Shown here in pieces: positions 1 to 64,000 of a DNA stretch of 64,000 nucleotides. The notes under the pieces are model-generated. The model ran no database searches. It was given only the letters and a program-made list of their open reading frames with translations, and was not told the DNA's origin. A program made the translations under genes and the position numbers. Numbering within the stretch: the first letter of the stretch is position 1; every line of letters starts with the position of its first letter. The stretch comes from an uncultured Clostridia bacterium (GTDB lineage: Bacteria > Bacillota > Clostridia > UBA1381). The DNA is taken from positions 458-64,457 of the forward strand of contig CANRAG010000002.1 in NCBI GenBank assembly GCA_947628515.1, read 5' to 3'.

Positions 1-3000
1 GCGGATTTGTCTATAATAACTCCGTCAACGCCGCGCGCGGTTTCCATATCGGGCGCGCAGTTTTTAAGGAACACTCCGCCTATAGTATACGGCGATATAT
101 CGGTTTCATCGCGGATCGTCACCGTAAAGGTATCGCTTACGTTTTCGCTCGTCTGCGCGCCCGTAACCGCGAGCGTTGCTTTTACCGTGATATTTCCCGC
201 GGTCGCTGCTGCCGGTACTGTCAGCACCCCGTCCTCGACAGTACAGCCGTGATTTTCGCCCTCTATCGTCCATTTCGTTTCGCGCTCGGGTATTACGGTT
301 CCCTGCACGGTCGGGATTGCTTTAAGCGTAAGCGTGCCACCCTTATTTACCAGCTCCTCACCGGCAATTTTAACGCCGTCCGCGTCGCCTACCGCCAGAA
401 GCGTAAGCTCCGCCGTTTTTGTAACCGCGCCGTATGACGCGCTGATTTTGACCGTTCCCGGCTGCGCGGAAGGCGTGATTGTAAGCGTGCCGTCGGCGGC
501 GATACTTACACCCGTGTAACCGTTTACCGAATATGTGACGTTTGCCGCAGTGTCAGCCGCGCCGCGCGCCGTAATTTCGGATTTCCCCATTTCGGTTGTT
601 ATGCTGTTGTAAACCGTAGCGGTATATTTTACCGTTTGGCTTTCGGACGTGATATATTTTTCAGTCACGTTGTTTTCCGCCGCAAGCTCCATTGTGTCCG
701 CGCTGTCGGTAATTTCTATCTTTGAAATTGCCGCCGCGCCCCATCTGCCAAGCGTTATATCGAGCTTTGTCGCCGCACTGCTCAATTTAACCGTCGTCGT
801 GTACCATTTGTCAAACTCGCAGTTTTCCTTTAAGTCGATAACCTCCGAGCCGACATTTATTGTGTCAATGGGAGTGTTGTCGCTGTTTCTGTTCGCGCTG
901 CCGTTGTTGGTCGCATACGGTTTCGCGTATGTTATTTTCATATATTGCCCCGCTTTCACCTCGGCAGGAAGCGTCAGTGTCATTGACACGCCTCCGTTGC
1001 CGCCCGAGCCGAGGAACAGATAATATCCGTTTTCGGGAAGTCCGTTCCCGTAAGGATAATAGCCGCTGTTGTCGCTCGATTTATCCCGCACGACAACGTT
1101 ATTGTAATTTGAGGACACCGTTGAAATTTTAAATCCCGTCTTTCCTATCGCCGTTTCATCAAGACCGGATTGTGTAAAAGCTTTAATTTCATTATACGCG
1201 TCGCCGAAGGTATACGTCGGATTTTCAGGTATCGGCGTAGGCGACGGTGTGGGAGTAGGATCCGGCGCGAGCATATCAACCGAAGCCGGGCCGGAGAGCG
1301 GAACCATTGTATCCAGGCCGTCCCATAAAAATGCTTTTACGGTGTCTGCGCCGTTCTCCGCCGTATAGCTTATTTCCTTATCCTCGTCCGCCGCGAGCGT
1401 TATCGGCCACGTTTGCGCACCGAGTAAAGCGCCGCTCTTATAGCTTGCGATAATCAACTCCGCGTCCGTTACGGCTTCGCCCGCGTGAAGAGTTATTTTT
1501 TCCTTGTCCGCTTCCATATATGTACCGTATTCCGCAATCACATTATAGAATGAAAGCACGCTTTCATTCGTTTTTGCATCAACAAGAGTAGGCGTGAAAC
1601 GGTTCCCGTACATGCAGTCAACCGCTATCGTTCCCGAAAGCGTTTCTTCCGTTGTCAGCTTTACGCTGTTTTTTTCGATTATTTCCGCGTCGGAAACAGT
1701 AAGCGTCATGCCCTTTTTGCTGCCGGCGGATGTTATAATCTCGTCTCCGCCTTGCCTTACGGTAAATTCCTTTGTCAAATCGCCAAGCGCAATCGGCGCT
1801 CCGCCGTTTGTTATGCCTATGCGCTTCTGTGTTTTTTCTGTCTTTTTCAGACCGTTGGAGTTTTTGAATGTGAGAGTAATCTCATGCGAGCCTGTAACCC
1901 TTGCCGTATCAATCGTCGGCTGTCTGAATGAAACGGAGCTGTCGCCGTAAACGACATTACGCGCGGCGTTCGCCCATTTTCCCCCGAGAATCACGTTTGA
2001 GGCGGCGTTATTGTGAACCGTATCTCCAAGCTCCAGTTCGCCTGTGCCTACGACGTATACATTGTCGTACAGTTCCTCGTTACGGCGCTGTATATCCTTT
2101 ATAAACGACCAGCCGGCCTGATGGGAGCCGTTGTTGTAATCGTTAAGCTGCGTGGTGATTATCGTTGTATCCGCGCCGAAAAACGCGCGCATTTCATCAA
2201 AAACCTTTTGCTGAAGGCTTTGATAATTGTACGCGTAATTGTCGTTATCAGCGTCGTTACAGCCCTGATACCACAGAATACCCTTTACGTTATGCGACGG
2301 CATTTTATCAAAGCAGGACTTAAGCGCGGCGATTAAATACCCGCTGTTCGGGTCCGAATCGCGCACACCTTTCACCCATTGATATACGTTTGTGCCGCCC
2401 ACAGACGACTGAACTATACCGACAGGCACGTCCTCGCTCGCAGCTATTTCACGCGCGAAGCTCGTCACCGGAGACGTCCTCACGCCGGTCTTAAAAAATC
2501 TGCCCTCGCCCGCGGGGTGTTCCATTTTCTGCCACGCGCAGTCCTCGGGAAAAATTATGTGCATATTGTCGTTTATCGGATCTTCTGTATCAGGCGTAAA
2601 CCCGTCCGTGATTGCGCCCATATCCGTCATGTTCGACTGTCCCGCAGCGACCCATATGTCGCCGACAGCGACGTTTTCATATTCCGCGACAGTTTCACCA
2701 TCGGATTTTACGGTTATATCATACGTTCCGACGGAAAGCGTTTTCGTGTATATAAACGCGTTATTCTCCGCGTTGACCGCCTCGGCAGCTCCGTCAATTT
2801 CCACCGTGACGTTTTCGGTGCCATTTTCCAAAAGTCCCTTGATTGTGATTTCCGCTTCGTTGTTTTCATCGCGCTGATAAACCTGCCACGCCATCGGCGC
2901 GCGCGTTATCGCGACGCCGTGTACATATTCCGGTTCCGTGCCAAGCGACGCTATAACCTCCGCGCCGTCGAGAATTTCAATCATATCACAGTTGCGCGCG

Positions 3001-3350
3001 TGCTTAAATTCAAGAGTACCGCTGCCGTTCGACGCAGCTTCGTCCGTCCGTATAACCGTGCCGTCCTTTAATTCCTGCTTCACGGTATAGCTTTTGTTCG
3101 CCGTAAGTCCTTCCGCGCGGAACACGGGCTGATTTATACGCATGCCTTGTTTAACGCTCAAAATATCCGCCAGATTATCCGCTGTGACTTCTTTTTCTTC
3201 TTGGTCGTCTTTGTAGCAGGTCTGACTTTCGTTCACAACATTCTGATGCTTAAACACAATATCAGCCGCTTTTGCTGTGACGCATAACCCCGACGCCGCC
3301 GAGCACAGCATGGACATGCCCAGCATACACGAAATCATTTTTTTCATCAT
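1..3350 (-). CDS. Secreted multidomain carbohydrate esterase, 3'-truncated by the window edge: signal peptide, SASA/DUF303-type (sialate-O-acetylesterase-like) domain, Pro/Thr linker, CBM-like region, Big_2-like Ig repeats
   Basis: Absent from the supplied track because there is no stop in the window. My own reverse-complement reading from ATG ATG at 3350/3347 (RBS GGAGGA at 3353-3358) gives MMKKMISCMLGMSMLCSAASG..., a signal peptide, and appears open to position 1. It contains GDIWVAAGQSNM and GILWYQGCND blocks typical of SASA/DUF303 esterases, the linker PDPTPTPSPTPIP, and C-terminal Big_2-like repeats (VTYSVNGYTGVSIAADGTLTI). The plus-strand ORFs here are low-complexity shadow ORFs. Confidence 0.7.
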   Translation of the reverse strand, partial: MMKKMISCMLGMSMLCSAASGLCVTAKAADIVFKHQNVVNESQTCYKDDQEEKEVTADNLADILSVKQGMRINQPVFRAEGLTANKSYTVKQELKDGTVIRTDEAASNGSGTLEFKHARNCDMIEILDGAEVIASLGTEPEYVHGVAITRAPMAWQVYQRDENNEAEITIKGLLENGTENVTVEIDGAAEAVNAENNAFIYTKTLSVGTYDITVKSDGETVAEYENVAVGDIWVAAGQSNMTDMGAITDGFTPDTEDPINDNMHIIFPEDCAWQKMEHPAGEGRFFKTGVRTSPVTSFAREIAASEDVPVGIVQSSVGGTNVYQWVKGVRDSDPNSGYLIAALKSCFDKMPSHNVKGILWYQGCNDADNDNYAYNYQSLQQKVFDEMRAFFGADTTIITTQLNDYNNGSHQAGWSFIKDIQRRNEELYDNVYVVGTGELELGDTVHNNAASNVILGGKWANAARNVVYGDSSVSFRQPTIDTARVTGSHEITLTFKNSNGLKKTEKTQKRIGITNGGAPIALGDLTKEFTVRQGGDEIITSAGSKKGMTLTVSDAEIIEKNSVKLTTEETLSGTIAVDCMYGNRFTPTLVDAKTNESVLSFYNVIAEYGTYMEADKEKITLHAGEAVTDAELIIASYKSGALLGAQTWPITLAADEDKEISYTAENGADTVKAFLWDGLDTMVPLSGPASVDMLAPDPTPTPSPTPIPENPTYTFGDAYNEIKAFTQSGLDETAIGKTGFKISTVSSNYNNVVVRDKSSDNSGYYPYGNGLPENGYYLFLGSGGNGGVSMTLTLPAEVKAGQYMKITYAKPYATNNGSANRNSDNTPIDTINVGSEVIDLKENCEFDKWYTTTVKLSSAATKLDITLGRWGAAAISKIEITDSADTMELAAENNVTEKYITSESQTVKYTATVYNSITTEMGKSEITARGAADTAANVTYSVNGYTGVSIAADGTLTITPSAQPGTVKISASYGAVTKTAELTLLAVGDADGVKIAGEELVNKGGTLTLKAIPTVQGTVIPERETKWTIEGENHGCTVEDGVLTVPAAATAGNITVKATLAVTGAQTSENVSDTFTVTIRDETDISPYTIGGVFLKNCAPDMETARGVDGVIIDKS

Positions 3351-3548
3351 AATCCTCCGTTCTGAATTTTGTACCCGACGGGGAGATAAGAGAGAGAAGA
3401 AAATCTCCCCATCTTGCTCGTTTAACATCATTATACCGCTTTTAAATAACTTTTCTATTATAATAAGTCAGTTGTACTTGTCAAAAAGTCAGATTTTTAT
3501 ATTTACGTATTTCCCGAACGGAGTTATAATAAAAATGAGGTGGAAATT

Positions 3549-4369
3549 ATGGACGTACACAGCAAAAATCAAATACTGAATCAGCGCCTGTCAAAGCTGC
3601 AAACGGAATTTATACTTGTTGACCACGGCTTATGTCCCGACTGGTCGCGGCTTCCTCACCGCCGCAGGCGCGACAGCATTTATCTGATTCTTAGCGGCGA
3701 GGGTAAAATCACGGTAAACGGGCAGGAAATATATCCAAGGAAAACAATATGGTACTGCTCCCGAAAAATTCGATGGTATCGCTGTATTCGAAAAATGAAA
3801 CGTGCTACAACAAATATTGGTGCGATTTTATAATGCACTTTGACGGGATTTCGCTGTTCGACACGATTGATTTTCCGTACATGATAAAGCTTGACGATAT
3901 TTCCCGCGCACTGGAGCTTTTTGAGCTTCTTGACACTCTTCATCTCCGTAACGATACGGCTTCGGCTTTGCAGATAAACGCTGCGCTTTTGGAGCTTATT
4001 TCGATGTTTCTTGAAAACGATGCGCGCGATATGCCTCATGACGCTAAGGACAATCCTTTTACCGATAAAATGAAAAAATATATTGAGAGTCATATTGCCG
4101 GGAATTTGTCCGTAAAGAGGCTTGCCTCGGTTATGAATTTTAACGAAAAATATTTTATTGATGTATTTAAGGATAATTTTAGGACAACTCCCGCAAAATA
4201 TGTGAAAACAGTAAGGCTCGAGGCGGCAAAGCACGCGTTGTTGTATTCCGATGTCAAGGTGTCGTCAATCCCCGGTAAAATCGGATATTCAAGTCCTGAA
4301 AAGCTGTCAAAGGATTTCAAGGAATATACCGGCTTTTCGCCGAGCAACTTCCGCCGGACCTTTAAATAA
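3549..4369 (+). pseudogene. AraC/XylS-family regulator (cupin sensor + double HTH) with one reading-frame break
   Basis: Track ORFs 3540..3833 and 3749..4369 are two halves of one AraC protein. The first ends ...DSIYLILSGEGKITVNGQEIYPRK (cupin). The second continues (NN)MVLLPKNSMVSLYS... and carries the C-terminal HTH_18 region (SVKRLASVMNFNEKYFIDVFKDNFRTTPAKYVKTVRLEAAKHALL...IGYSSPEKLSKDFKEYTGFSPSNFRR). The frames differ by 1 nt around the A4 run at 3741-3744. ATG 3549 is preceded by GAGGTGG. It is divergent from the esterase gene at 1-3350. Confidence 0.6.
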
Positions 4370-4395
4370 ACAAGGTATGATTTTCCGCCGCATCT

Positions 4396-4870
4396 TTGAA
4401 CTCTTATGTTATACACCGCTATATAATCGCCGTGGCAAAGGACGGCTCTCAACCGCGTTTAAACTACACGATCTGGGGATATGACCCCTTTACCGTCAAT
4501 ACGAACAAAAACGGAAATTTGGCGGTGGTAAATCTGATAGCATCCGATTATTCCGGTCAGGGAATATTGATAAACAATGAGCTGAATATCGGCGGCACGG
4601 GTACGGTCGCGATAGTCGGCGGCGGAAGTGCCGTTTACGGACGTCGCGGGAACGGATTGGTTCTATAATGCGGTAAAGGCAGTATACGATGAGGGCATTA
4701 TGAACGGCGTAAGCGATACGGAATTTGCGCCGAACATGCCTCTCACGCGCGGGATGCTTGTGACAATCGTAGGACGCATGGGCGCAGCGGAGTCTGCGTC
4801 AAACACGTCGTTTGCAGACGTTTCCGCTGACGCGTACTACGCTCCGTATGTTGCGTGGGCTGCCGAAAAC
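4396..4870 (+). pseudogene. Remnant of an SLH-domain cell-surface protein gene (two frames, no credible start, truncated)
   Basis: Track ORF 4628..4975 (GTG) reads PFTDVAGTDWFYNAVKAVYDEGIMNGVSDTEFAPNMPLTRGMLVTIVGRM...SFADVSADAYYAPYVAWAAEN, which is about 1.5 canonical SLH repeats. Homology then stops and the ORF runs into the convergent transporter gene. ORF 4396..4668 abuts it in another frame. Neither piece has an RBS. A small hairpin plus T-run follows at about 4892-4916. Confidence 0.4.
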
Positions 4871-4917
4871 ATATTTTACTGTTTTATCTCACGTGCCCTT
4901 TCGGGCTCTTTTTTTAT

Positions 4918-6153
4918 TTACAGCTTTGTAAGAAACTGCGCCGCCAACACCACGGTTATAAGCGCTATGGGATAGGTCGCCGCGTACGCCGACGCAACGT
5001 TTGACGTGCCCGTCATATTGATTAACGCGCCCAATGCCGGCGTGCTCGTCATACCGCCCGTAAGCGAGCCGAGGTTATTAAACAGACTCAGCTTTACAAC
5101 ATATTTCGCTACCATAAATCCTATAATCATCGGGATAAGCGTTATGAGCGCGCCCCATACAAACAGGATTGCGCCATGCTGCGCGAGCGTCTTGACGAAA
5201 GCCGCGCCTCCCTCGACGCCGGCTCCGGCGAGGAAGAGTATAAGCCCAAGCTCCTGGAAGATTGAAAGAAGCTTCGGATCAGCCTTCATGTCAAACCTTC
5301 CTATATGCCCGAAATGGCCGAGGATAAGACCCATAATCAGCGGCCCGCCCGTCGTGCCCAGTGAAAAGGCGCTTCCGCCGCCGAGCGGTATGCTTATCGA
5401 GCCTACGACAAGACCTATCATAATCGCGACCGCGAACGCGCCGATACCGAATTTATCGACCGTGAAATACTTCTTTCCGTCCGACCGTTCGCCCTTGCCC
5501 GCGTCCACGTCCTCAAGCAGCGCTCTTTCCTTTGCCATATCCGCTCCGAGAATTTTCGGCACTATCTGCACAAACAGCACAACGCCTATAACCCCGAACG
5601 GATACGCGATTGCCTGACCTACCGCGACGTTTGTCGCGAGCGTTTCGCCGACAGCCTCCTGTGCCGCGGCAAACGCCGGTGTGCTTGTAAGCGCGCCCGA
5701 AAGCAACCCTACCGTCAGCGCCGCGTCCATGTTCGGCGCGAACTTTATTATCGCGGCAGCCACAATCGCGCCCGAAAATATTATTATAAGTCCCAAAAGC
5801 ACGTATGATTTCGCGTTATTTACAAGGTTTTTAAAAAACGACGGGCCGGCGATAAGTCCGATTGACGTTACAAACAGCACAAGACCGAGGTTCTGCACCA
5901 TTTTGAAGTAATCGTTTACCTTTGACGCGTCGTCCGCCCACGCCGCTATGCTCTCAAAAGCGACGCCCTTAAAGTGACCTACGACCAACGCCATAATAAA
6001 TATACCGGCGCTGCCCAGAGACACTCCCTTTACGGATATGTGCCCCAGAAAGTAGCCCGTTACCAAAATCAGAAACAGAAAGAACAGAGTAAGCGCCATC
6101 GCGCCCATACTGTACATATGCGTTCCCAACACCTCAAATAATTTAAAGCTCAT
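4918..6153 (-). CDS. AAE-family (Asp-Al_Ex repeat; AspT/SucE1/YidE-like) membrane transporter, short form without TrkA_C inserts
   Basis: 411 aa and hydrophobic throughout, with roughly 10 TM segments. The N-terminus ...LGHISVKGVSLGSAGIFIMALVVGH and a second similar half (...ISIPLGGGSAFSLGTTGGPLIMGLILGH) match the duplicated Asp-Al_Ex permease repeat. It is the last gene of the redox string. A 73-nt gap with a weak 6-bp hairpin (6188-6207) separates it from the flavoprotein gene. Confidence 0.6.
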   Translation of the reverse strand: MSFKLFEVLGTHMYSMGAMALTLFFLFLILVTGYFLGHISVKGVSLGSAGIFIMALVVGHFKGVAFESIAAWADDASKVNDYFKMVQNLGLVLFVTSIGLIAGPSFFKNLVNNAKSYVLLGLIIIFSGAIVAAAIIKFAPNMDAALTVGLLSGALTSTPAFAAAQEAVGETLATNVAVGQAIAYPFGVIGVVLFVQIVPKILGADMAKERALLEDVDAGKGERSDGKKYFTVDKFGIGAFAVAIMIGLVVGSISIPLGGGSAFSLGTTGGPLIMGLILGHFGHIGRFDMKADPKLLSIFQELGLILFLAGAGVEGGAAFVKTLAQHGAILFVWGALITLIPMIIGFMVAKYVVKLSLFNNLGSLTGGMTSTPALGALINMTGTSNVASAYAATYPIALITVVLAAQFLTKL

Positions 6154-6226
6154 TTGCTATACCTCTTTCCCTTTTACGCGGCGATAAGACCGCCATGATA
6201 AGCGGTCCCGTCACAGAAACAATTAT

Positions 6227-7828
6227 TTATCTTTCGTGTCTGGCGTACTTCGGTAAAAGCAGCGGAGATACGTCGTTAGTTTCAAGTCCCGCTTCCGCCA
6301 AAGCCTTAGCGTAATCCTCGATATGCCGCAAGGTCAGCGCGCCAAGCTCTATATCCTTAGCCTTAGCCGCCGCTGCCTTACCCGCGTTCCGTCCGAATAC
6401 TATAATATCGAGAAGCGAGTTGCCCATGAGCCGGTTCCGTCCGTGAATTCCGCCCACGGCCTCGCCCGCCACGAGAAGGTTGTCAATAACCTTTGTAAAA
6501 CCGTCGCCGCCTATTTCAAGGCCGCCGTTCTGATAATGCAGCGTGGGATATACAAGAATGGGAAGCTCCCTCATGTCTATTCCGTAGTTCAGATACATTC
6601 TAAGCATCGCCGGTATTCTCTTTTCAATTGTGCCCGCCCCGCCTATTTTCTCAATCATCGGTGTATCGAGCCATACGCCCGAACCGAGCGGCGTCGTTAC
6701 GCCCTTGCCGCGCGCCGAACACTCGCGGATAATTGACGCGGCGGATACGTCGCGCGTTTCGAGCGGGTGCATGAACGCCTCGCCCTCCGCGTTTACGAGC
6801 ATCGCGCCCAAGGAACGCACCTTTTCCGTAACGAGCGCGCCGAATATCTGCGACGGATACGCCACGCCTGTCGGATGGTACTGGATCGTGTCCTGGTACA
6901 GCAGCGGCGCGCCCGCGCGGTAACCCATGACAAGACCGTCGGCCGTGGCTCCGTAATGGTTTGAGGTCGGGAAGTTCTGATAGTGCATTCTCCCCGCGCC
7001 GCCGGTCGCGATAATAACCGTCTTTGCGCGCGCGACCATATAATCGCCCGTTTCCATATTAAGAAGAACGGCGCCCGCCGCGCGTCCGTTTGTATCCTTT
7101 ATAAGCTCAACCGCCGATGTGAACTCGATTACCGGTATCTTGCGGTTTATGACCTCGTCTCGAACGGTTCTCATTATTTCAGCGCCCGAATAGTCCTTGC
7201 AGGCGTGCATTCTCTTTCTCGATGTGCCGCCGCCATGGGTCGTCACCATGTCGCCGTCCTCGTCCTTATCGAACATAACGCCCAGCTCGTTAAGCCATTT
7301 TATGGCGTCCGGCGCTTCCATGACCAACCGCCTTAAAAGCTCGGGTCTTGCGGCAAAGTGACCGCCGCCGAAAGCGTCAAGATAGTGCTGTACCGGCGAG
7401 TCGTTAGGCTTATCAGCCGCCTGTATTCCGCCCTCGGCCATCATCGTATTCGCGTCGCCTATGCGAAGCTTTGTCACTATCATTACCTTAGCGCCCGCCT
7501 CGTCAGCCTCGATTGCGGCCGACGCGCCGGCTCCGCCGCCGCCGATTATCAGCACATCCGTATCATAATCAATCTTTGTGAGGTCAATATCCTCGCCCAG
7601 AATACGGCTGTTTGAATGTAGAAGATTCGCAAGCTCCTTCGGGGCCTTCTCGCCCTTGTTGGGGCCAATCTTAATCTCGTCAAACGCCTCTGTTCTGTAG
7701 TCGGGATGATACGCCTTTAAAAGCTCGTCTTTTTCCTCGGCGGTCATTCTGCGCGGTTCTGTGCGCATACGCTCGTCGCGGGTGGCTTCAACCTTCCTGA
7801 CCGATTTCATCATTTCCGGTGTAAACAT
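6227..7828 (-). CDS. Soluble fumarate-reductase/succinate-dehydrogenase-type FAD flavoprotein (FrdA/SdhA/TfrA-like), non-covalent-FAD type
   Basis: 533 aa. VLIIGGGGAGASAAIEA (ADP-binding fold), TMMAEGGIQAA, QYHPTG and GGIHGRNRLMGNSLLDIIVFG are hallmark blocks of the SdhA/FrdA/NadB superfamily. There is no His at the covalent-flavinylation position (DANTMMAEGG). The N-terminus has an unusual ~90-aa extension. No membrane-anchor genes are nearby. Confidence 0.7.
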   Translation of the reverse strand: MFTPEMMKSVRKVEATRDERMRTEPRRMTAEEKDELLKAYHPDYRTEAFDEIKIGPNKGEKAPKELANLLHSNSRILGEDIDLTKIDYDTDVLIIGGGGAGASAAIEADEAGAKVMIVTKLRIGDANTMMAEGGIQAADKPNDSPVQHYLDAFGGGHFAARPELLRRLVMEAPDAIKWLNELGVMFDKDEDGDMVTTHGGGTSRKRMHACKDYSGAEIMRTVRDEVINRKIPVIEFTSAVELIKDTNGRAAGAVLLNMETGDYMVARAKTVIIATGGAGRMHYQNFPTSNHYGATADGLVMGYRAGAPLLYQDTIQYHPTGVAYPSQIFGALVTEKVRSLGAMLVNAEGEAFMHPLETRDVSAASIIRECSARGKGVTTPLGSGVWLDTPMIEKIGGAGTIEKRIPAMLRMYLNYGIDMRELPILVYPTLHYQNGGLEIGGDGFTKVIDNLLVAGEAVGGIHGRNRLMGNSLLDIIVFGRNAGKAAAAKAKDIELGALTLRHIEDYAKALAEAGLETNDVSPLLLPKYARHER

Positions 7829-7842
7829 TATATCATCCCTCC

Positions 7843-8517
7843 TTACTTCTCAATATCCCTTGTATTGTACAGCTCTTCAATCTCCGTTATCGGCTTTTGC
7901 ATAATCCGTTCTATAAGCTCGTCGTACTCTCCGTGGTTAATCTCCTCGACCCTGTCCTCAAGATGCCTAGATTTCGGCGCGATATATTTGCCCGTAAGCC
8001 GTCTTGCGAGCAACCCCACCATAGGATGCGAGATACCCGCCGGACATCTTACCGAGCAGCAGCCGCAGCCCACGCAATCGAATGAAAGCTCGGCGCACTT
8101 CTTGAAATCGCCCCTCTGCGCATACGCTATGTACTGCATTACGTCAAGCCCCTGTGTGCAGGCCTTTGTGCACGCGTTACAGCCGATACAGCTGTAAATC
8201 TCCGGATAAAGCTGCATCATAATCTGCTTATCCGGCTTTATTTCCTCTATCTTATACGTCCTCTTGTCCGTGGGGAAGAACGGAATACTTGCCACGCACA
8301 TCCCCTCCTGCACCTGCGTCTGACATGCAAGACATGTGTGCAGCTCATTTTTGCCCTTTATCCTGTATATGGTAGCGCAAGCGCCGCAAAAACCGTGACG
8401 GCAGCCGCAGCCGCGTTTTAATTCGTAACCGGCATACTCCATAGCGGTCATAATGGTAAGACTGTCCGGAACGCTGTAGCGCTTACCGTAAAAGTATACG
8501 TCAACCATGTTATCCAT
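7843..8517 (-). CDS. SdhB/FrdB-type iron-sulfur subunit (2Fe-2S plus two cubane-cluster motifs)
   Basis: 224 aa. GCRHGFCGACATIYRIKGKNELHTC fits the C-x4-C-x2-C...C plant-type 2Fe-2S motif of SdhB. It is followed by CIGCNACTKAC and CVGCGCCSVRCP. A 14-nt gap separates it from the flavoprotein gene. Confidence 0.7.
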   Translation of the reverse strand: MDNMVDVYFYGKRYSVPDSLTIMTAMEYAGYELKRGCGCRHGFCGACATIYRIKGKNELHTCLACQTQVQEGMCVASIPFFPTDKRTYKIEEIKPDKQIMMQLYPEIYSCIGCNACTKACTQGLDVMQYIAYAQRGDFKKCAELSFDCVGCGCCSVRCPAGISHPMVGLLARRLTGKYIAPKSRHLEDRVEEINHGEYDELIERIMQKPITEIEELYNTRDIEK

Positions 8518-8530
8518 GTGTCATTCCTCC

Positions 8531-9385
8531 TTAATATTCATCGGGCAGCTCGCCTATCTCGTCATAACGGAATACCGGCCCGTCCTTGCATACATATTTT
8601 GAACCGATATTGCATCTGCCGCACTTACCGATACCGCACTTCATACGCAGCTCCAGAGTTGTGTAAACCTGCTCATCCTTAAAGCCCAGCTCCTTAAGCC
8701 CCTGCAGTACAAACTTAATCATTATCGGCGGCCCGCATACAAGCGCGACTCTGTCGGTATCAAAGCCAAGCTCGCCGACATATGCCGGAACGAAACCCAC
8801 ATGGCCGTCCCAGCCCTCCTGCTCGCGGTCGATTGTGAGATATACGTTAACGTCTTTGGCATTCGCCCACACCTTGCGGATTTCCTCAAGCTTTACGAGA
8901 TCGTCGGCGGAACGCGAGCCGTAAACTATATCAACCGTTCCGTAATCGCCGCGGTTGTCGAGCACATAGTTTATCACCGAACGGAGCGGCGCAAGACCTA
9001 TACCTCCGGCGATAAACAGCAGATTTTTTCCTTTTAAATCCGTCTCGACCGGGAAATGGTTCCCGTACGGACCTCTTACGGTAATCTCGTCACCCTCTTC
9101 AAGATCATGCAGATAGCCCGTCAGCTCGCCGCACTTCTTTATGCTGAACTCCTGATACTCCTTGTTTGTGGGCGAGGATGTTATCGAAAACATACCCTCG
9201 CTTATACCGGGCGCGCAAAGCATCGCGCACTGGCCGGGCATATGCTCAAAGAGCTTGCCGCCCTGCGGAGCGGTCACGCAAAAGGTTTTAACATCAGGTG
9301 TTTCCCGTGTTATTTTTGTTATAACGCCCACACGCGGGACAAGCGCGTCAATCGCGTAATGCCTGGTACATGAACCCTCGCTCAT
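8531..9385 (-). CDS. flxA: FlxA-like NAD(P)H:FAD oxidoreductase subunit (AsrB/HydG-type FNR fold with C-terminal 2Fe-2S)
   Basis: 284 aa. It shows FNR-like blocks (GMFSITSSP, LLFIAGGIGLAPL) and a C-terminal CGIGKCGRCNIG...C cluster motif. Its position at the end of the hdr-flx string matches the published flxABCD-hdrABC module. Confidence 0.65.
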   Translation of the reverse strand: MSEGSCTRHYAIDALVPRVGVITKITRETPDVKTFCVTAPQGGKLFEHMPGQCAMLCAPGISEGMFSITSSPTNKEYQEFSIKKCGELTGYLHDLEEGDEITVRGPYGNHFPVETDLKGKNLLFIAGGIGLAPLRSVINYVLDNRGDYGTVDIVYGSRSADDLVKLEEIRKVWANAKDVNVYLTIDREQEGWDGHVGFVPAYVGELGFDTDRVALVCGPPIMIKFVLQGLKELGFKDEQVYTTLELRMKCGIGKCGRCNIGSKYVCKDGPVFRYDEIGELPDEY

Positions 9386-9386
9386 A

Positions 9387-10415
9387 TTATACGCCCTCCT
9401 TTTTAAACGCTTTTATAACCTTCACTATATTCAGGTTCTGCGGACACTTGTTAACGCATCTGCCGCAGCCGACACATGAATACATACCGTCGTTATTGGT
9501 CGGGAAATACACAAGCTTATGCATAAACCGCTGTCTGAACCGCTGCATCTGGCTTGTTCTGTTATTGCCGTGCGCCATTAATGTGAAGTCGGAATACATG
9601 CATGAATCCCAGCAGCGGTAACGCTGAACGCCGTGCCCCGTATCGTAGTCCTTTATATCGTAGCACTGACAGGTCGGGCATACGAATGTGCAGGTTCCGC
9701 ACGCGATACACGGTTTATATAAATCCTCCCACAGCGGCGAGTTGAAGCGTTCGAGCTTATCGTCCCTGCCCCAGCCGTCAAGCGAAAGGCGCATGTTCGG
9801 TATTTTGGAAACGATTTTCGATATTTCCTCCCGCTTAGCCTCAACCGCCGCGTCGTCTCCGTCGGATAAAAGGCGCTTCACGCTGTCTGTGAGCATTTCG
9901 CCCTTCTCCGTTACGGGGCGCCAGAACAGCTCGTCGCCTATGAGCCATGTTATCACGTCCGCGCCCGACGGCTCCGTGCAGTCAATTCCGAACACCTTGC
10001 AGAAGCAGCTAAGCTCCGGCTCGTTACAAGCCATCGCCACTATTATGCCGTGCTCGCGGCGGGCCGCATAGAATGTGTCCACCGGCTCGGCAAGGAACAC
10101 CTTGTCGAGAACCTCAACGCCGCGAACGTCGCATGCCTTCATGCCGAACACAACAAAGCTTTCGTCCGTAAGCGCCTCAAGCGTTATTGTAATCTTCTTT
10201 CCTTCCTTCCCGCAGGTATACAAATTCTCGCTCTGCGGGAAGAACGCGTCCTTTGGCGATTTTACCGTCTTTAGGGTTTTAATATCCACCTCGGCGGAAC
10301 GCGTCCACTGTTCAAAGTTGGTCTGTCCCGCTTTCTTCACCGGAATATAGAGGGTGTTTGTCTCGGCAATCGCCTCATATAAATCGGGGAGGTTTTCTTT
10401 TGCTATTTTATACAT
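9387..10415 (-). CDS. flxB: FlxB-like Fe-S subunit (AsrA/HydB-type)
   Basis: Cluster motifs CIACGTCTFVCPTCQCYD and CVGCGRCVNKCP are present. The track ORF starts at 10454, but ATG 10415 (MYKIAKENL) has AAGGAGGTG upstream and removes the overlap with flxC. There is a 1-nt gap to flxA. Confidence 0.6.
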   Translation of the reverse strand: MYKIAKENLPDLYEAIAETNTLYIPVKKAGQTNFEQWTRSAEVDIKTLKTVKSPKDAFFPQSENLYTCGKEGKKITITLEALTDESFVVFGMKACDVRGVEVLDKVFLAEPVDTFYAARREHGIIVAMACNEPELSCFCKVFGIDCTEPSGADVITWLIGDELFWRPVTEKGEMLTDSVKRLLSDGDDAAVEAKREEISKIVSKIPNMRLSLDGWGRDDKLERFNSPLWEDLYKPCIACGTCTFVCPTCQCYDIKDYDTGHGVQRYRCWDSCMYSDFTLMAHGNNRTSQMQRFRQRFMHKLVYFPTNNDGMYSCVGCGRCVNKCPQNLNIVKVIKAFKKEGV

Positions 10416-10428
10416 AACATCCACCTCC

Positions 10429-11391
10429 TTATACAGTACCCGGCTCCGCGTCACCGAAGGTGAAGCTTGTAAGCGGGGTCGCGCCCTCGGCGCTCTCGCC
10501 CGCGCAAAAATCGCCGTATAGAGTGTTTATATCCTTTATGAACTTGCGGTTCAGCAAGTGGAGCGGAATACCCTGCGGACATACCCTGCTGCACTCGCCG
10601 CAATCCGTGCACCGTCCCGCGACGTGGAACGCGCGGATTATATGGAACATTTTTTCCTCAAAGCTGTCCGAATTGGCCTTCTGAGCGCTGTCAAACTTCG
10701 TGCTGTCAAACACGCATTTGCGGCACGAGCATGCCGGACACACGTTGCGGCACGCGTTGCATCGGATACATTTTGAAAGCTCTGCCTTAAAGAACGCGAA
10801 CCTTTCCTCCGGACTCATCGCCTCGATTTTGCGAACCTCGTCAAACCGGTCGCCGTCAACCGTGTCAGCCGAGTCGCCTATCAGCTCGTCATAAACGACG
10901 TACTCCTTGCCCCTGCATACGTGGCATCTTTCAAGCATCGCGTCCCTATACGCGCAGGTTGTGTTTCCCGTAAGCGTTTCTATTGTAAGAGTGTCGCAAG
11001 CGTCTGTAAGCTCCGCGCCCTTAACGTCTATGACATTCTTTATCCCTATCGCGTTAAGGCTCGCCTCGCTTATTTTACCCTTGCAGCCCACGCCGATTAT
11101 GTACGCCTTTTCCCTGTCTACTCTGTTCTCCTTTAAAAGCTGGTTGAAGCTGTAGGTATCGCAGGGCTTCAAAAATACAAGCGTTCTGCCATCCAGCTCG
11201 GACGCTTCTATCATATACTTTGAAAGGTTTGCGCCGCAAAAGCCGTTATATACAAATTCCGAAAGACTTTCCCCGTCATTAAAATACGCCGGTTCGGGGT
11301 TTGTCGGTAAATCGCCCCTTCTCCAGCCGAGAACTCTCGCAACCGTGCCGTCGGCCAACAGCTCCTTTGTGCGGTTTATCAGCTCCTGCAT
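10429..11391 (-). CDS. flxC: FlxC-like Fe-S subunit (FrhB/4Fe-4S dicluster-type)
   Basis: 320 aa with CIRCNACRNVCPACSCRKC and CTDCGECSRVCPQGI motifs. It sits between mvhD/flxD and flxB and overlaps the flxD stop by 13 nt. Confidence 0.55.
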   Translation of the reverse strand: MQELINRTKELLADGTVARVLGWRRGDLPTNPEPAYFNDGESLSEFVYNGFCGANLSKYMIEASELDGRTLVFLKPCDTYSFNQLLKENRVDREKAYIIGVGCKGKISEASLNAIGIKNVIDVKGAELTDACDTLTIETLTGNTTCAYRDAMLERCHVCRGKEYVVYDELIGDSADTVDGDRFDEVRKIEAMSPEERFAFFKAELSKCIRCNACRNVCPACSCRKCVFDSTKFDSAQKANSDSFEEKMFHIIRAFHVAGRCTDCGECSRVCPQGIPLHLLNRKFIKDINTLYGDFCAGESAEGATPLTSFTFGDAEPGTV

Positions 11392-11822
11392 CTTAAATCC
11401 CCCAATCTTACGTTCTTGCCGAGCGACTTGATTTTTTCCACAAACTCGTTCATAGTGGCTGAGAACTTAACGCCCTCGGCGGCAGAAACCCACTCGACTC
11501 TCGTTCTGCCGTGCTCAACCCCGATATAGTCAAGCATTGAGAACAGAAGCGTCATTCTTCTTCTCGCATAGTAATTGCCCGTGCTGTAGTGGCAGTCGCC
11601 CGGATGGCAGCCGCACATTATAACGCCGTCCGCGCCCTTTTCGAACGCTCTTAATATAAACATCGGGTTTACGCGGCATGAGCACGGCACCTTTATAATC
11701 TTTACGTCGGCAGGATATGTGAGACGGCTGCTGCCCGCTAAATCCGCGCCCGCATAGCTGCACCAGTTACAGCAGAACGCCACAATTTTGGGTCTGAATT
11801 CCGCGTTATCATTCATCGGCAT
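11379..11822 (-). CDS. flxD: MvhD-like (methyl-viologen-reducing hydrogenase delta subunit) 2Fe-2S protein = FlxD
   Basis: PKIVAFCCNWCSYAGADLAGSSRLTYPADVKIIKVPCSCRVNPMFILRAFEKGADGVIMCGCHPGDCHY is the canonical MvhD/FlpD domain. The likely start is ATG 11822 (GGAGGTG 8 nt upstream) or ATG 11816, which overlaps the hdrA stop as ATGA. The track start at 11921 is inside hdrA. Confidence 0.8.
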   Translation of the reverse strand: MPMNDNAEFRPKIVAFCCNWCSYAGADLAGSSRLTYPADVKIIKVPCSCRVNPMFILRAFEKGADGVIMCGCHPGDCHYSTGNYYARRRMTLLFSMLDYIGVEHGRTRVEWVSAAEGVKFSATMNEFVEKIKSLGKNVRLGDLRCRS

Positions 11823-13801
11823 ATCGCGTCCACCTCCGCTATAATCTGTCTGTTTGAAAAGCCCTGAAGATCCATTGCGCCCGACGGACACGTAACTGTG
11901 CAGGCGCCGCAGCCCTGGCACAGCGCGTTGTTTACAACCGCTACGCGGCGGTTTTCGCGAACGCCCGGACCCATAACAAGCCTTGTTTCATATGAAATCG
12001 CGCCGTAAGGACACACGTTCGCGCACTGCGAACACCCGTTGCACATCAGCTCATCCGCCTTTGCGGTACACGGGTTTGTCATAAGCTTATCCTTTGCCAA
12101 AAGGCCGATTGCCTTGACCGCCGCCGCGCCCGCCTGCGCCACCGTTTCGGGAATATCCTTCGGCCCCTGGCACACGCCCGAGAGGAACACTCCCGCCGTC
12201 GGGGACTCGACCGGACGCAGCTTCGGATGCGCCTCCGTCAGGAAATTATTCGTATCAATGCTTGCGGTAAGCATTGTGGCAATCTGTCTTACCGATGCGG
12301 ACGGCTCGATAGCCGCCGCGAGAACGACCATATCCGCGCTCATTCTGAGCTGCTTGTTATCCAGCAAATCTGACGCGTAAACCGTGAGACTTCCGTCCGG
12401 CTCCGGACAGACCTTTCCAACCTGTCCCTTTATGTAATTAACGCCGTATTCCTCAACAGCGCGGCGATAGAACTCGTCAAAATTCTTACCGGGCGTTCTC
12501 ACGTCGATATAGAATACCGTCACATTCACATCCGGATACTTGTCGCGTATGAGCATCGCGTGCTTCGCGGTATACATACAGCATATCTTCGAGCAGTAGC
12601 TTTTGCCGCGCTCGTCCGCGCAGCGGCTGCCCACGCATTGCACGAATACAATATTTTTGGGTTCCCTGCCGTCGGAAAGTCTTTGCAGATGTCCCTTTGT
12701 GGGACCGGCGGCATTCATAATTCTCTCAAGCTCAAGCGACGTTATAACATCCCTGCTCTGTGAATACGCGTATTCGTCATATTTATCCAGCTTGATAACG
12801 TCAAAGCCCGTCGCGACGACAATCGCGCCGTACTTCCGCGTTATAATCTCATCCTTTTGCTCATAGTCTATCGCGCCCGCCGCGCACACCTTTGAGCACA
12901 GTCCGCACTTTCCGGTTTTAAATTTTATACATGCCTCGCGGTCGATTACCGGCACGTTCGGTATCGCCTGCGCAAACGGTGTGTATATTGCGGTTCTTGT
13001 GTTAAGCCCGCGGTTGAACTCGCTCGGAGTTTTCTTCGACGGACATTTTTCCTGACACAGGCCGCAGCCCGTGCATTTATTCATATCAACGCTTCTCGCC
13101 TTTTTGCGTATGTCAACCGTGAAATCTCCGACAAATCCCGATACCTGTTCCACCTCGCTGTATGTGTAAATATTAATCTTGTCATGCGCGGCGGCCTCGA
13201 CCATTTTCGGCGTAAGGATACACGCCGAACAGTCAAGAGTCGGAAATGTCTTGTCAAGCTGTGACATTCTTCCGCCTATCGACGGCGTTTTCTCAACTAT
13301 ATCCACCTCATAGCCCGCGTCGGCAATGTCAAGCGCGGTCTGTATACCCGCTATACCGCCGCCTATTACAAGCGCGCGCTTTGTAACCCGACTTTCGCCC
13401 GGCTTTAGCGGTGTGTTGAGGTTTACCTTCGCAACGGCGGCGCGCATTAGAATTACCGCCTTCTTCGTCGCCTCCTCAACATCCTTATGTATCCACGAGC
13501 AATGCTCGCGTATATTCGCAATCTCAACCATGTACGGATTTATTCCCGCGCGCTCGGCGCAGGTTCTGAACGTTGTCTCATGCATTCTCGGCGAGCACGA
13601 GCACACCACAATGCCCGTGAGATTTTTTTCCGCGATTGCCGCCGCAATCTTCGCCTGTCCTGCCTCGGAGCACATATACTGATAGTCCTCGGCATGAACA
13701 ACACCCGGCTCCATAAGAGCCGTTTCCGTTACCTTCTTAACGTCCACCGTCGCCGCGATATTACTTCCGCAATGGCAGACAAAAACACCTATTCTCTGCA
13801 A
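11813..13801 (-). CDS. hdrA: Heterodisulfide reductase subunit A (HdrA; FAD + multiple 4Fe-4S, the bifurcating-type flavoprotein)
   Basis: Blocks seen: IGVFVCHCGSNIA, VIGGGIAGIQTALDIADAGYEV, CTGCGLCQEKCP, FVQCVGSRC...CSKICC, CNGCSQCANVCPYG and CQGCGACTVTCPSG. The track ORF begins at 13861 inside hdrC. TTG 13801 with GAGGAG at 13810-13815 (8-nt spacing) avoids that overlap. Confidence 0.85.
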   Translation of the reverse strand: MQRIGVFVCHCGSNIAATVDVKKVTETALMEPGVVHAEDYQYMCSEAGQAKIAAAIAEKNLTGIVVCSCSPRMHETTFRTCAERAGINPYMVEIANIREHCSWIHKDVEEATKKAVILMRAAVAKVNLNTPLKPGESRVTKRALVIGGGIAGIQTALDIADAGYEVDIVEKTPSIGGRMSQLDKTFPTLDCSACILTPKMVEAAAHDKINIYTYSEVEQVSGFVGDFTVDIRKKARSVDMNKCTGCGLCQEKCPSKKTPSEFNRGLNTRTAIYTPFAQAIPNVPVIDREACIKFKTGKCGLCSKVCAAGAIDYEQKDEIITRKYGAIVVATGFDVIKLDKYDEYAYSQSRDVITSLELERIMNAAGPTKGHLQRLSDGREPKNIVFVQCVGSRCADERGKSYCSKICCMYTAKHAMLIRDKYPDVNVTVFYIDVRTPGKNFDEFYRRAVEEYGVNYIKGQVGKVCPEPDGSLTVYASDLLDNKQLRMSADMVVLAAAIEPSASVRQIATMLTASIDTNNFLTEAHPKLRPVESPTAGVFLSGVCQGPKDIPETVAQAGAAAVKAIGLLAKDKLMTNPCTAKADELMCNGCSQCANVCPYGAISYETRLVMGPGVRENRRVAVVNNALCQGCGACTVTCPSGAMDLQGFSNRQIIAEVDAICR

Positions 13802-13829
13802 ACCCTTCACTCCTCTATGACTGTACGAT

Positions 13830-14219
13830 TCACTTTCTGTACCTTCTGAACGCGCTGACAATCAGCTGCTGCGGTGTGTCCTCGTCAAACAGCTCCGGTA
13901 TCTCGTCGGGCGTAAGATAATCCCCGCCCCGCTGTCGTTCCGCTATCTGCCTCGCCGCGTCAATCAGCTTGCCGGGCTTAACGCCGCGCGGGCAGCGCTC
14001 AACGCACGCGAAGCATGAAAGACAGTGCCACAGCGACTTTGATTTCGTAAGCGGTTCTATATCATCGTTATCCACATACGACACGAACTGGTGCGGCTTT
14101 ATATCCATCTTGTCAAAGCTTGGACAGGTTGCCGAGCACTTGCCGCATTTCATACACTTCTTCGGATTAACCCCGCTTATTTCGCGGATTTGCTCCGCCA
14201 ATAAATCCGATTTATTCAT
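13830..14219 (-). CDS. hdrC: Heterodisulfide reductase subunit C (HdrC; two 4Fe-4S motifs)
   Basis: 129 aa with CMKCGKCSATCPS and CLSCFACVERCPRG. The start overlaps the hdrB stop by 8 nt. Confidence 0.8.
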   Translation of the reverse strand: MNKSDLLAEQIREISGVNPKKCMKCGKCSATCPSFDKMDIKPHQFVSYVDNDDIEPLTKSKSLWHCLSCFACVERCPRGVKPGKLIDAARQIAERQRGGDYLTPDEIPELFDEDTPQQLIVSAFRRYRK

Positions 14220-15009
14220 TATCCGCCGCCTCCTTTACGCCCAAAGCCTCGGCGAGCAGCTCTGTAAAATAATATACGGGAAGAACGTCTCCGGCCGCCT
14301 TATTGATATTATACAGGCACAGCGGGCATGCGGTGATAAGCATCTGCGCGCCCCAGCCCTTCGCGCTGCCCGTAATATCTAAGCAGAGATATTTCGACCG
14401 CTCCTTTTCCTTTAGCGATATGTAGCCGCCGCAGCATTCGTTACGGTACGGGTACACAACCGGCTCCGCGCCGATTGCCCTTATGAAATCCTCCATGATT
14501 GTCGGGTTTTCCGGATCGTCAAACGCCATGAGCTTGCCCGGCCTTAAAAGCAGACAGCCGTAATACGCGCCAATCCTCTTGCCCGTCAGCGGATTTACAA
14601 CCTTCTTTTTAAGCTCGTCAAAGCCTATAACATCGCGAAGCACCTCTAAGAAGTGCAGCACCTTTGTTTCGCCCGCATAGGGCGTTTCAAGCTGCATATA
14701 ATTATTCGCGCGAGTTCTTATATCATCGACATTTCGCATATCGTCATTTACGCGCTTTAGAACATGGTGGCACGCCGAGCAAAGCGTTACAAGCTCCTGT
14801 CCTCTGTCCCTTGCCGCCGCAAGGTTTCGCACGGACGCGAGCTTTGTCGCGATTTCATCGCTGCCGAGCGGATAAACGCCGCCGCAGCACTGCCACTCAT
14901 CTATTTCCTCCAATTCGATACCGAGCGCCGCGGCCGACGCGCGCGCGTACTTGTCGAGCGCCGTCGCCTTTGACTTAAGCGTGCAGCCCGGATAATAACT
15001 GTATTTCAT
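14212..15009 (-). CDS. hdrB: Heterodisulfide reductase subunit B (HdrB; CCG-domain protein)
   Basis: 265 aa. YYPGCTLKS..., WQCCGG and NECCGG are the duplicated CCG (Cys-rich) motifs. It lies 28 nt downstream of ldh. Confidence 0.8.
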   Translation of the reverse strand: MKYSYYPGCTLKSKATALDKYARASAAALGIELEEIDEWQCCGGVYPLGSDEIATKLASVRNLAAARDRGQELVTLCSACHHVLKRVNDDMRNVDDIRTRANNYMQLETPYAGETKVLHFLEVLRDVIGFDELKKKVVNPLTGKRIGAYYGCLLLRPGKLMAFDDPENPTIMEDFIRAIGAEPVVYPYRNECCGGYISLKEKERSKYLCLDITGSAKGWGAQMLITACPLCLYNINKAAGDVLPVYYFTELLAEALGVKEAADNE

Positions 15010-15037
15010 ATGGTTTAAGGAACTCTCCTTTCCAAGA

Positions 15038-15985
15038 TTATATTTCTATATTATCTATAACCTTCTTCAAAATGCTTGCGCTGCGCTGAAGCTTATATAT
15101 TTCCTCATCCGTAAGCTTAACCGGCACCTTGCCGCGAACGCCCTCCGGGCCTATAAGCGTGGGAACGCTCAGGCACACGTCGCTTATTCCGTATTCGCCG
15201 TGGAGCATAGAGGTTATTGTAGAAATCGAGTTATACGCCGAAAGAAGTATTGAGCACAGCCGGCATACCGCGACTGACACCGCGTAGAACGTCGCGCCCT
15301 TGTTTTCGATAATTCTTCCGCCGGATTCATGTATGTAATTCGTCATATTTTCCCGATCAAGCGGCTCGATATTCTTTCCGAACGACTTCATAACGTCCGT
15401 ATACTCCTCAAGAGTACAGCCTGAAATCTTCGCTATTGACCACGGCACGAACGAGGAGTCGCCATGCTCGCCGAAAACATACGCGTGTATGTTTCGCTGC
15501 GCAATCTCGTAATGCTCGGACAGCCCGTAGCGCAGCCGCGCCGTGTCAAGCAGAGTGCCCGAACCCATAATCTGATTTTCCGGCAGCCCCGAAAGCTTTG
15601 TGAAAACGTATGTCATTATGTCTACCGGATTGCTGACTATGATATAGAGCGCGTCCGGAGCCGCCTTTACAATATCCGGCGTTATGCTTTTAAGCACATC
15701 CACGTTTGTCTGCGTAAGCTCTATTCTCGTCTGCCCCGGCTTCCGCGCGATACCGGATGTGATTATAACAATATCTGAGCCTTCCGCGTCCTTATAGTCG
15801 CCCGCCTTAATGGATATAGGGTCGCGGAATGACGCGCCCTGAACAATATCCATCGCCTCGCCGATGACCTTCTGCTTATTGATATCAATCATCACAATTT
15901 CTGATGCTATAGCTTCGTTAGATAACGTATAAGCTATTGTGGAGCCGACGCTGCCCGCGCCGATAATAGTAATTTTACTTGCCAT
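15038..15985 (-). CDS. ldh: L-lactate dehydrogenase (NAD-dependent)
   Basis: KITIIGAGSVGSTIAY (Rossmann fold), DIVIITSGIARKPGQTR, SNPVDIMT and GEHGDSSFVPWS (catalytic His block). ATG 15985 (MASKITIIG) follows AGGAGA. The track start at 15994 is 3 codons upstream. Confidence 0.9.
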   Translation of the reverse strand: MASKITIIGAGSVGSTIAYTLSNEAIASEIVMIDINKQKVIGEAMDIVQGASFRDPISIKAGDYKDAEGSDIVIITSGIARKPGQTRIELTQTNVDVLKSITPDIVKAAPDALYIIVSNPVDIMTYVFTKLSGLPENQIMGSGTLLDTARLRYGLSEHYEIAQRNIHAYVFGEHGDSSFVPWSIAKISGCTLEEYTDVMKSFGKNIEPLDRENMTNYIHESGGRIIENKGATFYAVSVAVCRLCSILLSAYNSISTITSMLHGEYGISDVCLSVPTLIGPEGVRGKVPVKLTDEEIYKLQRSASILKKVIDNIEI

Positions 15986-16014
15986 ATATACCATTCTCCT
16001 GTTATTTGTTATAT

Positions 16015-16038
16015 TTCACCTATCCGACTAAGTTAAAG
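16015..16038. repeat. Left arm (core 24 nt) of an imperfect inverted repeat: TTCACCTATCCGACTAAGTTAAAG
   Basis: The reverse complement of 19019-19042 is TTCACCTGTCCGACTAAGTTAAAG, a 23/24 match. Similarity continues inward after a 32- vs 51-nt variable spacer. A is CGGCATAACAACGCGCAATAATCGCTTCACCGCCGGATAGTA (about 16079-16120). B (reverse complement) is CGGCATAATAACGCGCAGATCACTTCATAGCCGAACAGTA (about 18930-18967). The core lies in the ldh 5' leader, about 30-53 nt upstream of the ldh ATG. Confidence 0.85.
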
Positions 16039-16126
16039 CATGCCGCGCGTCCAAATTTGACAATTTCTCAGCCAAACGGCATAACAACGCGCAATAATCG
16101 CTTCACCGCCGGATAGTATTTATAAT

Positions 16127-16144
16127 TTGTCAAATTTTTAACAA
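16127..16144. promoter_or_regulatory. Candidate Rex (redox-sensing repressor) operator
   Basis: TTGTCAAATTTTTAACAA matches the clostridial Rex consensus TTGTTAA-N4-TTAACAA at 13/14 half-site positions and is a palindrome. It lies 142 nt upstream of the ldh ATG and overlaps AT-rich -10/-35-like hexamers on the minus strand (TTGACA / TATAAA). Confidence 0.45.
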
Positions 16145-16396
16145 TCGAAGTCCGCACAGCCCCATTCCGGTACGCGCAAAGAAACCGAAGGCGACCGCCC
16201 CCCGTTTATCCTTATATATATTAGCACATTGATATGAATTTAACAAGTTTTTTTTATCTGTTGGAAATAATTTTTAGCATTGGAACAGTTTTTACAAAAA
16301 TTCTATCGGAAAATTGTATATTTTGCGCCAATACAAGGTTACTTGCGTTAGTTAATGCTTACTTGTGGGTTTTAGCGATATATTTTTTAAAAAACC

Positions 16397-16425
16397 TTGT
16401 TTTTGCGCTAATATTGTGTTATAAT
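16397..16425 (+). promoter_or_regulatory. Sigma-A-type promoter with extended -10 (TTGTTT-N14-TGTTATAAT)
   Basis: -35 TTGTTT at 16397-16402 and extended -10 TGTTATAAT at 16417-16425, with 17-nt hexamer spacing. It points into a short unit that ends at the terminator 16508-16546. Confidence 0.4.
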
Positions 16426-16431
16426 CAAAAA

Positions 16432-16546
16432 GAGAGGTACACGAAAGATGAAATATAAAAGTGCGATAGCGGGAGATATAGAAGCAGCACGGGAAAAGGC
16501 GAATTTAGACGCGGCAAAGCTCAACCGGTTTTGCCGCGTCTTTTTT
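16432..16546 (+). ncRNA. Orphan ~115-nt transcription unit (sRNA or short-ORF mRNA), function unknown
   Basis: It is bounded by the promoter above and an intrinsic terminator. It contains an RBS-like AGAGAGG plus ATG 16448, but that ORF (track 16448..16741) reads straight through the terminator and into the convergent gene. I recognise no riboswitch or known sRNA family. Confidence 0.3.
16508..16546 (+). terminator. Rho-independent terminator
   Basis: GACGCGGCAAA (16508-16518), an 11-nt loop, TTTGCCGCGTC (16530-16540), then TTTTTT (16541-16546). Confidence 0.65.
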
Positions 16547-16571
16547 GTTTGGGCAAGATCCGCAGCATGCG

Positions 16572-16606
16572 AAAAAAAAAACGGCGCCGGGGGATTTTCG
16601 GCGCCG
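16572..16606 (-). terminator. Rho-independent terminator for the 629-aa gene / small-ORF transcript
   Basis: CGGCGCCG (16582-16589), a 9-nt loop, CGGCGCCG (16599-16606). The plus-strand A10 run at 16572-16581 gives a U10 tail on the minus-strand RNA. It is convergent with the plus-strand terminator 25 nt away. Confidence 0.7.
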
Positions 16607-16690
16607 CGTGTATTACAAGCTTATAATTTAATTATACTATCCGCAAGGACAGCGCGGGGATTTTGGATGCGTTGTCCCGAATGGATCTGT

Positions 16691-16855
16691 TTAGAATGTT
16701 ATTGTAACCTTTACAGCATCCGAACCTGCAGCAGCTATTAAACCGTCTACATAGGAATTAGCCTCTCCAACGTCTGTGCTCTCGACACCTGATGCTGTTA
16801 TAACATTCTCCATCTCAAACATGGAGATATTCATAATCGGATTTTCAAATTTCAT
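16691..16855 (-). CDS. Small acidic ORF P1 (54 aa), unknown function; paralogue of the ORF at 31850-32023
   Basis: Not in the track (<60 aa); I translated it by hand as MKFENPIMNISMFEMENVITASGVESTDVGEANSYVDGLIAAAGSDAVKVTITF. AGGAGG sits 9 nt upstream of the ATG. The ORF starts 19 nt after the stop of the 629-aa gene and is followed by the terminator at 16572-16606. Its N-terminal motif and C-terminal I-T-aromatic end are shared with P2. Confidence 0.5.
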   Translation of the reverse strand: MKFENPIMNISMFEMENVITASGVESTDVGEANSYVDGLIAAAGSDAVKVTITF

Positions 16856-16874
16856 AATTATCTACCTCCTGTTA

Positions 16875-18764
16875 TTATTCCAACGTTACCTTTACTGATG
16901 TAACATCCTCTACGTTTCCTATCACAACGTATACCAAGACCGAACCATTGCCTGTCGCGATAGTGGGAAGGCTTACCTCACCCTTCTTGTCACCCTGACT
17001 GGTACTTGTTGCCGTAGCTACAATCTTTGTATATGAAGCATCCGCGCTTATACCGTTGACTGTTGCCTTCCAGACAGACGCATGGTCGCCATTTGTTGTG
17101 AAGTCCCTATCATGTTCAGCCGATACCGGTTCGGGCGTCACAACCGGAGGCTCATATTCACCGGTCTTTTCTATCATAACATAGTCGATGGTGTCCGTTG
17201 CGTCATTAGTGCCTTGTCCGCATATTTTTACGGATGTGCTATCTTCCGTTACGGTAAACGTCAACTCGTGAACTTTATCATCGTTACCGGTTGTTTTCGC
17301 AACATCCTCGTCGTTTATAACAATCTTCTCGCCGCGATGATTAGTTCCGCTGCCGGCCTTGGCCACAACGCTTATATACGCCTTGTACTCGCCCTTATTC
17401 AACGTTACGGTACCAATCGGTGTGTGTGCGCTATCACCGCCATATACTGCCGCTGTACCATTTGAATATGCCGTGTTTGTTCCGTTTTCTTTATCACAGT
17501 CATTGAAGTAAACAATGTTTTCGGCAGCGGTATTATATTCAACGGTATACTCGTTTGAATCCGCCAATGTAACCTGCTGTCCGTATGTGCTTGCGTCTGA
17601 TACATACCACTGATTATCAACTTTCAGATATTTCGGGTAATAATATGTCATCTGCTCGCCAACGTATTTATCCTCTAAGGTTCTTGTTGCGGAATCCGCG
17701 TTTAAATCGGTTTCGTTATCCTTATAGTTAACCTTTATGTTTGATACCTTATTATATTCTGTCTTGGTGAAATACAAACTGATTTCATTCTCGTCCGCAG
17801 TTACCGACGTTTTATTTTTCTGATTTTCACTGTCGTACTTATATACAGTTTTTACGTCCTCGCGTTTTTCAAAGTCCTGTGTATACTTGCTGTCAACAGT
17901 ATAACCTTCTCCTGCCGTTACTTTTTCGATGACTGAATCTATTAACTGATCCTCGCAATAACGCTTAATAGTTACATCACGTGCCGACTGACCTTCTATA
18001 TTGGTTATCTTAAGGTCATCAAATAAGCAATATCTATCTCCATTATCATAATTCGACCCAACCTCGAAAGATGTAACAGCACCTGCATCAGCGACTAAAT
18101 CACCTGTATACGAACTGTTGCCAACTTTAGCGGAGATCTTCTTTGTTGCATAATCCAATGTAATATCAAAATTAACTTTTTTAGCCCAATCCGCGCCATT
18201 GTTAGTATTTGAACCGTTAAAGTCACTTATCGCTATTCCAAGCGAATTTTCGGAAAAACTTGACTTATATGTATCCGCTCTTAAACTTACAAGTTTAGTT
18301 GAATCGGAATAAATATAAAAATGTGTAAATTTGCTACTCAACGGTCCCCATGCCATGTTGAAGTTTACATTAACTTTGTCTTTGGTTGTATCAATCTGTA
18401 ACGCAGCGGGAATACTAACCGTTCCTGTGGCATTTGGCAAAAGCAAATGATTTAGTCCGGCAGAATGCTTATTAGGATCTTTACCAAGCTTTATCTCATC
18501 TGTGGATATGTTATTTGAAACTGCAAGACCGCCTGTGAAATTACCGTCACCGTCTTGATATGTATATCCGTCAATTTCTGCAGACTGCAAATCCACAGTA
18601 TTGGCAAACGGAGATCCGGAATCGGTATCGCCAAAGTCTATACCAACAATCTGACCGTATTTGCTGGTTAGAGCTTCCGCATAACTTGTAACTGCAAGTC
18701 CCGTGAACACAGAACCCGCGACTGCCAACGCCGAAACGGCGCTGACCAACTTTTTAATGTTCAT
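16875..18764 (-). CDS. Secreted adhesin-like protein: signal peptide, jelly-roll (LamG/CBM-like) domain, MucBP-like repeats, CBM-like domain, short Pro-rich linker, ~85-aa C-terminal domain
   Basis: 629 aa. Signal peptide MNIKKLVSAVSALAVAGSVFTGLAVTSYAEA. ...GDRYCLFDDLKITNIE resembles the end of a lectin-fold domain. Repeats such as VTIKRYCEDQLI... and IKVNYKDNETDL... follow. The C-terminus ...ASVWKATVNG...GNGSVLVYVVIGNVEDVTSVKVTLE loosely resembles the C-terminal domain of the 602/625-aa proteins. The gene is visibly more AT-rich than its flanks. Confidence 0.7.
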   Translation of the reverse strand: MNIKKLVSAVSALAVAGSVFTGLAVTSYAEALTSKYGQIVGIDFGDTDSGSPFANTVDLQSAEIDGYTYQDGDGNFTGGLAVSNNISTDEIKLGKDPNKHSAGLNHLLLPNATGTVSIPAALQIDTTKDKVNVNFNMAWGPLSSKFTHFYIYSDSTKLVSLRADTYKSSFSENSLGIAISDFNGSNTNNGADWAKKVNFDITLDYATKKISAKVGNSSYTGDLVADAGAVTSFEVGSNYDNGDRYCLFDDLKITNIEGQSARDVTIKRYCEDQLIDSVIEKVTAGEGYTVDSKYTQDFEKREDVKTVYKYDSENQKNKTSVTADENEISLYFTKTEYNKVSNIKVNYKDNETDLNADSATRTLEDKYVGEQMTYYYPKYLKVDNQWYVSDASTYGQQVTLADSNEYTVEYNTAAENIVYFNDCDKENGTNTAYSNGTAAVYGGDSAHTPIGTVTLNKGEYKAYISVVAKAGSGTNHRGEKIVINDEDVAKTTGNDDKVHELTFTVTEDSTSVKICGQGTNDATDTIDYVMIEKTGEYEPPVVTPEPVSAEHDRDFTTNGDHASVWKATVNGISADASYTKIVATATSTSQGDKKGEVSLPTIATGNGSVLVYVVIGNVEDVTSVKVTLE

Positions 18765-18850
18765 ATGTTTTCTCTCCTCTCATTATAATGAGTAAATTTA
18801 AACATCTCAAACCGGACGAGAATCCCCGCTCGTCCGACAGATATATTTAT

Positions 18851-18879
18851 AATATATAAATAACGCCAAAGCGCGTCAA
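18851..18879 (-). promoter_or_regulatory. Sigma-A-type promoter of the 629-aa gene (TTGACG-N17-TATATT)
   Basis: Minus-strand reading: -35 TTGACG (18879-18874), a 17-nt spacer, -10 TATATT (18856-18851). The leader contains an 8-bp hairpin, CGGACGAG/CTCGTCCG (18813-18836). Confidence 0.4.
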
Positions 18880-19018
18880 TCCCCTCCGCGCTCCGCGGTA
18901 TTTATCACTCATTAATACAGTTACTGTTCGGCTATGAAGTGATCTGCGCGTTATTATGCCGGTTGCTTTAGCAATTAACAAAACCGGACGGGCTTATTCG
19001 CAAACACTGTTTGGCAGA

Positions 19019-19042
19019 CTTTAACTTAGTCGGACAGGTGAA
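19019..19042. repeat. Right arm (core 24 nt) of the inverted repeat: CTTTAACTTAGTCGGACAGGTGAA
   Basis: See 16015-16038. It lies about 140 nt upstream of the -35 of the 629-aa gene. On the plus strand it is followed by the hairpin ATATCCGCCG...CGGCGGATAT (19053-19084). Confidence 0.85.
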
Positions 19043-19232
19043 CTGTAACTTAATATCCGCCGCCAATCCCTTTACGGCGGATATTACCACACTTTTATTA
19101 TACCCCCAATCCCATGGACATGTCAATTAGTCTTTATGCACAAAATGGAATGGAGTTTTTGTATACTTCTGACAAAATCCCCATTCCTGTGTATCTTAGG
19201 TATGTGCACATGAAACATGCGTTACCCACGCC

Positions 19233-19985
19233 TTATTTAATTACCAGCTCCACCGGACAATGGTCCGAGCCGAAAACATCGTCGTGTATATCCGCGCTTA
19301 TAAGTCTGTGCTTTAGCGCGTCAGATACTATAAAATAGTCGATACGCCAGCCCGCGTTCTTTTCGCGTGCCTTAAACATATACGACCACCACGAATATCT
19401 GCCGGTCGCGTCGGGGTGGAAATATCTGAACGTGTCGATAAATCCGCTGTCCAAAAGCTCGGTCATTTTGCCGCGTTCCTCGTCGGTAAAGCCCGCGTTG
19501 CGCCTGTTGGTTTTGGGGTTTTTAAGGTCAATTTCATTATGCGCCACATTCAGGTCGCCGCACATGATTACGTGCTTTGTTCGGTCAAGCTTTTTCAGAT
19601 ACTCCCGCATCGCGTCCTCCCATACCATTCGGTAATCCAGCCGCAAAAGCTCGCGCTTTGAATTGGGAGTGTAGCAGGTTACGACATAGAAATCGTCAAA
19701 TTCCGCTGTTATAACCCTGCCTTCATGGTCGTGTTCCTCAATACCGATACCGAACGAGACGGAAATCGGCTCGGTTCTTGTAAACAACGCCGTTCCCGAA
19801 TATCCCTTCTTTTCAGCCGAGTTCCAATACTGCCTATACCCCGGCAGGTCAAGCTCGATCTGCCCCTCTTGCAGCTTTGTTTCCTGCAGGCAGAACACGT
19901 CCGCGTCCGCCCTGTTAAAATAGTCCATAAAGCCCTTTGTCACGCAGGCTCTTAATCCGTTTACATTCCATGATATAAGCTTCAC
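19233..19985 (-). CDS. xth: Exodeoxyribonuclease III (AP endonuclease, EEP fold)
   Basis: 250 aa with [26 protein letters not shown] and GSDHCPV. The GTG start overlaps the stop of the upstream RNase H gene (GTGA). Confidence 0.9.
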
Positions 19986-20593
19986 GATACCCCTCCGTCC
20001 TTATCTATTCCCAACGCTTCCTTCGCCAGCCTGTCCGCCATGTCGTTGTACTTGTCGCCCGAATGTCCCTTTACCTTGACAAAGCGGACGTCAACCTTAT
20101 TCTTAACAAAATCATAGTACTCCTTGTACCGCGTTGTTCCTTCCTTGTTGGTTTTCCATTCGCCGGTGCACCATTTTTCTATTCCGGCATAGTCATAGTA
20201 AATATCGAGCTTTTCTATGCCGTTTTCAACACAGCAGCGCATTGCCTCCGCCGCGCCGCGTATCTCGCCCGCGACATTGCGCATAACCGCCATGGCAGCG
20301 TCACAAAACGCCTCGTTTCGGGTTATTTCCTCTCCGTTATAAAACAGAACCATACCGTAGGAAAACCTGCCGGTTCCCGCATCATAGCTGCCGTCAACAT
20401 AAGCTGTGGCAGCACCCGCGCGCGGCGCAGTGCCGCGAGGGGCGCCGCTTAAATACGCCTCCGCTTCCGCTAACGTTTCAAATCCCTTAAACTCCGCGCC
20501 GCCAAAACCCGTCACCTGTCTTTGACATTCGGGCCATGTATTAAAAATTCCCGTTTCCCTGCCGTTTTTTACGGCGTAAAATTTCTTTGCCAT
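19982..20593 (-). CDS. RNase H1-type ribonuclease with N-terminal hybrid-binding (viroplasmin-like) domain
   Basis: [46 protein letters not shown] is the RNase H1 HBD. It is followed by ATAYVDGSY...[20 protein letters not shown], the RNase H catalytic core. ATG 20593 is the likely start; the track start at 20641 lies inside deoR. Confidence 0.8.
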
Positions 20594-20597
20594 ATAT

Positions 20598-21362
20598 CTA
20601 AACTGTAATAACCTTAACTCCCGACTCCCGCATCGCGTCATGCCATTCCCTGTCCGGACATATATCCGTTATAAATGTGTCTATTTTGTCGATTGCCGAA
20701 ATAACGGGAATTCCCTTTTTGCCCAGCTTGCTGCGGTCGCACAGAAATATCGCCGAGTCCGACGACTCCATCATAGCGCGCTTTATTTCCGCCTCGTCCT
20801 CCGACGCGTCCGTCATTCCTCGCGAAATCGTGACGCCCTTGCAGGAGAAGAAAAACTTGTTCGCGACAAGGTTTTCCTTTATCATCCGTTCGGCAAATCT
20901 GCCGACATACGACATGTTCCGCGTATTGAGCCGTCCGCCCGTGCATATAATTCTTATATTATCACATTCTTCAAGCTCTAAAACTATATTTACGGCGTTG
21001 GTTATAACCGTGAGTCCTTTCTTGTTTTTTATATTCCTTGCGAGCCATAATGACGATGTGCTCGCGTCAAGAAAAATTGTTTCGCCGTTTTTTATCATCT
21101 CCGCGGCGCGCTCGCCTATCTTCTGCTTCGCCTCGGCATTTACAACATCTCTGTCCTTATAGCTAAGCTCCGAGCCGGAGCTGCCGCAAAGCGTCGCGCC
21201 GCCGTAGGTGCGCACAAGTACGCCCTGCTTTTCAAGCTTTAACAAATCGCCGCGTATTGTCTCCGGCGTAACGTCAAACTGTTTCGCAAGGTCGGTTACA
21301 AGCACGCTCTTATTTTCGGTTATAATTTCCTCTATTCTTGAACGTCGTTCTACCGCAAGCAT
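20598..21362 (-). CDS. DeoR-family transcriptional regulator
   Basis: 254 aa. RRSRIEEIITENKSVLVTDLAKQFDVTPETIRGDLLKLEKQGVLVRTYGGA is the DeoR HTH, followed by a DeoR C-terminal sensor domain. Confidence 0.85.
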   Translation of the reverse strand: MLAVERRSRIEEIITENKSVLVTDLAKQFDVTPETIRGDLLKLEKQGVLVRTYGGATLCGSSGSELSYKDRDVVNAEAKQKIGERAAEMIKNGETIFLDASTSSLWLARNIKNKKGLTVITNAVNIVLELEECDNIRIICTGGRLNTRNMSYVGRFAERMIKENLVANKFFFSCKGVTISRGMTDASEDEAEIKRAMMESSDSAIFLCDRSKLGKKGIPVISAIDKIDTFITDICPDREWHDAMRESGVKVITV

Positions 21363-21365
21363 TTC

Positions 21366-22085
21366 CTATTCCCCTTTGCCCGTTTTAATCGCCTCTGCCA
21401 GGTCAAGATCGCCGGTATACAGAGCGCGGCCGGTAATCACTCCCTCAACGCCCGTGCGGGCAAGCAACCTAATATGCTCTATATTGCCCACGCCGCCGGA
21501 CGCTATCACGTCCATGCTTACGCTTTTTACCATTTCACACATCGCTCCGACATTCGGTCCCGCAAGCGTTCCGTCCGTTGCGATATCCGTGTATACGATT
21601 GTCCTTACGCCCAAATCCTCCATCATTTTCGCAAACTCTACAGCCTTGAACTTCGAGGTTCTTTCCCAGCCCTCAACCGCTGCCATGCCGTCCTTTGCGT
21701 CTATGCCTATTACAATTTTATCACCGTATCTGCTGACGGCCTCCTTTACAAATTCGGGGCTTGACACCGCTTTCGTGCCTATGATTACGCGGCTTATTCC
21801 GCAGGCAAGCTTCGCTTCGATATCCTCCATCGTCCGTATTCCGCCGCCGGTCTGAACCGGAACCGAAACGGCTCCGCAAATCCTTTCTATCGCTTCGGCA
21901 TTCACTCCATGCCCCTTTAGCGCGCCGTCGAGGTCTACGACATGTATAAACTCGCCGCCTTGGGCCTCCCATTGCCTCGCCGTCTCCGCCGGGTTATCGC
22001 CGTATACGGTAACGTTGTCAAAACGCCCCCTTAAAAGCCTTACGCACTTACCATCCTTTATATCTATAGCCGGATAAATTCTCAT
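21366..22085 (-). CDS. hisA: ProFAR isomerase HisA
   Basis: MRIYPAIDIKDGKCVRLLRGRFDNVTVYGDNP...FIHVVDLDGA...GGGIR...SGGVG is a typical HisA TIM barrel. 239 aa. Confidence 0.9.
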   Translation of the reverse strand: MRIYPAIDIKDGKCVRLLRGRFDNVTVYGDNPAETARQWEAQGGEFIHVVDLDGALKGHGVNAEAIERICGAVSVPVQTGGGIRTMEDIEAKLACGISRVIIGTKAVSSPEFVKEAVSRYGDKIVIGIDAKDGMAAVEGWERTSKFKAVEFAKMMEDLGVRTIVYTDIATDGTLAGPNVGAMCEMVKSVSMDVIASGGVGNIEHIRLLARTGVEGVITGRALYTGDLDLAEAIKTGKGE

Positions 22086-22116
22086 ATACCGGTACTCCTT
22101 TCATAAAAACCGCCGT

Positions 22117-22755
22117 TTAATTAGTTGTTTTATCCATGAACGCCTTAACCATTTCCATTATGCGTTCTCTTTCCATCTTCATGCTCACCTTGTTGACAAC
22201 AAAGCGCGCGCTTAGAGGGCATACCGTCTCCAATACGTCAAGGCCGTTTTCGTGAAGAGTCGCGCCCGTCTCTACAATATCCACTATTACATCCGAAAGC
22301 CCCACGAGCGGACCTAACTCAACGGAGCCGTTAAGCTTTATAATATCTATGGTCTGTCCCTTTTTGTCCTGGAAATACGCTCTTGCAATATTGGGATACT
22401 TTGACGCGACCTTCAAATTTGCAATCTCGTCAAGCTTCCCCTTGAGCTCCGGTCTGCCGCATACGCACATGCTGCACGCGCCAAAGCCCAAATCCACCAT
22501 TTCATATATGTTTCGGTTTTCCTCAAGCAGCGTGTCCTTGCCCACTATACCTATATCCGCCGCGCCGTACTCGACATATGTCGGCACGTCCGAAGCCTTT
22601 ACGAGAATAAACTTCATCTTGTTCGCCTCATCGGTGAATATAAGCTTTCTCGACTTCTCTTTCATTTCCGAACAGTCCATGCCTATTGATATAAATATAT
22701 CCATTGCCAGCTCCGCAAGCCGTCCCTTTGCAAGAGCCACGGTTAAATATCTCAT
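22117..22755 (-). CDS. hisG: ATP phosphoribosyltransferase, short (HisZ-dependent) form
   Basis: 212 aa with [10 protein letters not shown]..., [26 protein letters not shown] and [14 protein letters not shown]. The length is typical of HisG-S. Confidence 0.9.
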
Positions 22756-22795
22756 CTGTAATTTATCCTTTCAATTCAAAGTATACGAAACCCGT

Positions 22796-24094
22796 TTACA
22801 TTCTGCGAAATCCCAAATCCTGCGGAGTCGGCTCCGGCTCGAACGCGTCGCCGTAGCCCAAGAACTCGTTTACGGTCGTGTCTATGGTATCCTCCCGCTC
22901 CAAATCATAAACAGTAAGCCTTCCGTCGGGGTATACGCGCAGTATGCAGGTGTTGTTCGTCGCCCTTGCGTATTCCTCCGACTCCTCAAAGCCGCCGCCG
23001 CTTATATACATCTCCGTAAGGCAGCCGTTTACTCTGAGATTTGACGCAAGCTCATATCCGAGCCCTTCGGCGTTCCTTTCGGCATATACAAGCGTTGACG
23101 GGACATCGGCGGTCTCGCCCTTATACACCTGCATAATTCTGTTTATGCCTATCGCGCAGCCCACCGCGCCCTTAGGCGAGCCGAAGCTGCCCATTAAATT
23201 ATCATAGCGTCCTCCCGCGGCTATGGGGAAGCCCACACCGTAGGTATAGCACTTGAAAATAGAGCCGGTGTAATAGTCTATGCTCTGGAGCATACCTAAA
23301 TCGAGGGATATATACTTCTCAAATCCGTAAAGCGTGAGAAGGTCATAAATACTTTTGAGGTTGTCGAGCGCGACCTTTGAGGTTTCGTTAAGTCCCGCAA
23401 CATTTGCGCGCTCTATTATTGACGCGTCGCCGAAAAGATAAGGCAGGTCGATCATGACATTCTTTATGTTTTCCTCAATCTTAAGCTTGTCCACAATGTT
23501 CTTAATTCCCTGTGAGTCCTTTGAATCTATTCTTTCACGAAGCTTTTCGGTCATTTCTCCGTCAAGTCCAAGCTGCTCGACAAGTCCGTTAAAAAACGCG
23601 ACCTGTCCAATCTCCATGGAAAATTCCTCTATGCCGAGCGCGAGCATGGCCTCCATCGCCGCCGCAATCACCTCCGCGTCGGCTTTCGCGCTGTACGAGC
23701 CAATAAGCTCGATACCGCTCTGCGTAATCTCACGGCGGCGCACACCCTCCGTATGCTCGGCGCGGAACACGCTGCCGGTATACATATATCGAACCGGAAG
23801 CTGTAAATTCTGACCTTTGGTTGCCGTCATTCTCGCAATGGATGTGGTGAAATCGGGGCGAAGCGCAAGTATTCTGCCCTGCTCGTCAAAGAACTTGTAC
23901 AGCTTCTCCTGCGAAATCTGTCCTTTTTCGCTGCTGTAGCAGTCGTAGTATTCAAACGACGGCGACTCTATCTCCTTATATCCGAAGGAGGCGAAAACAG
24001 TCCATATAGTGCTTTCAATATCCTTTTTAACCGCACATTCCCCCGGAAGAACATCGCTCACGCCGTTCGGCGTATGTAATTTCCAATCAGGCAT
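22796..24094 (-). CDS. hisZ: ATP phosphoribosyltransferase regulatory subunit HisZ (HisRS paralogue)
   Basis: 432 aa with a class-II HisRS-like fold (GVSDVLP, GGRYDNL, DYYTG). Motif 2 is degenerate: FRAEHTEGVRRREITQSG rather than FRYERPQ.GR. It sits directly upstream of a short-form hisG. An authentic hisS cannot be fully excluded. Confidence 0.65.
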   Translation of the reverse strand: MPDWKLHTPNGVSDVLPGECAVKKDIESTIWTVFASFGYKEIESPSFEYYDCYSSEKGQISQEKLYKFFDEQGRILALRPDFTTSIARMTATKGQNLQLPVRYMYTGSVFRAEHTEGVRRREITQSGIELIGSYSAKADAEVIAAAMEAMLALGIEEFSMEIGQVAFFNGLVEQLGLDGEMTEKLRERIDSKDSQGIKNIVDKLKIEENIKNVMIDLPYLFGDASIIERANVAGLNETSKVALDNLKSIYDLLTLYGFEKYISLDLGMLQSIDYYTGSIFKCYTYGVGFPIAAGGRYDNLMGSFGSPKGAVGCAIGINRIMQVYKGETADVPSTLVYAERNAEGLGYELASNLRVNGCLTEMYISGGGFEESEEYARATNNTCILRVYPDGRLTVYDLEREDTIDTTVNEFLGYGDAFEPEPTPQDLGFRRM

Positions 24095-24174
24095 ATTCTT
24101 GTTTCCTTTCCGTAACCCCCTTCGCCGCGCGATACGCGGCGCTCCCGCTTAGGGGAGTTCGGGGTAATTAATAT

Positions 24175-24825
24175 TTATATTTCAAACGGCTTTGCAAGCC
24201 CCGCTCGCTCAACAAGCTCGTTTGCGCGTTTTAGCTGTTTAAAGCGGTATTCGGTTATGTCGTGCGTATCCGAACCGACGCTCACTCCCACTCCGGCGCG
24301 CTTTATCGCTCCGCGCTTTGCCGCGTTTGTGAGAAAATCATAATAGCAGTTATAGTTTCCCGACGTGTTAAGCTCCCAGAAAATACGCTCCGACCGAAGC
24401 ACCTCCGGCATGTCAAGACCGTAACGCTCGCCGAGCGCGAATATATCGCAATGCGCGAGTCCCACCGGGCAGCTGTACCGGCGCCGCCACGAAACAAACT
24501 CAAAAAAGTCCATCGCGCGAAAATCGTCAAGACTTTCAAACAGAACATAGTCAAGCTTTTCTATATCATACGTAAGCAAATCGTCCGGACGCGGGCGCGT
24601 GCCTATTTCAAGCCCCGCCAAAACCTTTATGTATCCAAAATATTTGCGCTTACATTCCGTAAGCTTTTCTATATACTCGCCCATATTCCCGCTGCCTATG
24701 GAAAACTGGTGGTCGGTTATTCCCACGACGTCAACGCCGTGATAGATGGCGTTCTCTATAACCTGCTCTGCGGAATTTACTCCGTCATAGCTGAATACCG
24801 TATGGTTATGCAAATCCATTATCAT
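24175..24825 (-). CDS. PHP-domain metal-dependent phosphoesterase, possibly histidinol-phosphatase
   Basis: 216 aa. MDLHNHTVFSYDG...VDVVGITDHQF...GSDTHD are PHP His/Asp motifs. The assignment to His biosynthesis rests only on adjacency to hisZGA. Confidence 0.55.
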   Translation of the reverse strand: MIMDLHNHTVFSYDGVNSAEQVIENAIYHGVDVVGITDHQFSIGSGNMGEYIEKLTECKRKYFGYIKVLAGLEIGTRPRPDDLLTYDIEKLDYVLFESLDDFRAMDFFEFVSWRRRYSCPVGLAHCDIFALGERYGLDMPEVLRSERIFWELNTSGNYNCYYDFLTNAAKRGAIKRAGVGVSVGSDTHDITEYRFKQLKRANELVERAGLAKPFEI

Positions 24826-24945
24826 ATAAAACGCCCTCCTTTCGCCGGTTTTTCATACTATTACTATTTTATTATAGCACTCAAGCGGTGATTTTGCAAT
24901 AGCAAATGAAAAATCTCCCGAACTTCTGTCCGGAAGATTTTAAAA

Positions 24946-26490
24946 TCAGTCTATGGTTATCACCGGCGGGAGCGAGGTCGCGTGTCCCACAAACTCATCG
25001 AGCGCCGGAGCCATATCCTTCGTATCAAACTTACTTGTATTATCGCGGTACTCGTCGTCGCCCTCGTATTTTGCGAGAAATTCTATAAGCTTTACATACA
25101 TATCCCGCTGCTTGTTAAACACATCGTATGTATAATCCTCGCACAGCTTGTTTGCCATTGCGGCGGCGTCGCGCGCATCCAACATTTTCTTATCCGATTT
25201 TTCCGTGGCGGCTATAAGGCTGTCCTCATAGGCGAGGAAAAATTCCTTTACCGCGTTCCCGTAAAGGCTGCGGTTCAGTCCGCACAGCACGTTTAGCGCC
25301 CGCGCGTTCCAATACATTGAATACTCGTCATACCCTTTTGAGTCCACCTTGCACATATACGGGGTGTCGGTCATTGCGGCCGCATAATACGGCACAAACG
25401 GAGCAAACTCGCTGTTTGCCATACACAGCCACTCTATGCACCCCGCCTCGACCGGCATATCCGGCCGTATCTGCAATATGTGGCACTCCTCCTGCCTTGC
25501 GGTAGCTATAGCTCTTACGTACTTGTTGCCGGGTATGTTAAGACTGTACTTGGTGTCCTCATAGCGGTAACGCGTAACGTTCATTACGTCCTTAACCGTT
25601 ATCTTTTGCGTGGGTTTAAACAAGAGGTCGTACTCCGTTTTATACGGATCCGCCCACATAACGCCGTGAAGTATTCTTCTTCCGCCCCATATGCGGATTG
25701 AGTTCGAATCCTTCTCCTCCTCCGCGTATGTCTCCCGCAAATTCATAGCGCCGCTTTTCGGCTTTATAAATCCCTTGGATTTCGGCAGATTTTCTATATC
25801 AGCCGAAGCGATAACGTCTTCGGAATTAAAATCCACAACATTTAACATGTAAGCGTTGGGAATAACTGCCGCTTTGTCCGGCGGCAGCTTTATCGCCGCG
25901 TACTGATGCCCGGTATATATTTCCATATACCACGCCTCGTTCCTATCCGCAACCATGATTATATTGCCCTCGCCGGAGCCGTATTTGTCCACAATATCGG
26001 CGATAATCTCTATTCCTTCCCGCGCCGTCGCCGCTCTTGAAAGAATGAGGTCGTTTACGGAAAGCTCATACAGTCCGTCCGTCACAAACGGGTCCGCCGC
26101 TATGGCGCGCGCGTTGGGATACGCGGTTATGGTAGACGTTGCCGCGACGCCCATTTCGTTAAATCCCGCCTCGCCGAACGGAGTTTCGCCCATGCCGCGC
26201 TCGGACGAGCCGGGAACCGCCGTATATCTGTATGTATGCTCCGGATACCCGACGCTCAAACCGTTAGCGTCGGTATAACATTCGCCCGGCTCATGCGACT
26301 GCGCAGGATGCACAATAAAGCGCTTGCTCTCGTCGCTGTACATATCCTCCGTTCTCGCTATCATTACCGAGCCGTCTGATGAAGCATCCTTTCCTATATA
26401 AATGCCCGTGCAGGCATTTACGGACGCCGACGCGAAGCGCGTAAACAACGCCGCGCAAAACAGCGCTCCGAACACCTTCTTAAAATTCAT
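24946..26490 (-). CDS. Secreted C69-family dipeptidase
   Basis: 514 aa. A signal peptide is followed by ACTGIYIGKDASSDGSVMIARTED, the N-terminal nucleophile Cys block of peptidase C69. A TTGACA-N18-TATAAA promoter sits about 30-60 nt upstream. Confidence 0.8.
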   Translation of the reverse strand: MNFKKVFGALFCAALFTRFASASVNACTGIYIGKDASSDGSVMIARTEDMYSDESKRFIVHPAQSHEPGECYTDANGLSVGYPEHTYRYTAVPGSSERGMGETPFGEAGFNEMGVAATSTITAYPNARAIAADPFVTDGLYELSVNDLILSRAATAREGIEIIADIVDKYGSGEGNIIMVADRNEAWYMEIYTGHQYAAIKLPPDKAAVIPNAYMLNVVDFNSEDVIASADIENLPKSKGFIKPKSGAMNLRETYAEEEKDSNSIRIWGGRRILHGVMWADPYKTEYDLLFKPTQKITVKDVMNVTRYRYEDTKYSLNIPGNKYVRAIATARQEECHILQIRPDMPVEAGCIEWLCMANSEFAPFVPYYAAAMTDTPYMCKVDSKGYDEYSMYWNARALNVLCGLNRSLYGNAVKEFFLAYEDSLIAATEKSDKKMLDARDAAAMANKLCEDYTYDVFNKQRDMYVKLIEFLAKYEGDDEYRDNTSKFDTKDMAPALDEFVGHATSLPPVITID

Positions 26491-26778
26491 ACGTATAACA
26501 TGCCTTTCAAATAAATCTGATGTTTTTATAATAACTTAAAAACGTCTTTTTGTCAAGTGCATATGAATTTTGAACCATATTGTTTTGTATGTAAAATAAT
26601 ACCATTTGCCGGCGTCAACTATTCGTTTGATCAGTCCTCACCGAACAGAGCACCGTCGTTAAAACGCGTTTATAGCAGATTGAGCATACGGCATGATAAG
26701 TCATTGTTTTTTGCTATCATATAGCCTTTAAGGGAGAGAAATTTCAGTAGCGCCGTATGCTCAACTTGCAAGCTGATA

Positions 26779-27504
26779 TTAATATGAAAAAACGATTTTT
26801 TCAACGGACGTTTTCGCCAACAGGATTTCCGCGTCGGTCACCGGCTCATCCGTTTCTTTAAATTCGTTATCGGCAATATGTCTGCCTGTCAGTTTCGCGT
26901 ACCATGTCATGCCCAAGGCGTATCGCCCCAAGCCGTATGACGCGTGAAATGTGTCGCGATGGATCTTTTCTATGCCGCTGTCGAGCATATCCGCAAACAC
27001 CTCGCCGGAAGGGATAATCCCGTCCGCGTCTATGGACTTTGCGGCCTTAATATACGCTTTTTTATTGCTCTTAAGCATATCATGATAATCCGCGTATTTC
27101 AGATATGCAAGTCTTTCGCTGCCGTTTTCGTAAGCCCATGTCTGATGCAGGTATATCGCAGACCTCGGCGAATACTTGCGTATATATTCGTTCATAAAGC
27201 CGAGATAGGGCTGATATGTTTCATAGTCGGGCGCGAGGTTACTGACCTGCTGAAGGGTGACAGCGTCCCACTCGTCGCTTATAAGCGCGTCCTTAATCGA
27301 AACCATAAACCCTGTCCCTTCTCCGTCAAACTCCATCCCGTAGTCCCTTCTGTCCTCCAGAGCGTTAATATAGTGCGTCCTGAGAGAGCAGCCGCCTATG
27401 TACAAATTTACAATTTTAAGCTCCGTCCCGTCGGCCTTCGCGATTTTATGAAGATACCTTGCGGCATCCTGCGAAAAACTGTTCCCTATTGCCAATACTT
27501 TCAC
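26779..27504 (-). CDS. SGNH-hydrolase-like protein (DUF4886-like)
   Basis: 241 aa. MKVLAIGNSFSQDA is the GNSxS block I of the SGNH fold. A late DTFH block follows (...HRDTFHASYGLGRYA). Confidence 0.5.
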   Translation of the reverse strand: MKVLAIGNSFSQDAARYLHKIAKADGTELKIVNLYIGGCSLRTHYINALEDRRDYGMEFDGEGTGFMVSIKDALISDEWDAVTLQQVSNLAPDYETYQPYLGFMNEYIRKYSPRSAIYLHQTWAYENGSERLAYLKYADYHDMLKSNKKAYIKAAKSIDADGIIPSGEVFADMLDSGIEKIHRDTFHASYGLGRYALGMTWYAKLTGRHIADNEFKETDEPVTDAEILLAKTSVEKIVFSY

Positions 27505-27536
27505 GTTAATCCTCCTTTTATGTACGGTATTCCCAA

Positions 27537-29273
27537 TTACAGTAAAAGCTTTAAAACGCTTTCCGTAAAGTCCGCAAGCTTTTCTTCCGCCTTCCGCCTC
27601 GACACGTCCTTGACCCCGGTATAAAGCTTTATTTTAGGCTCCGTACCCGAAGGCCTTATACAGCACCACATATCATTCGGAAACTCAAAATACAAAACAT
27701 CGGATTTTGGCAGTCCCGTTTCGCTTTGCGCGCCGCTTTCATAATCTATACGAATACCCTTATCATAATCGCAAAAAGCTGTCACGGTATATCCGCCAAT
27801 ACTCCCTGGCGGGTTGCGGCGCATACCGCTCATGATACCGCGTATCTTTTCCGCGCCCGCAATACCGTCGAGCGTGACGGTGCGCAGCGCTTCACTATAG
27901 AAGCCGTATTTTTTAAACAGTCTTTTCATCTGCCCGCAAAGCGTCAGCCCGTTCTCTTTGTAATATGCGGCTGCCTCGCAAATCGCGGCAGCTGCCGCGA
28001 CAGCGTCCTTATCCCGCGCGTGAGTACCCACGAGACAACCGTAGCTTTCCTCATAACCAAACAGAAACTCGCGCTCGCCGCTTTTTTCGAACAGCTTAAT
28101 CTGCTCTCCGATGTACTTAAAACCCGTGAGCGTTTCAATCAAACCGACATTATATTCCCTTGCTATGTCCCGCGCCATCTTTCCGGACACTATTGTTGTC
28201 ACCACGACTCCGTTACCGGGCAGCATATCTCTTTTTTTAAGCTGTGACAAACGGTACTCGCAAACAAGCGCGCCCAACATGTTTCCGGTAAACGGCACGT
28301 ATTTGCCTGTCGCCGTGTCTTTGGCGTACAATCCCAATCTGTCCGCGTCGGGATCGGTAGCGAGAACAATATCCGCGTCAACTCTTCCCGCAAGCTCCAG
28401 CGCGAGCGCGAACGTTTCCGGCACTTCGGGATTTGGACAAGCAACCGTAGGGAACGCTCCGTCCGCCTTCTCCTGCTCCGGAACAACATACACCTTGCTA
28501 AATCCGAGTTCGGCAAGTATTCTCCGCACCGGTAAATTTCCCGTACCGTGAAGCGGAGTATAAACTATTTTTATTGACGCCGCCTGCCTTTTAACCGCTT
28601 CCGTATTTATGACCGACGCCTTCAAAGCATTTATGTATAAATCGTCGATTTCTTTCCCGATAACATTATACAGTCCCGTCCGCGCGGCTTCTCGCTCCGG
28701 CACTGTCATAGCGTCGCTGTACTTTATTTTGTTTATCTCCGTTATGATTTCAGCATCCCGCGGACTGGTTATCTGCGCTCCGTCCTCCCAATACACCTTA
28801 TATCCGTTGTATTCCGCCGGATTATGGCTCGCGGTGATAACAACTCCGGCTATACATCCCCGTTTTAAAACGGCAAACGACAGCTCCGGAGTAGGACGCA
28901 GACTTTCGAATATAAACGTCATAATGCCGTTCGCCGCCAGACAAAGCGCGGCTTCTTTGGCAAATTCCCGCGACATTTTCCTCGAATCATACGCTATTAC
29001 CACGCCCTTTTTTGCCGCGCCCGCCCTGAGTATAACATTTGCAAGCCCCTGCGTAGCCCTGCGTACCGTGTAGATATTTACGCGGTTTGTTCCCGCGCCC
29101 ATAATACCTCTCAAACCGCCCGTGCCGAACTCCAAATCACGGCAAAATCTTTCGCGTATTTCTTCTTTGTCGCCGCGTATTTTCTTAAGTTCCGCTACAA
29201 TGTTCGCGTCAAAATAGCTGTCGTTACACCATAATTCATAATTTTTAAAAATTACTTCATCAGAATACAACAT
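27537..29273 (-). CDS. Phosphoglucomutase/phosphomannomutase (alpha-D-phosphohexomutase superfamily)
   Basis: 578 aa with TASHNPAEYNGYKVY (phosphoserine loop), DPDADRL (Mg site) and GYEESYG (sugar-binding loop). Confidence 0.85.
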   Translation of the reverse strand: MLYSDEVIFKNYELWCNDSYFDANIVAELKKIRGDKEEIRERFCRDLEFGTGGLRGIMGAGTNRVNIYTVRRATQGLANVILRAGAAKKGVVIAYDSRKMSREFAKEAALCLAANGIMTFIFESLRPTPELSFAVLKRGCIAGVVITASHNPAEYNGYKVYWEDGAQITSPRDAEIITEINKIKYSDAMTVPEREAARTGLYNVIGKEIDDLYINALKASVINTEAVKRQAASIKIVYTPLHGTGNLPVRRILAELGFSKVYVVPEQEKADGAFPTVACPNPEVPETFALALELAGRVDADIVLATDPDADRLGLYAKDTATGKYVPFTGNMLGALVCEYRLSQLKKRDMLPGNGVVVTTIVSGKMARDIAREYNVGLIETLTGFKYIGEQIKLFEKSGEREFLFGYEESYGCLVGTHARDKDAVAAAAAICEAAAYYKENGLTLCGQMKRLFKKYGFYSEALRTVTLDGIAGAEKIRGIMSGMRRNPPGSIGGYTVTAFCDYDKGIRIDYESGAQSETGLPKSDVLYFEFPNDMWCCIRPSGTEPKIKLYTGVKDVSRRKAEEKLADFTESVLKLLL

Positions 29274-29350
29274 ATTTCCCTCAAAAACATCACCGTCGGG
29301 GGGCGCGTTATGACACGCGCCCCCTTACCTCTGAAACCGGTCGAATTTTA

Positions 29351-31645
29351 TTAATCCAATTTCATTATCATCCGCAATATTCTTTGCGCGCATACTTCAA
29401 TCTCCGACCGCGTTATTTTGCCGTCTGCCAGAGCTTGCATAACTCCGTCGCGCTGCCCCTCGGGCATTTTAATATCGTTACCTGCCTTAAGCTCCTTATA
29501 CTGTTCGGCAAGATTGCACCAGTCGGTTGTAATCATGCCGTCATATCCCCACTCACCTCGTAATATATTGGTGAGAAGCTCATAGTTTTCGGACGCTCTT
29601 TCCCCGTTTACAAGGTTATATGAGGTCATTATAACCCACGGCTGCGCCTCCTTCACACATATTTCAAAGCCCTTCAGATATATTTCCCGAAGCGCGCGCT
29701 CGGACATCATAGAGTCTGAATTATATCGGTTTACCTCCTTGTTGTTGGCGCAAAAGTGCTTTGCCGTCGCGGCAATATTCTGCGACTGAATACCACGCAC
29801 CTTCGCTGCCGCCATAATTCCCGAAACCAGCGGGTCCTCGGAAAAATACTCAAAATTTCTTCCGCAGAGCGGGTTTCGGTGTATGTTCATTGCCGGCGTA
29901 AGCCATATTCCTATATTGTTCTCCTTAACCTCTTTAGCTCCCGCGGCGCCTATCTTATACATCAATTCCGGATTCCATGTGCAGGCTATCTGCGTCGCGC
30001 ACGGAAACGCCGTTGTGCAAACGCCCGTTTTTCTATCCACCCGAAGTCCCGCCGGGCCGTCGGCAGTCATAATATTCGGTATTCCGTATTCTTCAAGCGC
30101 GCCCATTCCAAATGTGTTGGCGACTCCCGTATTCGGTTTACCGAACGTAAGCTCTACAAGCTGCAAATCCGAAAGCTGCGCCGTGAACGCGTCAAGCGTA
30201 ACCTTGCCGCTTACAACGTCGGCAAGCATCGCCTTTTCCTCCGGCGCTTTTTCCGTGTTCGCTTCATAAATGCAATCATGCCCGTGTTTCTCGGACGGAT
30301 AAAGCTTCTCGAAGCTGCCGTCGCTGAGCATTCGCTTTTCAAGCTTCTGCGGCGCGCACTGCTGCGTAAGCTGCTGTGTTATTATATCTTCCTCAACTAT
30401 ATACTCGTAATCGGCCTTAACCGTATTTCTGACCGAATTGCCTATATGGAAGCCGTACGCGCCCTTTTCAAGAACATACGCCGATTTCTTAACCTTTCCC
30501 GTATCGTCATAGCTCGCCATCGAGGCAGCTTCGAACTCCATAAACACCGTTCTTGTCTCACCCGGTTCAAGTTCCTTTGTCTTCGCGAACGCCGCCAGCT
30601 CTCTTGCGGGCTTGCCGAGCTTCCCCTGCGGCGCGCTGTAATATACCTGCACGACCTCCTTGCCGCTTATTTCGCCCGTGTTCGTAACATCCGCTCTTAC
30701 CTTTATACGCCCCGCTTCCTCGCTAACGCGAACGCCGGTTATTTCAAAGCTTGTATAAGACAGTCCAAATCCGAACGGATAGTTTACCCTGTCTTGCGCT
30801 CCCGGAATTGTTTCGAAATACCGGTAGCCGACATATATATCCTCGTAGTATTTTACGTAATCGTCTGACTCATTGAAGCTTTCCGAGGAAGGATAGTCCG
30901 AAAATCTCTTTGCGAAGGTATCCACAAGCTTGCCCGACGGATTTACATCACCGCAAAGAACGTCTGCCACAGCAAGGCCGCCTTCCATGCCGGACTGCCA
31001 CGCGTACAAAACAGCGCCTATTCCGTCGTCGGAATGATACCACTCGGTATCCGTCTGCGCGCCCGCGTTTATCACAACAATTATATTGCAAAAATTCGCC
31101 TTTACCTTGTCCACCATTTTCCGCTCCTGCGCGCTCAGGTAGAAATCTCCGTCATCCGGCTCTCCCATTCTGTCCACAAACTCGCTTGAAAAGCGGCATA
31201 TTGTTATAATTGCCGTGTCCGTAAATTTCTTCGCCTCATAAATTAGCCCGTCGGGGATTTCAGGCTCCGTGGTCTTGCCGTTTTCCGCTCCCTTAGCGTA
31301 CTGTCTTTCAACCTCGTTCTTATAGAACTCTGTTAACTCGTCAAAAAGGCACACTTTTCCTTCTCCGGCTTTAATATTAAGACCGTCGCATATGTTTCGC
31401 ACGTATTCGACCGTAACATCTCCCGAACCGCCGCCGCCTTTTACATAATCTATCTGGGCTTTTCCGAATACCGCTATTTTTGTCCCCGCCTTAAGCGGCA
31501 AAACGCCGTTGTTTTTAAGAAGAACCATGCCTTCCGCGCCCACCGTCCTCGAAAGCTCGATATGCTCCCCGGACGCCGTAACCCTTTTGCCTTCCCTGCC
31601 CAACGGCAGACAAGGCGCGTAATTTGCTCTTGCCCATTTTTCCAT
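29351..31645 (-). CDS. GH3 beta-glucosidase-type enzyme with permuted domain order (C-terminal sandwich + Fn3-like domain first, catalytic barrel last)
   Basis: 764 aa. The N-terminal part (VLLKNNGVLPL...VLYAWQSGMEGGLAVADVLCGDVNPSGKL...FGFGLSYTSF...EVVQVYY) matches the usual GH3 C-terminal and Fn3 regions. The C-terminal part (DGPAGLR..., KHFCANNKEVNRY, GYDGMITTDW) matches the catalytic (beta/alpha)8 domain with its nucleophile Asp. There is no signal peptide. Confidence 0.85.
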   Translation of the reverse strand: MEKWARANYAPCLPLGREGKRVTASGEHIELSRTVGAEGMVLLKNNGVLPLKAGTKIAVFGKAQIDYVKGGGGSGDVTVEYVRNICDGLNIKAGEGKVCLFDELTEFYKNEVERQYAKGAENGKTTEPEIPDGLIYEAKKFTDTAIITICRFSSEFVDRMGEPDDGDFYLSAQERKMVDKVKANFCNIIVVINAGAQTDTEWYHSDDGIGAVLYAWQSGMEGGLAVADVLCGDVNPSGKLVDTFAKRFSDYPSSESFNESDDYVKYYEDIYVGYRYFETIPGAQDRVNYPFGFGLSYTSFEITGVRVSEEAGRIKVRADVTNTGEISGKEVVQVYYSAPQGKLGKPARELAAFAKTKELEPGETRTVFMEFEAASMASYDDTGKVKKSAYVLEKGAYGFHIGNSVRNTVKADYEYIVEEDIITQQLTQQCAPQKLEKRMLSDGSFEKLYPSEKHGHDCIYEANTEKAPEEKAMLADVVSGKVTLDAFTAQLSDLQLVELTFGKPNTGVANTFGMGALEEYGIPNIMTADGPAGLRVDRKTGVCTTAFPCATQIACTWNPELMYKIGAAGAKEVKENNIGIWLTPAMNIHRNPLCGRNFEYFSEDPLVSGIMAAAKVRGIQSQNIAATAKHFCANNKEVNRYNSDSMMSERALREIYLKGFEICVKEAQPWVIMTSYNLVNGERASENYELLTNILRGEWGYDGMITTDWCNLAEQYKELKAGNDIKMPEGQRDGVMQALADGKITRSEIEVCAQRILRMIMKLD

Positions 31646-31800
31646 AAAAAAACTCCTTTATGTATAATTTACTCATAAGCGCGTAAGCTTCCCGCCAAAC
31701 GCACTCCTTTAATACTTGCTTCGCTTTAGATTATATACCGGTTTCCCGTCAAAATCAACATCAAGAAAACAACTTTTCAGAGAAAAATCCAAACTTATAC

Positions 31801-31833
31801 AAAAACGCCGTATCCAAAAGATACGACGTTTTT
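31801..31833. terminator. Bidirectional rho-independent terminator
   Basis: AAAAACGCCGTATC-CAAAA-GATACGACGTTTTT: a 10-bp stem (one mismatch/wobble) flanked by A5 and T5. It lies 17 nt downstream of the stop of small ORF P2. Confidence 0.6.
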
Positions 31834-31849
31834 GTATATGTATCAGTAA

Positions 31850-32023
31850 CTACCATGTTATGATATATGAATTTAGTTGAAAATTTCCGTCCTCAGCAGG
31901 CTTGTAGCCTTCCAATTCTTCCGGAGCCGCAAGCTTAACGGCGCTTTCCGTTATTATGTTCTCACTCCCAAAGCTCTTTATGTCAAGAACGGGCGCATTA
32001 TATTTTTTCATATTGTCTTTCAT
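31850..32023 (-). CDS. Small acidic ORF P2 (57 aa), unknown function; paralogue of the ORF at 16691-16855
   Basis: Not in the track; I translated it by hand as MKDNMKKYNAPVLDIKSFGSENIITESAVKLAAPEELEGYKPAEDGNFQLNSYIITW. AGGAGG sits 9 nt upstream of ATG 32023. The ORF starts 18 nt after the stop of the 602-aa gene and a terminator follows. Confidence 0.5.
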   Translation of the reverse strand: MKDNMKKYNAPVLDIKSFGSENIITESAVKLAAPEELEGYKPAEDGNFQLNSYIITW

Positions 32024-32041
32024 AGTCTCTGTCCTCCTAAA

Positions 32042-33850
32042 TTATTCAATCGTGAATGTGGCCTTAACATCTGCCGGCGCGCCAAGAAGTATTACCGAAA
32101 ATACCGCGTTGCCGCCTTGCATATTACCTATTTCAAAGGTTTTCTCAAGCGTCTTGTTATCGGTTTCGCTTGTGAAAACGCCCTTAAACGATTTATGTGA
32201 AAGATCCACTGTCACATCCCAGAAATATCCCGCGTTACTGCTATCATCATCTGTCTTTACGACCTCTTTCCGGTCGGATTGGCCTATATCCGGCGTTGCA
32301 GTCGGCTCCGCCGTGGGCGTAGGCGTCGGGGTCGCCTCCGGCCAGCCTGACGCCGGAGGCGGAATCTCGTCCGTCTGATACGCCGTCATAGAATGAATTT
32401 CCCAGTTTACGGTCGTGGGAATCTCCATCACGCCGTCGCCTTCACCAACATTGAAGTCATCACGCTGCGGGATCGCAACAGGCCAGAGCCTGAAATTACC
32501 CGAGCCATAATTCTCAATAGTTGTTAAATCCTTATTGCTGTTTTCGTCTATGCTATAATCCGCTCCGTCATAGCTGTAATAAGTTTTTGCGCATTGTGGA
32601 TTTTTTTCATTGCCGTTTGGTGAGATAATAAAACGCATGGTATGCATTTTATCCTTGTCGGCTTCAACAATCTGCTTTCCCCTCCACGTCATACCATTGA
32701 CTTCACTGATACAGCTTCCCTCATGGGTAAGCTTAAGACCTATATACGGAGACTCTGCTGAATAATCCTCAAGAGAAACTTTAAACCGCACATCAAGCAC
32801 AATATTCTTATTCGTTACAAAGCGTTCGCCCGGAATCTTAAATGTTGTTTTGTATTCGCTCGCTTTCTTTTGCTCAACCTTTATCGGCGCGTCCGACACG
32901 GTTCTCGGCTTGTCCGAATAAACCCTTGTCGCTCCGCCTGTGCCGAAAAATGAAACGTCAATACTGCCCTCCTGCTTGATTGTGCTTATAGAGTCGTCAA
33001 AATATTTTTTATCGCTCAAATTAAGGATATACTCCTTGTCCGTCTCCGACGGGGTCGGCGTCGCCTTCGGCGGCTCGGGTATCTTGTCCGTTTGGTATGC
33101 CTTAAACGAGTGGAATTCCCAATTTACCGGCGTGTCAAGCACAGATCCATCGTCTGTATTATGTTCGTCTCTGCCTCCGCTCGGTATTGATGTCGGCATA
33201 AACCTTAACTGCGCGGTTTCATCATTTTCTGCAACATAGCCCCAGTTTACCGCGGTCTCCGCAACAGCGCCGCCGGTTTTTGTCTTGTAATCCGCGCCGT
33301 CAAGACTGTATTTCACAACGGCTTTTCCATCCTCCTTGCTTAACACATAGCGCATATGATGCAGTGTATCTTTCTCACTCTCCTTGAGCTGAATTCCTCT
33401 CCATTCCATGCCGTCGCAATTGACCAAGTTATTTGATGTGTATAATCTCAGTCCTATATACGGTGACGGCTGAGCATAATCGTCAAGATATACCTTAAAC
33501 TCAATGTCAACTACTGTGTTCTGTGCGGTTGAAAATGCCTTTGCTTCTGTCCAGAAAGTGCCCTTCCAGTCCGACATCTTTTCCTGTTTTACCTTAATCG
33601 GTTTGTCTGTATCCTTCTCCCAATCTTCACAGGTTATGCTTGAACCTTCACCTCCGTAATAGTAGAGATTTGCGCTTCCTTGCTGCGTAGTTGTATTGTT
33701 TGTATGGTTAAAATACTTTGCGTCACTGATATTAAGAATATAATTGGGCTCCTCCGCCGACGCAAACGGAATGTACAGCGAAACGAGCATGGCGGCGCTC
33801 AAAAATGCCGCCAATATTCTTTTACGGTACTTCTGTGTCATGTTTTTCAT
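32042..33850 (-). CDS. Secreted protein: signal peptide, two copies of an unassigned ~220-aa module, PT-rich linker, conserved ~85-aa C-terminal domain
   Basis: 602 aa. Signal peptide ...SLYIPFASAEE. The modules are marked by YILN(I/L)SD.KYF..., ...FKV.L.DY...SPYIGL(R/K)L... and VNWE(F/I)(H/Y)S(F/M).AYQTD. The linker is PEATPTPTPTAEPTATP. By eye about two-thirds identical to residues 1-500 of the 1142-aa protein at 41428-44856. Confidence 0.8.
   Translation of the reverse strand: MKNMTQKYRKRILAAFLSAAMLVSLYIPFASAEEPNYILNISDAKYFNHTNNTTTQQGSANLYYYGGEGSSITCEDWEKDTDKPIKVKQEKMSDWKGTFWTEAKAFSTAQNTVVDIEFKVYLDDYAQPSPYIGLRLYTSNNLVNCDGMEWRGIQLKESEKDTLHHMRYVLSKEDGKAVVKYSLDGADYKTKTGGAVAETAVNWGYVAENDETAQLRFMPTSIPSGGRDEHNTDDGSVLDTPVNWEFHSFKAYQTDKIPEPPKATPTPSETDKEYILNLSDKKYFDDSISTIKQEGSIDVSFFGTGGATRVYSDKPRTVSDAPIKVEQKKASEYKTTFKIPGERFVTNKNIVLDVRFKVSLEDYSAESPYIGLKLTHEGSCISEVNGMTWRGKQIVEADKDKMHTMRFIISPNGNEKNPQCAKTYYSYDGADYSIDENSNKDLTTIENYGSGNFRLWPVAIPQRDDFNVGEGDGVMEIPTTVNWEIHSMTAYQTDEIPPPASGWPEATPTPTPTAEPTATPDIGQSDRKEVVKTDDDSSNAGYFWDVTVDLSHKSFKGVFTSETDNKTLEKTFEIGNMQGGNAVFSVILLGAPADVKATFTIE
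32083..32189. repeat. Direct DNA repeat copy 1 (C-terminal-domain coding segment)
   Basis: A 107-nt stretch that differs at only 2 positions from 33922-34028. Similarity extends over about 32045-32335 vs 33884-34175. Confidence 0.9.
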
Positions 33851-33880
33851 TCCTTTCCTGCAATGTTGAATTTATTCCAA

Positions 33881-35758
33881 TCATTCAACTGTGAACTTGG
33901 CCTCAACATCTTTCGGCGCGTCAAGAAGTATTACCGAAAATACCGCGTTGCCGCCTTGCATATTATCTATTTCAAAGGTTTTCTCAAGCGTCTTGTTATC
34001 GGTTACGCTTGTGAAAACGCCCTTAAACAAATCATGCGAAAGATCCACCGTCACATCCCAGAAATATCCCGCGTGACTGCTATCAGCTGCTGTTACGACC
34101 TCTTTACGTTCGGGTTGGACTATATCCGGCGTTGCCGTTGGCGTAGGCGTCGGTTCAGCTGTGGGCGTCGGGGTGGGTTCCGGCTCCTTATTGCCGCCGT
34201 CCGATTTGATCGAAACATCGTCAAGCATGATGTAGTTATTCAACATATTACTGGGCTGACCAACTTTTAATATCGCTACGGTTACGGTATCCTTCTCATC
34301 TGAACTCATTATTGTTCTTATAAGCGCGTCATCGCGCGCCGTAACATCAATCGTCTCACCATTTATATTGAAATTTATTTTACCCTTTGCCACATCGTAC
34401 TCAATCTTAACGTCACGCCATTCGCCAAACTCCCAATTTAATGTTTTTTCCGATGTTGTTCCCGAACTCAAAACTTCCCCTGCGTATACGGGCGGCCATA
34501 TACTTCCTGAGCTCTTCATTTGTCCGTGTACTACTGGATCTACTGTACCCACCGTGTCTTCAAACGTAAGTATTCTGTCTGCCGGGGTTGTTTTCGCATC
34601 TTTGAAAAACACGCCTTCTTCGGTTCCGTCCGCTATATCTACAGACAAATCATACTTACGCACTCTCTCCCAACCGTCTTTTTGATCAAATCCGTCCGGG
34701 TCTGAAATCAAAGCCTTAAAACTTATTTCGAGCTTTTCCTTAGGCTTCTTCACGGTGTAGCGCACGGCGCTGTCAAAACTTTGCTCGTCGGATCCATGTC
34801 CCCTTGTACTTTTAAGTATCTTATTTGACGGGTTTTTCGGATCCTTTTCAACAATTGTCTGATAATTTATAGCGCTGAAACCACCTGAATAGTTTCCTCG
34901 GCTTATCAATCCGCCTGTTCTTATTCCGTTTTGCATCGGAGCCATTCCCACCGTGTCCGCTTCAAAATCGCTCCCCGCCTCGTTGGTTATTTCATTCTCG
35001 TATCTGTACAGTCTGAAATTATCAAAATACACGTCCCCCGTGGTAAGCATTTTAAGTATTATCTTAACAGGATTCTCTAAATTCAAACCGTTATAGTTCT
35101 CGAGGTCAAAGTATGCCTTATCATATGTCTGTGGATTGGCAGCAGACGCCGTATAGTTCAGTCTGCCTTGCCAATACATGGTGAGCTTTGTGCTATTCGA
35201 AGCAAAATTGCTGAAAATCATTGTATTAGGTATCCAAATGTTAGGATAATTAGCAACCCAACCGTCGTTAATTTTTTTATCATCGACAATAAATACATTG
35301 CTTCCATCGTATTTTATCAATCTAATTTGTTTCTCCTCCTGCTCCACGATAATTTCAAAACTCGACAAGTCGGGGTCTTGGTGTCTTAGTACGGAAAAAT
35401 CGAACGCAAAGTCTTTTGGCAGCGTTCCGTCGTAAAGCGTAACTGCGTTTTCCTCGCCTTTCTCCGCAGCGGACAGCTTCAAAACATGATTGGCTTTGTC
35501 CGTCTCAAAAAGCGCGTTATACGCGTCATCAGTTTTTATTTCGACAAACGAGCTTCCCATCGGTGAGGAAACTATTTCCGCCGACAAGTTCCCGCTTGTA
35601 TCCGGCAGCTGTCCGTCCTCAAAGTCACGAATCATAAACACAGGATCCGCCACCGCGGGATTATCCGCCACCGCGGCAAACTGCGGGATTAGAGAACACC
35701 CTATAGCTGCCGCCGCCGCGAGAGCCGTCAATTTGAATTTTTTCATTTTCTTTCTCAC
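33881..35758 (-). CDS. Secreted protein: signal peptide, jelly-roll/CBM-like domains, PT-rich linker, same ~85-aa C-terminal domain as the 602-aa protein
   Basis: 625 aa. Signal peptide MRKKMKKFKLTALAAAAAIGCSLIPQFAAVA. Lectin-fold-like strand ends are visible (VYFDNFRLYRY, IMLDDVSIKS). The C-terminus EPTPTPTAEPTPTPTATPDIVQPERKEVV...AGYFWDVTVDLSH...NMQGGNAVFSVILLDAPKDVEAKFTVE is nearly identical to the 602-aa protein. Confidence 0.8.
   Translation of the reverse strand: MRKKMKKFKLTALAAAAAIGCSLIPQFAAVADNPAVADPVFMIRDFEDGQLPDTSGNLSAEIVSSPMGSSFVEIKTDDAYNALFETDKANHVLKLSAAEKGEENAVTLYDGTLPKDFAFDFSVLRHQDPDLSSFEIIVEQEEKQIRLIKYDGSNVFIVDDKKINDGWVANYPNIWIPNTMIFSNFASNSTKLTMYWQGRLNYTASAANPQTYDKAYFDLENYNGLNLENPVKIILKMLTTGDVYFDNFRLYRYENEITNEAGSDFEADTVGMAPMQNGIRTGGLISRGNYSGGFSAINYQTIVEKDPKNPSNKILKSTRGHGSDEQSFDSAVRYTVKKPKEKLEISFKALISDPDGFDQKDGWERVRKYDLSVDIADGTEEGVFFKDAKTTPADRILTFEDTVGTVDPVVHGQMKSSGSIWPPVYAGEVLSSGTTSEKTLNWEFGEWRDVKIEYDVAKGKINFNINGETIDVTARDDALIRTIMSSDEKDTVTVAILKVGQPSNMLNNYIMLDDVSIKSDGGNKEPEPTPTPTAEPTPTPTATPDIVQPERKEVVTAADSSHAGYFWDVTVDLSHDLFKGVFTSVTDNKTLEKTFEIDNMQGGNAVFSVILLDAPKDVEAKFTVE
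33922..34028. repeat. Direct DNA repeat copy 2 (C-terminal-domain coding segment)
   Basis: See 32083-32189: 105/107 identical, same orientation, 1839 bp apart. Confidence 0.9.
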
Positions 35759-35988
35759 ACCTCTTTCTGAAAAAATGAATTAAGTTTTAAGATAAATAAA
35801 ATTCCGAGTCGTTTTCCTGCAATTGTCTTGCAAGCTATGTTCATCCGACCTTTTTTATTATTTCTATTGTACCGCAGCGGAACGGCGCCGGTCAATGTCC
35901 AATATTTAACTTTTCGGCGGACACATTTAAACCTGTTTCGATAATTACGAGAATTTCACTTATTTTCAGGTCAATGCCAAACATTCGC

Positions 35989-36017
35989 TTGACTTTGGCA
36001 TTTGTATATGGTAGTAT
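35989..36017 (+). promoter_or_regulatory. Sigma-A-type promoter of the GH38-GH88 pair (TTGACT-N17-TAGTAT), overlapped by a 7-bp inverted repeat
   Basis: -35 TTGACT at 35989-35994 and -10 TAGTAT at 36012-36017. The inverted repeat TGCCAAA (35975-35981) / TTTGGCA (35994-36000) straddles the -35. Confidence 0.45.
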
Positions 36018-36060
36018 TTAGGTATTGATTACTATAATACGGAAACGGAGGTTCATAAGG

Positions 36061-39018
36061 ATGCCCTATCTTGACAATGATATGAAAGCCATAATCAAAT
36101 ATCGTATGGACAGCATCGAAAGCGCCATGTATACCGTCGTCGGCGAGCTTGGTATCACGGCGTACCGCACAAAGGAGCCGGTCCCCTTTTCGGAAAGGAC
36201 GTCCGGAGAGCGGCTTGACCTTAAAATCGGCGACAGCTGGGGCGAAAAGTGGGACTGTGCATGGTTTCGCTTTACCGGGACGGCGCCCGACGGCGACGGG
36301 CGCGAAGCGGCGCTTATTATCGATATAAACGGTGAGCTATGCATTTTTGACGGGCAAGGCTGCCCGATACGCGGACTTACAAATGTCAGCTCGGATTTCG
36401 ATCGCAGTCTCGGAAAACCCGGGAAAAGAATATATCATCTTCCGGCGGGAACGCGGGAAATAGATATATGGGGCGACGCCGGCTGCAACGACCTTTTCGG
36501 GCACCGCAAAGAGAACGCGGCGATAAAGGAAGCGTATACCGCGCTCGTAAACGAGGACGCGCGCGGGCTGTACTATGACCTTGAGGTGCTGTATGAGCTT
36601 ATGGAGCAGCTTCCCGACGACAGCGCGCGCGGAAAAAGCATATTGTGTACAATGTTTGACGCGGTAAGAGAGCTGGACGAGATAAACAGCGAAACGGCGC
36701 GCGCCGCGCGAGCTCGGCTTTGTACGGAGCTTAATAAAAAAGGCGGAACGCCGTCGCTTAAAATTCTTGCGAGCGGACATTCGCATCTGGACCTCGCCTG
36801 GCTTTGGCCTATACGCGAAACAAAGCGCAAAGCGGCGAGAACCTTTGCGACGGCGATTGCCATGATGGAGCGCTATCCCGACTATATATTCGGCGCGACG
36901 CAGCCGCAGGCATACGCGTGGGTAAAGGAGCAGTACCCCGCATTGTACGAGAAGGTTAAGCAAAAGGTCGCTGAAGGCAGATGGGAGCCGCAGGGCGCTA
37001 TGTGGGTGGAGGCGGACACAAACATATCGGGCGGCGAGGCACTTATACGTCAGATAATATACGGCAAGCGGTTTTTCAAGGATGAATTCGGCGCTGATAT
37101 TGACACGCTGTTTCTGCCGGACGTTTTCGGATACACCGGCGCGCTGCCGCAAATAATGAAAAAAACGGGAATTGAGTATTTCCTGACCATAAAGCTTTCA
37201 TGGAATGTATATAACACATTCCCGCACCATTCTTTTATATGGAAGGGCATAGACGGCAGCGAGGTTATCGTCCATATGCCGCCCGAGGGCGTGTATAACA
37301 GTTCCGCGTCGCCGCGCGCCGCGCGTTTTATCGAGAAAAGCTTTATAGACAAGGGGCGTCTTGACGAATGTCTTATGCTTTTCGGCATAGGCGACGGAGG
37401 CGGCGGTCCCGGCATGGAGCATCTCGAACGGCTGAAAAGGGAAAAGAACCTCGACGGAATTGCTCCCATAGAGCAGGAGCCTACAAGTAAATTCTTCAAG
37501 CGGCTTACGCGTGACCGGGACAAGCTCAAAGTCTGGAGCGGTGAACTGTATCTCGAAAAGCATCAGGGCACATACACCACGCAGGCTGTGAGCAAGCTGT
37601 ACAACAGAAGGTCGGAGTACGCGCTGCGGGAGCTGGAATTTGCCGATGTGCTAAGCGGCAGGAGAAGCACGAGCAAGGACAGGCTTGACGATATATGGAA
37701 GGAAGTGCTTTTGTACCAATTTCACGATGTTCTCCCCGGCTCGTCAATAGACAGGGTTTATGACGAATCGCGCGAGCGATGCCGCAAAATACTTACCGAG
37801 CTTGAATACTCAACTGTCGATATATACAATTCGGTTTTTGACAGAGCCGGCGAAGGCTTTACCGCCGTTAACACCGCGCCGTATAGGAGAAGCGAATGGA
37901 TAAAGCACGGCGGGGAATGGTTCTTTGTCACCGTGCCGCCCATGGGATACGCCGCTATAACCGAAGCGGCGAGCCCCGAAAAAGCGGTGTACGCGGCAGA
38001 CAGCACGCTATCTAACGACGAGCTGAAAATCACATTTAACCTTGACGGTACCGTAGCGTCCGTGCTTGACATTAGGACGGGGCGCGAATACATAAGCGGG
38101 GACTCAAATGTTCTGGAGATATACGAGGATAACGGTAACGCGTGGGATTTCAGTATCCTTGCCCGTGACATGGCACGCAAGCGCTGCAAGCTTATAAAAT
38201 CCGAATATTATACGGACGGGCCCGCCGCTGTTTGCGAGCACACATTCGCTGTCGGCAGTTCCGAAATCGTTCAGAAAATTGTTCTGACCCTCGGCTCGCG
38301 CCGCGTTGATTTCGTGACAAGAGTGGACTGGTGGGAAACGCACAAAATGTTAAGAACGTCATTTGCCGCGAACGTCATGACAAATCACGTCACCTGCGAT
38401 ATACAGTTCGGAAACATAAAGAGAACCAATAATACGAACACAATGATAGATACGGCGCAGTATGAGATATGCGCGCACAAGTGGATAGACCTGTCGCAGG
38501 CAGATTACGGCGTGTCCCTGCTTAATAACTGCAAGTACGGACACAGTGTAAACGGCAATATTATGGACATAAATCTGCTTAGAAGCACCACCGCGCCCGG
38601 CGAGACTGCGGATAAGGGAGTTCATGAGTTCACATATTCGTTCTATCCCCACGAGGGCGGCACAAACGCCGGCGGCACAGACGCGGAAGGATATAAACTC
38701 AATATGCCCGTAAGATGCATTGACAAACTGCCGCCAAAAAACAGTTTCTCGTTAGTTAAAACGGATAAAAGTAATATAGTCGTTGAAACCGTCAAGTACG
38801 CCGAGGACGGCGATGATATAATAATCCGCGCATATGAGAACAGCGGCGCCCGCGCCCGCGCGGTGTTCACGCTCGGTATAGATATAGACGGGGCGTATCT
38901 GACGGACATGACGGAGGAAAACCCAAGGCGTATCGACGCGGACAAAAACAGCTTCAGCGTCGATTTCAATCCGTTTGAAATAAACACTATACGCTTAAAA
39001 AAGGCTGTAAATAAATAA
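36061..39018 (+). CDS. GH38 alpha-mannosidase (cytoplasmic type)
   Basis: ILASGHSHLDLAWLWPIRETKRKAARTF is the GH38 metal/nucleophile region, with LFGIGDGGGGP and YLEKHQGTYT also present. The length is about 985 aa. ATG 36061 (MPYLDND) follows GGAGG. The track start at 36025 is an upstream alternative codon. Confidence 0.85.
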   Translation: MPYLDNDMKAIIKYRMDSIESAMYTVVGELGITAYRTKEPVPFSERTSGERLDLKIGDSWGEKWDCAWFRFTGTAPDGDGREAALIIDINGELCIFDGQGCPIRGLTNVSSDFDRSLGKPGKRIYHLPAGTREIDIWGDAGCNDLFGHRKENAAIKEAYTALVNEDARGLYYDLEVLYELMEQLPDDSARGKSILCTMFDAVRELDEINSETARAARARLCTELNKKGGTPSLKILASGHSHLDLAWLWPIRETKRKAARTFATAIAMMERYPDYIFGATQPQAYAWVKEQYPALYEKVKQKVAEGRWEPQGAMWVEADTNISGGEALIRQIIYGKRFFKDEFGADIDTLFLPDVFGYTGALPQIMKKTGIEYFLTIKLSWNVYNTFPHHSFIWKGIDGSEVIVHMPPEGVYNSSASPRAARFIEKSFIDKGRLDECLMLFGIGDGGGGPGMEHLERLKREKNLDGIAPIEQEPTSKFFKRLTRDRDKLKVWSGELYLEKHQGTYTTQAVSKLYNRRSEYALRELEFADVLSGRRSTSKDRLDDIWKEVLLYQFHDVLPGSSIDRVYDESRERCRKILTELEYSTVDIYNSVFDRAGEGFTAVNTAPYRRSEWIKHGGEWFFVTVPPMGYAAITEAASPEKAVYAADSTLSNDELKITFNLDGTVASVLDIRTGREYISGDSNVLEIYEDNGNAWDFSILARDMARKRCKLIKSEYYTDGPAAVCEHTFAVGSSEIVQKIVLTLGSRRVDFVTRVDWWETHKMLRTSFAANVMTNHVTCDIQFGNIKRTNNTNTMIDTAQYEICAHKWIDLSQADYGVSLLNNCKYGHSVNGNIMDINLLRSTTAPGETADKGVHEFTYSFYPHEGGTNAGGTDAEGYKLNMPVRCIDKLPPKNSFSLVKTDKSNIVVETVKYAEDGDDIIIRAYENSGARARAVFTLGIDIDGAYLTDMTEENPRRIDADKNSFSVDFNPFEINTIRLKKAVNK

Positions 39019-39042
39019 TTACTGTAAAGGAGATGGCACAAA

Positions 39043-40173
39043 ATGTTTAACTTAAACGAAGCCGATAGAAAATTCACAGAGGAAATGTGGAGCAAAATAG
39101 ACAATAAGATGAAAGCGGTCGTCCCGCGCACCGTCGGCAAGATACCGTCGAAATCGGAAAACGGAAAATTCGATAATATGGTCGAGAAGGACATTACATG
39201 GTGGACTAACGGATTTTGGCCCGGAATGATGTGGCTTCTGTATGTTGGAACCAAAAACGATATATATAAAAACGCAGCCGAAATCGCAGAGGAGCAGCTT
39301 GACGCGGCATTTTCGGAATACGACCTCCTGCATCATGACGTGGGATTTATGTGGAATATTTCAAGCGGCGTTAATTATCGTTTGTTCGGAGGCAAAAAAT
39401 CAAAAGTGAGAACATCTATCGCAGCCGACATTTTAGCCTCACGCTATAACGCGAGCGGTAAATTTATACGCGCGTGGAACGAGGACAAAGTGGGCTGGGT
39501 AATAATCGACTGTATGATGAATATACCCATTCTGTATTGGGCGAGCAGAGAGTATAACGATCCGAGATTTAAGTATATCGCAATGAACCATGCGGACACG
39601 GTCATGAAAACGCATATCCGCCCCGACGGTTCGGTTAATCATATAGTCAATCTCGACACGGTTACCGGCGAGCCGATAGAATCGTTCGGCGGGCAGGGGT
39701 ACTGTGACGGCTCATCATGGTCAAGAGGTCAGGCATGGGCTATATACGGCTATGTTCTAAGCTATATTCACACGGGTAAGCAGGAGTATCTCGATACCGC
39801 AAAGAGTGTCGCGCACTATTTCATTTCCTGCGTGTGCGGCGACTGGCTGCCGAGAGCCGATTTCAGATGTCCCGACGAGCCGGTTATATACGACTCCACC
39901 GCCGGCGCGTGCGCGGCATGCGGCATGCTTGAGATTGCGCGTTGTGTCGGAGAGCATGAGAAAAAGCTGTATCTAAACGCGGCGCTAAATATCTTAAAGG
40001 CAATGGAAAAAGAATTTTGCTGCTGGGACGATACGGTGGATTCAATCCTCGGCATGGGCACCGGAGCATACCACGAAAGCCCGCAGGAAAGACATACGCC
40101 GATTATCTACGGTGATTACTTCTTCATTGAGGCAATCTATAAATTAAAAGGCTTTGATATGTTGTTCTGGTAA
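39043..40173 (+). CDS. GH88 unsaturated glucuronyl hydrolase-like enzyme
   Basis: 376 aa. WWTNGFWPGMMWLLY, HHDVGFMW and SRGQAWAIYGY are typical (alpha/alpha)6 GH88/GH105 blocks. There is no signal peptide. It starts 24 nt after GH38. Confidence 0.75.
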   Translation: MFNLNEADRKFTEEMWSKIDNKMKAVVPRTVGKIPSKSENGKFDNMVEKDITWWTNGFWPGMMWLLYVGTKNDIYKNAAEIAEEQLDAAFSEYDLLHHDVGFMWNISSGVNYRLFGGKKSKVRTSIAADILASRYNASGKFIRAWNEDKVGWVIIDCMMNIPILYWASREYNDPRFKYIAMNHADTVMKTHIRPDGSVNHIVNLDTVTGEPIESFGGQGYCDGSSWSRGQAWAIYGYVLSYIHTGKQEYLDTAKSVAHYFISCVCGDWLPRADFRCPDEPVIYDSTAGACAACGMLEIARCVGEHEKKLYLNAALNILKAMEKEFCCWDDTVDSILGMGTGAYHESPQERHTPIIYGDYFFIEAIYKLKGFDMLFW

Positions 40174-40187
40174 TCCTATCCTAAACC

Positions 40188-40232
40188 TAAAAGAGAGAGG
40201 GAGCCGCTTTCGCGGCTCCCTCTCTCTTTATT
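40188..40232. terminator. Strong bidirectional hairpin terminator
   Basis: A 17-bp perfect stem AAGAGAGAGGGAGCCGC (40191-40207) / GCGGCTCCCTCTCTCTT (40212-40228) with a TTTC loop, between the convergent GH88 and GH130 strings. Confidence 0.7.
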
Positions 40233-40377
40233 CAAGCTTTACATATTCAAGAAACTTATCCGCGATAAACGCGTGTTCCACCGAGTTCGGATGAACTCCG
40301 TCCTGTGAGTACCGCTCCGGCTCCGACACGATATACCGCGCCGCAAACAGACCGTCATTCTCGGTTTTTCCGTCTTT
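40228..40377 (-). pseudogene. C-terminal remnant (49 codons) of an SGNH/GDSL esterase gene
   Basis: My own translation of the frame closed by TGA at 40378-40380 is KDGKTENDGLFAARYIVSEPERYSQDGVHPNSVEHAFIADKFLEYVKLE*. DGVHPN...H..IA is SGNH block V (catalytic Asp-x-x-His). There is no start codon, RBS or N-terminal blocks. It lies between the GH130 stop and the terminator. Confidence 0.45.
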
Positions 40378-40401
40378 TCACTTATAGCCGCTTCTCCTTT
40401 T

Positions 40402-41394
40402 TTAGTCATAGCAAAACTCCTGATGCGTTTTAATAAACTCAACAAGCTCGTCAACCTGCGTGTATGCCATCGCGACCACGGTGTCCGCAGCTCCGTAGTA
40501 AATGGCAATTCTGCCCGTGGGCGCGTCGCATAGCGCCGCGCACGGGAATACCACGTTTGGAACGTCGCCCACGCACTCATACTGTGTGCGCGGCGCGAGC
40601 AGGTACGGTTTAGCTCTGTACTTAACCTTCCACGGCTTGTCCGCGTCAAGAATAGCCGCGCCCATACTGTAGTTTAAACCCTGACAGGTTTCCAATACGC
40701 CGTGGTAGAAAAGCAGCCAGCCTTCTCTTGTTTCGATGGGGATAGGGCCTGCGCCAATTTTTACCCAGTCCCACGCGCTGTCCGGCGACATAACATGCCT
40801 GTGTCTGCCCCAGAATGTCATGTCGGGACTTTCACTGTAGAAAATATCGCCGAAATTAGTATGTCCGTTATCACTCGGACGGCTTAGCATGGCGAAGTTG
40901 CCGTTTATCCGCTTCGGGAACATTACCCCGTTTCTGTTACAGGGCAGAAACGCGTTTTCAAGCTGGTAAAACTTATCAAAATCGAACGTGTACGCCACTC
41001 CGATTGTAGGGCCGTGATAGCCGTTACACCATGTCACGTAATATCTGTCCTCGATAAAACACACTCGCGGATCATAACCGAAAACAAAATTATTTATCTC
41101 GTCGTTATCGCTTATGAACTTAATCGGATTGGGTTTTATCTCCCAGTTAATTCCGTCGCTGCTCCTGCCGCAGTACAGCTTCTGCACGCGGCATGTGTCA
41201 TCGCTTCTGAACACCCCGCGAAATTCACCCTTATACGGCACGACAGCGCTGTTGAATATGCTGTTGGAATTTTTTATCGCATCCCGCGTTATGATGGGAT
41301 TTTTCGAGCTTCGCCACACAACGTCGGTACAGCCTTTGGGTCTGTCCTCCCACGGCATGTTCTCGATTGCGCTGCCTATTATCATATTGCTCAT
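40402..41394 (-). CDS. GH130 beta-mannoside phosphorylase/hydrolase-like enzyme
   Basis: [61 protein letters not shown] and YSMGAAILD show the typical 5-bladed propeller GH130 pattern. ATG 41394 is the likely start; the track's 41412 is TTG. Confidence 0.8.
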
Positions 41395-41427
41395 ACCGAT
41401 TAATCCTTTCAATTCTTAATGTTTCTG

Positions 41428-44400
41428 TTATTGTTCAAGCCCAAATACGTCTGAAATCGGCGTCATCGATTTCGCGCTGTCCCACACGAACGCTTTCGCG
41501 GTACAGCCGCTGAGTCCGTCCGTGTTCAAGCTGCCCTTAAACGCGGTCTTTGTCAGACTCTCTCCGTCAAACTCCTTAATCTCCACATCGACCAGCCTGC
41601 CGCTTTCATCATAGAGCGCTACCGCCAGCGCGGCATGTTTTGAAACGGACGGGTGGTCGTTACGAACTCTTACGGCATAGTCTGCCGTATCACCCTTTAT
41701 GTCAAGCGTGCCGGAAACAATACGCAATGTGTCGTCGTCGTTTAGCTTGTACATCTTTATATAGTCAAAGTTCCAATATACCGATGTAACGAGATCCGTC
41801 TCCGCGTCGCCGTCGTTTGACATATTATCGTCAGCGGGACATACGTTCATATATAGTCTTATTCCGTTTTCAAATAACGCGTTTGTATTAAGGTTGTCGC
41901 ATTTGAACTCGTTTATAAGCCTTCCGTCCGATATTGTATAAACCTTGCCGGTTACGGGGTCTATAACAAATTTCACCGTGCGATAGCCGTCGTCAGCTCC
42001 GGGCGTATATATCTCCGCGCTGACATTTGAGTTGGCGTAAATATTGAAATTGGTCAGAGCCAACGCCAGACGCGCCTTCGGCGAAGCGCCCGTTTCGTAG
42101 TCGTCAAGCGTCACCTTGTATCTTGACTCTATCACAATGGGCTTGTCTATCGCTATAGTTGCGGGCGCGGGCGTAAGGACTTGGAGATACCCGCCCCAGA
42201 TCGACTTCTTCTGCTGTCTTACAATAAAGACATCGCTTGTGCTGCCCGACATTACGCCCGACGTCGAATTGAGCATTCCGCCGCCTTCCGTTATCGCTCC
42301 CGCTTGATCGTTTACCGTTATATTATCGTCTATATCCAGAATATATGAGTCCGCTATAAACGGTTTTTCCTCGGCCTCCGCTATGACATTTGTCGAAACC
42401 GTCTCTCCCGCCTCTATCGGGGTGGGAACACCGTCAACATTTGCCCACACCGTTATATCCGACGGATTGTACAGCTTTACTCCGTCCGGCGCGTTTGTTA
42501 CGGTAAGCTGACGGCACGCCGTTACGTAATCGACAAGCTCTATTGTAGTCGGATTCCATATGGTATCGCTGTTGTCCTCAAGATATTTGGCAAATATCTC
42601 GAACTTATCCCATATATCGCCTCTCGGCTCATCCTCATCCGCGCTAAACTGCCAGGCGTGACCGGCAAGGAAAAGCATCTTCCATTCGGACGAGGCGTCC
42701 AGAGCCTTAAACTCATCCATGAATTTCTCGGTCGTTCCGTTTTGCCAATCTCGTTCCACAGACACCCAACCTGTCGGGTTCAAATCATAGAAGCTTGCCG
42801 GAACATCATATTTACCGGTCATTATGCAGTTTCTCGCGTATCTGTAGCCCACGCTCTGAATTATGCCGAGCCTTACAGGGTCCGACGACGCGCTGCACGC
42901 GTACGGGTACGCCAATCCGCCTATCGGGCTGCCCCAATTGTTATCAAGCGTTGTTTTGGATAGCTCCAGTTCTCTTAAAAACTCGTCGTTGGTCGCCTCG
43001 TCAAGCTGAGGATGAGTGTTGCTGTGCGATGCAACCTCCATGCCGGCATAGTATTCTTTTAAGTTCTCCAAAGTTCTGGGCGCGTAATTGCCCGGTACTA
43101 TATTAAATGTGGCCTTTGCATTATGCCGACGGAGAATTTCTATCGCTTTCAAATCTTGGTCAACACACCAGTCAGCGCCGTCGTCAAGGCTTATCACCGC
43201 CGCCTTCATCTTACCGTCCGGGTACGCTCTTACTATACTGTCTTTGAGTTCGGACGGGATCGGTACCGCTGTCGGAACGGGGTTTGCCGTGGGATATTCC
43301 TCATTATCCGTGCCCGTGATCGGGTCGGGAATATCATCCGTCTGATACGCCGTCATAGAATAAATTTCCCAGTTTACGGTCGTGGGAAGCTCCGCCGTGC
43401 CGTCGTCCGTGCCAACGTTAAAGTTCTCGCCGTTCTCGCCTCTGTCTTTCGGGATTGCAACAGGAGCCAATCTGAAGTTCAAACCGTCTCCGCCGTCGTC
43501 ACTCTGCCCGTAATTAGCTATTGTTGTAAGATCCTTCTCGCTTCTGTCCTCAATAGAATATGCCGCTCCGTCATAGCTATAGTAAATTCTCGCGCAGTTC
43601 GGGTTTGTTTCGTTGCCGCTTGACGCTATAACGAACCGTACCGTATGCATTTTATCCTTTTCCTTTTCGGTAATCTGCCTGCCCTTCCACGTCATACTGT
43701 TCGTTTCGTTGATATAAGTCTTTTCGTGGAACAGTTTAACTCCCACAAACGGTGAGTCCTTTGTATAGTCCGCAAGCGAAACCTTGAACTTCACATCGAG
43801 CACGATATTTTTATCGGTTGTGAAGCCCTTTCCCGGGATTTTGAATACGGTTTTATATTCGCTCGCTTTCGTTTGCTCAACCTTTATCGGCTCGCTCGAC
43901 ACGGTTCTCGCGGCGTCCGAATATACTCTTGTCGCCCCTGTCGTGCCGAAGAAGGAAACCGTTTCGCTGCCGGTCTGTGAAATCGTATTGTTCGTATCGT
44001 CAAAATATTTTTGGTCGCTCAAATTAAGGATATACTCCTTGTCCGCCTCCGACGGGTCCGGCGTCGCCTTGGGCGGCTCGGGCTCCTCGTCCGTTTGGTA
44101 TGCCTTAAATGAGTAGAATTCCCAATTTACCGGCGTGTCAAGCGGAGTTTCTCCATCTACTATTTCGCCGTCTCTGCCCACGCTCGGCAAGGACACAGGC
44201 ATAAATCTTAGCATCGCCGTGTCGCCTCCGTCACCGTCACGTCCCCAGTTTTCCGCGTCCGCCGGAATAACGGGATCGCTTATAACGGTCGTTTTATAGT
44301 CCGCGCCGTCAAGACTGTATTTTATGGCCGCGTTACCGTCGCCGTCTTTGGAAAATACATACCGCATATGATGACGCTTATCCTTCATGCCGCTTGTGAG

Positions 44401-44856
44401 CTTCATACCGCGCCATTCCATGCCGTTACAATTTATGTAATTATTTTTCGTATACAGTCTTAATCCAACATACGGCGACGGCTTGGAATAGTCGTCAAGG
44501 TATACCTTGAACTCGATATCGACCACGGTATTCTTGTCAACGGAAAAATTCTTCGCCTCCGTTTGGAACGCGCCTTGCCAGTCCGACATGATGGTTTGAG
44601 TTACTTTAATCGGCTCGTCGGATACCTTATCCTGGCCGTTTGAGGTTATACTGGATCCCGGGCCTCCGTAATAGGATAAATCCGCACTGCCATCCTGCGT
44701 GGTTGTATTGTTTGTATGGTTAAAAATCTTTGCGTCACTGATGTTAAGAATGTAGTCACCGTCAACGGCGAGAGCCGCAAGCGGCGTGAATGCGGAAATA
44801 AGCATTGCCGCGCCCACCAATGACGACAATATTCTCCTACCGTATTTTTGTGTCAT
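41428..44856 (-). CDS. Secreted 1142-aa protein: two N-terminal unassigned modules (paralogous to the 602-aa protein), CE4 polysaccharide deacetylase (NodB) domain, a third divergent module, C-terminal Ig-like domain
   Basis: Signal peptide ...FTPLAALAVDG. The CE4 motifs are VISLDDGADW (TFDDG-like), ASHSNTHPQL (H-S/T-x-x-H) and LAYPYA. The third module is marked by YKVTLDDYETGASP...VYWNFDYIKMYKL. The C-terminal region is ...LAVALYDESGRLV...AKAFVWDSAKSMTPI. Confidence 0.8.
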   Translation of the reverse strand: MTQKYGRRILSSLVGAAMLISAFTPLAALAVDGDYILNISDAKIFNHTNNTTTQDGSADLSYYGGPGSSITSNGQDKVSDEPIKVTQTIMSDWQGAFQTEAKNFSVDKNTVVDIEFKVYLDDYSKPSPYVGLRLYTKNNYINCNGMEWRGMKLTSGMKDKRHHMRYVFSKDGDGNAAIKYSLDGADYKTTVISDPVIPADAENWGRDGDGGDTAMLRFMPVSLPSVGRDGEIVDGETPLDTPVNWEFYSFKAYQTDEEPEPPKATPDPSEADKEYILNLSDQKYFDDTNNTISQTGSETVSFFGTTGATRVYSDAARTVSSEPIKVEQTKASEYKTVFKIPGKGFTTDKNIVLDVKFKVSLADYTKDSPFVGVKLFHEKTYINETNSMTWKGRQITEKEKDKMHTVRFVIASSGNETNPNCARIYYSYDGAAYSIEDRSEKDLTTIANYGQSDDGGDGLNFRLAPVAIPKDRGENGENFNVGTDDGTAELPTTVNWEIYSMTAYQTDDIPDPITGTDNEEYPTANPVPTAVPIPSELKDSIVRAYPDGKMKAAVISLDDGADWCVDQDLKAIEILRRHNAKATFNIVPGNYAPRTLENLKEYYAGMEVASHSNTHPQLDEATNDEFLRELELSKTTLDNNWGSPIGGLAYPYACSASSDPVRLGIIQSVGYRYARNCIMTGKYDVPASFYDLNPTGWVSVERDWQNGTTEKFMDEFKALDASSEWKMLFLAGHAWQFSADEDEPRGDIWDKFEIFAKYLEDNSDTIWNPTTIELVDYVTACRQLTVTNAPDGVKLYNPSDITVWANVDGVPTPIEAGETVSTNVIAEAEEKPFIADSYILDIDDNITVNDQAGAITEGGGMLNSTSGVMSGSTSDVFIVRQQKKSIWGGYLQVLTPAPATIAIDKPIVIESRYKVTLDDYETGASPKARLALALTNFNIYANSNVSAEIYTPGADDGYRTVKFVIDPVTGKVYTISDGRLINEFKCDNLNTNALFENGIRLYMNVCPADDNMSNDGDAETDLVTSVYWNFDYIKMYKLNDDDTLRIVSGTLDIKGDTADYAVRVRNDHPSVSKHAALAVALYDESGRLVDVEIKEFDGESLTKTAFKGSLNTDGLSGCTAKAFVWDSAKSMTPISDVFGLEQ

Positions 44857-44914
44857 GTTCCTTCCTCCCTGTTCTTTTTTATCACATATCCGCGCACGGC
44901 GAATAAAATGAGTC

Positions 44915-47788
44915 TTACTGATAATTTTTGATTACAAGAATTTGCCTCGGCGCGCCGTAGTCGGAGCTTACAAACACCAAATCGTTCGGTTCAATATCGT
45001 TTATCCCTTTAAGCTCTACCTCTTTGCGCTTTGCGTCGTACCAATAAACATTGGTGGAGCCTGCGCCGTACACGCCAATCTTGGTTATCCACAGCTTATC
45101 GCTTGTTATGCCCGACTCGGTCGTTATACCCGGAGCCTTGTAGTAGTCGCCCTGGTTCGTGCTGTTTTCATCTATGCCTATAACCATTGAGTTGGCTCCT
45201 ACCTCCTTGACAATTCCGACGGTACGCTCGTATACGACCGAACTCTGGCTTGTGCCCATCAGAGACTGCCTGGAAAGATTTAGCTTTGAGTAATCGCAGC
45301 GGCTGTCGAAAATTTCACTCGCGCCAACCACATTGTTCCTGTTGTCATACTCTATCTGCCATACGTCGCCCTTGTCTATCTTATCTGCCTTTTCCTTGTT
45401 TTCGTCGTATTCCATGGTGTATACTACCGGCTTACCCATAACGTAGCCCGAAATTTCCGTAACGATCGTTCCCTCGTCGTTAACGCTCGTTTGCACTCCC
45501 GAAACTATAACGCAATCGCTGTCATAATACGAAACGTCCTTTACCTTTGTGCTGACGGATGCCGCGCCGGGGAATATAACCATTATCGAAGCCACATTAC
45601 AATATGAGATATTATACGCCGCGCAGTCGTACTGACGATTGTGTACAAGGTTTGACGAGCCGGTCTTTACCTGCCAGCTTCTTTCGTCCGCGGATGACAA
45701 ATCAAATATCATAACATCATCCGCCGGAATGAAATCGGTAAAGAATGTCCTGAAGCATCTTCTTATCCCGCGCACGCCCGGTCCGGCGTCGCCCGCGGTA
45801 TTTGTATATGTGCTCAGAATACCGACATTCATACGGTCTATGGTTACGTCTACGCCGCTTTTTATATCATTGCCGGTATAGTTCCAGTTATTATATACGG
45901 TCGGCGTTATGATTTGCGAAACCTCATTCTTTTCGTTAATCTTGTAAGCTATGAGCCGGTTTTGCATAGCCTGACCGCCAAGAGTGTCAAAAACCTTCAT
46001 CGCGTCGGTCGATTTGCCGTTAAGCGTCAGTCTTGACGCCAATTTCAGCTTTTCCACCAATTCGGTATTCTTTCTGAACATTTTTACCAGCACCGTTTCG
46101 CCGTCGTCGTCTATCGCGCCCTTCATGAGGATCGCATAGTCATACGCCGAAGAATCCACGGTGTACGCCGCTACCTTGCCGTTCGCGTCAAGATAGAGAG
46201 TACCGGTGTATCCGGTCTTTAAGTCTACGAGGTTGGCGCGCGGAACTATTTCGTAAACGGTATCGTTTATCCTGATTTCATCATCGCTAAAGGATGTTAT
46301 TGTTCCGCTTACCTTTTCGGTCGAAATATGTATATCCGCGTATTGCTCGCCGCGTATGTTCCTGCTTCTTGCCACCGATATTACAATTTCGGGTTTTATT
46401 CCGGCTGCGGTAGTTTCCGTGCCATCCTTAAAATATCTGTACTCCGTGCCGTCCTCCAAATCGATTGGGGAATATCTCGTGCTCGCGTCATTGGTTATTA
46501 CGGCGCTGTTACTCATCGGGTCCGTTACGTCGGAAACAAATATTCTGCCTTCCTCCGAGTTTACGCTTCGGACTACGTATGTTTCATAACTGTTTATGAA
46601 CAAAACGTCATATGTGCCGTTGCCGTCACTGTCAAGCAGACGCATATCCGTCGAATAGTCCGCAAACGAGCCAAAATCGATGTTGCCTATAATATCCTCA
46701 TAAACACCGTTTACAATAACCGGCGCGTTGTCGGCCATGCTGGCTGTTTTTTGCTTTGAGCTGTCGTGGACGTAGTAGCGCAGTCTGTTCCCGCTAAAGC
46801 TCTCAAAATCGCTGTACGCGATTGAAATTACGGTATTGTCGCTCTCTTTCTCAAGAACGTACAGTATCTTCATTTCGTCCATCTCATAGTAGCAGGTCAC
46901 GCGCTTGCCGAGCATATCCTCGCCAATCAGCCCGTCGTCCGTATAAATCTCGCTGTCTATTTTAACGCCGTTCTCGCCCACATCCGAAGCCTCGCTGTAG
47001 AGTCCTGTTCTTTCCAGCGCCGTAATATGGCCTGTAACCTTTTCCACGTTAAAATACTTGTTTAAAAGATTTTCGCCCTTTTGTATTTCATAATCTTCAT
47101 CGCATATATCCGTTTCAAGGGCGTTGCACACCATTACCGCCGCCTGTTCCTTTGTTACCGTCGAATTCTCGTTAAGCGATACGTAACGGCCAAGCTCCAA
47201 ACTCGCCGCCGTGCTTATGTACCCGTCCGGATAGCCCCCGGCGTATTCGGCATAAACCGAATAGCCCAGAACAGTGACAAGCACCTTCATCATATCTCTG
47301 TATACCACCGGCTCGTTAGGCCTGAACGTTCCGTCGTCATAACCGGTCATAATGCCGAGATCGGATATAAACTGTACGGTGGCGTAGTTTTTATCATCAA
47401 ATCCGACGTCGCTGAATTTCTGAACTCTTACCTCCTGTGCCGGAGCGATAAGCGCCGAGCCCATCCATTCCGTGTTTATCGTCTGACCGTTTGCCGACTC
47501 GACAGCGGCGCTGCCGTCCGCGTTTACCGTTCCTTTCAGGTTAAGCATACCCAACGCAATCCCGGCAAGATCCCCGCGTGTGATTATGGTATCTCCTTCA
47601 AATTCCATGCTCTCGCTTATTTGCATAATATTGAGCATTGTGCACATTTCTATTGCGGGCTTAAACCTGCTCGTGTCGGTATCCTGCGGCATTTCTGTTG
47701 AGAACGCTGACACGGGAATACACGATGCCGCAACGGAGAATACCGCCACAATCGCCGCGATGATATTCTTCTTCATTCTTATAATCAT
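44915..47788 (-). CDS. Cell-surface protein with N-terminal SLH repeats and a long uncharacterised beta-rich body
   Basis: 957 aa. A signal peptide is followed by FSDVGFDDKNYATVQFISDLGIMTGYDDGTFRPNEPVVYRDMMKVLVTVLGY (canonical SLH) and flanking SLH-like repeats. I recognise no catalytic motif in the remainder. Confidence 0.7.
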   Translation of the reverse strand: MIIRMKKNIIAAIVAVFSVAASCIPVSAFSTEMPQDTDTSRFKPAIEMCTMLNIMQISESMEFEGDTIITRGDLAGIALGMLNLKGTVNADGSAAVESANGQTINTEWMGSALIAPAQEVRVQKFSDVGFDDKNYATVQFISDLGIMTGYDDGTFRPNEPVVYRDMMKVLVTVLGYSVYAEYAGGYPDGYISTAASLELGRYVSLNENSTVTKEQAAVMVCNALETDICDEDYEIQKGENLLNKYFNVEKVTGHITALERTGLYSEASDVGENGVKIDSEIYTDDGLIGEDMLGKRVTCYYEMDEMKILYVLEKESDNTVISIAYSDFESFSGNRLRYYVHDSSKQKTASMADNAPVIVNGVYEDIIGNIDFGSFADYSTDMRLLDSDGNGTYDVLFINSYETYVVRSVNSEEGRIFVSDVTDPMSNSAVITNDASTRYSPIDLEDGTEYRYFKDGTETTAAGIKPEIVISVARSRNIRGEQYADIHISTEKVSGTITSFSDDEIRINDTVYEIVPRANLVDLKTGYTGTLYLDANGKVAAYTVDSSAYDYAILMKGAIDDDGETVLVKMFRKNTELVEKLKLASRLTLNGKSTDAMKVFDTLGGQAMQNRLIAYKINEKNEVSQIITPTVYNNWNYTGNDIKSGVDVTIDRMNVGILSTYTNTAGDAGPGVRGIRRCFRTFFTDFIPADDVMIFDLSSADERSWQVKTGSSNLVHNRQYDCAAYNISYCNVASIMVIFPGAASVSTKVKDVSYYDSDCVIVSGVQTSVNDEGTIVTEISGYVMGKPVVYTMEYDENKEKADKIDKGDVWQIEYDNRNNVVGASEIFDSRCDYSKLNLSRQSLMGTSQSSVVYERTVGIVKEVGANSMVIGIDENSTNQGDYYKAPGITTESGITSDKLWITKIGVYGAGSTNVYWYDAKRKEVELKGINDIEPNDLVFVSSDYGAPRQILVIKNYQ

Positions 47789-47814
47789 TTAATTTCTCCT
47801 AAGTCTATCCGCGC

Positions 47815-49551
47815 TTATTGCTTGTTAAGGCAGTCATATAATCTGTTAGCAACAACTGCCGCCTGCGCTCTTGTCGCGTTCTGCGTCGGAGCAAAGCTTC
47901 CGTCCTGCATACCCGTCATAAGACCGCGATACGCACATTCCATTGCAAAATCCCGCGCCCAATCGCTTATGGCGTCGGTATCCGGAAAGGCTGCGGTATC
48001 CGTTTCCGTAAAATCATCACTGTCCGCCTCGGTTCTGTACGCTAAAACGAGCATCTTAGCCATCTCCTCGCGTTTTATAGCGTCGTTCGGTCTGAACAGT
48101 CCGCCATCTCCGCTTACTATTCCCAGTTTCGCGCACGCCGAAACGAATTCCGCATACCACGCGCCCGACTCCACATCGGCAAACTCGTTTTCATACGTTT
48201 CGCCGTCACGGCCAATAGCGTTTAAAATCATTTTTGAAAATTCCGCCCTTGTAACCGGCGCTTCCGGATAAAAGTTTCCGTCGCCGTCACCGGACACTAT
48301 TTTGCGCGCAACCGCTGTTTTTATATCCTCGTTTGCCCAATGGTCCGGAGCTACGTCTTTAAAATCCTCCGTCTGTTCGGTAAAGTCATTGCCGTCCTTA
48401 TCCGGTTCGGCGGTCGGCGTGGGTTCGGAGGGCGCTTGCGTCGGTGCTGTTACGGGCGTCACGGGTTTTGAAAGCGAGGTTCCGCCGCCTCCGCCTCCGC
48501 CGCCACCTCCGCCGCCTCCGCCGGCGGTAGACGCGGAGCTTATATAAACGGCGCTCTCCGATATTGCCGGCACTCCGGTCAATCTGCCGTCATTGGCTCC
48601 GGGCGTTATTTTAAGTTTGAGATACTTCCCCGCGTCGGAAGAATTGGGGATGTATGTAAGCCCCCTGCCCGCCGTTTCGTACACGCCGTTCTGTGAGCCG
48701 CTCCTCAGCCACTCGTATTCCGAACTCTTTTCGGGCTTGCCCTGAAAATCGTGGTAGTCATAGCTGCCTTTCAATGTTCCGCCCACCTTCGCGGTTCCCG
48801 TAATACGTATATTATCCACATACGGAAGAGTAGTAATCTCCACTACATTGCCGCTTACTGCCGCCTCGCAGTAGTCTTTTGAATTTTCCGTCTTTACTTT
48901 TACAACCGCGCGCAGATAAATTTTCTTGTCCGCAAACGACTCCTTATGACTGTTATAAACCCGCTCTATATCGGTCGGAGACAGGGTATATGAATTACTG
49001 TTCGACTCATAAGCGTCAAAGTATTCGCCGTCCGGCGTACCCGCCAGCTGCCATATACAGTCTATGTCGCCCATGGCATAGGAAAACGCCGAAAAATAAT
49101 CAAAATACGCGGTTAGGCTATCGTTGTCATACGCCTTGTCCGCTGCAGCGCCGTCCTTTCGGATTTCTACATTTTTAATGTAGAATGTATCCCTTGACGC
49201 GTCAAAGGTAAATGTTTTGGCTGCCGACGCGTCCGTTTTTGTGCCCCTCGCCGTTACCGTATACTCTCCGCTTTGATAGGCGGACGTCATTTTTATATCA
49301 ATATCAAACGCGCCCTTTGAGGTGCTTGTGGTCTGGTCGATATAAACCGTGTCTCCGCCCGAATCGGTAAGCTCTATCGAAACATACGAGCCCGAATTCA
49401 TTTCGCCTATATTGCCCGAAACGGAAATAAACCCGTTTTCATAATCAAGCTCCACATCGTTTAGCGTAACGCTGTATCCATCGGCATAAGCGTGACCGCA
49501 AAATGAGACTGCGGCACAAAACGATATTAATAATACTGCTGTTTTTTTCAT
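47815..49551 (-). CDS. Cell-surface protein with Ig-like N-terminal domains, a Gly14 hinge, a Pro/Thr linker and three C-terminal SLH repeats
   Basis: 578 aa. Signal peptide MKKTAVLLISFCAAVSFCGHAYA. Then ...ITGTAKVGGTLKGSYDYHDFQGKPEKSSEYEWLRS... (Ig-like repeat), the G14 run (48481-48522), and SLH repeats FKDVAPDHWANEDIKTAV..., FADVESGAWYAEFVSACAKLGIVSG... and FPDTDAISDWARDFAMECAYRGLMTG... Confidence 0.8.
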   Translation of the reverse strand: MKKTAVLLISFCAAVSFCGHAYADGYSVTLNDVELDYENGFISVSGNIGEMNSGSYVSIELTDSGGDTVYIDQTTSTSKGAFDIDIKMTSAYQSGEYTVTARGTKTDASAAKTFTFDASRDTFYIKNVEIRKDGAAADKAYDNDSLTAYFDYFSAFSYAMGDIDCIWQLAGTPDGEYFDAYESNSNSYTLSPTDIERVYNSHKESFADKKIYLRAVVKVKTENSKDYCEAAVSGNVVEITTLPYVDNIRITGTAKVGGTLKGSYDYHDFQGKPEKSSEYEWLRSGSQNGVYETAGRGLTYIPNSSDAGKYLKLKITPGANDGRLTGVPAISESAVYISSASTAGGGGGGGGGGGGGGTSLSKPVTPVTAPTQAPSEPTPTAEPDKDGNDFTEQTEDFKDVAPDHWANEDIKTAVARKIVSGDGDGNFYPEAPVTRAEFSKMILNAIGRDGETYENEFADVESGAWYAEFVSACAKLGIVSGDGGLFRPNDAIKREEMAKMLVLAYRTEADSDDFTETDTAAFPDTDAISDWARDFAMECAYRGLMTGMQDGSFAPTQNATRAQAAVVANRLYDCLNKQ

Positions 49552-49559
49552 AATTTACC

Positions 49560-50966
49560 TCATATACCCACATGCGTACCGTCACACACAACCGCATCGG
49601 TAAGCGGGTAGTTTGCGCTGTCCCATACCATATATTTTATAATCTGTTGTTCCTTGTCGGCAACCGTAATTTCGGGCAGTGTAACGGCTGTTTCACCGGC
49701 GGGAAGCGTAACTGTCTTTTCCGCCTTCCCGACAAACATATAGCCCGTATCACTCTTATTGTACAGCGCCGCGATAACTCTTACTTCCTGCCCTTCCGCC
49801 GCGCTTTTAAGCTTCATTTCACCGGTTACAGTTCCTTCTTCCAAAGCCGCGCCGCAGCTTAACGTCACGGGCGCGTCGGCGTCGGCATATACCACCGATT
49901 CTATTATAGGCCTTTTTTCGGTTGTAAACTCTATGCCCACCGGCGCCGCGTTGCTAAACCCGTATTGATCCTTAACCGACGACAGGAAAGTCAGACTGTA
50001 CCTCGTGAAATATTCAACCAATCCCGCAGGATAAACAGTGCATACGTTCGGCTCAAACATCATCGGAATTGCCGTCAATTTCTCGCCTGTAGCCTCGTTT
50101 GTCATCTCTACGGACGTATCGTTAATCGTGTCCGTATCCATATCACAGTCAAAGGAAACGGTGTACGGTCCGCTCACGCTTGCGCCGAAAGAACCGTCCG
50201 TCGGGTCGGATGAGCCTATTCCGTAAGGTGAAATCTGGTATACCTTTATATAGTCGAAATCCCATATTATAGGCGTAGCCAGCGCGACGTTTCCGTCGTC
50301 GTCGCCGTAGTCGAGAACAGTCTTGTTATTTCCCGACTTCATATATTCTCCGTCGGCGTTTTTACCGGCGAGCGGCCTCGGATAGAACTTTATCTGCGAT
50401 ATGTCGTTCTCACCCAGAGCGGCAAACGCCGTTGTTGTTATAAGCTCGTCATTTCTGAATTCCGTAATTTCCTTTGTTACCGGATTTATGACATACTTAA
50501 TCGTATATTCACCTCCGTCAACAGGCAACGTTCGCTTCTGCGATTCACCTTCCCCGGCAAATACGCTTGAACCTGCCGTTACCTGCATACCGTATGTGAA
50601 TGTCGGAATATAATCGTCAACCGTGTCGTCCTGCAGCGTCACGGTAAACTTTGTTTCAAGTACCGTGCAAAGCTGCTCGCCGCTTGCGGCAAACGCCGAC
50701 GGTCTCAATGTCTGCATATTAACCTTATAAAAAGAATAATTCCCGCTTATAAGCTTAAAGCTCTCTTTGTTTTCCGCAACCTCTATCGACTGGTTCGCGG
50801 TCAACACGCAGTTCATTTCATAGTCCCCGTCCGTGAGCTTCGGGGAGGCAAATGAAATGTTATTGTCTATAGTCAGACACTCAATATTTCCCGCGCTCAC
50901 CGGTGCGGGCGAAATAAACATCGCCGCAGCGGCGGCCAATATTGCAGTCGCAAAAAATTTTCGCAT
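49560..50966 (-). CDS. Secreted protein with one unassigned module, an Ig-like domain and the AALY...VWDS C-terminal domain
   Basis: The signal peptide MRKFFATAILAAAAAMFISPAPVSAGN starts at ATG 50966 (or 50972); the long track ORF from 51110 overlaps the upstream gene. The module end is ...TPIIWDFDYIKVYQI. The C-terminal region is ...VRVIAALYNKSDTGYMFVG...IIKYMVWDSANYPL. Confidence 0.7.
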   Translation of the reverse strand: MRKFFATAILAAAAAMFISPAPVSAGNIECLTIDNNISFASPKLTDGDYEMNCVLTANQSIEVAENKESFKLISGNYSFYKVNMQTLRPSAFAASGEQLCTVLETKFTVTLQDDTVDDYIPTFTYGMQVTAGSSVFAGEGESQKRTLPVDGGEYTIKYVINPVTKEITEFRNDELITTTAFAALGENDISQIKFYPRPLAGKNADGEYMKSGNNKTVLDYGDDDGNVALATPIIWDFDYIKVYQISPYGIGSSDPTDGSFGASVSGPYTVSFDCDMDTDTINDTSVEMTNEATGEKLTAIPMMFEPNVCTVYPAGLVEYFTRYSLTFLSSVKDQYGFSNAAPVGIEFTTEKRPIIESVVYADADAPVTLSCGAALEEGTVTGEMKLKSAAEGQEVRVIAALYNKSDTGYMFVGKAEKTVTLPAGETAVTLPEITVADKEQQIIKYMVWDSANYPLTDAVVCDGTHVGI

Positions 50967-51033
50967 AAACATCTTTCCTTTCAGGTGATTGCCGCAAGCG
51001 GAGAAGCGCCTCCGCCTGCGGCAAATTGTTAAA

Positions 51034-54000
51034 TCAGTCTCCGAACAACTGTACCTCTGTAATACTGTTCCACTCGCTGGTTTCACAGCCATGCACGGCA
51101 AGCCGTACATATCTTCCGCCGGACTCCCTTATCTTAAAGTATTCCATATCGGCTGTTTCTCCGCCGGACAGTCCGGAATATACGGTTTCCCAGTTTTCCT
51201 TGTCATTCGATACAAGAACGTCAAATATTTGCTTTCGCGTATTGCCGTTTAATACCGCCATACCTAAATATTTAATCTTATGCGAGCTGCCGAGATCCAA
51301 ATCAAGATACTGTTCTCCCATTGCCGACCATCTTGAGTCGGGAGTGAGGTCGCCGTCTATGGTGTACGCCGCGATGTGGTTGGACTCCGGAGTGTCGCTG
51401 GCCTCCGCTTTAATTATCGGAATTTGCCTTGCGCCGGACGGCGCGCCCATCCTCTTTACGGTTACAAGATATATGGACTTGTTGTTGGCGTTCGCTCTGT
51501 CCGCCACTACAACGGTAGTCGTATCCTCATCCTTAGAGTACGATACGTCCGCGTCCGCCGTTCCCTCTATGACAGGTTCTGTGGCGCTGTCTATCGCAAT
51601 CGGTGAGAGATATGTGTATATATGCTCGTCGCTTGAAAAATTGTCCGGCGTTACTCCGTCAATTGTAAGATTTGTAAGCTGAGGCTTCACCGTCGCCATA
51701 AGCGAGCCGTTATCAATCGTCCATTTCTCCATCGGTCTTGATTTGGGTATGGCAATCGACGGGGCATCCTCGCCTATATCGAGCGGTACAAAGTTAACCG
51801 TTATTGTCACCTTTTGCGTTTTGGGAAGCTCTATTGCAAGCTTCTTTGTGGTGTTTACGGAGTTTACGCTAAGCGGGAACTCCTCGCCCGGCAAATATGT
51901 GGCAGGAATTTCCTTGAAAACGCCCTCGGACGGGCTTGCTATCCCTACCCACATCTGTTTCGATTGATATGTGAGCAGCGCTGATTTTCCGTCGTCGGCA
52001 ATGTTTACATTTGCCGGCGTGTTCATAAGCCACCATATGGTTGAGTCCTCGCTGCTTGTTACAATCTCATCCTGTATTGTCATAAGCTGCCTGTTTTCAG
52101 ACAGCATTATGCCGCGCTTATAGCTCTTGGCGTCGCGGCTGTAGCAGTCGCCCAAATCCACAATTGTGTAGCCGCCTTTCGGCTTTGAAACTATTTTTTC
52201 AATTATCGGCTGTCCCTGCGGATTTTGCTCCGGACGTATATCCGCCGTGCCGTCGCCCCAAATTACGACCGCCGTCTTTCCCTCGGTCCTAAGCCTGTAT
52301 ATATGGCTTCGTCCCGCAACGGTCTGCTCGCCCTTTCCATCATTATAGTCGGGGCGTGTCGCGTCGAAGTAGCCCGGATAGTTGTAGTCGTCCTTTCCGA
52401 GACTGCCCATAACCCAATGCACACCGTTAGCCTCGATATCCACCTGACCGGCGTCCAGGTGTCCGTGTGACGCCGCGTTCGACGCCGCGTGTATCGATAT
52501 GAAATTGCCGTTGGTCGTCCAATTGTTCCTGAATGAAACCAAATCGAGCGCGGGAATAAGGTTATCGAGCTGCGTCATTTCCTCTTCTTCGGCGTTCATG
52601 CTCCTGTCGTAAAAGTCCTTATTATAGAACTGCAGAAGGCGCCAATCAAACAGCGTCGCGGATTTTAACTTGTCAAATATTATTTTTCCGAGCGCCGTAT
52701 CGTCATAACGTGTCGCAAGCCAAAGCCTCGGCATGGCAACCCCCTCTATTATATCGGCGTCACCTATGGAAATGCTGGTGGTGGCCCCTGCCGAACGCAG
52801 CGGGAACCATCCGGCGTTCCTGAGCCCGTTCGTGTCGCTTAGCCCGAAGTCGGTACCCATTATATGCTTGTCAACTTCAAAGCCAATCTCCGCAAACGAC
52901 AAACCGTAGTCAAAATATGACTGACCTTCCTCCGTCTGTCCCATAGGCTCAAACTCTCTTATATATGCCGTTTCGTTATTCATTGTCGTCGCGATAATCT
53001 CCGCGCACAAATCAGGATCCCGCTCATAGCACATATACGCGCCAAGTCTTAAACCGGTGTGGCATATTCCGTTCCAGTTCTGACCGCTGGTTGTCCAGAA
53101 CGCGCCCGTTTTCATTCCTTCCAGACCGGGCTTTAGCGCTTTTTCTATTATAGCGTCCTCAATATCCGCCTTTTCCTGTTTTGACATCATATCGTACACA
53201 AGATCATAGGCTATGGAGATATATGTGGTAGCTACGCCCGCGTCAAGGAAGTGCCGCGGCGCGCCCCAGTCGTCAAAGGTGGCCACGGCGGCAAACACGG
53301 CTTTTATTCGCCGCAGATATGCCGCGTCTCCGGTCATCTTATACGCGTACGCAAGCGGCGGCAACGAATTAACTTCAAAATTATGCAAGTCCTCAACTCG
53401 CAAATTCGCCTCATCGAGATGATATGTTGGCAGCGCGTATGGAAGCGCATTGTTCGCCAGACTGATATTATAGTCATTTATCCTCTTGAAAAGCTCGTCG
53501 CCGTCCTCGATATATTTCTTCATACGGTTAAGGTCATCTTCGGTGGAAAACAGCGACGGATGCGTTCCTATAGCGCCCGTACTCTCTATCGCCGCTTTTA
53601 CCATTTCCGTCGTTATCGTATTAAACTTAACGCCCGCCTGCTGCTCGTCGAGCGGCACATAGTCCGTCGCATAGTCATATGTCCAATATCTGTCGCCCGT
53701 TATTTCATTTACCGTATCGGAAATAAAAGCTTTTTCATTGTTTGGATTAAGCGCCGCGTTACCTATTACTATAACGCCGTCACTGTTCCAGAAAACCTTG
53801 TTTCCCAGGGCCTCCACAAATATCAGCGCCGGTACCATGGACGCGTCGCCGGACATGCAAACAGCCGCGTCCATCTTAGCCGGAACTCCATCCGCCATGA
53901 TGCTGTCCGAACCAACCGTCAGTTTCACGGAATGTCCGTTCCCCTCAACGGTTATTGCTTCCGTCGCATCGTCATAGCCAACGCTCGCGCCCATTGCGGC

Positions 54001-54231
54001 GGCGGCTCCGCGCACGGGAATCATGACAATATCATTTCTTATGTACGGCATCGCGTCTTCATTTGTTTGGTCAACCTTCCCTATCTCGCCGTTGGCATAC
54101 GCCTTATTTTTCCCGACGACCATTATCATGCTTATGTCGTCAGATGACGCGCCTGCGGAAAGCGGAAAAGCACCGGCCGGCAGCAGAGCCGCGGCAATGA
54201 CCGCGCAAACGGCTTTTTTTGCCTTTTTCAT
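51034..54231 (-). CDS. Secreted heparinase II/III-like polysaccharide lyase with N-terminal copper-amine-oxidase-N-like domain and C-terminal F5/8 type C (discoidin) domain
   Basis: 1065 aa with a signal peptide. AYANGEIGKVDQTNEDAMPYIRNDIVMIPVRGAAAAMGASVGYD is the stalk-like Cu_amine_oxidN1 repeat. GQNWNGICHTGLRLGA and ASHGHLDAGQVDIEANG are heparinase II/III toroid and sandwich blocks. The C-terminal AAYTIDGDLTPDSRWSAMG...RYVRLAVHG...SITEVQLFG is a discoidin domain. Confidence 0.7.
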   Translation of the reverse strand: MKKAKKAVCAVIAAALLPAGAFPLSAGASSDDISMIMVVGKNKAYANGEIGKVDQTNEDAMPYIRNDIVMIPVRGAAAAMGASVGYDDATEAITVEGNGHSVKLTVGSDSIMADGVPAKMDAAVCMSGDASMVPALIFVEALGNKVFWNSDGVIVIGNAALNPNNEKAFISDTVNEITGDRYWTYDYATDYVPLDEQQAGVKFNTITTEMVKAAIESTGAIGTHPSLFSTEDDLNRMKKYIEDGDELFKRINDYNISLANNALPYALPTYHLDEANLRVEDLHNFEVNSLPPLAYAYKMTGDAAYLRRIKAVFAAVATFDDWGAPRHFLDAGVATTYISIAYDLVYDMMSKQEKADIEDAIIEKALKPGLEGMKTGAFWTTSGQNWNGICHTGLRLGAYMCYERDPDLCAEIIATTMNNETAYIREFEPMGQTEEGQSYFDYGLSFAEIGFEVDKHIMGTDFGLSDTNGLRNAGWFPLRSAGATTSISIGDADIIEGVAMPRLWLATRYDDTALGKIIFDKLKSATLFDWRLLQFYNKDFYDRSMNAEEEEMTQLDNLIPALDLVSFRNNWTTNGNFISIHAASNAASHGHLDAGQVDIEANGVHWVMGSLGKDDYNYPGYFDATRPDYNDGKGEQTVAGRSHIYRLRTEGKTAVVIWGDGTADIRPEQNPQGQPIIEKIVSKPKGGYTIVDLGDCYSRDAKSYKRGIMLSENRQLMTIQDEIVTSSEDSTIWWLMNTPANVNIADDGKSALLTYQSKQMWVGIASPSEGVFKEIPATYLPGEEFPLSVNSVNTTKKLAIELPKTQKVTITVNFVPLDIGEDAPSIAIPKSRPMEKWTIDNGSLMATVKPQLTNLTIDGVTPDNFSSDEHIYTYLSPIAIDSATEPVIEGTADADVSYSKDEDTTTVVVADRANANNKSIYLVTVKRMGAPSGARQIPIIKAEASDTPESNHIAAYTIDGDLTPDSRWSAMGEQYLDLDLGSSHKIKYLGMAVLNGNTRKQIFDVLVSNDKENWETVYSGLSGGETADMEYFKIRESGGRYVRLAVHGCETSEWNSITEVQLFGD

Positions 54232-54262
54232 ATAAGCTGCACATCCTTTCTCGGATTTCTAA

Positions 54263-55144
54263 TCATTCCTTTACCGAACCTACCAGCACTCCCTTTACGA
54301 AATACTTCTGTAAGAAAGGGTATATGCACAGAATGGGCACGGTTGATACTATAATCAAAGCATATTTAACAGTCTCGCCTATATCGGGTCTGTTATCACT
54401 GTTTATAACGGTGCTGTCCGCCATAGTGTTCTGCAGCAAAATCTCCCTTAATACGAGCTGGAGCGGGTAGCGCTCCCTTTCGGTGCGCAGAAATATCATT
54501 GCGTCAAACCATGAATTCCAATGCCCGACGCCGTAATATAGAATCAGAACCGCTATAGTCGGCATCGAAAGCGGAATTACAATCTTAAACAGAATACCTA
54601 TATGGCTCGCTCCGTCCACGCGCGCGGCCTCTTCCAAACTGTCCGGCAGCGACATGAACGCCGTCCGCAGAATAATCAAATAGAATGTATTTATAACGCG
54701 CGGGATTATAATCGCCCACAGACTTCCGTCAAGGCCGGCGTCCTTTACCGTAAAATAAAACGGAACAAGCCCGCCGCCGAAATACATTGTTATGACTATC
54801 ATAATCATGAGCGGTTTGGATAGGATAAAATCCCGCCTTGAAAGTATATACGCGGCTATAGAAGTCATGATTATATTTAAAGTACTTCCCACCGTGAGAA
54901 CAAACAGCGTGTTTAAATAGCCCCTTAATATCGCGGGATTTTGTTTTACAACGCCGTACGCGCTTAAATCAAAGCCTTTTGGCCAGATCAGAATGCCCTG
55001 ATAACGCATCATTTCAACATTATCGCTCACGGACGCCATCAGCACGTGCCATATCGGATACAGACACACTACCATGATGCATGTGAGAAAGATACAGTTT
55101 ACGATGCTGAATACGGTTTCTCCTTTTGATCTCTTTATCTTCAC
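54263..55144 (-). CDS. Carbohydrate ABC transporter permease (LplC/MalG-like)
   Basis: 293 aa with 6 TM segments. The EAA loop is LEEAARVDGASHIGILFKIVIPL. Confidence 0.85.
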   Translation of the reverse strand: MKIKRSKGETVFSIVNCIFLTCIMVVCLYPIWHVLMASVSDNVEMMRYQGILIWPKGFDLSAYGVVKQNPAILRGYLNTLFVLTVGSTLNIIMTSIAAYILSRRDFILSKPLMIMIVITMYFGGGLVPFYFTVKDAGLDGSLWAIIIPRVINTFYLIILRTAFMSLPDSLEEAARVDGASHIGILFKIVIPLSMPTIAVLILYYGVGHWNSWFDAMIFLRTERERYPLQLVLREILLQNTMADSTVINSDNRPDIGETVKYALIIVSTVPILCIYPFLQKYFVKGVLVGSVKE

Positions 55145-55165
55145 TCTGATTCGCTTCTCCCTTCG

Positions 55166-56131
55166 TTACCACAGCGCGGTGTCCTGAACTCTTTTGCTTA
55201 ACCAGTTGGAGCCGAACAGGAAAATCATGCTTACTACCGAGTTAAACAGACCTACCGCCACCGAGTAGCTGTAGTTGAACTCCAAAAGACCTTTGCGGTA
55301 TACAAACGTCGATATTACATCCGCTGTACTGTATATTGCTTCATTGTAGAGCAAAATTATCTTTTCATAGCCTACACCGAGAATACTTCCCAGGCGGAGT
55401 ATGAGCATTACAACTATAGTCGGCATAATGCCGGGAAGTGTGACATGCAGCGTCTGTTTCCAGCGTCCGGCGCCATCGATGGCAGCCGCCTCGTACAATT
55501 GCTGGTCAATGCCCATAAGAGCCGAAAAATATACTATCGAGCCCCAGCCCATCTCCTGCCATATCTCGGAAATCACATATATCGGGACAAAATATTTCGG
55601 GTTGTTTAGCAGGCTTGAGTCCCCGCCCGTGATTGAGTTCACCAAACTGCCCACAACTCCGGTATCCGATACGAAGGTCTTTATCATACTGCATATGACT
55701 ACCATTGATATGAAATGAGGGAGATACGAGATTGTCTGAACCGTTTTACAGAAGTATTTGTTTCTGACCTCATTTATAATAAGCGCCAATATTATCGGCG
55801 CGGGAAATCCGAATACAATGCTTGTTCCGCTTATAATAAGAGTATTGCTTAGAAGGCGTTTAAAATATATGCTCCCGAAAAATTGCTTAAAATGCTTAAG
55901 TCCCACAAATGTGCTGCCGAATATTCCGTCCTTCGGACTGTAATCCGTGAACGCCATATACGCGCCCAGCATCGGTTTGTAACAAAAATACAGATAATAC
56001 AGAACTATCGGTATAGCCAAAAAGTAAAGCTCGTAATTTCTGGAAAAATCCTTTTTCAGCCTTTTTCTCAAAGTGGTTTTTGTCAAAGCATCCGCCCGTT
56101 GGGCGGATGCTTTCAATCTGTTTGTCTTCAT
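55166..56131 (-). CDS. Carbohydrate ABC transporter permease (LplB/MalF-like)
   Basis: 321 aa. The EAA loop is YEAAAIDGAGRWKQTLHVTLPGI, and the N-terminal basic tail is typical of LplB-type permeases. Confidence 0.85.
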   Translation of the reverse strand: MKTNRLKASAQRADALTKTTLRKRLKKDFSRNYELYFLAIPIVLYYLYFCYKPMLGAYMAFTDYSPKDGIFGSTFVGLKHFKQFFGSIYFKRLLSNTLIISGTSIVFGFPAPIILALIINEVRNKYFCKTVQTISYLPHFISMVVICSMIKTFVSDTGVVGSLVNSITGGDSSLLNNPKYFVPIYVISEIWQEMGWGSIVYFSALMGIDQQLYEAAAIDGAGRWKQTLHVTLPGIMPTIVVMLILRLGSILGVGYEKIILLYNEAIYSTADVISTFVYRKGLLEFNYSYSVAVGLFNSVVSMIFLFGSNWLSKRVQDTALW

Positions 56132-56154
56132 ATTAACCCCTGAATAAATTATAT

Positions 56155-57753
56155 TTACCTTGTTTTATATCTTTCATACGCTTCCTGGTATACTTGCACA
56201 TACTCGTCAACTCCGATGCTCTTGAGTTGATTTAAATATTCGTCGTAGTCGTCTATTGACATTGTGCCCAAGATAAAGCTCATAAACGACTCCGAGGTGT
56301 ATGTGTCAAGGTCACTCTTTATTCGCGCTATTCTATCGCTTTCCTCGGTTGTGAGAAGCAGCCTCGGAAGCTGTGTCTTATCCGCGTCGTTATCCGACCA
56401 CACCTCCAGGGCTTTCTTCTGTTCCGGAAGGCTCGCGCTCTGTTCCATATATCGCGGATCCTGAACAAACGGACCGTTTCCGTTCGGACGGGCGTAAATA
56501 TACAGAGCGTCCGTAAATGATTTTCCGTCCGGGTTATTTGTTATAATATCCGTATATGTGGGGTATCCGTCTATCATGTTATAGCTTACGCCCTCCTCGC
56601 CGAAGTTAAAGAGCATATGCCCCTCTTCGCTGTAAGCGTAGTCAAGGTATCTCATGGCAAGCTCAACGTCCTTGCAGCTTGAACTTATGGATGCCGAACC
56701 TGCTGCCTGAACCATATTGTCAAACTGTCCGAAGCGCACTCTTTCGCCCTTCTTCAGCGACGGGTACGGCGCCGCCACAAGCTTGAAATTCGGATCGACA
56801 GACTTCATTGCCGACGTCCACTTACCGATGCCGCCGCCGACATTTCCTATCATAGCGCCTGTTTTGCCGTCAAGGACGTTTGAGTCGAGTATTTTCGAGT
56901 CAAGCGTAGCAACGTTTTTATCTATGAGCCCTTCCTCATACCATTGATGCATTGTTTTTATAAATTCCTTATAGCCCGGCTCCGCTTCGCCGTATTTAAC
57001 CTTTCCGTTGTCGATATACAGACCGCTGCGCACGCCGTACGCGCCGGAGAACGCCGCTGACGACTTTAGTGAACTTGTAAGGAAACTAAGAGGAGCTGCC
57101 ACGCCCTTCTGCTCCTTAAACGCCGTCAAAACGGTATGCCACTCGTCTATCGTGGTCGGGACTTCAAGATTTAATTCGTCAAGCCAGTCTTGCCTGAGCA
57201 TAAGTCCGCAGAATACGATAAGCGACTTATCTCCTCTTATAAACGGGAACGAGTAATATATTCCGTCGTCGGTCTTGCACATCTTATCGACATCCGGATG
57301 CTCCTCAAGATATTTGCAGAAATTGGGCGCGAATTGCAGGTAGTCGTTGAGAGGGATTATATACTCCTCCTCAATCGCCTTGCTCGGCCCGCCCGGATAA
57401 TTATAAAAATCTATCTCCATTATATCCGGATATTCCCCCGACGCGAGCATCATATTATTTTGCTCGCCGCTGGAGGGATGGGTGAACTTAACGTCTATAC
57501 CCGTTTTTTCCTTTACCGCTTTATAGAACGGTAAATCGGCAAAGTTTGTCACGCCCGCCGTGCTCTGATTTGGGAATTCAACCCAATATGTAAGAGTTGT
57601 GGACGACTCTATGGGATATGTGTCTCCGTACTTCGCGTCCGTCGGTGAAGCCGATGTTTTTACCTCGTCTTTCTTTTCGCCGCAGCCTGACAAAATGCCG
57701 GTCGTAAACATTGACATCGCCGCTATCGCGGCAATAAACGATTTCCTTTTCAT
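56155..57753 (-). CDS. Extracellular solute-binding lipoprotein (LplA-type, large family-1 SBP)
   Basis: ATG 57753 (GAGGAG 7 nt upstream) gives MKRKSFIAAIAAMSMFTTGILSGC, a lipobox. The ~530-aa size is typical of LplA/YtcQ SBPs. No ATPase gene is in the locus, which is usual for this transporter type. Confidence 0.85.
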   Translation of the reverse strand: MKRKSFIAAIAAMSMFTTGILSGCGEKKDEVKTSASPTDAKYGDTYPIESSTTLTYWVEFPNQSTAGVTNFADLPFYKAVKEKTGIDVKFTHPSSGEQNNMMLASGEYPDIMEIDFYNYPGGPSKAIEEEYIIPLNDYLQFAPNFCKYLEEHPDVDKMCKTDDGIYYSFPFIRGDKSLIVFCGLMLRQDWLDELNLEVPTTIDEWHTVLTAFKEQKGVAAPLSFLTSSLKSSAAFSGAYGVRSGLYIDNGKVKYGEAEPGYKEFIKTMHQWYEEGLIDKNVATLDSKILDSNVLDGKTGAMIGNVGGGIGKWTSAMKSVDPNFKLVAAPYPSLKKGERVRFGQFDNMVQAAGSASISSSCKDVELAMRYLDYAYSEEGHMLFNFGEEGVSYNMIDGYPTYTDIITNNPDGKSFTDALYIYARPNGNGPFVQDPRYMEQSASLPEQKKALEVWSDNDADKTQLPRLLLTTEESDRIARIKSDLDTYTSESFMSFILGTMSIDDYDEYLNQLKSIGVDEYVQVYQEAYERYKTR

Positions 57754-58005
57754 GGGATGCCTCCTCTTTCTTATTGTAACCGGCAATATAAGCCGATAAG
57801 TCTTTTTATTATGATATAATAATATTAACATACCTGTCAGCTTAATGTAAACGTCAGCAATTTAACGTTATAAGACAAAATTAAATGTTGTTTGGCGCTC
57901 TTTAAGTCGTTTTCCAACCAAATAACATCATAATTACAGTTTGCATTGCTTTTTTGAAAATCCCGCTGTATAATAAAAGAAATAAAAATATCAGGAGGTA
58001 ACAAT

Positions 58006-59517
58006 ATGGGACTGCCGTTTCAAGTTAATAGGAATTTAACATATGTAAAAAACCCGCAGGTGGAGAAGAACACGTTTATAGGACGAAAGCTGATAACCGG
58101 TGAGCTTCCCGCTTATGAGGACGTTAAGGATATGCTTCCGAAGCCGGTGTTTGACGGTCATAACGACGTCATAGAATGTTATAACAAGGCATGGGAGCTT
58201 GCATTCGGAAATCTCAGGCACGCTAACGCGGACGCGGGCTTTGTCTCTGACTTTATCGACACCGCATTCAACGGCTTTTTGTTTATGTACGACTCCGCGT
58301 TTATTGTAATGTTCGGAAAATATGCGGAAAGATTTTTCAACTTCCAGCAAACGCTTGACAATTTCTACTCGCATCAGCATAAGGATGGATTTATTTGCCG
58401 CGAAATATGCGAAAGCGAACCGGGCGAGCAGTTTTCCAGGGACGACCCCGCCTCCACGGGACCGAACGTACTCCCGTGGGCGGAATGGGAATACTACCTT
58501 TCCACCGGCGATATAAACAGGCTGTCGCGCGTGTTCGATCCGCTGTGCGCATACCACCGCTGGCTGCAGCTGAACCGCTCCTGGCCCGACGGCAGCTACT
58601 GGAGCTGCGGTCTTTCCAACGGTATGGACAATTCGCCAAGGCCGCCAAAGGGCTATGATTCCAATCTCTCGCACGGATTTATGAGCTGGGTAGACACCTG
58701 CGCCCAGCAGTATCTGAGCGCTATAACACTGATTGACATGTCTAAGGTGCTCGGCCGCGCGGATGAAACCGCCTGGTTAAAGGATGAGGCAAAATTGATT
58801 GCCGACATTGTCAACAACACGATGTGGAGTGAAAAGGACGGGTTTTATTATGACAAATACAGAGACGGCACGTTAAGTGACGTTAAAACTGCCGGAGCGT
58901 ATTGGGCTCTCCTGGCGGGACTTGTGCCCGGGGAGCGATTGGAGCGCTTTGTCGCGCACCTTAACAATGAGAACGAATTCAAACGCCCGAACCGCGTTCC
59001 GACTCTTTCGGCAGACTCTCCGTTCTATGAGCCGAATGGCGGATATTGGCGCGGTTCGGTATGGGCGCCGACAAACTATATGATTCTCGCGGGCCTGCGC
59101 CGCGCCGGCTGTCACAGAACGGCGTATGAAATCGCCTGTGACTACCTCAAAAATGTCGTTGATGTTTTTAACGAAACGGGAACTCTGTTTGAAAACTACG
59201 CTCCGGAACGCGCCGCCAAGGGCGACCCGGCAATGCCCGACTTTGTGGGATGGACAGGTCTTGCGCCCATTTCCATTCTCTTTGAATACGTATTCGGCAT
59301 CATCCCCGACGCGCAAAACCGAAAAATCACATGGTATATCAATAGGACGGAGCGCCACGGTATTATGCAATACCCGCTCGGAGACGCGACGGTCAATCTG
59401 ATATGCGAGTCCCGCGGCTCCGACCGTGACAAGCCTGTTGTTCGCGTGACGTCCGATCGCCCCGTCACCGTTAAGGTGATATGGTCCGGCGGCGATAAGA
59501 CCGTTATCACAAAGTAG
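58006..59517 (+). CDS. GH63/GH37-like (alpha/alpha)6 glycoside hydrolase (MGH1/YgjK-like), cytoplasmic
   Basis: 503 aa. GLSNGMDNSPRPP (the GMDNSPR block of GH63-like enzymes), WAEWEYY and GYWRGSVWAPTNYM are present. The RBS is CAGGAGG. It is divergent from the ABC operon. Confidence 0.55.
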   Translation: MGLPFQVNRNLTYVKNPQVEKNTFIGRKLITGELPAYEDVKDMLPKPVFDGHNDVIECYNKAWELAFGNLRHANADAGFVSDFIDTAFNGFLFMYDSAFIVMFGKYAERFFNFQQTLDNFYSHQHKDGFICREICESEPGEQFSRDDPASTGPNVLPWAEWEYYLSTGDINRLSRVFDPLCAYHRWLQLNRSWPDGSYWSCGLSNGMDNSPRPPKGYDSNLSHGFMSWVDTCAQQYLSAITLIDMSKVLGRADETAWLKDEAKLIADIVNNTMWSEKDGFYYDKYRDGTLSDVKTAGAYWALLAGLVPGERLERFVAHLNNENEFKRPNRVPTLSADSPFYEPNGGYWRGSVWAPTNYMILAGLRRAGCHRTAYEIACDYLKNVVDVFNETGTLFENYAPERAAKGDPAMPDFVGWTGLAPISILFEYVFGIIPDAQNRKITWYINRTERHGIMQYPLGDATVNLICESRGSDRDKPVVRVTSDRPVTVKVIWSGGDKTVITK

Positions 59518-59534
59518 AGAACTGCATTTTATAC

Positions 59535-59572
59535 CAAAACAGCCCGAACGGTAAACCGTACGGGCTGTTTTG
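59535..59572. terminator. Bidirectional rho-independent terminator
   Basis: CAAAACAGCCCG (59535-59546) / CGGGCTGTTTTG (59561-59572) with an inner ACGGT/ACCGT stem. It sits between the convergent GH63-like and 1353-aa genes. Confidence 0.7.
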
Positions 59573-59579
59573 GTTCATA

Positions 59580-62500
59580 TCAGTTTTGTTCTCCGGTCAC
59601 GTCCAGATATGTCTGATAATATCTGTGTCCAAATTCAATCTGACCTACCGCGCTTATATGGGTATAGTCATTTTGCCATACCGCCGTATCGTTTTGGTAA
59701 GCGGTACTCTCCGCGCGTGATAGCAGCGGCGTCGGGTCGGTCGATGACGCAAACCCCATATTCGGGATATGGCCGAGTTCTTCCCGCACTCTCGCGTTGT
59801 GTATCACATACGCCGATCGGTTTGTCTCGCTTAGTCCTCCCAATATGAGCGGAACCTCCGGAGCGTCCAAAGCGGCGCGCAAATCATAGACCAAATTTCG
59901 CAAACGTCTCGGATAGGACGCGTCCTGCGCGTCGGACTCACCCTGATGCCATAGCAATCCTTTAAACTCCGCGTCGCCGGAAAGAGCCTGCTTCATACGT
60001 TCGATAGTATTGGCATACCCGTTTACGACATCTTTGATTTTATCATCCTTTGCCGCGTCCTTCTCATAAGAGAGAATAGACGAGCCGGAGGACGACTGTA
60101 CAACCAGTCCTATATTAATATCCGGGTTTGCTGCGGCTGTATCCTCCGCAAATTGATAGCCCATGTTGATACCGAACTGCGGTCCCACATTATCGCTTGC
60201 GTCCGACCAGCCTATATACGGATATTCGGTGCCAATGCCGTTTACTCCGGAATAACGCCGATACGGATGCTGCGCCTGTTCAAAATTGCCCTCTTTATTG
60301 AGAAGCTTCACATTGTCTGAAATCGGGATGTCCACGCCCTCCGCCACGGGGTTGTTCGTGCCGGACATATTGGACTGCCCTATCATCAGATACACATATG
60401 TGGACGGCTTCACCTGCGCTCTTACAGAACCGACTGTAAGTCCGTCTTTTTGAGCCGTTATTACGGCAAAGCCTTCGGATTTCGCCGTTACGCTTCCGCT
60501 CTCGTCCACCGAAGCAACCCGTGGATTGGAACTTGTCCATATAACATCCGCCGCGGCAGCGGTAAGCTGCCCTTCTCCGTGCATTGGCAGGAACAGGTTT
60601 TGCATCTGAAGTCCCTGTCCTCCTCCAAACCGAACAGGACGGCACAACGGTCTTTGGCTGTCGGCTGTCCACAGATATGCCGCCAGTGTTCCATCATTTC
60701 CAAAATCATCCGGAAGCTTGACGCTCGCGCTAACCGGTTCAAACTCCGCTTGCGCTGTCGCCTTTGCGGCGGCGGCCGAAATCAGCCGACCGTCTTTATA
60801 CGCGGCAAGGATAAGCGTTACATCTTTCTCGTCCACAGCGTCCTTTGCCGAAATCTCAGCCCGCGCGTATACGCTGCCGCCCGGTACAATTCCGGTTAAC
60901 GGTTTTGTCATATCCGAATCCTCGTACAGTCCCAAATTACGCGTTACAATATCGGTTTTAATCGCTACGGTCTTGGTTTTACTGCACTTACCCAATCTGT
61001 CGGATGCGGATAGAACAATGTTTCCGTCGGCTATTTCCGGCGAAATACGCAGCGTCCGGCCGTGTATCGACGCAGCATCTTCCGCCGCTCCCGACACCGT
61101 CCAGACAATGCCCTCCGGATTTGCCGGATTGGTATCGCCGTCTTTGTCCGTGAACACTGCGGGCAGTTTGTACTCCAACGCCTCCGCCGGATTGATTTTA
61201 TCGGGTACATCACTCAAATCAATATCCGTGACTTCGGTGTACGAAACGGTCATATTATTCAATATGCCCTGTGTTTTGGCGTCCTTTATAAGTACCGTGT
61301 TGTATTTAACATAACGCGCGTCGGTAGTTGGCAGATAATATACCTGACGACCGCCATATTCCGGCAGCCCTCCCGCGTAAATATCGGTAATCGGCGTATA
61401 TTGCAATCCGTCCCGTGACGCGGAAACGGAAAAGCTCATAACCGAAGAGGGATCGTGCTCCAAAACAATCTTGTTGAACTTTGCCTGTTTTCCCAGATCC
61501 AGTACAGTGCCATCGAGCTGGTTCACATCGCTGTCGCCCACTCCGGTTTCGTAAAGAGCCGACTGCCATGCGCCGGAGCTGGCGGGAGCCTCCAACGGCG
61601 TGCCCTCTTTTGGCTCCTCCGTCTCCTCCTCACCGATAGAACGCTTTATTTCAAAGAAATCGTATGTCCATGTTACCGTCGTGCCCAAATCCTGCGCGTC
61701 GGTATTGCTCTTGCCCTCCGGCTGCACAACCGGGTAGAAAAGAATTTTTTCAAACCGTTCGAGGTCCGTGGAGAACTTGGCGGATGCTATCTGCTGCCCG
61801 TTCAATTTCCCCGTTATTGTGCCGGCGTCGGGGTCTATAACATATACAAGCGTCTGGTCTATGTTCTCCGCGTCCGCGGAAAGCGGGATATTCCCCGTCA
61901 TATCCAGGAACTGGTTCGTCGGCGCCCAATAAACCAGCGTCATCTTCGCTGTAGTGCCCTTACTGTAATCATCCGCTTTAATTCGGAACTTTATGGTAGC
62001 GGTAATGGGCTTATCCAGCAAAATCGGCTGTGGGTCCGTAACCTGAAGTCTCTGCTGGTACGCGGAGGACAGGGATTGCTTTACCTCGAATTTATCATCG
62101 TCCTCAATCAGCTTCTGCGAGAAATTTTTATCGGTACCGGCATTGTAGTACTCATGCAAAATTGCGCCGACAGACTCCGTCTGCGTAAGAGTGGCGTTTT
62201 TAAATGACATATTCTTGTCAATTAACAGCCGATCGTTTCCGGGTACGTAAGGCGTGGCTGTCGGCTCCTCTCCCTCTCCCACGGCGGTTACTTTAAAATA
62301 ATCGATTGTCCATGTGATAGGCGTTACGAGCTTTTCCGTATTCTCGCCCGTGCCCCCGTTTGTGTTCTGGGCTATGAGCTGGAACATAAGCGTGCCGAGA
62401 TTGGCAACCCTTGCAGGGTCATATGAACTGCTGTAACATTCCGCTCCGTCCAGGGTCGCCGTGACCGTGTGTACGGTAGGATTTATGGTGTAGATTAAAT

Positions 62501-63641
62501 CATGCCAACTATCCGCGGTCTCGGATGTTATGGGAATAGTCTTGTTCATATCCGCCCAAAGCGCGCCCTCCTGCAAAACCAGCCGCGCCTTGACGAACGG
62601 AACCGTATCATAACTGTCCGCCGCAAGCTTAAATCTCAATGACACGTGATATGATGTACTGTTCAGCGTCACCGATGAAAGGTCTGCGGAGCGTATTCTG
62701 AAATTGTTTCCCGAATTGCCTGTCTGACGCGCCACAAGCGCGTCGCCGCCCTCGGATACTTTAATATCCGCGCCTATCCAGTTCATAATTACGGCGGTAT
62801 CTCCCGACGCGGCGTCCTTCCACGCGTTTTGTGAGATACTGTTATCCCATCCGTAGGATGTCTGCTTGTCAACGGAGAACACATCGCCGCCGGGCGCCGG
62901 AGTCGTCTCCTCGCCGCTGCCCTCGCCTACGGCCGAAGCTTTTAAGTAGTCAACAGTCCATGTGATGGGACTGTTAAGCGCAGCGTTTTCCTCGATTTGA
63001 CCGTTGGTATTCTGCGCTATCAGCTGGAATTGGGGCGTCCCGAGATTGGTATTTGCCGCCGCGTCAAACGAACCGCTGTAACACGCGTCGCCGTCCAGTG
63101 TGGCTGTTAGAGTATGCGCGGCGGGATCTATGGTGTAGACAAGCTCGCGCCACTTGTCCGCGTCGCTCTCTGTCAGCGGGATGTTCTTGTTCATATCGGC
63201 GTAAACTCCCGCCCATACCATACGGGCTTTTACAAACGGCGCTGTGTCATAGTTTTCCGCCGCCAGCTTAAACCGCATGGAAATCCGGTAGATTTTGCCG
63301 CTTTCCAACCGTGTAGAGGACATATCCGCCGCGTTAATACGCAGCTGATACGCCGATGTGTTTTTCTGATTAATAACGAGCGAGTCCCTGTCCTCGGACG
63401 CTTTAATATCGCAGTTTACCCAGTTGTTGACCACGGAAACGCCGCCGGACAAATCATCCTTCCACGCGAATTGACTAATACCGTTATCCCATCCGTAGGA
63501 TGTCTGCTTGTCAACCAAAAACAACACCTCCTCATTCTCGTCGGGGTCCACCGCAAGAACGCTCGCGTTTGGGCACATCAATAGCAATATCATTGACAAC
63601 AATAACGCTATCCTACTCGAAATCCCTTTTTTTAACAGCAT
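59580..63641 (-). CDS. Secreted 1353-aa esterase: three tandem unassigned modules, discoidin-like domain, Ig-like domains (one Big_2), C-terminal SASA/DUF303 acetylesterase domain
   Basis: Signal peptide ...LMCPNASVLAVDP. Modules 1-3 end in ITWTVDYLKASAVGEGSG, ITWTIDYFKVTAVGEGEE and VTWTYDFFEIKRSIGEE. The Big_2 region is IWTSSNPRVASVDESGSVTAKSEGFAVITA. The SASA region is YVYLMIGQSNMSG...GLLWHQGESD...YTHISAVGQIEFGHRY. Confidence 0.8.
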   Translation of the reverse strand: MLLKKGISSRIALLLSMILLLMCPNASVLAVDPDENEEVLFLVDKQTSYGWDNGISQFAWKDDLSGGVSVVNNWVNCDIKASEDRDSLVINQKNTSAYQLRINAADMSSTRLESGKIYRISMRFKLAAENYDTAPFVKARMVWAGVYADMNKNIPLTESDADKWRELVYTIDPAAHTLTATLDGDACYSGSFDAAANTNLGTPQFQLIAQNTNGQIEENAALNSPITWTVDYLKASAVGEGSGEETTPAPGGDVFSVDKQTSYGWDNSISQNAWKDAASGDTAVIMNWIGADIKVSEGGDALVARQTGNSGNNFRIRSADLSSVTLNSTSYHVSLRFKLAADSYDTVPFVKARLVLQEGALWADMNKTIPITSETADSWHDLIYTINPTVHTVTATLDGAECYSSSYDPARVANLGTLMFQLIAQNTNGGTGENTEKLVTPITWTIDYFKVTAVGEGEEPTATPYVPGNDRLLIDKNMSFKNATLTQTESVGAILHEYYNAGTDKNFSQKLIEDDDKFEVKQSLSSAYQQRLQVTDPQPILLDKPITATIKFRIKADDYSKGTTAKMTLVYWAPTNQFLDMTGNIPLSADAENIDQTLVYVIDPDAGTITGKLNGQQIASAKFSTDLERFEKILFYPVVQPEGKSNTDAQDLGTTVTWTYDFFEIKRSIGEEETEEPKEGTPLEAPASSGAWQSALYETGVGDSDVNQLDGTVLDLGKQAKFNKIVLEHDPSSVMSFSVSASRDGLQYTPITDIYAGGLPEYGGRQVYYLPTTDARYVKYNTVLIKDAKTQGILNNMTVSYTEVTDIDLSDVPDKINPAEALEYKLPAVFTDKDGDTNPANPEGIVWTVSGAAEDAASIHGRTLRISPEIADGNIVLSASDRLGKCSKTKTVAIKTDIVTRNLGLYEDSDMTKPLTGIVPGGSVYARAEISAKDAVDEKDVTLILAAYKDGRLISAAAAKATAQAEFEPVSASVKLPDDFGNDGTLAAYLWTADSQRPLCRPVRFGGGQGLQMQNLFLPMHGEGQLTAAAADVIWTSSNPRVASVDESGSVTAKSEGFAVITAQKDGLTVGSVRAQVKPSTYVYLMIGQSNMSGTNNPVAEGVDIPISDNVKLLNKEGNFEQAQHPYRRYSGVNGIGTEYPYIGWSDASDNVGPQFGINMGYQFAEDTAAANPDINIGLVVQSSSGSSILSYEKDAAKDDKIKDVVNGYANTIERMKQALSGDAEFKGLLWHQGESDAQDASYPRRLRNLVYDLRAALDAPEVPLILGGLSETNRSAYVIHNARVREELGHIPNMGFASSTDPTPLLSRAESTAYQNDTAVWQNDYTHISAVGQIEFGHRYYQTYLDVTGEQN

Positions 63642-63698
63642 AAAAATACCTCCTTTTTGTATCAGATAATATAAGTAACTTATTCAATTCCATCCAAA

Positions 63699-64000
63699 TC
63701 ATTGCTCACTGTTATTTAAAACACGCTTATACGCGTCATAATATCTATGTCCGAACTCAATCTGTCCCTTGGCGCTGAAATGGACGTAATCGTCATCATT
63801 TCCCGAATAGCAGCCCGTGGCGTGTCGGCTCGGTATCATAGACGGCTCGGTTGACGACGCAAAGCCGTACGCGGCAATATAATCAACCTGCTGCGCCGAC
63901 TTGATATTATGCGGTCCGGCGCCAATATTATCCTCCGAAAGCCCTCCGTTTATAAACGGAACCTCCGGAGCGTTAAACGCAAGTCTGAAATCGTAAAGCA
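63699..64000 (-). CDS. 3' end of another SASA/DUF303-type esterase gene (5' part beyond the window)
   Basis: My own translation is ...LYDFRLAFNAPEVPFINGGLSE...GFASSTEPSMIPS...DDDYVHFSAKGQIEFGHRYYDAYKRVLNNSEQ*. It parallels the C-terminus of the 1353-aa protein (...VYDLRAALDAPEVPLILGGLSE...YTHISAVGQIEFGHRYYQTYLDV). The stop is at 63699-63701. Confidence 0.6.
   Translation of the reverse strand, partial: LYDFRLAFNAPEVPFINGGLSEDNIGAGPHNIKSAQQVDYIAAYGFASSTEPSMIPSRHATGCYSGNDDDYVHFSAKGQIEFGHRYYDAYKRVLNNSEQ

Follow-up and report, generated by a model that had tools for sequence, protein, structure and literature searches.

The FlxABCD-HdrABC of Desulfovibrio vulgaris was reportedly described by Ramos et al. 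in 2015, with the disulfide of DsrC proposed as its acceptor in ethanol metabolism. The locus analysed here, part of a 64,000-nt stretch of DNA (the window), has the same hdr-flx gene content and domains in almost the same order, but adds a fumarate reductase pair and lacks DsrC. In Methanothermobacter, Heim et al. are said to have described in 1998 the thiol:fumarate reductase TfrAB, also a soluble fumarate reductase. Its TfrB joins an SdhB-like N-terminus to HdrB-like CCG domains, parts which the window holds as separate FrdB-like and HdrB proteins, and its donors are CoM-SH and CoB-SH, whereas the donor in our locus is presumably NADH via Flx. In the tree, the window's flavoprotein lies in a clade apart from TfrA. 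The methanogen MvhADG-HdrABC shares the HdrABC-MvhD core; its acceptor is CoM-S-S-CoB, whereas here it is probably fumarate via FrdAB.

The Flx-Hdr-fumarate reductase 'succinate operon' of Pseudoclostridium thermosuccinogenes (Koendjbiharie et al. 2020, BMC Microbiol, PMC7282089) has the same build as ours: behind seven flx-hdr genes come two for a fumarate reductase (CDQ83_RS03320-25, likened to those of the window by their published description) and one for a putative succinate transporter. Its first gene encodes a fumarate hydratase; that of the window's operon is of the malate dehydrogenase type, and a fumarase gene is absent from the window. When CO2 is limiting, expression of the P. thermosuccinogenes operon rises about 4-fold (PMC7282089). 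For this operon, too, the reduction of fumarate by NADH has been proposed to be coupled to that of ferredoxin, already in a 2019 preprint by Koendjbiharie and van Kranenburg, going by its listing as reference 15 of PMC7282089.

A flx-hdr/tfrAB cluster is also known from tubeworm symbionts (Rubin-Blum 2019, mSphere, PMC6315080) and is co-expressed in Endoriftia (Mitchell 2024, PMC11636981). In these symbionts and in Thioflavicoccus mobilis, flxABCD-hdrABC are interspersed with korABCD and tfrAB in an rTCA cluster (PMC6315080, PMC11636981). The combination of Flx-Hdr with a soluble two-subunit fumarate reductase and the proposed bifurcation to fumarate and ferredoxin are the same as here; the setting differs, being autotrophic CO2 fixation in Gammaproteobacteria with a 2-oxoglutarate:ferredoxin oxidoreductase in the cluster. 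The symbiont TfrAB is likened to the window's pair by its published description. Finally, the FrdABCDE of Hydrogenobacter thermophilus (Miura et al. 2008) is, as described in PMC13147460, also a cytoplasmic, multi-subunit, NADH-linked and quinone-independent fumarate reductase, but has five subunits from dispersed loci and, in that description, no reported bifurcation.

The novelty implied by the initial annotation of the window does not hold, as the same architecture and bifurcation hypothesis have been published for P. thermosuccinogenes (PMC7282089) and tubeworm symbionts (PMC6315080, PMC11636981, PMC13147460). In a 2026 survey the complex is still described as 'suggested' (PMC13147460), and our literature search found no biochemical characterisation of any member. 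On balance, we favour the reading that the window encodes an NADH-oxidising Flx-Hdr with a soluble fumarate reductase, bifurcating to ferredoxin and fumarate.

Gene organization of the locus

All eleven ORFs, annotated as co-directional minus-strand genes between 4918 and 15994, were confirmed at their positions. In the order of transcription, preceded by a candidate operator, they are:

16127..16144, minus strand: candidate Rex operator TTGTTAAAAATTTGACAA, 150 nt upstream of the first gene
15038..15994, minus strand: LDH-family dehydrogenase, predicted mdh, first gene (Ldh_1_N and Ldh_1_C domains)
14212..15009, minus strand: hdrB (PF02754 twice, two CCG domains)
13830..14219, minus strand: hdrC, ferredoxin-like, two [4Fe-4S] (best match TIGR03290 HdrC)
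11813..13801, minus strand: hdrA, FAD and Fe-S subunit (HdrA2 model)
11379..11816, minus strand: flxD, mvhD-like (PF02662 FlpD, E 2.4e-54)
10429..11391, minus strand: flxC, Fe-S protein (two CxxCxxCxxxCP motifs)
9387..10415, minus strand: flxB, AsrA/ShyB-type Fe-S protein (Fer4_22 domain)
8531..9385, minus strand: flxA (FAD_binding_6, NAD_binding_1, DHODB_Fe-S_bind)
7843..8517, minus strand: frdB-like Fe-S subunit (Fer2_4 and Fer4 dicluster domains)
6227..7828, minus strand: frdA-like flavoprotein (PF00890, FAD_binding_2, E 1.1e-68)
4918..6153, minus strand: AAE-family permease, last gene (PF06826 twice, Asp-Al_Ex, E 4.7e-72)

Three of these starts are corrected. The hdrA ORF reaches 13861, with a likely TTG start at 13801, 9 nt after an AGGAG; the flxD ORF spans 11379-11921, and its start was read as the ATG at 11816, overlapping with the stop codon of hdrA (ATGA); the flxB ORF spans 9387-10454, with ATG 10415 as its likely start. 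With these corrections the junctions lie between a 13-nt overlap and a 73-nt gap, in agreement with the initial annotation. Terminator-like sites within the cluster are no commoner than in shuffled sequence. From the spacing, we infer that the eleven genes form a single transcription unit.

The candidate operator fits 12/12 core positions of TTGTnAA-N4-TTnACAA, which we take to be the operator consensus of Rex, the NADH/NAD+ sensor. Boxes matching at least 11/12 positions occur in 21 of 46 orthologous upstream regions, compared to 3 of 920 shuffles. The operon may thus be under Rex control.

The first gene had been named ldh and proposed as an entry for electrons from lactate. By HMM score its product is indeed a member of the LDH family (TIGR01771 340, cut-off 303.55), yet it carries the specificity residue of a malate dehydrogenase: the motif GIARKPGQTR places an Arg at LDH position 102. 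This Arg102 is kept in all 47 orthologues found upstream of hdrB (47/47). The residue in the gene and its orthologues predicts a malate dehydrogenase, most likely reducing oxaloacetate to malate, so that the family assignment stands while the lactate dehydrogenase function and the lactate input lose their support.

Hdr and Flx subunits

The cluster-binding motifs of the Hdr proteins are intact. HdrB has the ligands for two non-cubane [4Fe-4S] clusters (C9...C41C42G...C77xxC80 and C152...C192C193G...C227xxC230), and its top NCBIfam matches are MFR SdhE (140 bits) and HdrB (130 bits), both under cut-off. HdrC contains two CxxCxxCxxxCP motifs. HdrA matches the HdrA2 model with 800 bits across model positions 1-640, that is, as a full-length HdrA. 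A GxGxxG motif lies at its residue 167, and the CxxCxxCxxxCP motif occurs three times; bifurcation is presumed to take place at this flavoprotein. FlxB scores 146-196 bits against the ShyB, HydB and AsrA models. FlxA is the predicted entry point for NADH, with NAD(P)H- and FAD-binding domains and a C-terminal 2Fe-2S site.

Conservation and fumarate context in related loci

The initial annotation had linked the Frd-like pair to hdr-flx, and this adjacency is kept in relatives: hdrB-hdrC-hdrA-flxD-flxC-flxB-flxA-frdB-frdA are colinear on one strand in 59 of 59 informative related loci, defined as those with 7.3 kb or more of DNA upstream. The flxC gene is colinear in all related loci. Fumarate hydratase is encoded inside the cluster in 69 of 80 related loci, as a class I fumarase alpha/beta pair in 47 (NF004885 417, cut-off 276) and as class II fumC in 22 (TIGR00979 705, cut-off 664.75). 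No fumarase gene was found within the 64,000-nt window. In a Bathyarchaeota genome the order is malic enzyme-fumarase alpha-fumarase beta-frdB-frdA.

The donor module varies. An Asgard locus reads kor-hdrA-mvhD-mvhG-mvhA-hycI-hdrC-hdrB-frdB-frdA, with mvhAG between hdrA-mvhD and hdrCB-frdBA, and locus L081, whose frdA groups with Bathyarchaeota homologues, reads kor-hdrA-mvhD-hdrC-hdrB-frdB-frdA. In the related hdr-flx loci, in L081 and in the Asgard locus, frdB always comes immediately after flxA or hdrB. The link between Hdr and Frd is independent of the donor module, the Mvh hydrogenase replacing Flx in the archaeal relative. More distant FrdAB-like members lack Hdr, some as stand-alone pairs and one adjoining a NuoF-like gene, and the pair is therefore not dependent on Hdr.

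This last member, a gammaproteobacterial three-gene operon frdB-frdA-nuoF-like, suggests that simple NADH:fumarate chemistry is possible for the FrdAB family, and PMC13147460 cites soluble NADH-dependent fumarate reductases of Hydrogenobacter and Klebsiella. Flx-Hdr could thus be a plain wire from NADH to FrdAB in a non-bifurcating enzyme, with ferredoxin not reduced. We regard this as unlikely, though the likeliest of the alternatives: nine subunits including a full-length HdrA would be extravagant for a wire, and the Asgard locus joins the Hdr-Frd core to Mvh hydrogenase, the classic bifurcating arrangement. To our knowledge, the HdrA homologues characterised to date all bifurcate.

The fumarate reductase-like pair

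The FrdB-like protein has motifs for one [2Fe-2S] and two [4Fe-4S] clusters (two CxxCxxCxxxC), and twelve Cys are invariant across its family. It matches SdhB chains with E 1.8e-6 and the TfrB model with 30 bits (positions 17-179), far under the cut-off of 385, and appears to be of a distant SdhB/TfrB N-terminal type. A natural FrdB-FrdA fusion protein (P0123) exists. Domain and model searches and the family alignment found no CCG domain in the FrdB-like protein. The top NCBIfam match of the flavoprotein is TfrA, again far under cut-off (334 bits vs 718).

Two separate co-regulated enzymes could also account for the operon: Flx-Hdr would reduce a low-molecular-weight or protein disulfide, and the thiol or another donor would re-reduce the fumarate reductase, in the manner of the archaeal thiol:fumarate reductase. 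The TfrA match points this way, as do both intact CCG motifs of HdrB, a complete disulfide-reducing site that makes a thiol/disulfide intermediate possible, and an intermediary resembling DsrC has been discussed for the tubeworm symbiont (PMC11636981). The FrdB-like protein, however, lacks the CCG domain that is TfrB's thiol-oxidising part, no candidate for a conserved thiol/disulfide carrier gene was found in the clusters, and frdB sits invariably right behind flxA or hdrB. We consider this arrangement improbable compared to direct reduction of the pair by Flx-Hdr.

The flavoprotein retains all the residues expected to bind fumarate. Its residues H318, T334/E335, R359, H431 and R466 align with H232, T244/E245, R287, H355 and R390 of E. 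coli FrdA, and this catalytic set is invariant in the flavoprotein family. The AF2 model (pLDDT 92.3) has E. coli FrdA (1kf6_A) as its best Foldseek match (E 1.8e-36). As first noted from the sequence, the position of the covalent-FAD His is occupied by another residue, Asn127, invariant in the family, and the FAD is predicted to be non-covalent. The N-terminal extension of about 90 aa is also real: PF00890 begins at residue 91, behind a conserved, family-specific extension. The C-terminus is short, a domain search giving no match to Succ_DH_flav_C, and, in agreement with the initial annotation, the cluster contains no SdhC/D anchor gene.

These catalytic residues, the fumarase neighbours and the fold match indicate that the substrate is very probably fumarate, in line with the fumarate-type pair of the initial annotation. 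An enzyme of the L-aspartate oxidase type, or one acting on another enoate such as mesaconate or urocanate, seems quite improbable. NadB has the same catalytic residues, NadB models score 250-256 bits, not much below the TfrA and Sdh/Frd models, and the AAE family includes an aspartate:alanine exchanger; in the tree the flavoprotein family forms a separate clade, so that it has no characterised close relative to indicate its specificity. Against this, labelled NadB falls outside that clade in 100/100 bootstraps and ranks 50th in the fold search, the flavoprotein has an Fe-S partner, which NadB lacks, and the conserved neighbours are fumarases and the Arg102 malate dehydrogenase-type gene. The match to AprA-type PAPS reductase is weak.

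The permease scores 186 against TIGR01625 (cut-off 72) and consists of two Asp-Al_Ex repeats, the central TrkA_C domain being absent. In 47 of 80 loci, frdA has an AAE gene downstream of it, with only 46-56% identity to the window's copy. The permease is presumed to be an exporter or exchanger of C4-dicarboxylates (succinate).

Proposed reaction

With fumarate as acceptor, the LDH-family enzyme with Arg102 would convert oxaloacetate to malate, and a fumarase, in-cluster in most relatives but here necessarily encoded elsewhere in the genome, would convert malate to fumarate. FlxA would oxidise NADH and pass electrons through FlxB, FlxC and FlxD to the FAD of HdrA, which would split the pairs. 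The low-potential branch would reduce ferredoxin. In the high-potential branch, the clusters of HdrC and HdrB would deliver electrons directly, within one complex, to the three clusters of the FrdB-like protein and on to the non-covalent FAD of the FrdA-like protein, where fumarate would become succinate. Fumarate would thus stand where the heterodisulfide would be, and the permease would export or exchange the C4 product. The net reaction would be 2 NADH + Fd(ox) + fumarate -> 2 NAD+ + Fd(red) + succinate. With textbook potentials of about +30 mV for fumarate/succinate, -320 mV for NADH and about -420 mV for ferredoxin, this coupled reaction is exergonic.

Sdh/Frd enzymes generally work in both directions, and flavin-based bifurcation can be reversed, so it is conceivable that reduced ferredoxin drives succinate oxidation at FrdAB in vivo, with NADH formed by confurcation. 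We consider it highly improbable: the malate dehydrogenase-type first gene and the fumarases are consistent with a reductive branch, the operon's carriers are fermenting Clostridia of the gut, and the P. thermosuccinogenes operon is tied to succinate production (PMC7282089).

Our genome scan returned at least 598 matching stretches, and this operon type appears to be present in hundreds of species. The window is a further member of a predicted enzyme class proposed from genomes. As a whole, mdh-hdrBCA-flxDCBA-frdBA-AAE is best explained, with somewhat better than even confidence, as a cytoplasmic, quinone-independent 'succinate operon' in a gut Clostridium.

Gene organization of the cluster

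The initial annotation had described eleven co-directional genes, and an ORF scan recovered all of them on the minus strand at the same positions. Families were assigned by Pfam and NCBIfam profile searches.

Genes of the cluster, with the profile evidence in brackets
4918-6153, minus strand: AAE permease with two Asp-Al_Ex repeats (TIGR01625, 186 against a cut-off of 72)
6227-7828, minus strand: FAD_binding_2 flavoprotein, 533 aa, frdA-like (Pfam/NCBIfam)
7843-8517, minus strand: Fe-S protein, 224 aa, frdB-like (Pfam/NCBIfam)
8531-9385, minus strand: FlxA-like protein (FAD_binding_6, NAD_binding_1, DHODB Fe-S site)
9387-10454 (longest ORF), minus strand: FlxB-like Fe-S protein (Pfam/NCBIfam)
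10429-11391, minus strand: FlxC-like Fe-S protein (Pfam/NCBIfam)
11379-11921 (longest ORF), minus strand: MvhD-like protein (FlpD), flxD (Pfam/NCBIfam)
11813-13861 (longest ORF), minus strand: HdrA (HdrA2 model, 800 bits over positions 1-640)
13830-14219, minus strand: HdrC (Pfam/NCBIfam)
14212-15009, minus strand: HdrB (Pfam/NCBIfam)
15038-15994, minus strand: LDH-family dehydrogenase (Pfam/NCBIfam)

Reading the junctions showed that three apparent long overlaps, among them the 109-nt hdrA/flxD and the 26-nt flxC/flxB overlap, arise merely from the choice of the longest ORF. The start of flxD is the ATG at 11816, in an ATGA overlap with the hdrA stop, while hdrA probably starts at TTG 13801 and flxB at ATG 10415. 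With these corrected starts, the range of junctions reported initially, from a 13-nt overlap to a 73-nt gap, holds. The last three gaps measure 14 nt between frdB and frdA, 73 nt between frdA and the AAE gene, and 13 nt between flxA and frdB, the latter spacer being 200-300 nt in four related clusters (L010, L033, L035 and L040).

All genes of an FlxABCD-HdrABC set are thus present, contiguous and co-directional. HdrB carries two complete CCG motifs, HdrA an FAD site and Fe-S clusters, and FlxA NAD(P)- and FAD-binding domains together with a 2Fe-2S site. The AAE permease matches PF06826 twice; at 411 aa it lacks the central TrkA_C domains found in long members of its family.

A consensus scan of the cluster gave no excess of terminator- or promoter-like sites over shuffled sequence. 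Rfam at gathering thresholds gave zero matches in the whole 64-kb window, and therefore no known riboswitch or leader. Upstream of the cluster, TTGTTAAAAATTTGACAA at 16127-16144 (minus strand), 150 nt from the first gene, agrees with 12 of 12 core positions of TTGTnAA-N4-TTnACAA, which we take to be the Rex-type operator consensus. Boxes with at least 11 of 12 matches are found in 21 of 46 orthologous upstream regions compared to 3 of 920 shuffles. This candidate Rex operator suggests that the operon may be controlled by the NADH/NAD+ ratio.

Elsewhere in the window, large ORFs of 376-629 aa without a Pfam match are found at 16875-18764 (minus), 32042-33850 (minus), 33881-35758 (minus) and 39043-40173 (plus), the first of which has no NCBIfam match either. 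The genes around them encode glycoside hydrolases (GH3, GH38), a polysaccharide deacetylase and an SLH-domain protein.

A distinct clade of fumarate reductase-like flavoproteins

The FAD domain of the flavoprotein starts at residue 91 (PF00890 match), and the AlphaFold2 model (pLDDT 92.3) has the N-terminal 88 residues confidently folded. The top match of this model in a Foldseek search of the PDB is E. coli FrdA (1kf6_A, E 1.8e-36, about 450 aligned columns), with NadB only in 50th place. The dicarboxylate-binding and catalytic set of the Sdh/Frd superfamily (His, Thr-Glu, Arg, His and Arg on an FAD_binding_2 fold) is complete and invariant in the family: H318, T334/E335, R359, H431 and R466 presumably correspond to H232, T244/E245, R287, H355 and R390 of E. 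coli FrdA. Aligned to E. coli SdhA, the flavoprotein has Asn127 in place of the His that binds FAD covalently, and this Asn is likewise invariant in the family.

We considered the known classes in turn. A membrane-bound SdhA/FrdA of complex II was rejected: the covalent-FAD His is missing, PF02910 (Succ_DH_flav_C) has no match in the flavoprotein, with only about 45 residues following the FAD domain, and the ORF scan found no membrane anchor gene in the cluster. Among the NCBIfam models TfrA scores highest (334 bits), ahead of Sdh/Frd (272) and NadB (250-256), all far under their cut-offs, as are all Sdh/Frd equivalog scores. Membership in TfrAB was rejected on scores of 334 against 718 for TfrA and 30 against 385 for TfrB, together with a Fe-S protein that has no CCG domain. 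NadB was rejected as well: TIGR00551 scores 250 against a cut-off of 453, and the Fe-S partner is always adjacent (fused in P0123), save in P0157, a Hdr-less member with no adjoining Fe-S gene. To AprAB the flavoprotein has only weak similarity, with no AprA model among its 25 best NCBIfam matches and a single AprA-type (APS/PAPS reductase) relative in the PDB, 8a8o, at E 3e-10 compared to E 1e-62 for Sdh.

A small neighbour-joining tree, unrooted save for a midpoint root and without AprA, included NCBIfam-labelled references for one bona fide TfrA (P0219), Sdh/Frd-type sequences and two NadB. In this tree the window flavoprotein and its relatives form their own clade in 100 of 100 bootstraps, separate from P0219 and outside the TfrA, Sdh/Frd and NadB groups. 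Clustering with NadB, or a pair of the AprAB type, had been named at the outset as results that would speak against a fumarate reductase; the tree places NadB outside the clade, and the NCBIfam and PDB searches do not point to AprAB.

The Fe-S protein contains the 2Fe-2S motif C39-x4-C44-x2-C47...C65 and two full CxxCxxCxxxC motifs, and twelve Cys are invariant across its family. It aligns weakly but colinearly with SdhB (E 1.8e-6) and with the N-terminal part of TfrB (30 bits), and an SdhB-like fold is predicted from its sequence. A natural FrdB-FrdA fusion of 727 aa, P0123, is encoded at L086:5250-7433 in a context without hdr or flx.

Domain and profile searches and the alignment detected no CCG domain in the Fe-S protein. 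In methanogen TfrB an SdhB-like N-terminus is fused to HdrB-like CCG domains, whereas the cluster encodes the same parts as separate proteins. These features bear on the possibility of a thiol-mediated two-enzyme system. On motif reading both CCG motifs of HdrB are intact, so its disulfide-reducing site is preserved; nevertheless, such a route is weakened since FrdB lacks the CCG domain.

Conservation of the hdr-flx-frd order

Scanning a one-genome-per-species GTDB collection gave at least 598 matching stretches, of which the best 80 (L001-L080, P. thermosuccinogenes not among them) were used for synteny. In these 80 loci the flavoprotein is 72-89% identical to that of the window. They come from Lachnospiraceae, Oscillospiraceae, Acutalibacteraceae, Christensenella tenuis, Fusicatenibacter, Sporofaciens, Ohessyouella and one Synergistaceae MAG. 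All 59 loci that extend 7.3 kb or more upstream carry the whole series hdrB-hdrC-hdrA-flxD-flxC-flxB-flxA-frdB-frdA in colinear order, and no locus among the 80 closest of the at least 598 contradicts it. The initial annotation had proposed conservation of this adjacency in relatives as a test, which the 59 informative loci bear out.

An LDH-family gene is found upstream in 47 and an AAE gene downstream in 47 of the 80 closest of at least 598 loci. The AAE permease of the window is 46-56% identical to those of its relatives compared to a median of 65-85% for the other ten genes, and may be a different paralogue or a replacement.

Across Clostridia families (L001-L080, for example L056 from Christensenella tenuis), both the flavoprotein and HdrA keep 70-90% identity, and the whole operon is also found in the Synergistaceae MAG (L074). 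These two observations suggest that the operon has spread horizontally or is under very strong constraint.

Neighbouring genes point to fumarate as substrate

A rival explanation is that the flavoprotein acts on a different substrate. As substrate evidence we used the genes that co-localize with it. Class I fumarate hydratase alpha and beta genes (NF004885, 417 against a cut-off of 276) follow the frdA or AAE gene in 47 of the 80 closest loci, and a class II fumC (TIGR00979, 705 against 664.75) lies between the LDH-family gene and hdrB in another 22, so that a fumarase accompanies 69 of the 80 closest of at least 598 clusters. A complete Bathyarchaeota genome has the order malic enzyme-fumarase alpha-fumarase beta-frdB-frdA. 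No fumarase was detected in the entire 64-kb window by tblastn with fumarase queries; its cluster ends at the AAE gene, which adjoins convergent genes.

The product of the first gene scores over the L-LDH equivalog cut-off (TIGR01771). Its substrate-loop motif, GIARKPGQTR, has Arg at the position of Gln102 in L-LDH, as do 47 of 47 orthologues upstream of hdrB. An Arg at position 102 classically determines malate dehydrogenase specificity, while Gln102 confers pyruvate specificity in L-LDH; the meaning of this position is reportedly due to the Q102R work of Wilks et al. in 1988. We therefore rejected L-lactate dehydrogenase in spite of the model score: given the Arg in the window protein and in every orthologue, the first gene is probably mdh, not ldh. 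The lactate input via Ldh proposed initially is accordingly not supported. Together with the fumarases, an Arg102 mdh suggests that these clusters encode the reductive branch from oxaloacetate through malate and fumarate to succinate. Since Arg102 proteins of the window and of 47 loci exceed its curated cut-off, TIGR01771 probably gives rise to systematic mislabelling as 'L-lactate dehydrogenase' in gut Clostridia.

Archaeal and distant relatives

The nearest non-clostridial relatives of the flavoprotein are archaeal, from Bathyarchaeota and Asgard MAGs (53-59% identity). L081, a 10-kb contig whose frdA groups with the Bathyarchaeota homologues, has the order kor genes-hdrA-mvhD-hdrC-hdrB-frdB-frdA and no flxABC. 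L089:1-11656, from an Asgard MAG (GCA_052584985.1), reads kor genes-hdrA-mvhD-mvhG-mvhA-hycI-hdrC-hdrB-frdB-frdA, with an Mvh [NiFe]-hydrogenase where Flx stands in Clostridia. Its hdrA (2617-4539), missing from the gene calls of the record, was located with tblastn (50% identity). At least two different donor modules are therefore combined with frdBA following hdrCB, and the link to Hdr is independent of Flx. This arrangement fits FrdAB as the predicted acceptor module of an HdrABC-type machine.

Family members at greater distance (43-54% identity) have no Hdr beside them: they are stand-alone frdB-frdA pairs, the P0123 fusion, P0157 with no adjoining Fe-S gene, or part of a Gammaproteobacteria operon. 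The last, L082:9366-12891, from a marine Gammaproteobacteria MAG, is a three-gene operon of frdB-like, frdA-like and NuoF-like genes that possibly encodes a simple soluble NADH:fumarate reductase of the same family. All Hdr-less distant members have the N-terminal extension, which is thus a family feature and not a Hdr-docking device as such.

Proposed mechanism

In the best-supported model, NADH would enter at FlxA, and FlxB, FlxC and FlxD would carry electrons to the HdrA flavin. The low-potential branch would lead to ferredoxin, and the high-potential branch through HdrC and HdrB to FrdB, the FAD of FrdA and fumarate. We infer that the proteins form a complex, that electrons pass directly from HdrB to FrdB, that ferredoxin is reduced, and what the AAE permease transports. 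By textbook potentials the coupled reaction is exergonic. Two further rival explanations are a non-bifurcating NADH:fumarate reductase, in which FrdAB would be reduced with no ferredoxin branch, and operation of the system in reverse. Of the initial interpretation, the core is supported, a fumarate reductase tied to Flx-Hdr; its 'ldh' is probably mdh on the strength of Arg102.

It is possible, if somewhat short of probable, that the FrdAB-like pair represents a modular class of Hdr-coupled soluble fumarate reductases in bacteria and archaea, in which the non-cubane clusters of HdrB would pass electrons directly to the Fe-S protein and not to a disulfide, and hence a further type of flavin-based electron-bifurcating enzyme. 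The donor may then be interchangeable, with Flx (NADH) in gut Clostridia, Mvh (H2) in the Asgard MAG and none on the short L081 contig.

Discussion

The idea of a Flx-Hdr-fumarate reductase is already published and not novel. In the 'succinate operon' of P. thermosuccinogenes, seven genes for an NADH dehydrogenase/heterodisulfide reductase complex and two for a fumarate reductase are accompanied by fumarate hydratase and a putative succinate transporter, and the operon is induced about 4-fold under CO2 limitation (PMC7282089, 2020). The window cluster fits this layout in that two genes for a soluble fumarate reductase and one for a transporter follow flx-hdr, but it lacks a gene for fumarate hydratase. 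In tubeworm symbionts and Thioflavicoccus, flxABCD-hdrABC is interspersed with korABCD and tfrAB, and a complex was proposed (PMC6315080, 2019). The same tubeworm-symbiont gene cluster and its intergenic regions are co-expressed, tfrAB being the exception in the differential-expression pattern (PMC11636981, 2024). In 2026 a Flx-Hdr-fumarate reductase complex was still 'suggested' (PMC13147460).

Our literature search found no biochemical characterization of such a complex, and no paper turned up in full-text searches for a bifurcating fumarate reductase or for HdrA together with 'soluble fumarate reductase'. Two reviews of bifurcating enzymes leave such a fumarate reductase undiscussed: 'fumarate reductase' appears in the reference list only of one, and 'fumarate' is absent from the other. 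The window cluster thus joins a predicted, biochemically uncharacterized class, and is unusual mainly by its missing fumarase gene and divergent AAE gene. What we add is the scale and strictness of the synteny, the co-localization of fumarase and Arg102 mdh as substrate evidence, a separate flavoprotein clade with an invariant Asn127 and an N-terminal extension, the archaeal Mvh-Hdr-Frd arrangement, and a likely Rex operator upstream of the operon.

These results bear on the high-potential acceptor of Flx-Hdr in bacteria without DsrC, for which a candidate is encoded here next to the complex. The present annotation hides the pathway, as the flavoprotein carries the generic label 'FAD-dependent oxidoreductase' and the first gene matches an L-lactate dehydrogenase model over its cut-off.

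To our knowledge, the gut Clostridia that carry the operon have no quinones. Should the complex bifurcate, fermentative Clostridia would gain reduced ferredoxin when reducing fumarate, which can drive Rnf or H2 formation, and energy would be gained from fumarate without quinones or a membrane-bound reductase. Given at least 598 matches, including Lachnospiraceae, Oscillospiraceae, Acutalibacteraceae and Christensenella, the operon could be a major route to succinate in gut and rumen, with consequences for how metabolic models balance redox and H2. A modular class of Hdr-coupled fumarate reductases, if true, would explain succinate formation and energy conservation in hundreds of gut Clostridia.

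What the first reader, a model, noticed from the sequence alone, without database searches (positions are those of the whole stretch)
16015..19042. Imperfect inverted repeat (23/24-nt core plus a ~45-nt second block) bracketing a 3-kb AT-rich, self-contained cassette
TTCACCTATCCGACTAAGTTAAAG (16015-16038) recurs inverted at 19019-19042 with one mismatch. After a variable spacer (32 vs 51 nt), a second block is also shared: CGGCATAA[C/T]AACGCGCA...CTTCA..GCCG.A.AGTA. The repeats enclose a secreted adhesin-like gene that is visibly more AT-rich than the ~55-60% GC neighbours. They also enclose small ORF P1, a promoter, two convergent terminators and an orphan short transcription unit. The left arm sits inside the ldh leader, between the Rex-like box and the RBS. 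Three readings are possible. The repeats could be terminal repeats of an inserted, non-autonomous cassette. They could mark an invertible segment, although no recombinase is in the window. Or they could be two copies of a ~100-130-nt cis-regulatory/RNA element in opposite orientation: one leads into ldh, and the other is followed by a hairpin at 19053-19084.
Basis: partly seen in the sequence, partly recalled or inferred. Interest (0 to 1): 0.6.

Follow-up and report, generated by a model that had tools for sequence, protein, structure and literature searches.

The report
Two copies of a dispersed MITE
The "inverted repeat" is two separate insertions of a 113-bp non-coding jumping element (a MITE) that occurs about 45-60 times in this gut Clostridia genome, so it does not mark the ends of a 3-kb cassette and is an ordinary kind of feature.

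Summary
The repeat is real: the 24-mer occurs twice in the window and none is expected by chance. The arms extend to whole elements, at 16008-16120 (minus strand, ldh leader) and 18920-19049 (plus strand).

- It has 16-bp imperfect terminal inverted repeats, GTTACTGTTCAGCTAT...ATAGGTGAACTGTAAC.
- It has its own 8-bp AT-rich target-site duplication.
- The genome (a Candidatus Ornithomonoglobus MAG) holds 40 near-full copies and about 59 hits in all.

The termini match those next to IS66-family transposase genes in two same-genus genomes, and those of the published ISBst12-group element ISDge4, which also makes 8-bp duplications. No such transposase is in this assembly.

Three comparisons show insertion.
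- Ldh leaders of 80 relatives lack the element. The rebuilt empty site matches their layout of Rex box, about 8 nt, then ribosome-binding site.
- Nine same-genus species lack the copy upstream of sigG.
- One same-species strain lacks the right copy but keeps the 3-kb segment.

The cassette and invertible-switch readings are therefore not supported.

Copies favour 5' leaders in the sense orientation (26 against 7) and fold better on that strand. This leaves a small chance that they also act as RNA.

This is a new member of a known kind, of low to moderate interest.

The parts
16008..16120 (-). Left MITE copy (113 bp), in the ldh 5' leader and in the same direction as ldh.
   Evidence: It aligns to consensus positions 3-113 at 85% identity (C2:16465-16575 = window 16008-16118). 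nhmmer gives E = 4e-34. The boundary is uncertain by 2-3 nt because the flanks are A/T repeats.
16121..16128 (-). 5'-side target-site duplication of the left copy (AAATTATA on the minus strand). It overlaps the last 2 nt of the Rex-type box.
   Evidence: Read directly. It matches the 3'-side copy AAATAACA at 6 of 8 positions. If the boundary is shifted by 3 nt the pair reads ACAAATTA/ACAAATAA, 7 of 8.
16000..16007 (-). 3'-side target-site duplication of the left copy (AAATAACA on the minus strand), immediately before the ldh ribosome-binding site AGGAG.
   Evidence: Read directly. The rebuilt empty site, TTGTTAAAAATTTGACAAATAACAGGAGAATGG, matches the relative L023, TTGTTAAAAAAAAGACAATAAAAAGGAGAATGG.
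16127..16144 (-). Rex-type operator TTGTTAAAAATTTGACAA of ldh, now separated from the ribosome-binding site by the MITE.
   Evidence: The same box sits about 8 nt before GGAG in the ldh leaders of relatives L021-L026 and L040. The Rex consensus itself is recalled from memory.
15038..15985 (-). ldh gene (L-lactate dehydrogenase, 315 aa counted from the ATG that follows the ribosome-binding site).
   Evidence: Pfam Ldh_1_N scores 1e-42 and Ldh_1_C 1.7e-28. The identical protein is found on 8 same-species contigs.
18920..19049 (+). Right MITE copy (130 bp = 111 bp aligning to the 113-bp consensus plus a 19-nt extra module). It is antisense to the 629-aa gene and lies in that gene's upstream region.
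   Evidence: nhmmer gives E = 5e-32. The termini read GTTACTGTTCGGCTAT...ACAGGTGAACTGTAAC. It is absent from strain contig L109.
18912..18919 (+). Left target-site duplication of the right copy (TTAATACA).
   Evidence: It matches TTAATATC at 19050-19057 at 6 of 8 positions.
19050..19057 (+). Right target-site duplication of the right copy (TTAATATC). It also forms the base of the hairpin at 19053-19084.
   Evidence: L109 reads TTAATACA-ACCGTAGC-TTAACACC at this site.
18994..19012 (+). 19-nt extra module (TTATTCGCAAACACTGTTT) found in a minority subfamily of copies.
   Evidence: It forms gap columns in alignments A1 and A2. The copies at C58:7578 and C5:20934 also have it.
16875..18764 (-). Gene for a 629-aa secreted protein. 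It is AT-rich, and its central part differs between strains.
   Evidence: There are no Pfam or NCBIfam hits. Against the 630-aa allele in L109, the first 31 residues are identical and the last ~110 are conserved, but identity is only 30% overall. At the DNA level only 18919-18673 and 17138-16508 align.
16691..16855 (-).
   Evidence: It has five or more paralogues in the genome, one of them again next to a paralogue of the 629-aa protein, on contig C166.
16448..16516 (+).
   Evidence: MKYKSAIAGDIEAAREKANLDAA is identical to the start of the intact 326-aa gene in strain L109. L109 carries about 1 kb more DNA at this point.
19053..19084 (.). Hairpin between the xth gene and the right MITE. It was present before the insertion.
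   Evidence: It is present in L109, which lacks the MITE. A perfect TTGACA-18-TATAAT promoter-like site on the minus strand lies just upstream, at 19126-19097.

Best explanation
The two arms are two independent insertions of one MITE family, a 113-bp non-coding derivative of an IS66-family (ISBst12-group) insertion sequence.

The element has 16-bp imperfect terminal inverted repeats, GTTACTGTTCAGCTAT...ATAGGTGAACTGTAAC. A DDE transposase supplied in trans moves it into AT-rich 8-bp targets, and each target is duplicated on insertion.

In the lineage of this Candidatus Ornithomonoglobus species it multiplied to about 45-60 copies. Most landed in the AT-rich stretch between a promoter or operator and the ribosome-binding site.
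- The left copy landed between the Rex operator and the ribosome-binding site of ldh, and so is transcribed as part of the ldh leader.
- The right copy landed, in the opposite orientation, upstream of a strain-variable surface-protein gene.

The 3 kb between them is ordinary chromosomal DNA that happens to lie between two insertions.

Shown here: the termini, the duplications, the copy number, the absence of the element at the matching sites of relatives, absence of the right copy in one strain, and matching termini next to IS66 transposase genes in the same genus.

Inferred: the transposition mechanism, and that the family is now stranded, because no matching transposase is in the assembly and most copies are fixed across strains.
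For: 1. The element is dispersed.
- The 24-mer has 22 copies with at most 3 mismatches in the genome, and 0 for the reversed control.
- nhmmer finds 40 near-full copies and 59 hits at E <= 1e-3.

2. It has terminal repeats and duplications.
- The 16-bp termini are complementary at 14 of 16 positions.
- The flanking 8-mers are identical in 5 of 31 scored copies and differ at one position in 12 more.
- Mean identity of the flanking 8-mers is 5.77 of 8. Shuffled pairings give 3.24 +/- 0.23, with a maximum of 4.06 in 5000 shuffles.

3. Relatives have empty sites.
- None of 80 metagenomic ldh loci carries the element, and their leaders read Rex box, about 8 nt, then GGAG, like the rebuilt site.
- The sigE-sigG spacer of 9 same-genus species lacks the copy present in this genome.

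4. Strains of this species differ at the right copy.
- Contig L109 is 98-99% identical in the flanks but lacks the right copy. It keeps both duplicated 8-mers and an 8-nt remnant of the 3' terminus, and it still has the 630-aa gene and ldh.

5. The parent family can be named.
- GTTACAGTTCAGGTAT lies 315 nt upstream of a PF03050 (IS66) transposase ORF in same-genus genome G010.
- GTAACTATTCAGTACA lies 19 nt past the end of another such ORF in G002.
- ISDge4 (ISBst12 group) has termini GTGACTACTCAGCA and GTAACTGCTCAGCA and an 8-bp direct repeat (PMC12898284).

6. The expansion is lineage-specific.
- This genome has at least 21 strong BLAST hits, and other species of the genus have 0-2.
- A sister subfamily has 2-11 copies in only 4 of 26 same-genus genomes.

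7. It is not a riboswitch.
- It has no Rfam match.
- The downstream genes are unrelated in function.
Against: - No IS66-family transposase and no transposase flanked by these termini is in this 224-contig MAG, so current mobility is unproven.
- The copies upstream of divIVA, pyrE, sigG and ldh are present in every sampled strain, so there is no sign of recent jumping.
- The L109 site is not a clean empty site. It holds an 8-nt remnant and 4 substitutions within 16 nt, which suggests deletion or excision rather than a site that was never occupied.
- The left copy's duplication matches at only 6-7 of 8 positions, and its boundary is uncertain by 2-3 nt.
- Similarity to the IS66 elements is limited to the 14-16 terminal bases.
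- The sense-orientation bias (26 against 7, p = 0.0013) is not what random insertion of an element with symmetric ends predicts. It needs an added explanation, either selection or function.
Confidence: 0.9

Rival explanations
1. Exapted RNA module. The element began as a MITE, but in the sense orientation it now acts as a structured 5'-leader RNA. It would be a long hairpin ending about 25 nt before the start codon. It could stabilise the mRNA, be cut by a double-strand-specific RNase, or be bound by a common factor, giving about 25 unrelated genes a shared post-transcriptional input.
For: - 26 copies lie within 80 nt upstream of a start codon in the sense orientation, against 7 antisense (p = 0.0013). 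The median distance to the start codon is 25 nt.
- The sense strand folds better than the antisense strand in 35 of 40 copies: mean -33.8 against -28.6 kcal/mol, Wilcoxon p = 5e-6.
- Many stem positions are G-U pairs, which would be A-C mismatches on the other strand.
- The ACTGCGCG/CGCGCAGT stem is kept in diverged same-genus subfamilies even though the apical sequence differs.
Against: - All copies descend from one master copy, so the G-U pattern and the strand asymmetry count as a single observation.
- Covariation barely exceeds the shuffle controls: 3-11 of 500 shuffles reach the observed score.
- AT-rich targets occur naturally just upstream of ribosome-binding sites, which explains the position of the copies.
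- Orientation bias can arise if antisense insertions are removed by selection, with no positive function needed.
- The sigG copy sits in a conserved hairpin between GTACATAG and the ribosome-binding site, possibly inside a promoter rather than a leader.
- No transcript data could be obtained.
Confidence: 0.12
2. Composite or cassette boundary. The two inverted copies act together as the ends of a non-autonomous 3-kb mobile cassette that carries the surface-protein gene.
For: - The two copies are in inverted orientation and bracket an AT-rich segment.
- The content of that segment differs between strains.
Against: - Each copy has its own 8-bp duplication, and there is no shared duplication outside the pair (and direct reading).
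- L109 lacks the right copy yet retains the gene pair and the left copy.
- The variable stretch ends inside the gene, at about 18673 and 17138, not at the repeats.
- The conserved signal peptide and C-terminal domain point to allele exchange by homologous recombination.
Confidence: 0.02
3. Invertible promoter or gene segment. Recombination between the inverted copies flips the 3-kb segment as a phase switch.
For: Two inverted copies that are about 85% identical, 2.8 kb apart, could in principle recombine.
Against: - The repeat is a dispersed element with about 45-60 copies, not a dedicated recombination site.
- Contigs L109 and L111 from other samples are colinear with the window across the segment.
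I did not check this independently.
- Reads could not be inspected.
Confidence: 0.02

Closest known systems
ISBst12 group of the IS66 family, for example ISDge4 of Deinococcus geothermalis (PMC12898284)
   Same: - The termini are of the same type: GTAACTGCTCAGCA and GTGACTACTCAGCA in ISDge4, GTTACTGTTCAGCT here, 11 of 14 identical.
- The termini are imperfect in both.
- Both make an 8-bp target duplication.
- IS66-family transposase genes in two same-genus genomes carry near-identical termini.
   Different: - This element is 113 bp and has no transposase gene.
- Similarity to the full insertion sequences is confined to the terminal 14-16 bases.
- This assembly has no IS66 transposase.
Bacterial MITEs that expanded within one lineage, for example MITECca01 of Cardinium (IS982-derived, 169 copies; PMC9769881) and MITEPsy1 of Pseudomonas syringae (100 nt, 18-nt termini, 4-nt duplication; PMC3189936)
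   Same: - Small and non-coding.
- Has terminal inverted repeats and target-site duplications.
- Mostly intergenic.
- Lineage-restricted expansion.
- Depends on a transposase supplied in trans.
   Different: - The parent family is different (IS66/ISBst12), and the duplication is 8 bp.
- The host is an uncultured gut member of the Clostridia.
- Mobilisation has not been demonstrated.
- The parent is absent from the assembly.
Co-transcribed hairpin repeats such as Correia elements (Neisseria), RUP and BOX (Streptococcus pneumoniae) and ERIC (enterobacteria). This comparison is from memory and was not checked here.
   Same: - About 100-150 bp long.
- Inserted in leaders and intergenic regions.
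- Transcribed with neighbouring genes and fold into long RNA hairpins.
- Some carry promoter-like hexamers.
   Different: - They differ in sequence, termini and duplication length (Correia and RUP duplicate TA).
- Effects on mRNA processing or stability have been shown for those families and are untested for this one.
Riboswitches and other cis-regulatory leader RNAs
   Same: - About 115 nt long and structured.
- Lies in the sense orientation just upstream of the ribosome-binding site.
   Different: - It has no Rfam match.
- The downstream genes are functionally unrelated.
- Copies are 82-99% identical to the consensus.
- It is absent from the matching leaders of related species.

Membership tests
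MITE (non-autonomous derivative of a DDE transposon) | Short, with no coding capacity | tested here: met
   The element is 105-132 bp (two copies with inserts reach about 155-160 bp). Its only open frame is a 12-codon ATG...TGA with no ribosome-binding site.
MITE (non-autonomous derivative of a DDE transposon) | Terminal inverted repeats | tested here: met
   GTTACTGTTCAGCTAT and ATAGGTGAACTGTAAC are complementary at 14 of 16 positions and are conserved across copies.
MITE (non-autonomous derivative of a DDE transposon) | Target-site duplication of fixed length flanking each copy | tested here: met
   The duplication is 8 bp. Of 31 scored copies, 5 are perfect and 12 match at 7 of 8. Mean identity is 5.77 of 8 against a null of 3.24 +/- 0.23.
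MITE (non-autonomous derivative of a DDE transposon) | Many dispersed copies in one genome | tested here: met
   There are 40 near-full copies and 59 hits at E <= 1e-3, spread over more than 40 contigs.
MITE (non-autonomous derivative of a DDE transposon) | Presence or absence at matching sites, with breakpoints at the element ends | tested here: met
   The ldh leaders of 80 relatives lack it. The sigE-sigG spacer of 9 same-genus species lacks it. The right copy is missing from strain L109, which keeps an 8-nt remnant between the two duplicated 8-mers.
MITE (non-autonomous derivative of a DDE transposon) | A matching autonomous element with the same termini in the same genome | tested here: not met
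   The own assembly has none. One is present in same-genus genomes G010 and G002. The assembly is a 224-contig MAG, so absence is not conclusive.
MITE (non-autonomous derivative of a DDE transposon) | Mobilisation by the transposase in trans | not testable with these tools
   This needs a transposition assay.
IS66 family, ISBst12 group (as parent) | Termini of the GTAACTGCTCAGC type | tested here: met
   11 of 14 bases are identical to ISDge4. 14 of 16 are identical to the terminus next to the G010 IS66 transposase gene.
IS66 family, ISBst12 group (as parent) | 8-bp target duplication | tested here: met
   ISDge4 makes the 8-bp direct repeat CCTCGATG.
IS66 family, ISBst12 group (as parent) | A single PF03050 transposase ORF between such termini | tested here: inconclusive
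   In G010 the terminus lies 315 nt before a PF03050 ORF of at least 493 aa, with no room for separate tnpA and tnpB genes. In G002 the terminus lies 19 nt after the ORF end. Both contigs end inside the element, so neither shows both ends.
Riboswitch or dedicated cis-regulatory RNA | Downstream genes share a pathway or ligand | tested here: not met
   The downstream genes include valS, topA, divIVA, ldh, era, glgP, sigG, nadK, pyrE, relA, a reverse transcriptase and glycosyltransferases.
Riboswitch or dedicated cis-regulatory RNA | Conserved at the matching leader in related species | tested here: not met
   It is absent from 80 ldh loci and 9 sigG loci of relatives.
Riboswitch or dedicated cis-regulatory RNA | Match to a curated RNA family, or covariation beyond shared ancestry | tested here: inconclusive
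   It has no Rfam match even at E <= 10. In the proposed structures 86-88% of cells are paired, but covariation is only slightly above the shuffles.
Invertible DNA switch | Both orientations present in the population | tested here: inconclusive
   Two strain contigs are colinear with the window. Read-level data were unavailable.
Invertible DNA switch | Inverted repeats dedicated to the locus, with a nearby recombinase | tested here: not met
   The repeat is a dispersed element with about 45-60 copies.
Composite transposon or cassette | One duplication flanking the whole unit, which is present or absent as a whole | tested here: not met
   Each copy has its own duplication. L109 keeps the segment without the right copy.

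The most novel reading that the evidence does not exclude
The MITE family has been taken over by the host. In the sense orientation it would serve as a shared structured leader-RNA module on about 25 housekeeping and sporulation genes. In addition or instead, its conserved antisense-strand promoter-like site (TTGGCA-N17-CATAAT) would fire outward through the 5' terminus. Either way, one burst of a selfish element would have rewired the expression of many unrelated genes.
Probability: 0.12. Interest if true: 0.55.

Novelty: new member of a known kind. Interest (0 to 1): 0.3.

Why it matters
- For annotation, it removes a false lead. The region is neither a cassette nor a phase switch, and the same repeat will produce "inverted repeat" and "conserved leader motif" calls all over this genome. 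It also breaks assemblies: many strain contigs end inside copies.
- For biology, it documents a MITE that appears not to have been described, derived from the little-studied ISBst12 group of the IS66 family, in an uncultured gut Clostridia genus (Candidatus Ornithomonoglobus).
- The insertions sit in sensitive places: between the Rex operator and the ribosome-binding site of ldh, and inside a conserved hairpin just upstream of sigG.
- The sense-orientation bias makes the family a reasonable test case for how MITE insertions in leaders are tolerated or put to use.

Tried and rejected
- **Rfam.** A permissive scan (E <= 10) of 15500-19600 found nothing on either arm.
- **Riboswitch or leader-regulon idea.** Rejected because the downstream genes are unrelated and the element is absent from the leaders of relatives.
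- **IS6/IS26 parent.** I considered this because IS6/IS26 also makes 8-bp duplications and has a CTGTT core in its termini (PMC6807381). I rejected it because the match to GGTTCTGTTGCAAA is weak, the GG start is missing, no PF13610 transposase is in the genome, and the IS66/ISBst12 match is far better.
- **Autonomous copy in the own genome.** Pairs of termini 0.6-6 kb apart enclose only ordinary genes. Solo termini are degenerate remnants.
- **Exact-pattern scans of all GTDB genomes.** The 22-mer gave 0 hits. A looser 20-mer gave 3, all from Ca. Ornithomonoglobus.
- **RNAalifold on the gappy alignment.** It returned only one helix, so I wrote two explicit structures and counted pairs instead. 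Both fit equally well, at about 86-88% paired, and neither is favoured.
- **GC skew, to separate a replication-strand bias from a gene-strand bias.** 29 of 45 copies lie on the G-rich strand, a weaker association than with gene direction, but the test is confounded.
- **Earlier-findings lookup by sequence.** Nothing was found.

Full report
**1. Observation**

The 24-mer at 16015-16038 recurs inverted at 19019-19042 with one mismatch. That is two matches in the window against none expected in 100 shuffles. The repeat finder extends the arms to 37 nt.

I read the left arm on the minus strand and the right arm on the plus strand. The two then align over their whole length with 76% mean column identity. 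The enclosed DNA is 36-45% GC against about 50-55% outside.

**2. The element is a dispersed repeat**

- A search of the whole assembly (2.9 Mb, 224 contigs) found 22 copies of the 24-mer with at most 3 mismatches, and none for the reversed control.
- A profile built from these copies found 40 near-full-length copies and 59 hits at E <= 1e-3.
- Rfam has no match for either arm, even at E <= 10.
- The genes downstream of the copies are unrelated. They include valS, topA, divIVA, ldh, era, a MraY/WecA-like gene, glgP, sigG, nadK, pyrE, relA, a reverse transcriptase and glycosyltransferases.
- This mix of genes rules out a riboswitch-type regulon.

**3. Anatomy: a MITE**

- The consensus is 113 bp.
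- Its ends, GTTACTGTTCAGCTAT and ATAGGTGAACTGTAAC, are 16-bp imperfect inverted repeats.
- The eight bases on either side of a copy are direct repeats. They are identical in 5 of 31 scored copies (for example AAATAATA, ATAAAGTA, AATATTAC, AAATAAAC) and differ at one position in 12 more.
- Mean identity of these flanking 8-mers is 5.77 of 8. Shuffled pairings give 3.24 +/- 0.23, and none of 5000 shuffles exceeds 4.06.
- The targets are 79% A+T.
- The right window copy (18920-19049) is flanked by TTAATACA and TTAATATC.
- The left copy (16008-16120, minus strand) is flanked by AAATTATA and AAATAACA. If its boundary is moved by 3 nt the pair reads ACAAATTA and ACAAATAA.
- Each arm is therefore a complete element with its own duplication, which argues against the two acting as the ends of one larger unit.

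**4. Evidence that the copies are insertions**

(a) The ldh site in relatives.
- Eighty metagenomic ldh loci (69-75% LDH identity) were fetched with their flanks. None contains the element.
- Their leaders read Rex-type box, about 8 nt, then GGAG. L023, for example, has TTGTTAAAAAAAAGACAATAAAAAGGAGAATGG.
- Removing the element and one duplicated 8-mer from the window gives TTGTTAAAAATTTGACAAATAACAGGAGAATGG.
- The element therefore landed between the Rex operator and the ribosome-binding site.

(b) The sigG site in the genus.
- The sigE-sigG spacer of nine same-genus species is short and lacks the element.
- In this genome a 114-bp copy sits in the loop of a small conserved hairpin, GGGAG-TATAT-CTCCC, between GTACATAG and CCATACCTAAGGAGG.

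(c) Other strains of this species.
- Looking up the exact LDH protein returned eight contigs from other samples, 98-99.8% identical in DNA.
- The ldh-leader copy is present in every contig that reaches it.
- In L109 the right copy is missing. The site reads cattaataca-ACCGTAGC-ttaacacc, which is both duplicated 8-mers with an 8-nt remnant of the 3' terminus between them.
- L109 still carries the large secreted-protein gene, the small ORF and ldh in the same order and orientation.
- The copies upstream of divIVA, pyrE and sigG are present in all 22 strain contigs examined, and many of those contigs end inside a copy.
- Most copies are therefore old and fixed. One is polymorphic, apparently through loss.

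**5. Parent family**

- The own assembly has no transposase between pairs of termini. It has no IS66-family (PF03050) hit and no IS6-family (PF13610) hit.
- In same-genus genome G010, a PF03050 ORF of at least 493 aa is preceded, 315 nt upstream, by GTTACAGTTCAGGTAT.
- In G002, another PF03050 ORF is followed, 19 nt past its end, by GTAACTATTCAGTACA.
- By my estimate, a 16-mer within 2 mismatches of either terminus at such a spot has a chance probability of about 5e-4.
- The published ISBst12-group element ISDge4 has termini GTGACTACTCAGCA and GTAACTGCTCAGCA, a single transposase gene and an 8-bp direct repeat (PMC12898284).
- The MITE is therefore best assigned to the ISBst12 group of the IS66 family.

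**6. Distribution**

- Exact-pattern scans of all GTDB species genomes found the conserved 3' end only in Candidatus Ornithomonoglobus MAGs.
- With the consensus as query, this genome has at least 21 strong hits and other same-genus species have 0-2 weak ones.
- A sister subfamily shares the termini and the ACTGCGCG/CGCGCAGT stem but has a different apical part. It has 2-11 copies in 4 of 26 same-genus genomes.
- The family thus expanded sharply in the lineage of this species.

**7. The 3-kb "cassette"**

- *Surface-protein gene.* Between strains, the 629-aa and 630-aa proteins share an identical signal peptide and a conserved C-terminal region of about 110 residues, but identity is only 30% overall. 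At the DNA level the unalignable stretch runs from about 18672 to 17139, inside the gene. The AT-rich segment is a strain-variable surface-protein allele that is probably exchanged by recombination in its conserved ends. It is not a unit bounded by the MITEs.
That gene is intact (326 aa) in L109, and about 1 kb of it has been deleted here.

**8. What remains unexplained**

- *Orientation.* 26 copies lie within 80 nt upstream of a start codon in the sense orientation, against 7 antisense (p = 0.0013). Between co-directional genes the count is 21 against 7 (p = 0.0125). The median distance to the start codon is 25 nt.
- *Strand asymmetry.* The sense strand folds better in 35 of 40 copies (p = 5e-6). 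Many stem positions are G-U pairs.
- *Why these are weak evidence.* The AT-rich target preference explains the position of the copies. The strand asymmetry is inherited from one master copy. Covariation is barely above the controls.
- *Promoter-like site.* A promoter-like site on the antisense strand, TTGGCA-N17-CATAAT, is kept at one place in the element. 21 of 40 copies score at least 9 of 12 on that strand. In the right copy it points toward the 629-aa gene (18981-18953).
- *My view.* Loss of harmful antisense insertions by selection is the simplest explanation. I give about 12% to real co-option as an RNA or promoter module.

**9. Verdict**

The cassette and inversion readings are rejected. 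The "two copies of one element" reading is right, but the element is an IS66/ISBst12-derived MITE, a new member of a known kind.

Noticed in passing
G000 contig C4:1966-2095 (minus strand); relatives L141-L149: A MITE copy sits in the loop of a small conserved hairpin between the motif GTACATAG and CCATACCTAAGGAGG, directly upstream of sigG. The motif may be a forespore-type -35 element. Nine same-genus species lack the insertion, and all 9 same-species contigs have it. If GTACATAG and CATACCTA form a promoter, the insertion splits it.
   Followed up: partly
window 16448-16516 (+) and L109:3559-4539: The small ORF and its promoter are the stump of a 326-aa PDDEXK_2-family (Rpn-like) gene that is intact in another strain. 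About 1 kb is deleted here, and the alignment blocks overlap by 9 nt at the junction, which suggests a microhomology deletion.
   Followed up: partly
window 16875-18764 (-) against L109:1204-3096: The 629-aa secreted protein has an identical signal peptide and a conserved C-terminal region of about 110 residues, but its centre is almost unrelated in a strain whose flanks are 98-99% identical. This looks like a hypervariable surface-protein allele. The protein has no Pfam or NCBIfam domain.
   Followed up: partly
window 16691-16855 (-); G000 contigs C166, C3, C32, C61, C139: The 54-aa ORF (MKFENPIMNISMFEMENVITASG...) belongs to a family of at least six small paralogues. One of them again follows a paralogue of the 629-aa protein, on C166.
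   Followed up: no
G000 contig C145:2253-2364 (+) and the ORF that follows: The most diverged MITE-like copy lies 20 nt upstream of a 369-aa reverse transcriptase. Its best hits are generic RT models, UG17 and Drt3a-like, all below the curated cut-offs. The position resembles that of a retron or defence-RT non-coding RNA, but this may be coincidence.
   Followed up: partly
L023:5769-5875: A different MITE sits in the ldh leader of a related gut bacterium. It has the same type of termini (GTAACAGTTCAGCC...GGCTGAACTGTTAC) and a perfect 8-bp duplication, TAGGAATC. So ISBst12-type MITEs have entered ldh leaders independently.
   Followed up: no
element positions about 36-63 on the antisense strand; in the window 18981-18953 (-) and 16061-16089 (+): A promoter-like site, TTGGCA-N17-CATAAT, is kept at one place in the element, where 21 of 40 copies score at least 9 of 12. 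It reads outward through the 5' terminus. The left window copy has TTGACA-N17-CATAAC.
   Followed up: partly
G000 contig C6:43050-43079: A 30-bp palindrome, GTTACTATTTGGCTATAGGCGAATAGTAAC, consists of two termini back to back. It is probably what remains after the interior of a copy was deleted.
   Followed up: no
L111:1-281: This low-coverage contig follows the window up to the middle of the right MITE and then continues into unrelated AT-rich sequence. This could be an assembly chimera at the repeat or a rearrangement in that strain.
   Followed up: no
window 16215-16245 (-): The likely ldh promoter, TTGTTA-N17-TAATAT, and its surroundings are conserved with relative L023 (ACTTGTTAAAT...CAATGTG.TAA.ATA). 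The ldh leader is therefore about 220 nt long and includes the MITE.
   Followed up: no

Follow-up and report, generated by a model that had tools for sequence, protein, structure and literature searches.

The window, i.e., the whole 64,000-nucleotide stretch that was analysed, contains about two thirds of a Gram-positive polysaccharide-utilisation locus (PUL) of ~52 kb, the remainder of which lies on an adjoining 17-kb contig, C54. The enzyme families, their catalytic residues, the order of the genes and their conservation are observed; from these we infer that the locus targets an acidic, O-acetylated heteroglycan whose side chains are of the xanthan type, which could be xanthan or a related bacterial gum, and in our judgement this reading has about an even chance of being correct. 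The side chain meant is most likely beta-Man-(1,4)-beta-GlcA-(1,2)-alpha-Man on a beta-glucan. A xanthan-like substrate had already been suggested in the first-pass annotation, and the suggestion is strengthened by a secreted PL8 enzyme on C54 that is closest to xanthan lyases.

Extent of the locus and its host

The contig of the window, C2, runs 739 b past the window end, and its end overlap with C54 is exactly 77 bp, the only one of at least 20 bp for either end of C2 or C54 among the 224 contigs. Joining the two generated a continuous ORF of 1102 aa across the junction with the same architecture as the acetylesterase SASA_1353, and the gene order across the join is matched in the sister genome G010. 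Based on this overlap, the continuous ORF and the matching gene order, C54 is, on sequence grounds, part of the locus in the window. It contributes an AraC regulator, three further esterase domains and the secreted PL8; the genes upstream of the 1102-aa esterase comprise a 1956-aa esterase with CE4 and SASA domains, the PL8, the AraC regulator and a second GH63-like gene (GH63b). The initial statement that no GH5, GH9 or PL8 was visible is thus true within the window, but the missing PL8 was an artefact of the window and contig edge.

The features are compiled in Table 1. Pfam searches (PDB for GH88) reproduced, at the positions originally given, all of the GH3, GH38, GH88, GH130, CE4, SASA, GH63-like, importer and phosphohexomutase assignments. 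The joined locus has the attributes of a Gram-positive PUL: a regulator, an ABC importer with a lipoprotein substrate-binding protein (SBP), and secreted as well as cytoplasmic CAZymes; it is also conserved across genomes. Signal peptides are present on the lyases and esterases and absent from the cytoplasmic enzymes. From the SBP gene to the GH130 gene, the spacers measure 8-58 b, except for p516 and the lyase, whose annotated ORFs overlap by 77 nt; judged from its sequence, p516 probably starts at an internal Met (MFMRKFF) and not at 51110.

Table 1. Features of the locus within the window
Feature	Position	Strand	Basis and remarks
SASA domain	3-3431		Pfam
Phosphogluco-/phosphomannomutase	27537..29273	-	Pfam PGM_PMM I-IV; 77 b downstream of GH3
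GH3 beta-glucosidase, cytoplasmic	29351..31645	-	Pfam; PDB 5wug (E 2.6e-162) and other beta-glucosidases
p602, secreted	32042..33850	-	Two ConA-like module A copies, PT linker, ~80-aa C-terminal domain
p625, secreted	33881..35758	-	~500-aa body; C-terminal domain as in p602
GH38 alpha-mannosidase, cytoplasmic	36025..39018	+	Pfam, four GH38 domains
GH88 unsaturated glucuronyl hydrolase, cytoplasmic	39043..40173	+	Pfam 33.8 bits (weak); PDB 1vd5 (E 6.6e-57)
SGNH/GDSL esterase remnant, last 41 codons	40234..40356	-	tblastn, 83% identity to G010 C52 ORF
GH130 (subfamily 2 type) beta-1,4-mannoside phosphorylase, cytoplasmic	40402..41412	-	Pfam; PDB matches
CE4 deacetylase, secreted, 1142 aa	41428..44856	-	Pfam
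SLH_957	44915..47788	-	Pfam; N-terminal SLH trimer, then string of small beta-barrel domains
SLH_578	47815..49551	-	Ig-like domains, Gly run, PT linker, three C-terminal SLH repeats
p516, secreted	49560..50972	-	One module A copy and Big_5
PL35-like lyase, secreted, 1065 aa	51034..54231	-	Pfam DUF4962 and F5/8; PDB PL35 structures
Two ABC permeases, LplB/LplC type	54263..56131	-	Pfam BPD_transp_1
Large lipoprotein SBP of oligosaccharide importer	56155..57831	-	Pfam SBP_bac_1; lipobox LSGC
GH63-like/MGH1-like (alpha/alpha)6 glycosidase, cytoplasmic	58006..59517	+	Pfam PF22422, 141 bits
SASA_1353 acetylesterase, secreted, 1353 aa	59580..63641	-	Pfam
Second SASA esterase gene, 3' part	63699..64000	-	Contig join; 1102 aa after joining C2 and C54

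The organism, an uncultured gut Clostridia bacterium, also carries, on contig C11, a xanthan locus resembling that of R. UCG13. C11 encodes a two-component regulator, binding proteins, a CBM11 protein, permeases, a GH5 of 851 aa, SLH proteins, GH88, GH94, GH38 and a GH5 of 1819 aa, which agrees with the published R. UCG13 locus (bioRxiv 10.1101/2021.06.02.446819; PMC10881899). Identity of the genome with R. UCG13 itself was not demonstrated. The larger GH5 is devoid of the Listeria-Bacteroides repeats known from RuGH5a, and its sole orthologue in the genus, in genome G002, is 80% identical. All six GH5 matches of the whole genome lie on contigs other than C54 and C2, neither GH5 nor GH9 was detected in the joined locus, and GH9 was not found anywhere in the genome.

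The GH5 enzymes on other contigs bring up the explanation that the xanthan backbone is cut by the GH5 of the C11 locus or by neighbouring bacteria, and that the locus described here is an accessory one for deacetylation, side-chain trimming and oligosaccharide use. The six GH5 matches and the likeness of C11 to the R. UCG13 locus fit this explanation, as does the cross-feeding on xanthan oligosaccharides documented for B. intestinalis (bioRxiv 10.1101/2021.06.02.446819; PMC10881899). A candidate for a canonical endo-enzyme encoded elsewhere, as envisaged in the first-pass annotation, is present in the genome, but the sister genome G010 keeps the whole gene set without any GH5 or GH9, and a Ructibacterium MAG with a related locus has a single GH5 match of 28 bits. 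In addition, the secreted, module-bearing lyases and esterases and the wall platform indicate a polymer and not oligosaccharides, and we regard a merely accessory role as unlikely.

The gene order in G010 is GH63b, AraC, SBP, two permeases, PL35-like lyase, p516 and both SLH genes. In the Ructibacterium locus, PL8, AraC, ABC genes, a PL35-like lyase, module proteins and both SLH genes are accompanied by a GH2 beta-mannosidase and a SASA esterase; this locus recurs in many public metagenome assemblies.

Two secreted lyases

The heparinase II/III-like lyase recognised at the outset was confirmed as PL35-like, with the catalytic Asn, Tyr and His intact. It consists of a copper-amine-oxidase-N domain, a PL35-like catalytic region (approximately residues 215-817) and a C-terminal CBM32-like domain that resembles the uronate-binding AlyQ and YeCBM32 modules. 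Across residues 215-817 it matches the PL35 structures 8khv (E 3e-48), 8khw (E 4e-40) and 9o3q (E 2e-36). The residues Asn192, Tyr246 and His401 of GAGase II align with Asn385, Tyr439 and His589 of the lyase (GAGase II residues from PMC12088678). Of the four Mn ligands reported, two, His403 and Asp405, align with His591 and Asp593, and the alignment gave no counterpart for Asp421 and His457. The lyase thus shares the heparinase II/III-like two-domain architecture, judged by sequence, the triad and the H-x-H-x-D metal motif with GAGase II, GAGase VII and BcPL35, but its similarity to the GAGases is remote (E 1e-49), with the N-terminal domain far better covered than the C-terminal one. In contrast to these enzymes, it has the added copper-amine-oxidase-N and CBM32-like domains, and its neighbours are mannose- and glucose-directed enzymes and acetylesterases in place of sulfatases and hexosamine genes. 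As the sister species keeps the whole gene set without any GH5 or GH9, the PL35-like enzyme is the likeliest depolymerase of the locus. The original view that no recognisable endo-depolymerase is encoded therefore holds for GH5 and GH9 in cis, but probably not for this lyase, which retains its catalytic triad and belongs to the PL35 clan, in which the characterised enzymes cleave glycosaminoglycan polymers.

We found no literature that joins DUF4962 with xanthan, or xanthan with GH130 and PL8. In the Bacteroidota PULs that encode the nearest PL35-like homologues, neither GH88 nor an alpha-mannosidase lies close by, which counts against the xanthan-like reading. It was also considered whether the lyase could be linked to the unclassified PL-CE that B. 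intestinalis encodes in its PUL for xanthan oligosaccharides. Fusions of PL35-like and SASA domains were indeed found (P0061, P0067), but the PULs bearing them (SusC/D, two PL35-like genes, GH2, CE7, ROK) are not this PUL, as they lack GH88, GH92 and GH5.

The second lyase, PL8_1319 of C54, has a signal peptide and two flanking module A copies. Its best PDB relatives are the xanthan lyases 2e24 and 6f2p from Bacillus GL1 and Paenibacillus, and it scores 591 bits with the GL1 xanthan lyase and 564 with the P. nanensis enzyme, compared to 413 with chondroitin AC lyase. Asn194, His246, Tyr255, Arg313 and Tyr315 are all conserved, including the two contacts to the mannose pyruvate (Arg313 and Tyr315). 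The pyruvate-contacting Arg612 of the GL1 lyase is exchanged to Ser, which counts against the xanthan-like reading. By sequence, PL8_1319 is of the xanthan-lyase type; the lyases for chondroitin or hyaluronate are clearly more distant from it.

This affiliation also bears on a possible role in host-glycan use, in which the PL35-like lyase, PL8 and GH88 would act on hyaluronan, chondroitin or heparosan, and GH130, GH38, the GH63-like enzyme and SASA on N-glycans and O-acetylated sialoglycans. Several points would suit host glycans: Gal or GalNAc are frequent ligands of CBM32 modules, the name SASA derives from sialate O-acetylesterase, and UhgbMP, to which the GH130 is near-identical, is known to act on Man-beta-1,4-GlcNAc of N-glycans. 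Moreover, the PL35 enzymes that have been characterised act as lyases on glycosaminoglycans (PMC12088678, PMC11262172). Nevertheless, PL8_1319 is nearer to xanthan lyases and keeps Arg313 and Tyr315, the locus has no sulfatase, GH18/GH85, GH20, GH33 or GH2 galactosidase, and its GH3 matches beta-glucosidases and not NagZ. A host-glycan locus is, in our view, very improbable. Mannan or glucomannan and pectin were rejected as substrates, as mannanases of GH26 or GH5 are missing, the uronyl hydrolase is a GH88 and not a GH105, and the PL8 type does not fit.

Putative binding modules, surface proteins and esterases

Pfam and PDB searches bore out the large secreted proteins without GH or PL domain, including the two with SLH repeats. 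Most of them are arrays of a rare ConA-like lectin-fold module, termed module A. Its AlphaFold2 model (pLDDT 91) has a ConA-like beta-sandwich fold, the module A profile had zero matches among PDB sequences, and Foldseek gave weak matches (TM 0.3-0.45) to generic lectin, GH16 and PL7 jelly rolls, with lectins leading. Since these fold matches were generic and weak, module A was dropped as a catalytic domain; its 22 copies have not one invariant acidic or basic residue. Only 32 cluster representatives among 1.84 billion were found at E<=1e-10, and seven of the eight carriers checked are fused to PL8, SASA or CE4, and the eighth to a Listeria-Bacteroides repeat domain. As a discrete beta-sandwich that is appended to CAZymes and lacks catalytic residues, module A is a candidate for a new CBM family.

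The wall-anchored pair SLH_957 and SLH_578 recurs in several other loci of the genome, and the SLH_957 family has at least 11 paralogues there. In SLH_957, no GH or PL fold was detected; the PDB sequence search matched the SLH part only, and Foldseek returned SLH and OB-like matches only. For the six orphan secreted proteins, a role in binding and anchoring is more plausible than a concealed enzymatic one.

A further possibility is that the unassigned proteins include a new hydrolase that cleaves the backbone, i.e., a non-canonical endo-enzyme of the locus itself. The candidates are p625 and its copy in the 1956-aa esterase, the partner proteins of 601-612 aa in Bacteroidota PULs, and a GH63-like enzyme; the one at 58006..59517 has only weak PDB and NCBIfam matches. 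For the body of p625, which is 42-48% identical to a stretch within the 1956-aa esterase, Pfam, NCBIfam and PDB yielded no relative, yet it is conserved in three proteins with 42-56% identity; the ~80-aa C-terminal domain of p625 also occurs in p602. Furthermore, GH16 and PL7 catalytic domains are among the ConA-like folds, and a ConA-like DUF1080 protein is the reported endo-xanthanase of Thermogutta (PMC10881899). Against such a hydrolase, module A lacks any invariant charged residue and its fold matches are lectin-led, and SLH_957 shows no fold typical of enzymes and is a general component of many loci. The hhalign probability between the p625 body and module A is 31%, a weak link. Altogether, we consider an endo-enzyme of this kind distinctly unlikely and favour the binding and anchoring function.

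The six acetylesterase domains (SASA, CE4) of the joined locus are spread over four secreted proteins. The CE4 deacetylase, which has a 63% orthologue in G010, contains two module A copies, CE4, a third module A and a small C-terminal beta domain, and in SASA_1353 three copies of module A are followed by a middle region, Big_2 and SASA.

Proposed pathway and comparison with known systems

The GH3 is circularly permuted, with the C-terminal domain first, and has no signal peptide. The GH38 has orthologues in G010 (73%) and Ructibacterium (50%). The best solved-structure match of the GH88 is the unsaturated glucuronyl hydrolase 1vd5 of Bacillus GL1, an enzyme of the xanthan and gellan pathways. 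GH88 is not present at the corresponding position in G010; here, it occupies the site where the body of an SGNH/GDSL esterase gene was lost that is intact (230 aa) in G010. The SBP has a 45% paralogue heading a PL8 locus on contig C1. Residues 9-331 of the GH130 match UhgbMP (4udg, E 2e-159) and RaMP2 (5ayd, E 5e-147); all three are near-identical in length and sequence and cytoplasmic, but the GH130 lies within a lyase and GH88 locus and not in a mannan or N-glycan locus. The phosphomutase probably converts Man-1-P or Glc-1-P, and with the UhgbMP match the mannose salvage initially proposed for this pair is plausible.

The order of action and the cellular locations that we infer would be as follows. 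An AraC-type membrane sensor would switch on the locus. At the cell surface, the secreted SASA and CE4 esterases would take off acetyl groups, and the xanthan-lyase-type PL8 and the PL35-like lyase, both secreted, would perform beta-elimination at 4-linked glucuronate, so that two lyases apparently stand in for the customary backbone glucanase. The polymer may be held by module A on the enzymes and on several non-catalytic proteins, with the two SLH proteins as a wall-anchored platform. Unsaturated oligosaccharides would be imported by the LplABC-type ABC importer, and in the cytoplasm GH88 would remove the unsaturated uronate, GH38 the alpha-mannose and GH3 the beta-glucose, whereas GH130 and the phosphomutase would convert beta-1,4-linked mannose to mannose phosphate. 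Three aspects count against xanthan itself or a xanthan-like gum. As the xanthan backbone has no uronate, lyases alone cannot depolymerise true xanthan; we know of no obvious role for GH130 in the known xanthan pathways, where a lyase frees the mannose; and KduI for the unsaturated uronate was not found.

Compared to what is expected of a xanthan locus, PL8 (on C54), GH88, the alpha-mannosidase GH38, a beta-glucoside-cleaving GH3 and carbohydrate esterases are present, and the GH5/GH9 endo-xanthanase is missing in the locus. With the R. UCG13 locus (bioRxiv 10.1101/2021.06.02.446819; PMC10881899) it shares the gut Clostridia host, the ABC importer, PL8, GH88, GH38, esterases and a cytoplasmic beta-glucoside-cleaving enzyme. 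It differs in that there is no GH5 in cis, GH3 replaces GH94, six esterase domains stand against two esterases, and the PL8 is secreted, module-bearing and nearer to the polymer-active lyases of Bacillus and Paenibacillus; the PL35-like lyase, GH130, two GH63-like enzymes and ConA-like modules are extra. The pathway of Bacillus sp. GL1 and Paenibacillus comprises a PL8 xanthan lyase, GH9 or another glucanase, GH88, GH38 and GH3 (PMC12827396, PMC10881899). The extracellular xanthan-lyase-type PL8 (591 bits to 2e24), the GH88 closest to that of GL1, GH38 and GH3 are shared with it, whereas the genome analysed here has no GH9 and adds the PL35-like lyase, the SLH platform proteins and GH130.

A more far-reaching proposal, which we put forward tentatively and consider rather doubtful, is that the PL35-like lyase is the founding member of a branch, active on xanthan-type glycans, within the heparinase II/III-like clan, and that together with the secreted PL8 it provides a lyase-only route into acetylated xanthan-like gum for gut Clostridia free of GH5 and GH9. 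Module A would then be a new side-chain-specific CBM family and the SLH pair a general equivalent, in Gram-positive bacteria, of the Sus machinery at the cell surface.

Xanthan and similar gums of bacterial origin are widely used as food additives, and to our knowledge R. UCG13 has the only gut xanthan-degrader locus that has been characterised. The locus described here would be a second, differently built one in a bacterium that also carries an R. UCG13-like xanthan locus, with related versions in a Ructibacterium MAG and the sister species. Its genes are specific candidates, amenable to cloning, for a lyase of new specificity, for a further CBM family and for a surface platform that may take the place of Sus proteins in Gram-positive gut bacteria.

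Locus across the contig boundary

The source genome is a 2.9-Mb draft in 224 contigs, and the window is C2:458-64457. At its right end, contig C54 (17.4 kb) shares exactly 77 bp with the right end of C2 read as the reverse complement. No other overlap of at least 20 bp exists between an end of either contig and any end of the 224 contigs. Joining both contigs yields a single uninterrupted ORF of 1102 aa, which combines two copies of a repeated module (module A, see below) with F5/8 and SASA domains and parallels the 1353-aa esterase. This adjacency is independently supported by a sister genome, the uncultured Clostridia MAG G010, whose lyase is 72% identical. There, the second GH63-like gene (GH63b) and the AraC gene lie directly upstream of the gene for the binding protein (SBP), after which come two permeases, the PL35-like lyase, p516, and the two SLH genes. 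C54 likewise encodes a second GH63-like gene and a 774-aa AraC-type membrane regulator, together with a secreted 1319-aa PL8 flanked by two module copies and a 1956-aa CE4+SASA esterase.

The first-pass annotation had described a PUL at 29351-64000, perhaps for a xanthan-like polymer, with no recognisable endo-depolymerase and no visible PL8. ORF listing and Pfam scans reproduced all of its enzyme families at the same coordinates, and its interpretation is supported in part. The apparent lack of a PL8 was an edge artefact, since a PL8 of the xanthan lyase type sits on the joined C54. This PL8 scores 591 bits with the Bacillus sp. GL1 xanthan lyase, 564 with the Paenibacillus nanensis enzyme, 413 with chondroitin AC lyase, and about 319 with hyaluronate lyases; it keeps Asn194, His246, Tyr255, Arg313, and Tyr315, and Arg612 is replaced by Ser. 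At the level of sequence, the closeness to xanthan lyases lends direct support to the xanthan-like reading. A host glycan as the substrate is less likely in view of this PL8 type and because sulfatases, hexosaminidases, and endo-GlcNAc-ases are absent from the locus.

Enzymes, binding modules, and surface proteins

Features identified in the window
Feature	Position	Remarks
SASA esterase	3-3431	Pfam
GH3	29351-31645	Pfam; C-terminal domain first
p602 (602 aa), C-terminal domain	32042-32300	
p625 (625 aa), C-terminal domain	33881-34130	
GH38	36025-39018	Pfam
GH88	39043-40173	Pfam only 33.8 bits; PDB 1vd5, E 6.6e-57
SGNH/GDSL esterase remnant	40234-40356 (-)	last 41 codons
GH130	40402-41412	near-identical to phosphorylases UhgbMP (E 2e-159) and RaMP2
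p516 (516 aa), longest ORF	49560-51110	
PL35-like lyase	51034-54231	
SASA esterase	59580-63641	Pfam
SASA esterase, truncated	63699-64000	Pfam
CE4 domain		Pfam; within 1142-aa protein
SLH domains		Pfam; in 957-aa and 578-aa proteins
ABC importer		Pfam; two permeases, 558-aa lipoprotein binding protein
GH63/MGH1-like enzyme		Pfam

The lyases, esterases, and binding proteins carry signal peptides, which the GH enzymes lack. In the circularly permuted GH3, the C-terminal and Fn3-like domains of Pfam precede the N-terminal catalytic domain. The top PDB match of this enzyme, 5wug, appears to share this order because it aligns in a single stretch, and a PDB sequence search identified its relatives as beta-glucosidases, not NagZ. 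The best solved relative of the GH88 is the unsaturated glucuronyl hydrolase of Bacillus sp. GL1. The neighboring esterase remnant is 83% identical to an intact 230-aa gene of G010, and GH88 occupies the place where the remainder of this gene would stand, which suggests that GH88 was drawn into the locus by a recent rearrangement. The string from SBP to GH130 has spacers of 8-58 b, except for the p516/lyase pair, in which the longest p516 ORF shares 77 nt with the stop end of the lyase ORF; the p516 signal peptide starts at an internal Met (MFMRKFF, about 50972), in line with orthologues of 463-488 aa.

By iterated HMM, nine copies of the ~225-aa module A were found in four window proteins (602, 1142, 516, and 1353 aa), and C54 has four more, on both sides of the PL8 and at the start of the 1102-aa esterase. 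A confident AlphaFold model from a 22-copy alignment (pLDDT 91) is an all-beta ConA-like jelly roll. Among solved structures, it comes closest to legume lectins, the binding domains of clostridial neurotoxins, a GH16 enzyme, and a PL7 enzyme, with TM scores of only 0.3-0.45. The 22 copies share no invariant residue. The profile recovered only 32 proteins at E<=1e-10 from 1.84 billion representatives; among eight carriers checked, three had PL8, two SASA, two CE4 (one also with SASA), and one a Listeria-Bacteroides repeat domain. We read module A as a rare module that probably binds a specific polymer. p602 and p625 share a C-terminal domain of ~80 aa after a PT linker (80% aa identity) and are otherwise unrelated, and a region inside the 1956-aa esterase matches the body of p625 with 42-48% identity.

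The model of the 957-aa SLH protein consists of an SLH trimer and a chain of small beta-barrels, in which no GH or PL fold was found. At least 11 paralogues of 868-1058 aa, with 22-27% identity, are encoded in the genome (contigs C1, C5, C8, C9, C16, C28, C35, C38, C39, C60, and C11). At least five (C1, C5, C8, C28, and C38) adjoin a large, C-terminally SLH-anchored protein, and an ABC binding protein is also near some of them (adjacent on C8 and C38). As modelled, it looks like a generic surface platform of the PULs of this lineage and not a substrate-specific enzyme.

Candidate depolymerase

The PL35-like lyase, listed as heparinase II/III-like in the first-pass annotation, is built of three parts. 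A copper-amine-oxidase-N domain and a CBM32-like domain, the latter similar to the uronate-binding modules AlyQ and YeCBM32, accompany a region that matches the PL35 structures 8khv, 8khw, and 9o3q with E from 3e-48 to 2e-36. In a residue-level alignment, Asn385, Tyr439, and His589 correspond to the catalytic Asn192, Tyr246, and His401 of GAGase II, and His591 and Asp593 to two of its Mn ligands (PMC12088678). The lyase has Gln-Asn, whereas the alginate-active GAGase III has His-Asn. In a paralogous locus on C1, a CBM32-bearing PL8 stands right after the permeases, in the slot that the PL35-like lyase holds here. As those PL35 enzymes that have been characterised break down glycosaminoglycan polymers (PMC12088678), the lyase is, by analogy, the best candidate depolymerase of the locus. 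The C1 locus (36.8-57.7 kb) is a third lyase locus of the genome; besides permeases and an SBP 45% identical to that of the window, it contains GH88, an SLH pair, and three PL8 genes, one of them with an F5/8 domain.

No GH5 or GH9 was found in cis in the locus; across the whole genome, there are five genes for PL8 and six GH5 hits. A PUL on C11 (about 1-38.5 kb), cut at the contig end, encodes a two-component AraC regulator, binding proteins, a CBM11 protein, permeases, two GH5 enzymes (851 and 1819 aa), SLH proteins including a giant one, GH88, GH94, GH38, and GH1. Because this content matches the published xanthan locus of the Ruminococcaceae degrader R. UCG13 (bioRxiv 10.1101/2021.06.02.446819; PMC10881899), a candidate for a canonical xanthanase is present elsewhere in the genome. 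Among 27 genus genomes, G002 alone has an orthologue of the 1819-aa GH5 (80% identical), and G010 alone has orthologues of the PL35-like lyase and the module-flanked PL8. G010 (98% complete) retains the entire gene set on three contigs, with the core on C3, the 1142-aa CE4 protein, GH130, SGNH esterase, and GH38 on C52, and a p625-like gene, p602, PL8, and CE4+SASA esterase on C15; no GH5 or GH9 was found in it. A Ructibacterium MAG has a locus, recurring in dozens of public metagenome assemblies, with GH2 beta-mannosidase, a four-module SASA esterase, PL8, PL35-like lyase, a GH28-like gene, GDSL esterase, AraC, ABC genes, a Big_5 protein, two SLH proteins, and a three-module protein, and a GH5 search of this MAG gave only one match (28 bits). 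This distribution, with the orthologues in different genomes, the gene set retained in G010, and GH5 nearly absent from the Ructibacterium MAG, argues that the locus is independent of the xanthanase candidate on C11.

Proposed pathway and substrate

In the pathway that we infer, AraC would sense the polymer, SASA and CE4 enzymes would deacetylate it at the surface, and the PL8 and PL35-like lyases would cut it at 4-linked GlcA through beta-elimination. Capture would fall to module A proteins together with the SLH platform, and import to the ABC system. In the cytoplasm, GH88, GH38, and GH3 would then act in this order, GH130 and the adjacent phosphomutase would process a beta-1,4-mannoside, and the two GH63-like enzymes would cleave some alpha linkage. 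KduI (PF04962) was not found in the whole genome, even though it has four genes for GH88, five for PL8, and three for PL35-like lyases; the unsaturated uronate must take another metabolic route.

In the Bacteroidota PULs whose PL35-like homologues are the closest, the lyase is accompanied by SASA, CE7, GH2, and GH3, and once by a sulfatase and a CBM11 protein; no GH88 was found within 10 kb. The Bacteroidota loci L040 and L086 represent a conserved freshwater/soil PUL that encodes SusC/D, two lyases of the PL35-like type, of which one is in some cases fused to SASA, a 601-612-aa protein without an assigned family, a GH2 beta-mannosidase/GlcNase-like enzyme, and CE7; to these, L040 adds a sulfatase, GH3, and a CBM11-T9SS protein, and L086 adds DUF3823 and a ROK kinase. 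By family assignment, the GH130 here and the GH2 beta-mannosidase in Ructibacterium and Bacteroidota imply a beta-mannoside whose cleavage is not required in known xanthan pathways. Xanthan proper has no uronate in its backbone. In view of these three points, the polymer may be a relative of xanthan, for example an acetylated GlcA/Man/Glc gum of another kind or a chain of the glucuronomannan type, and not xanthan itself.
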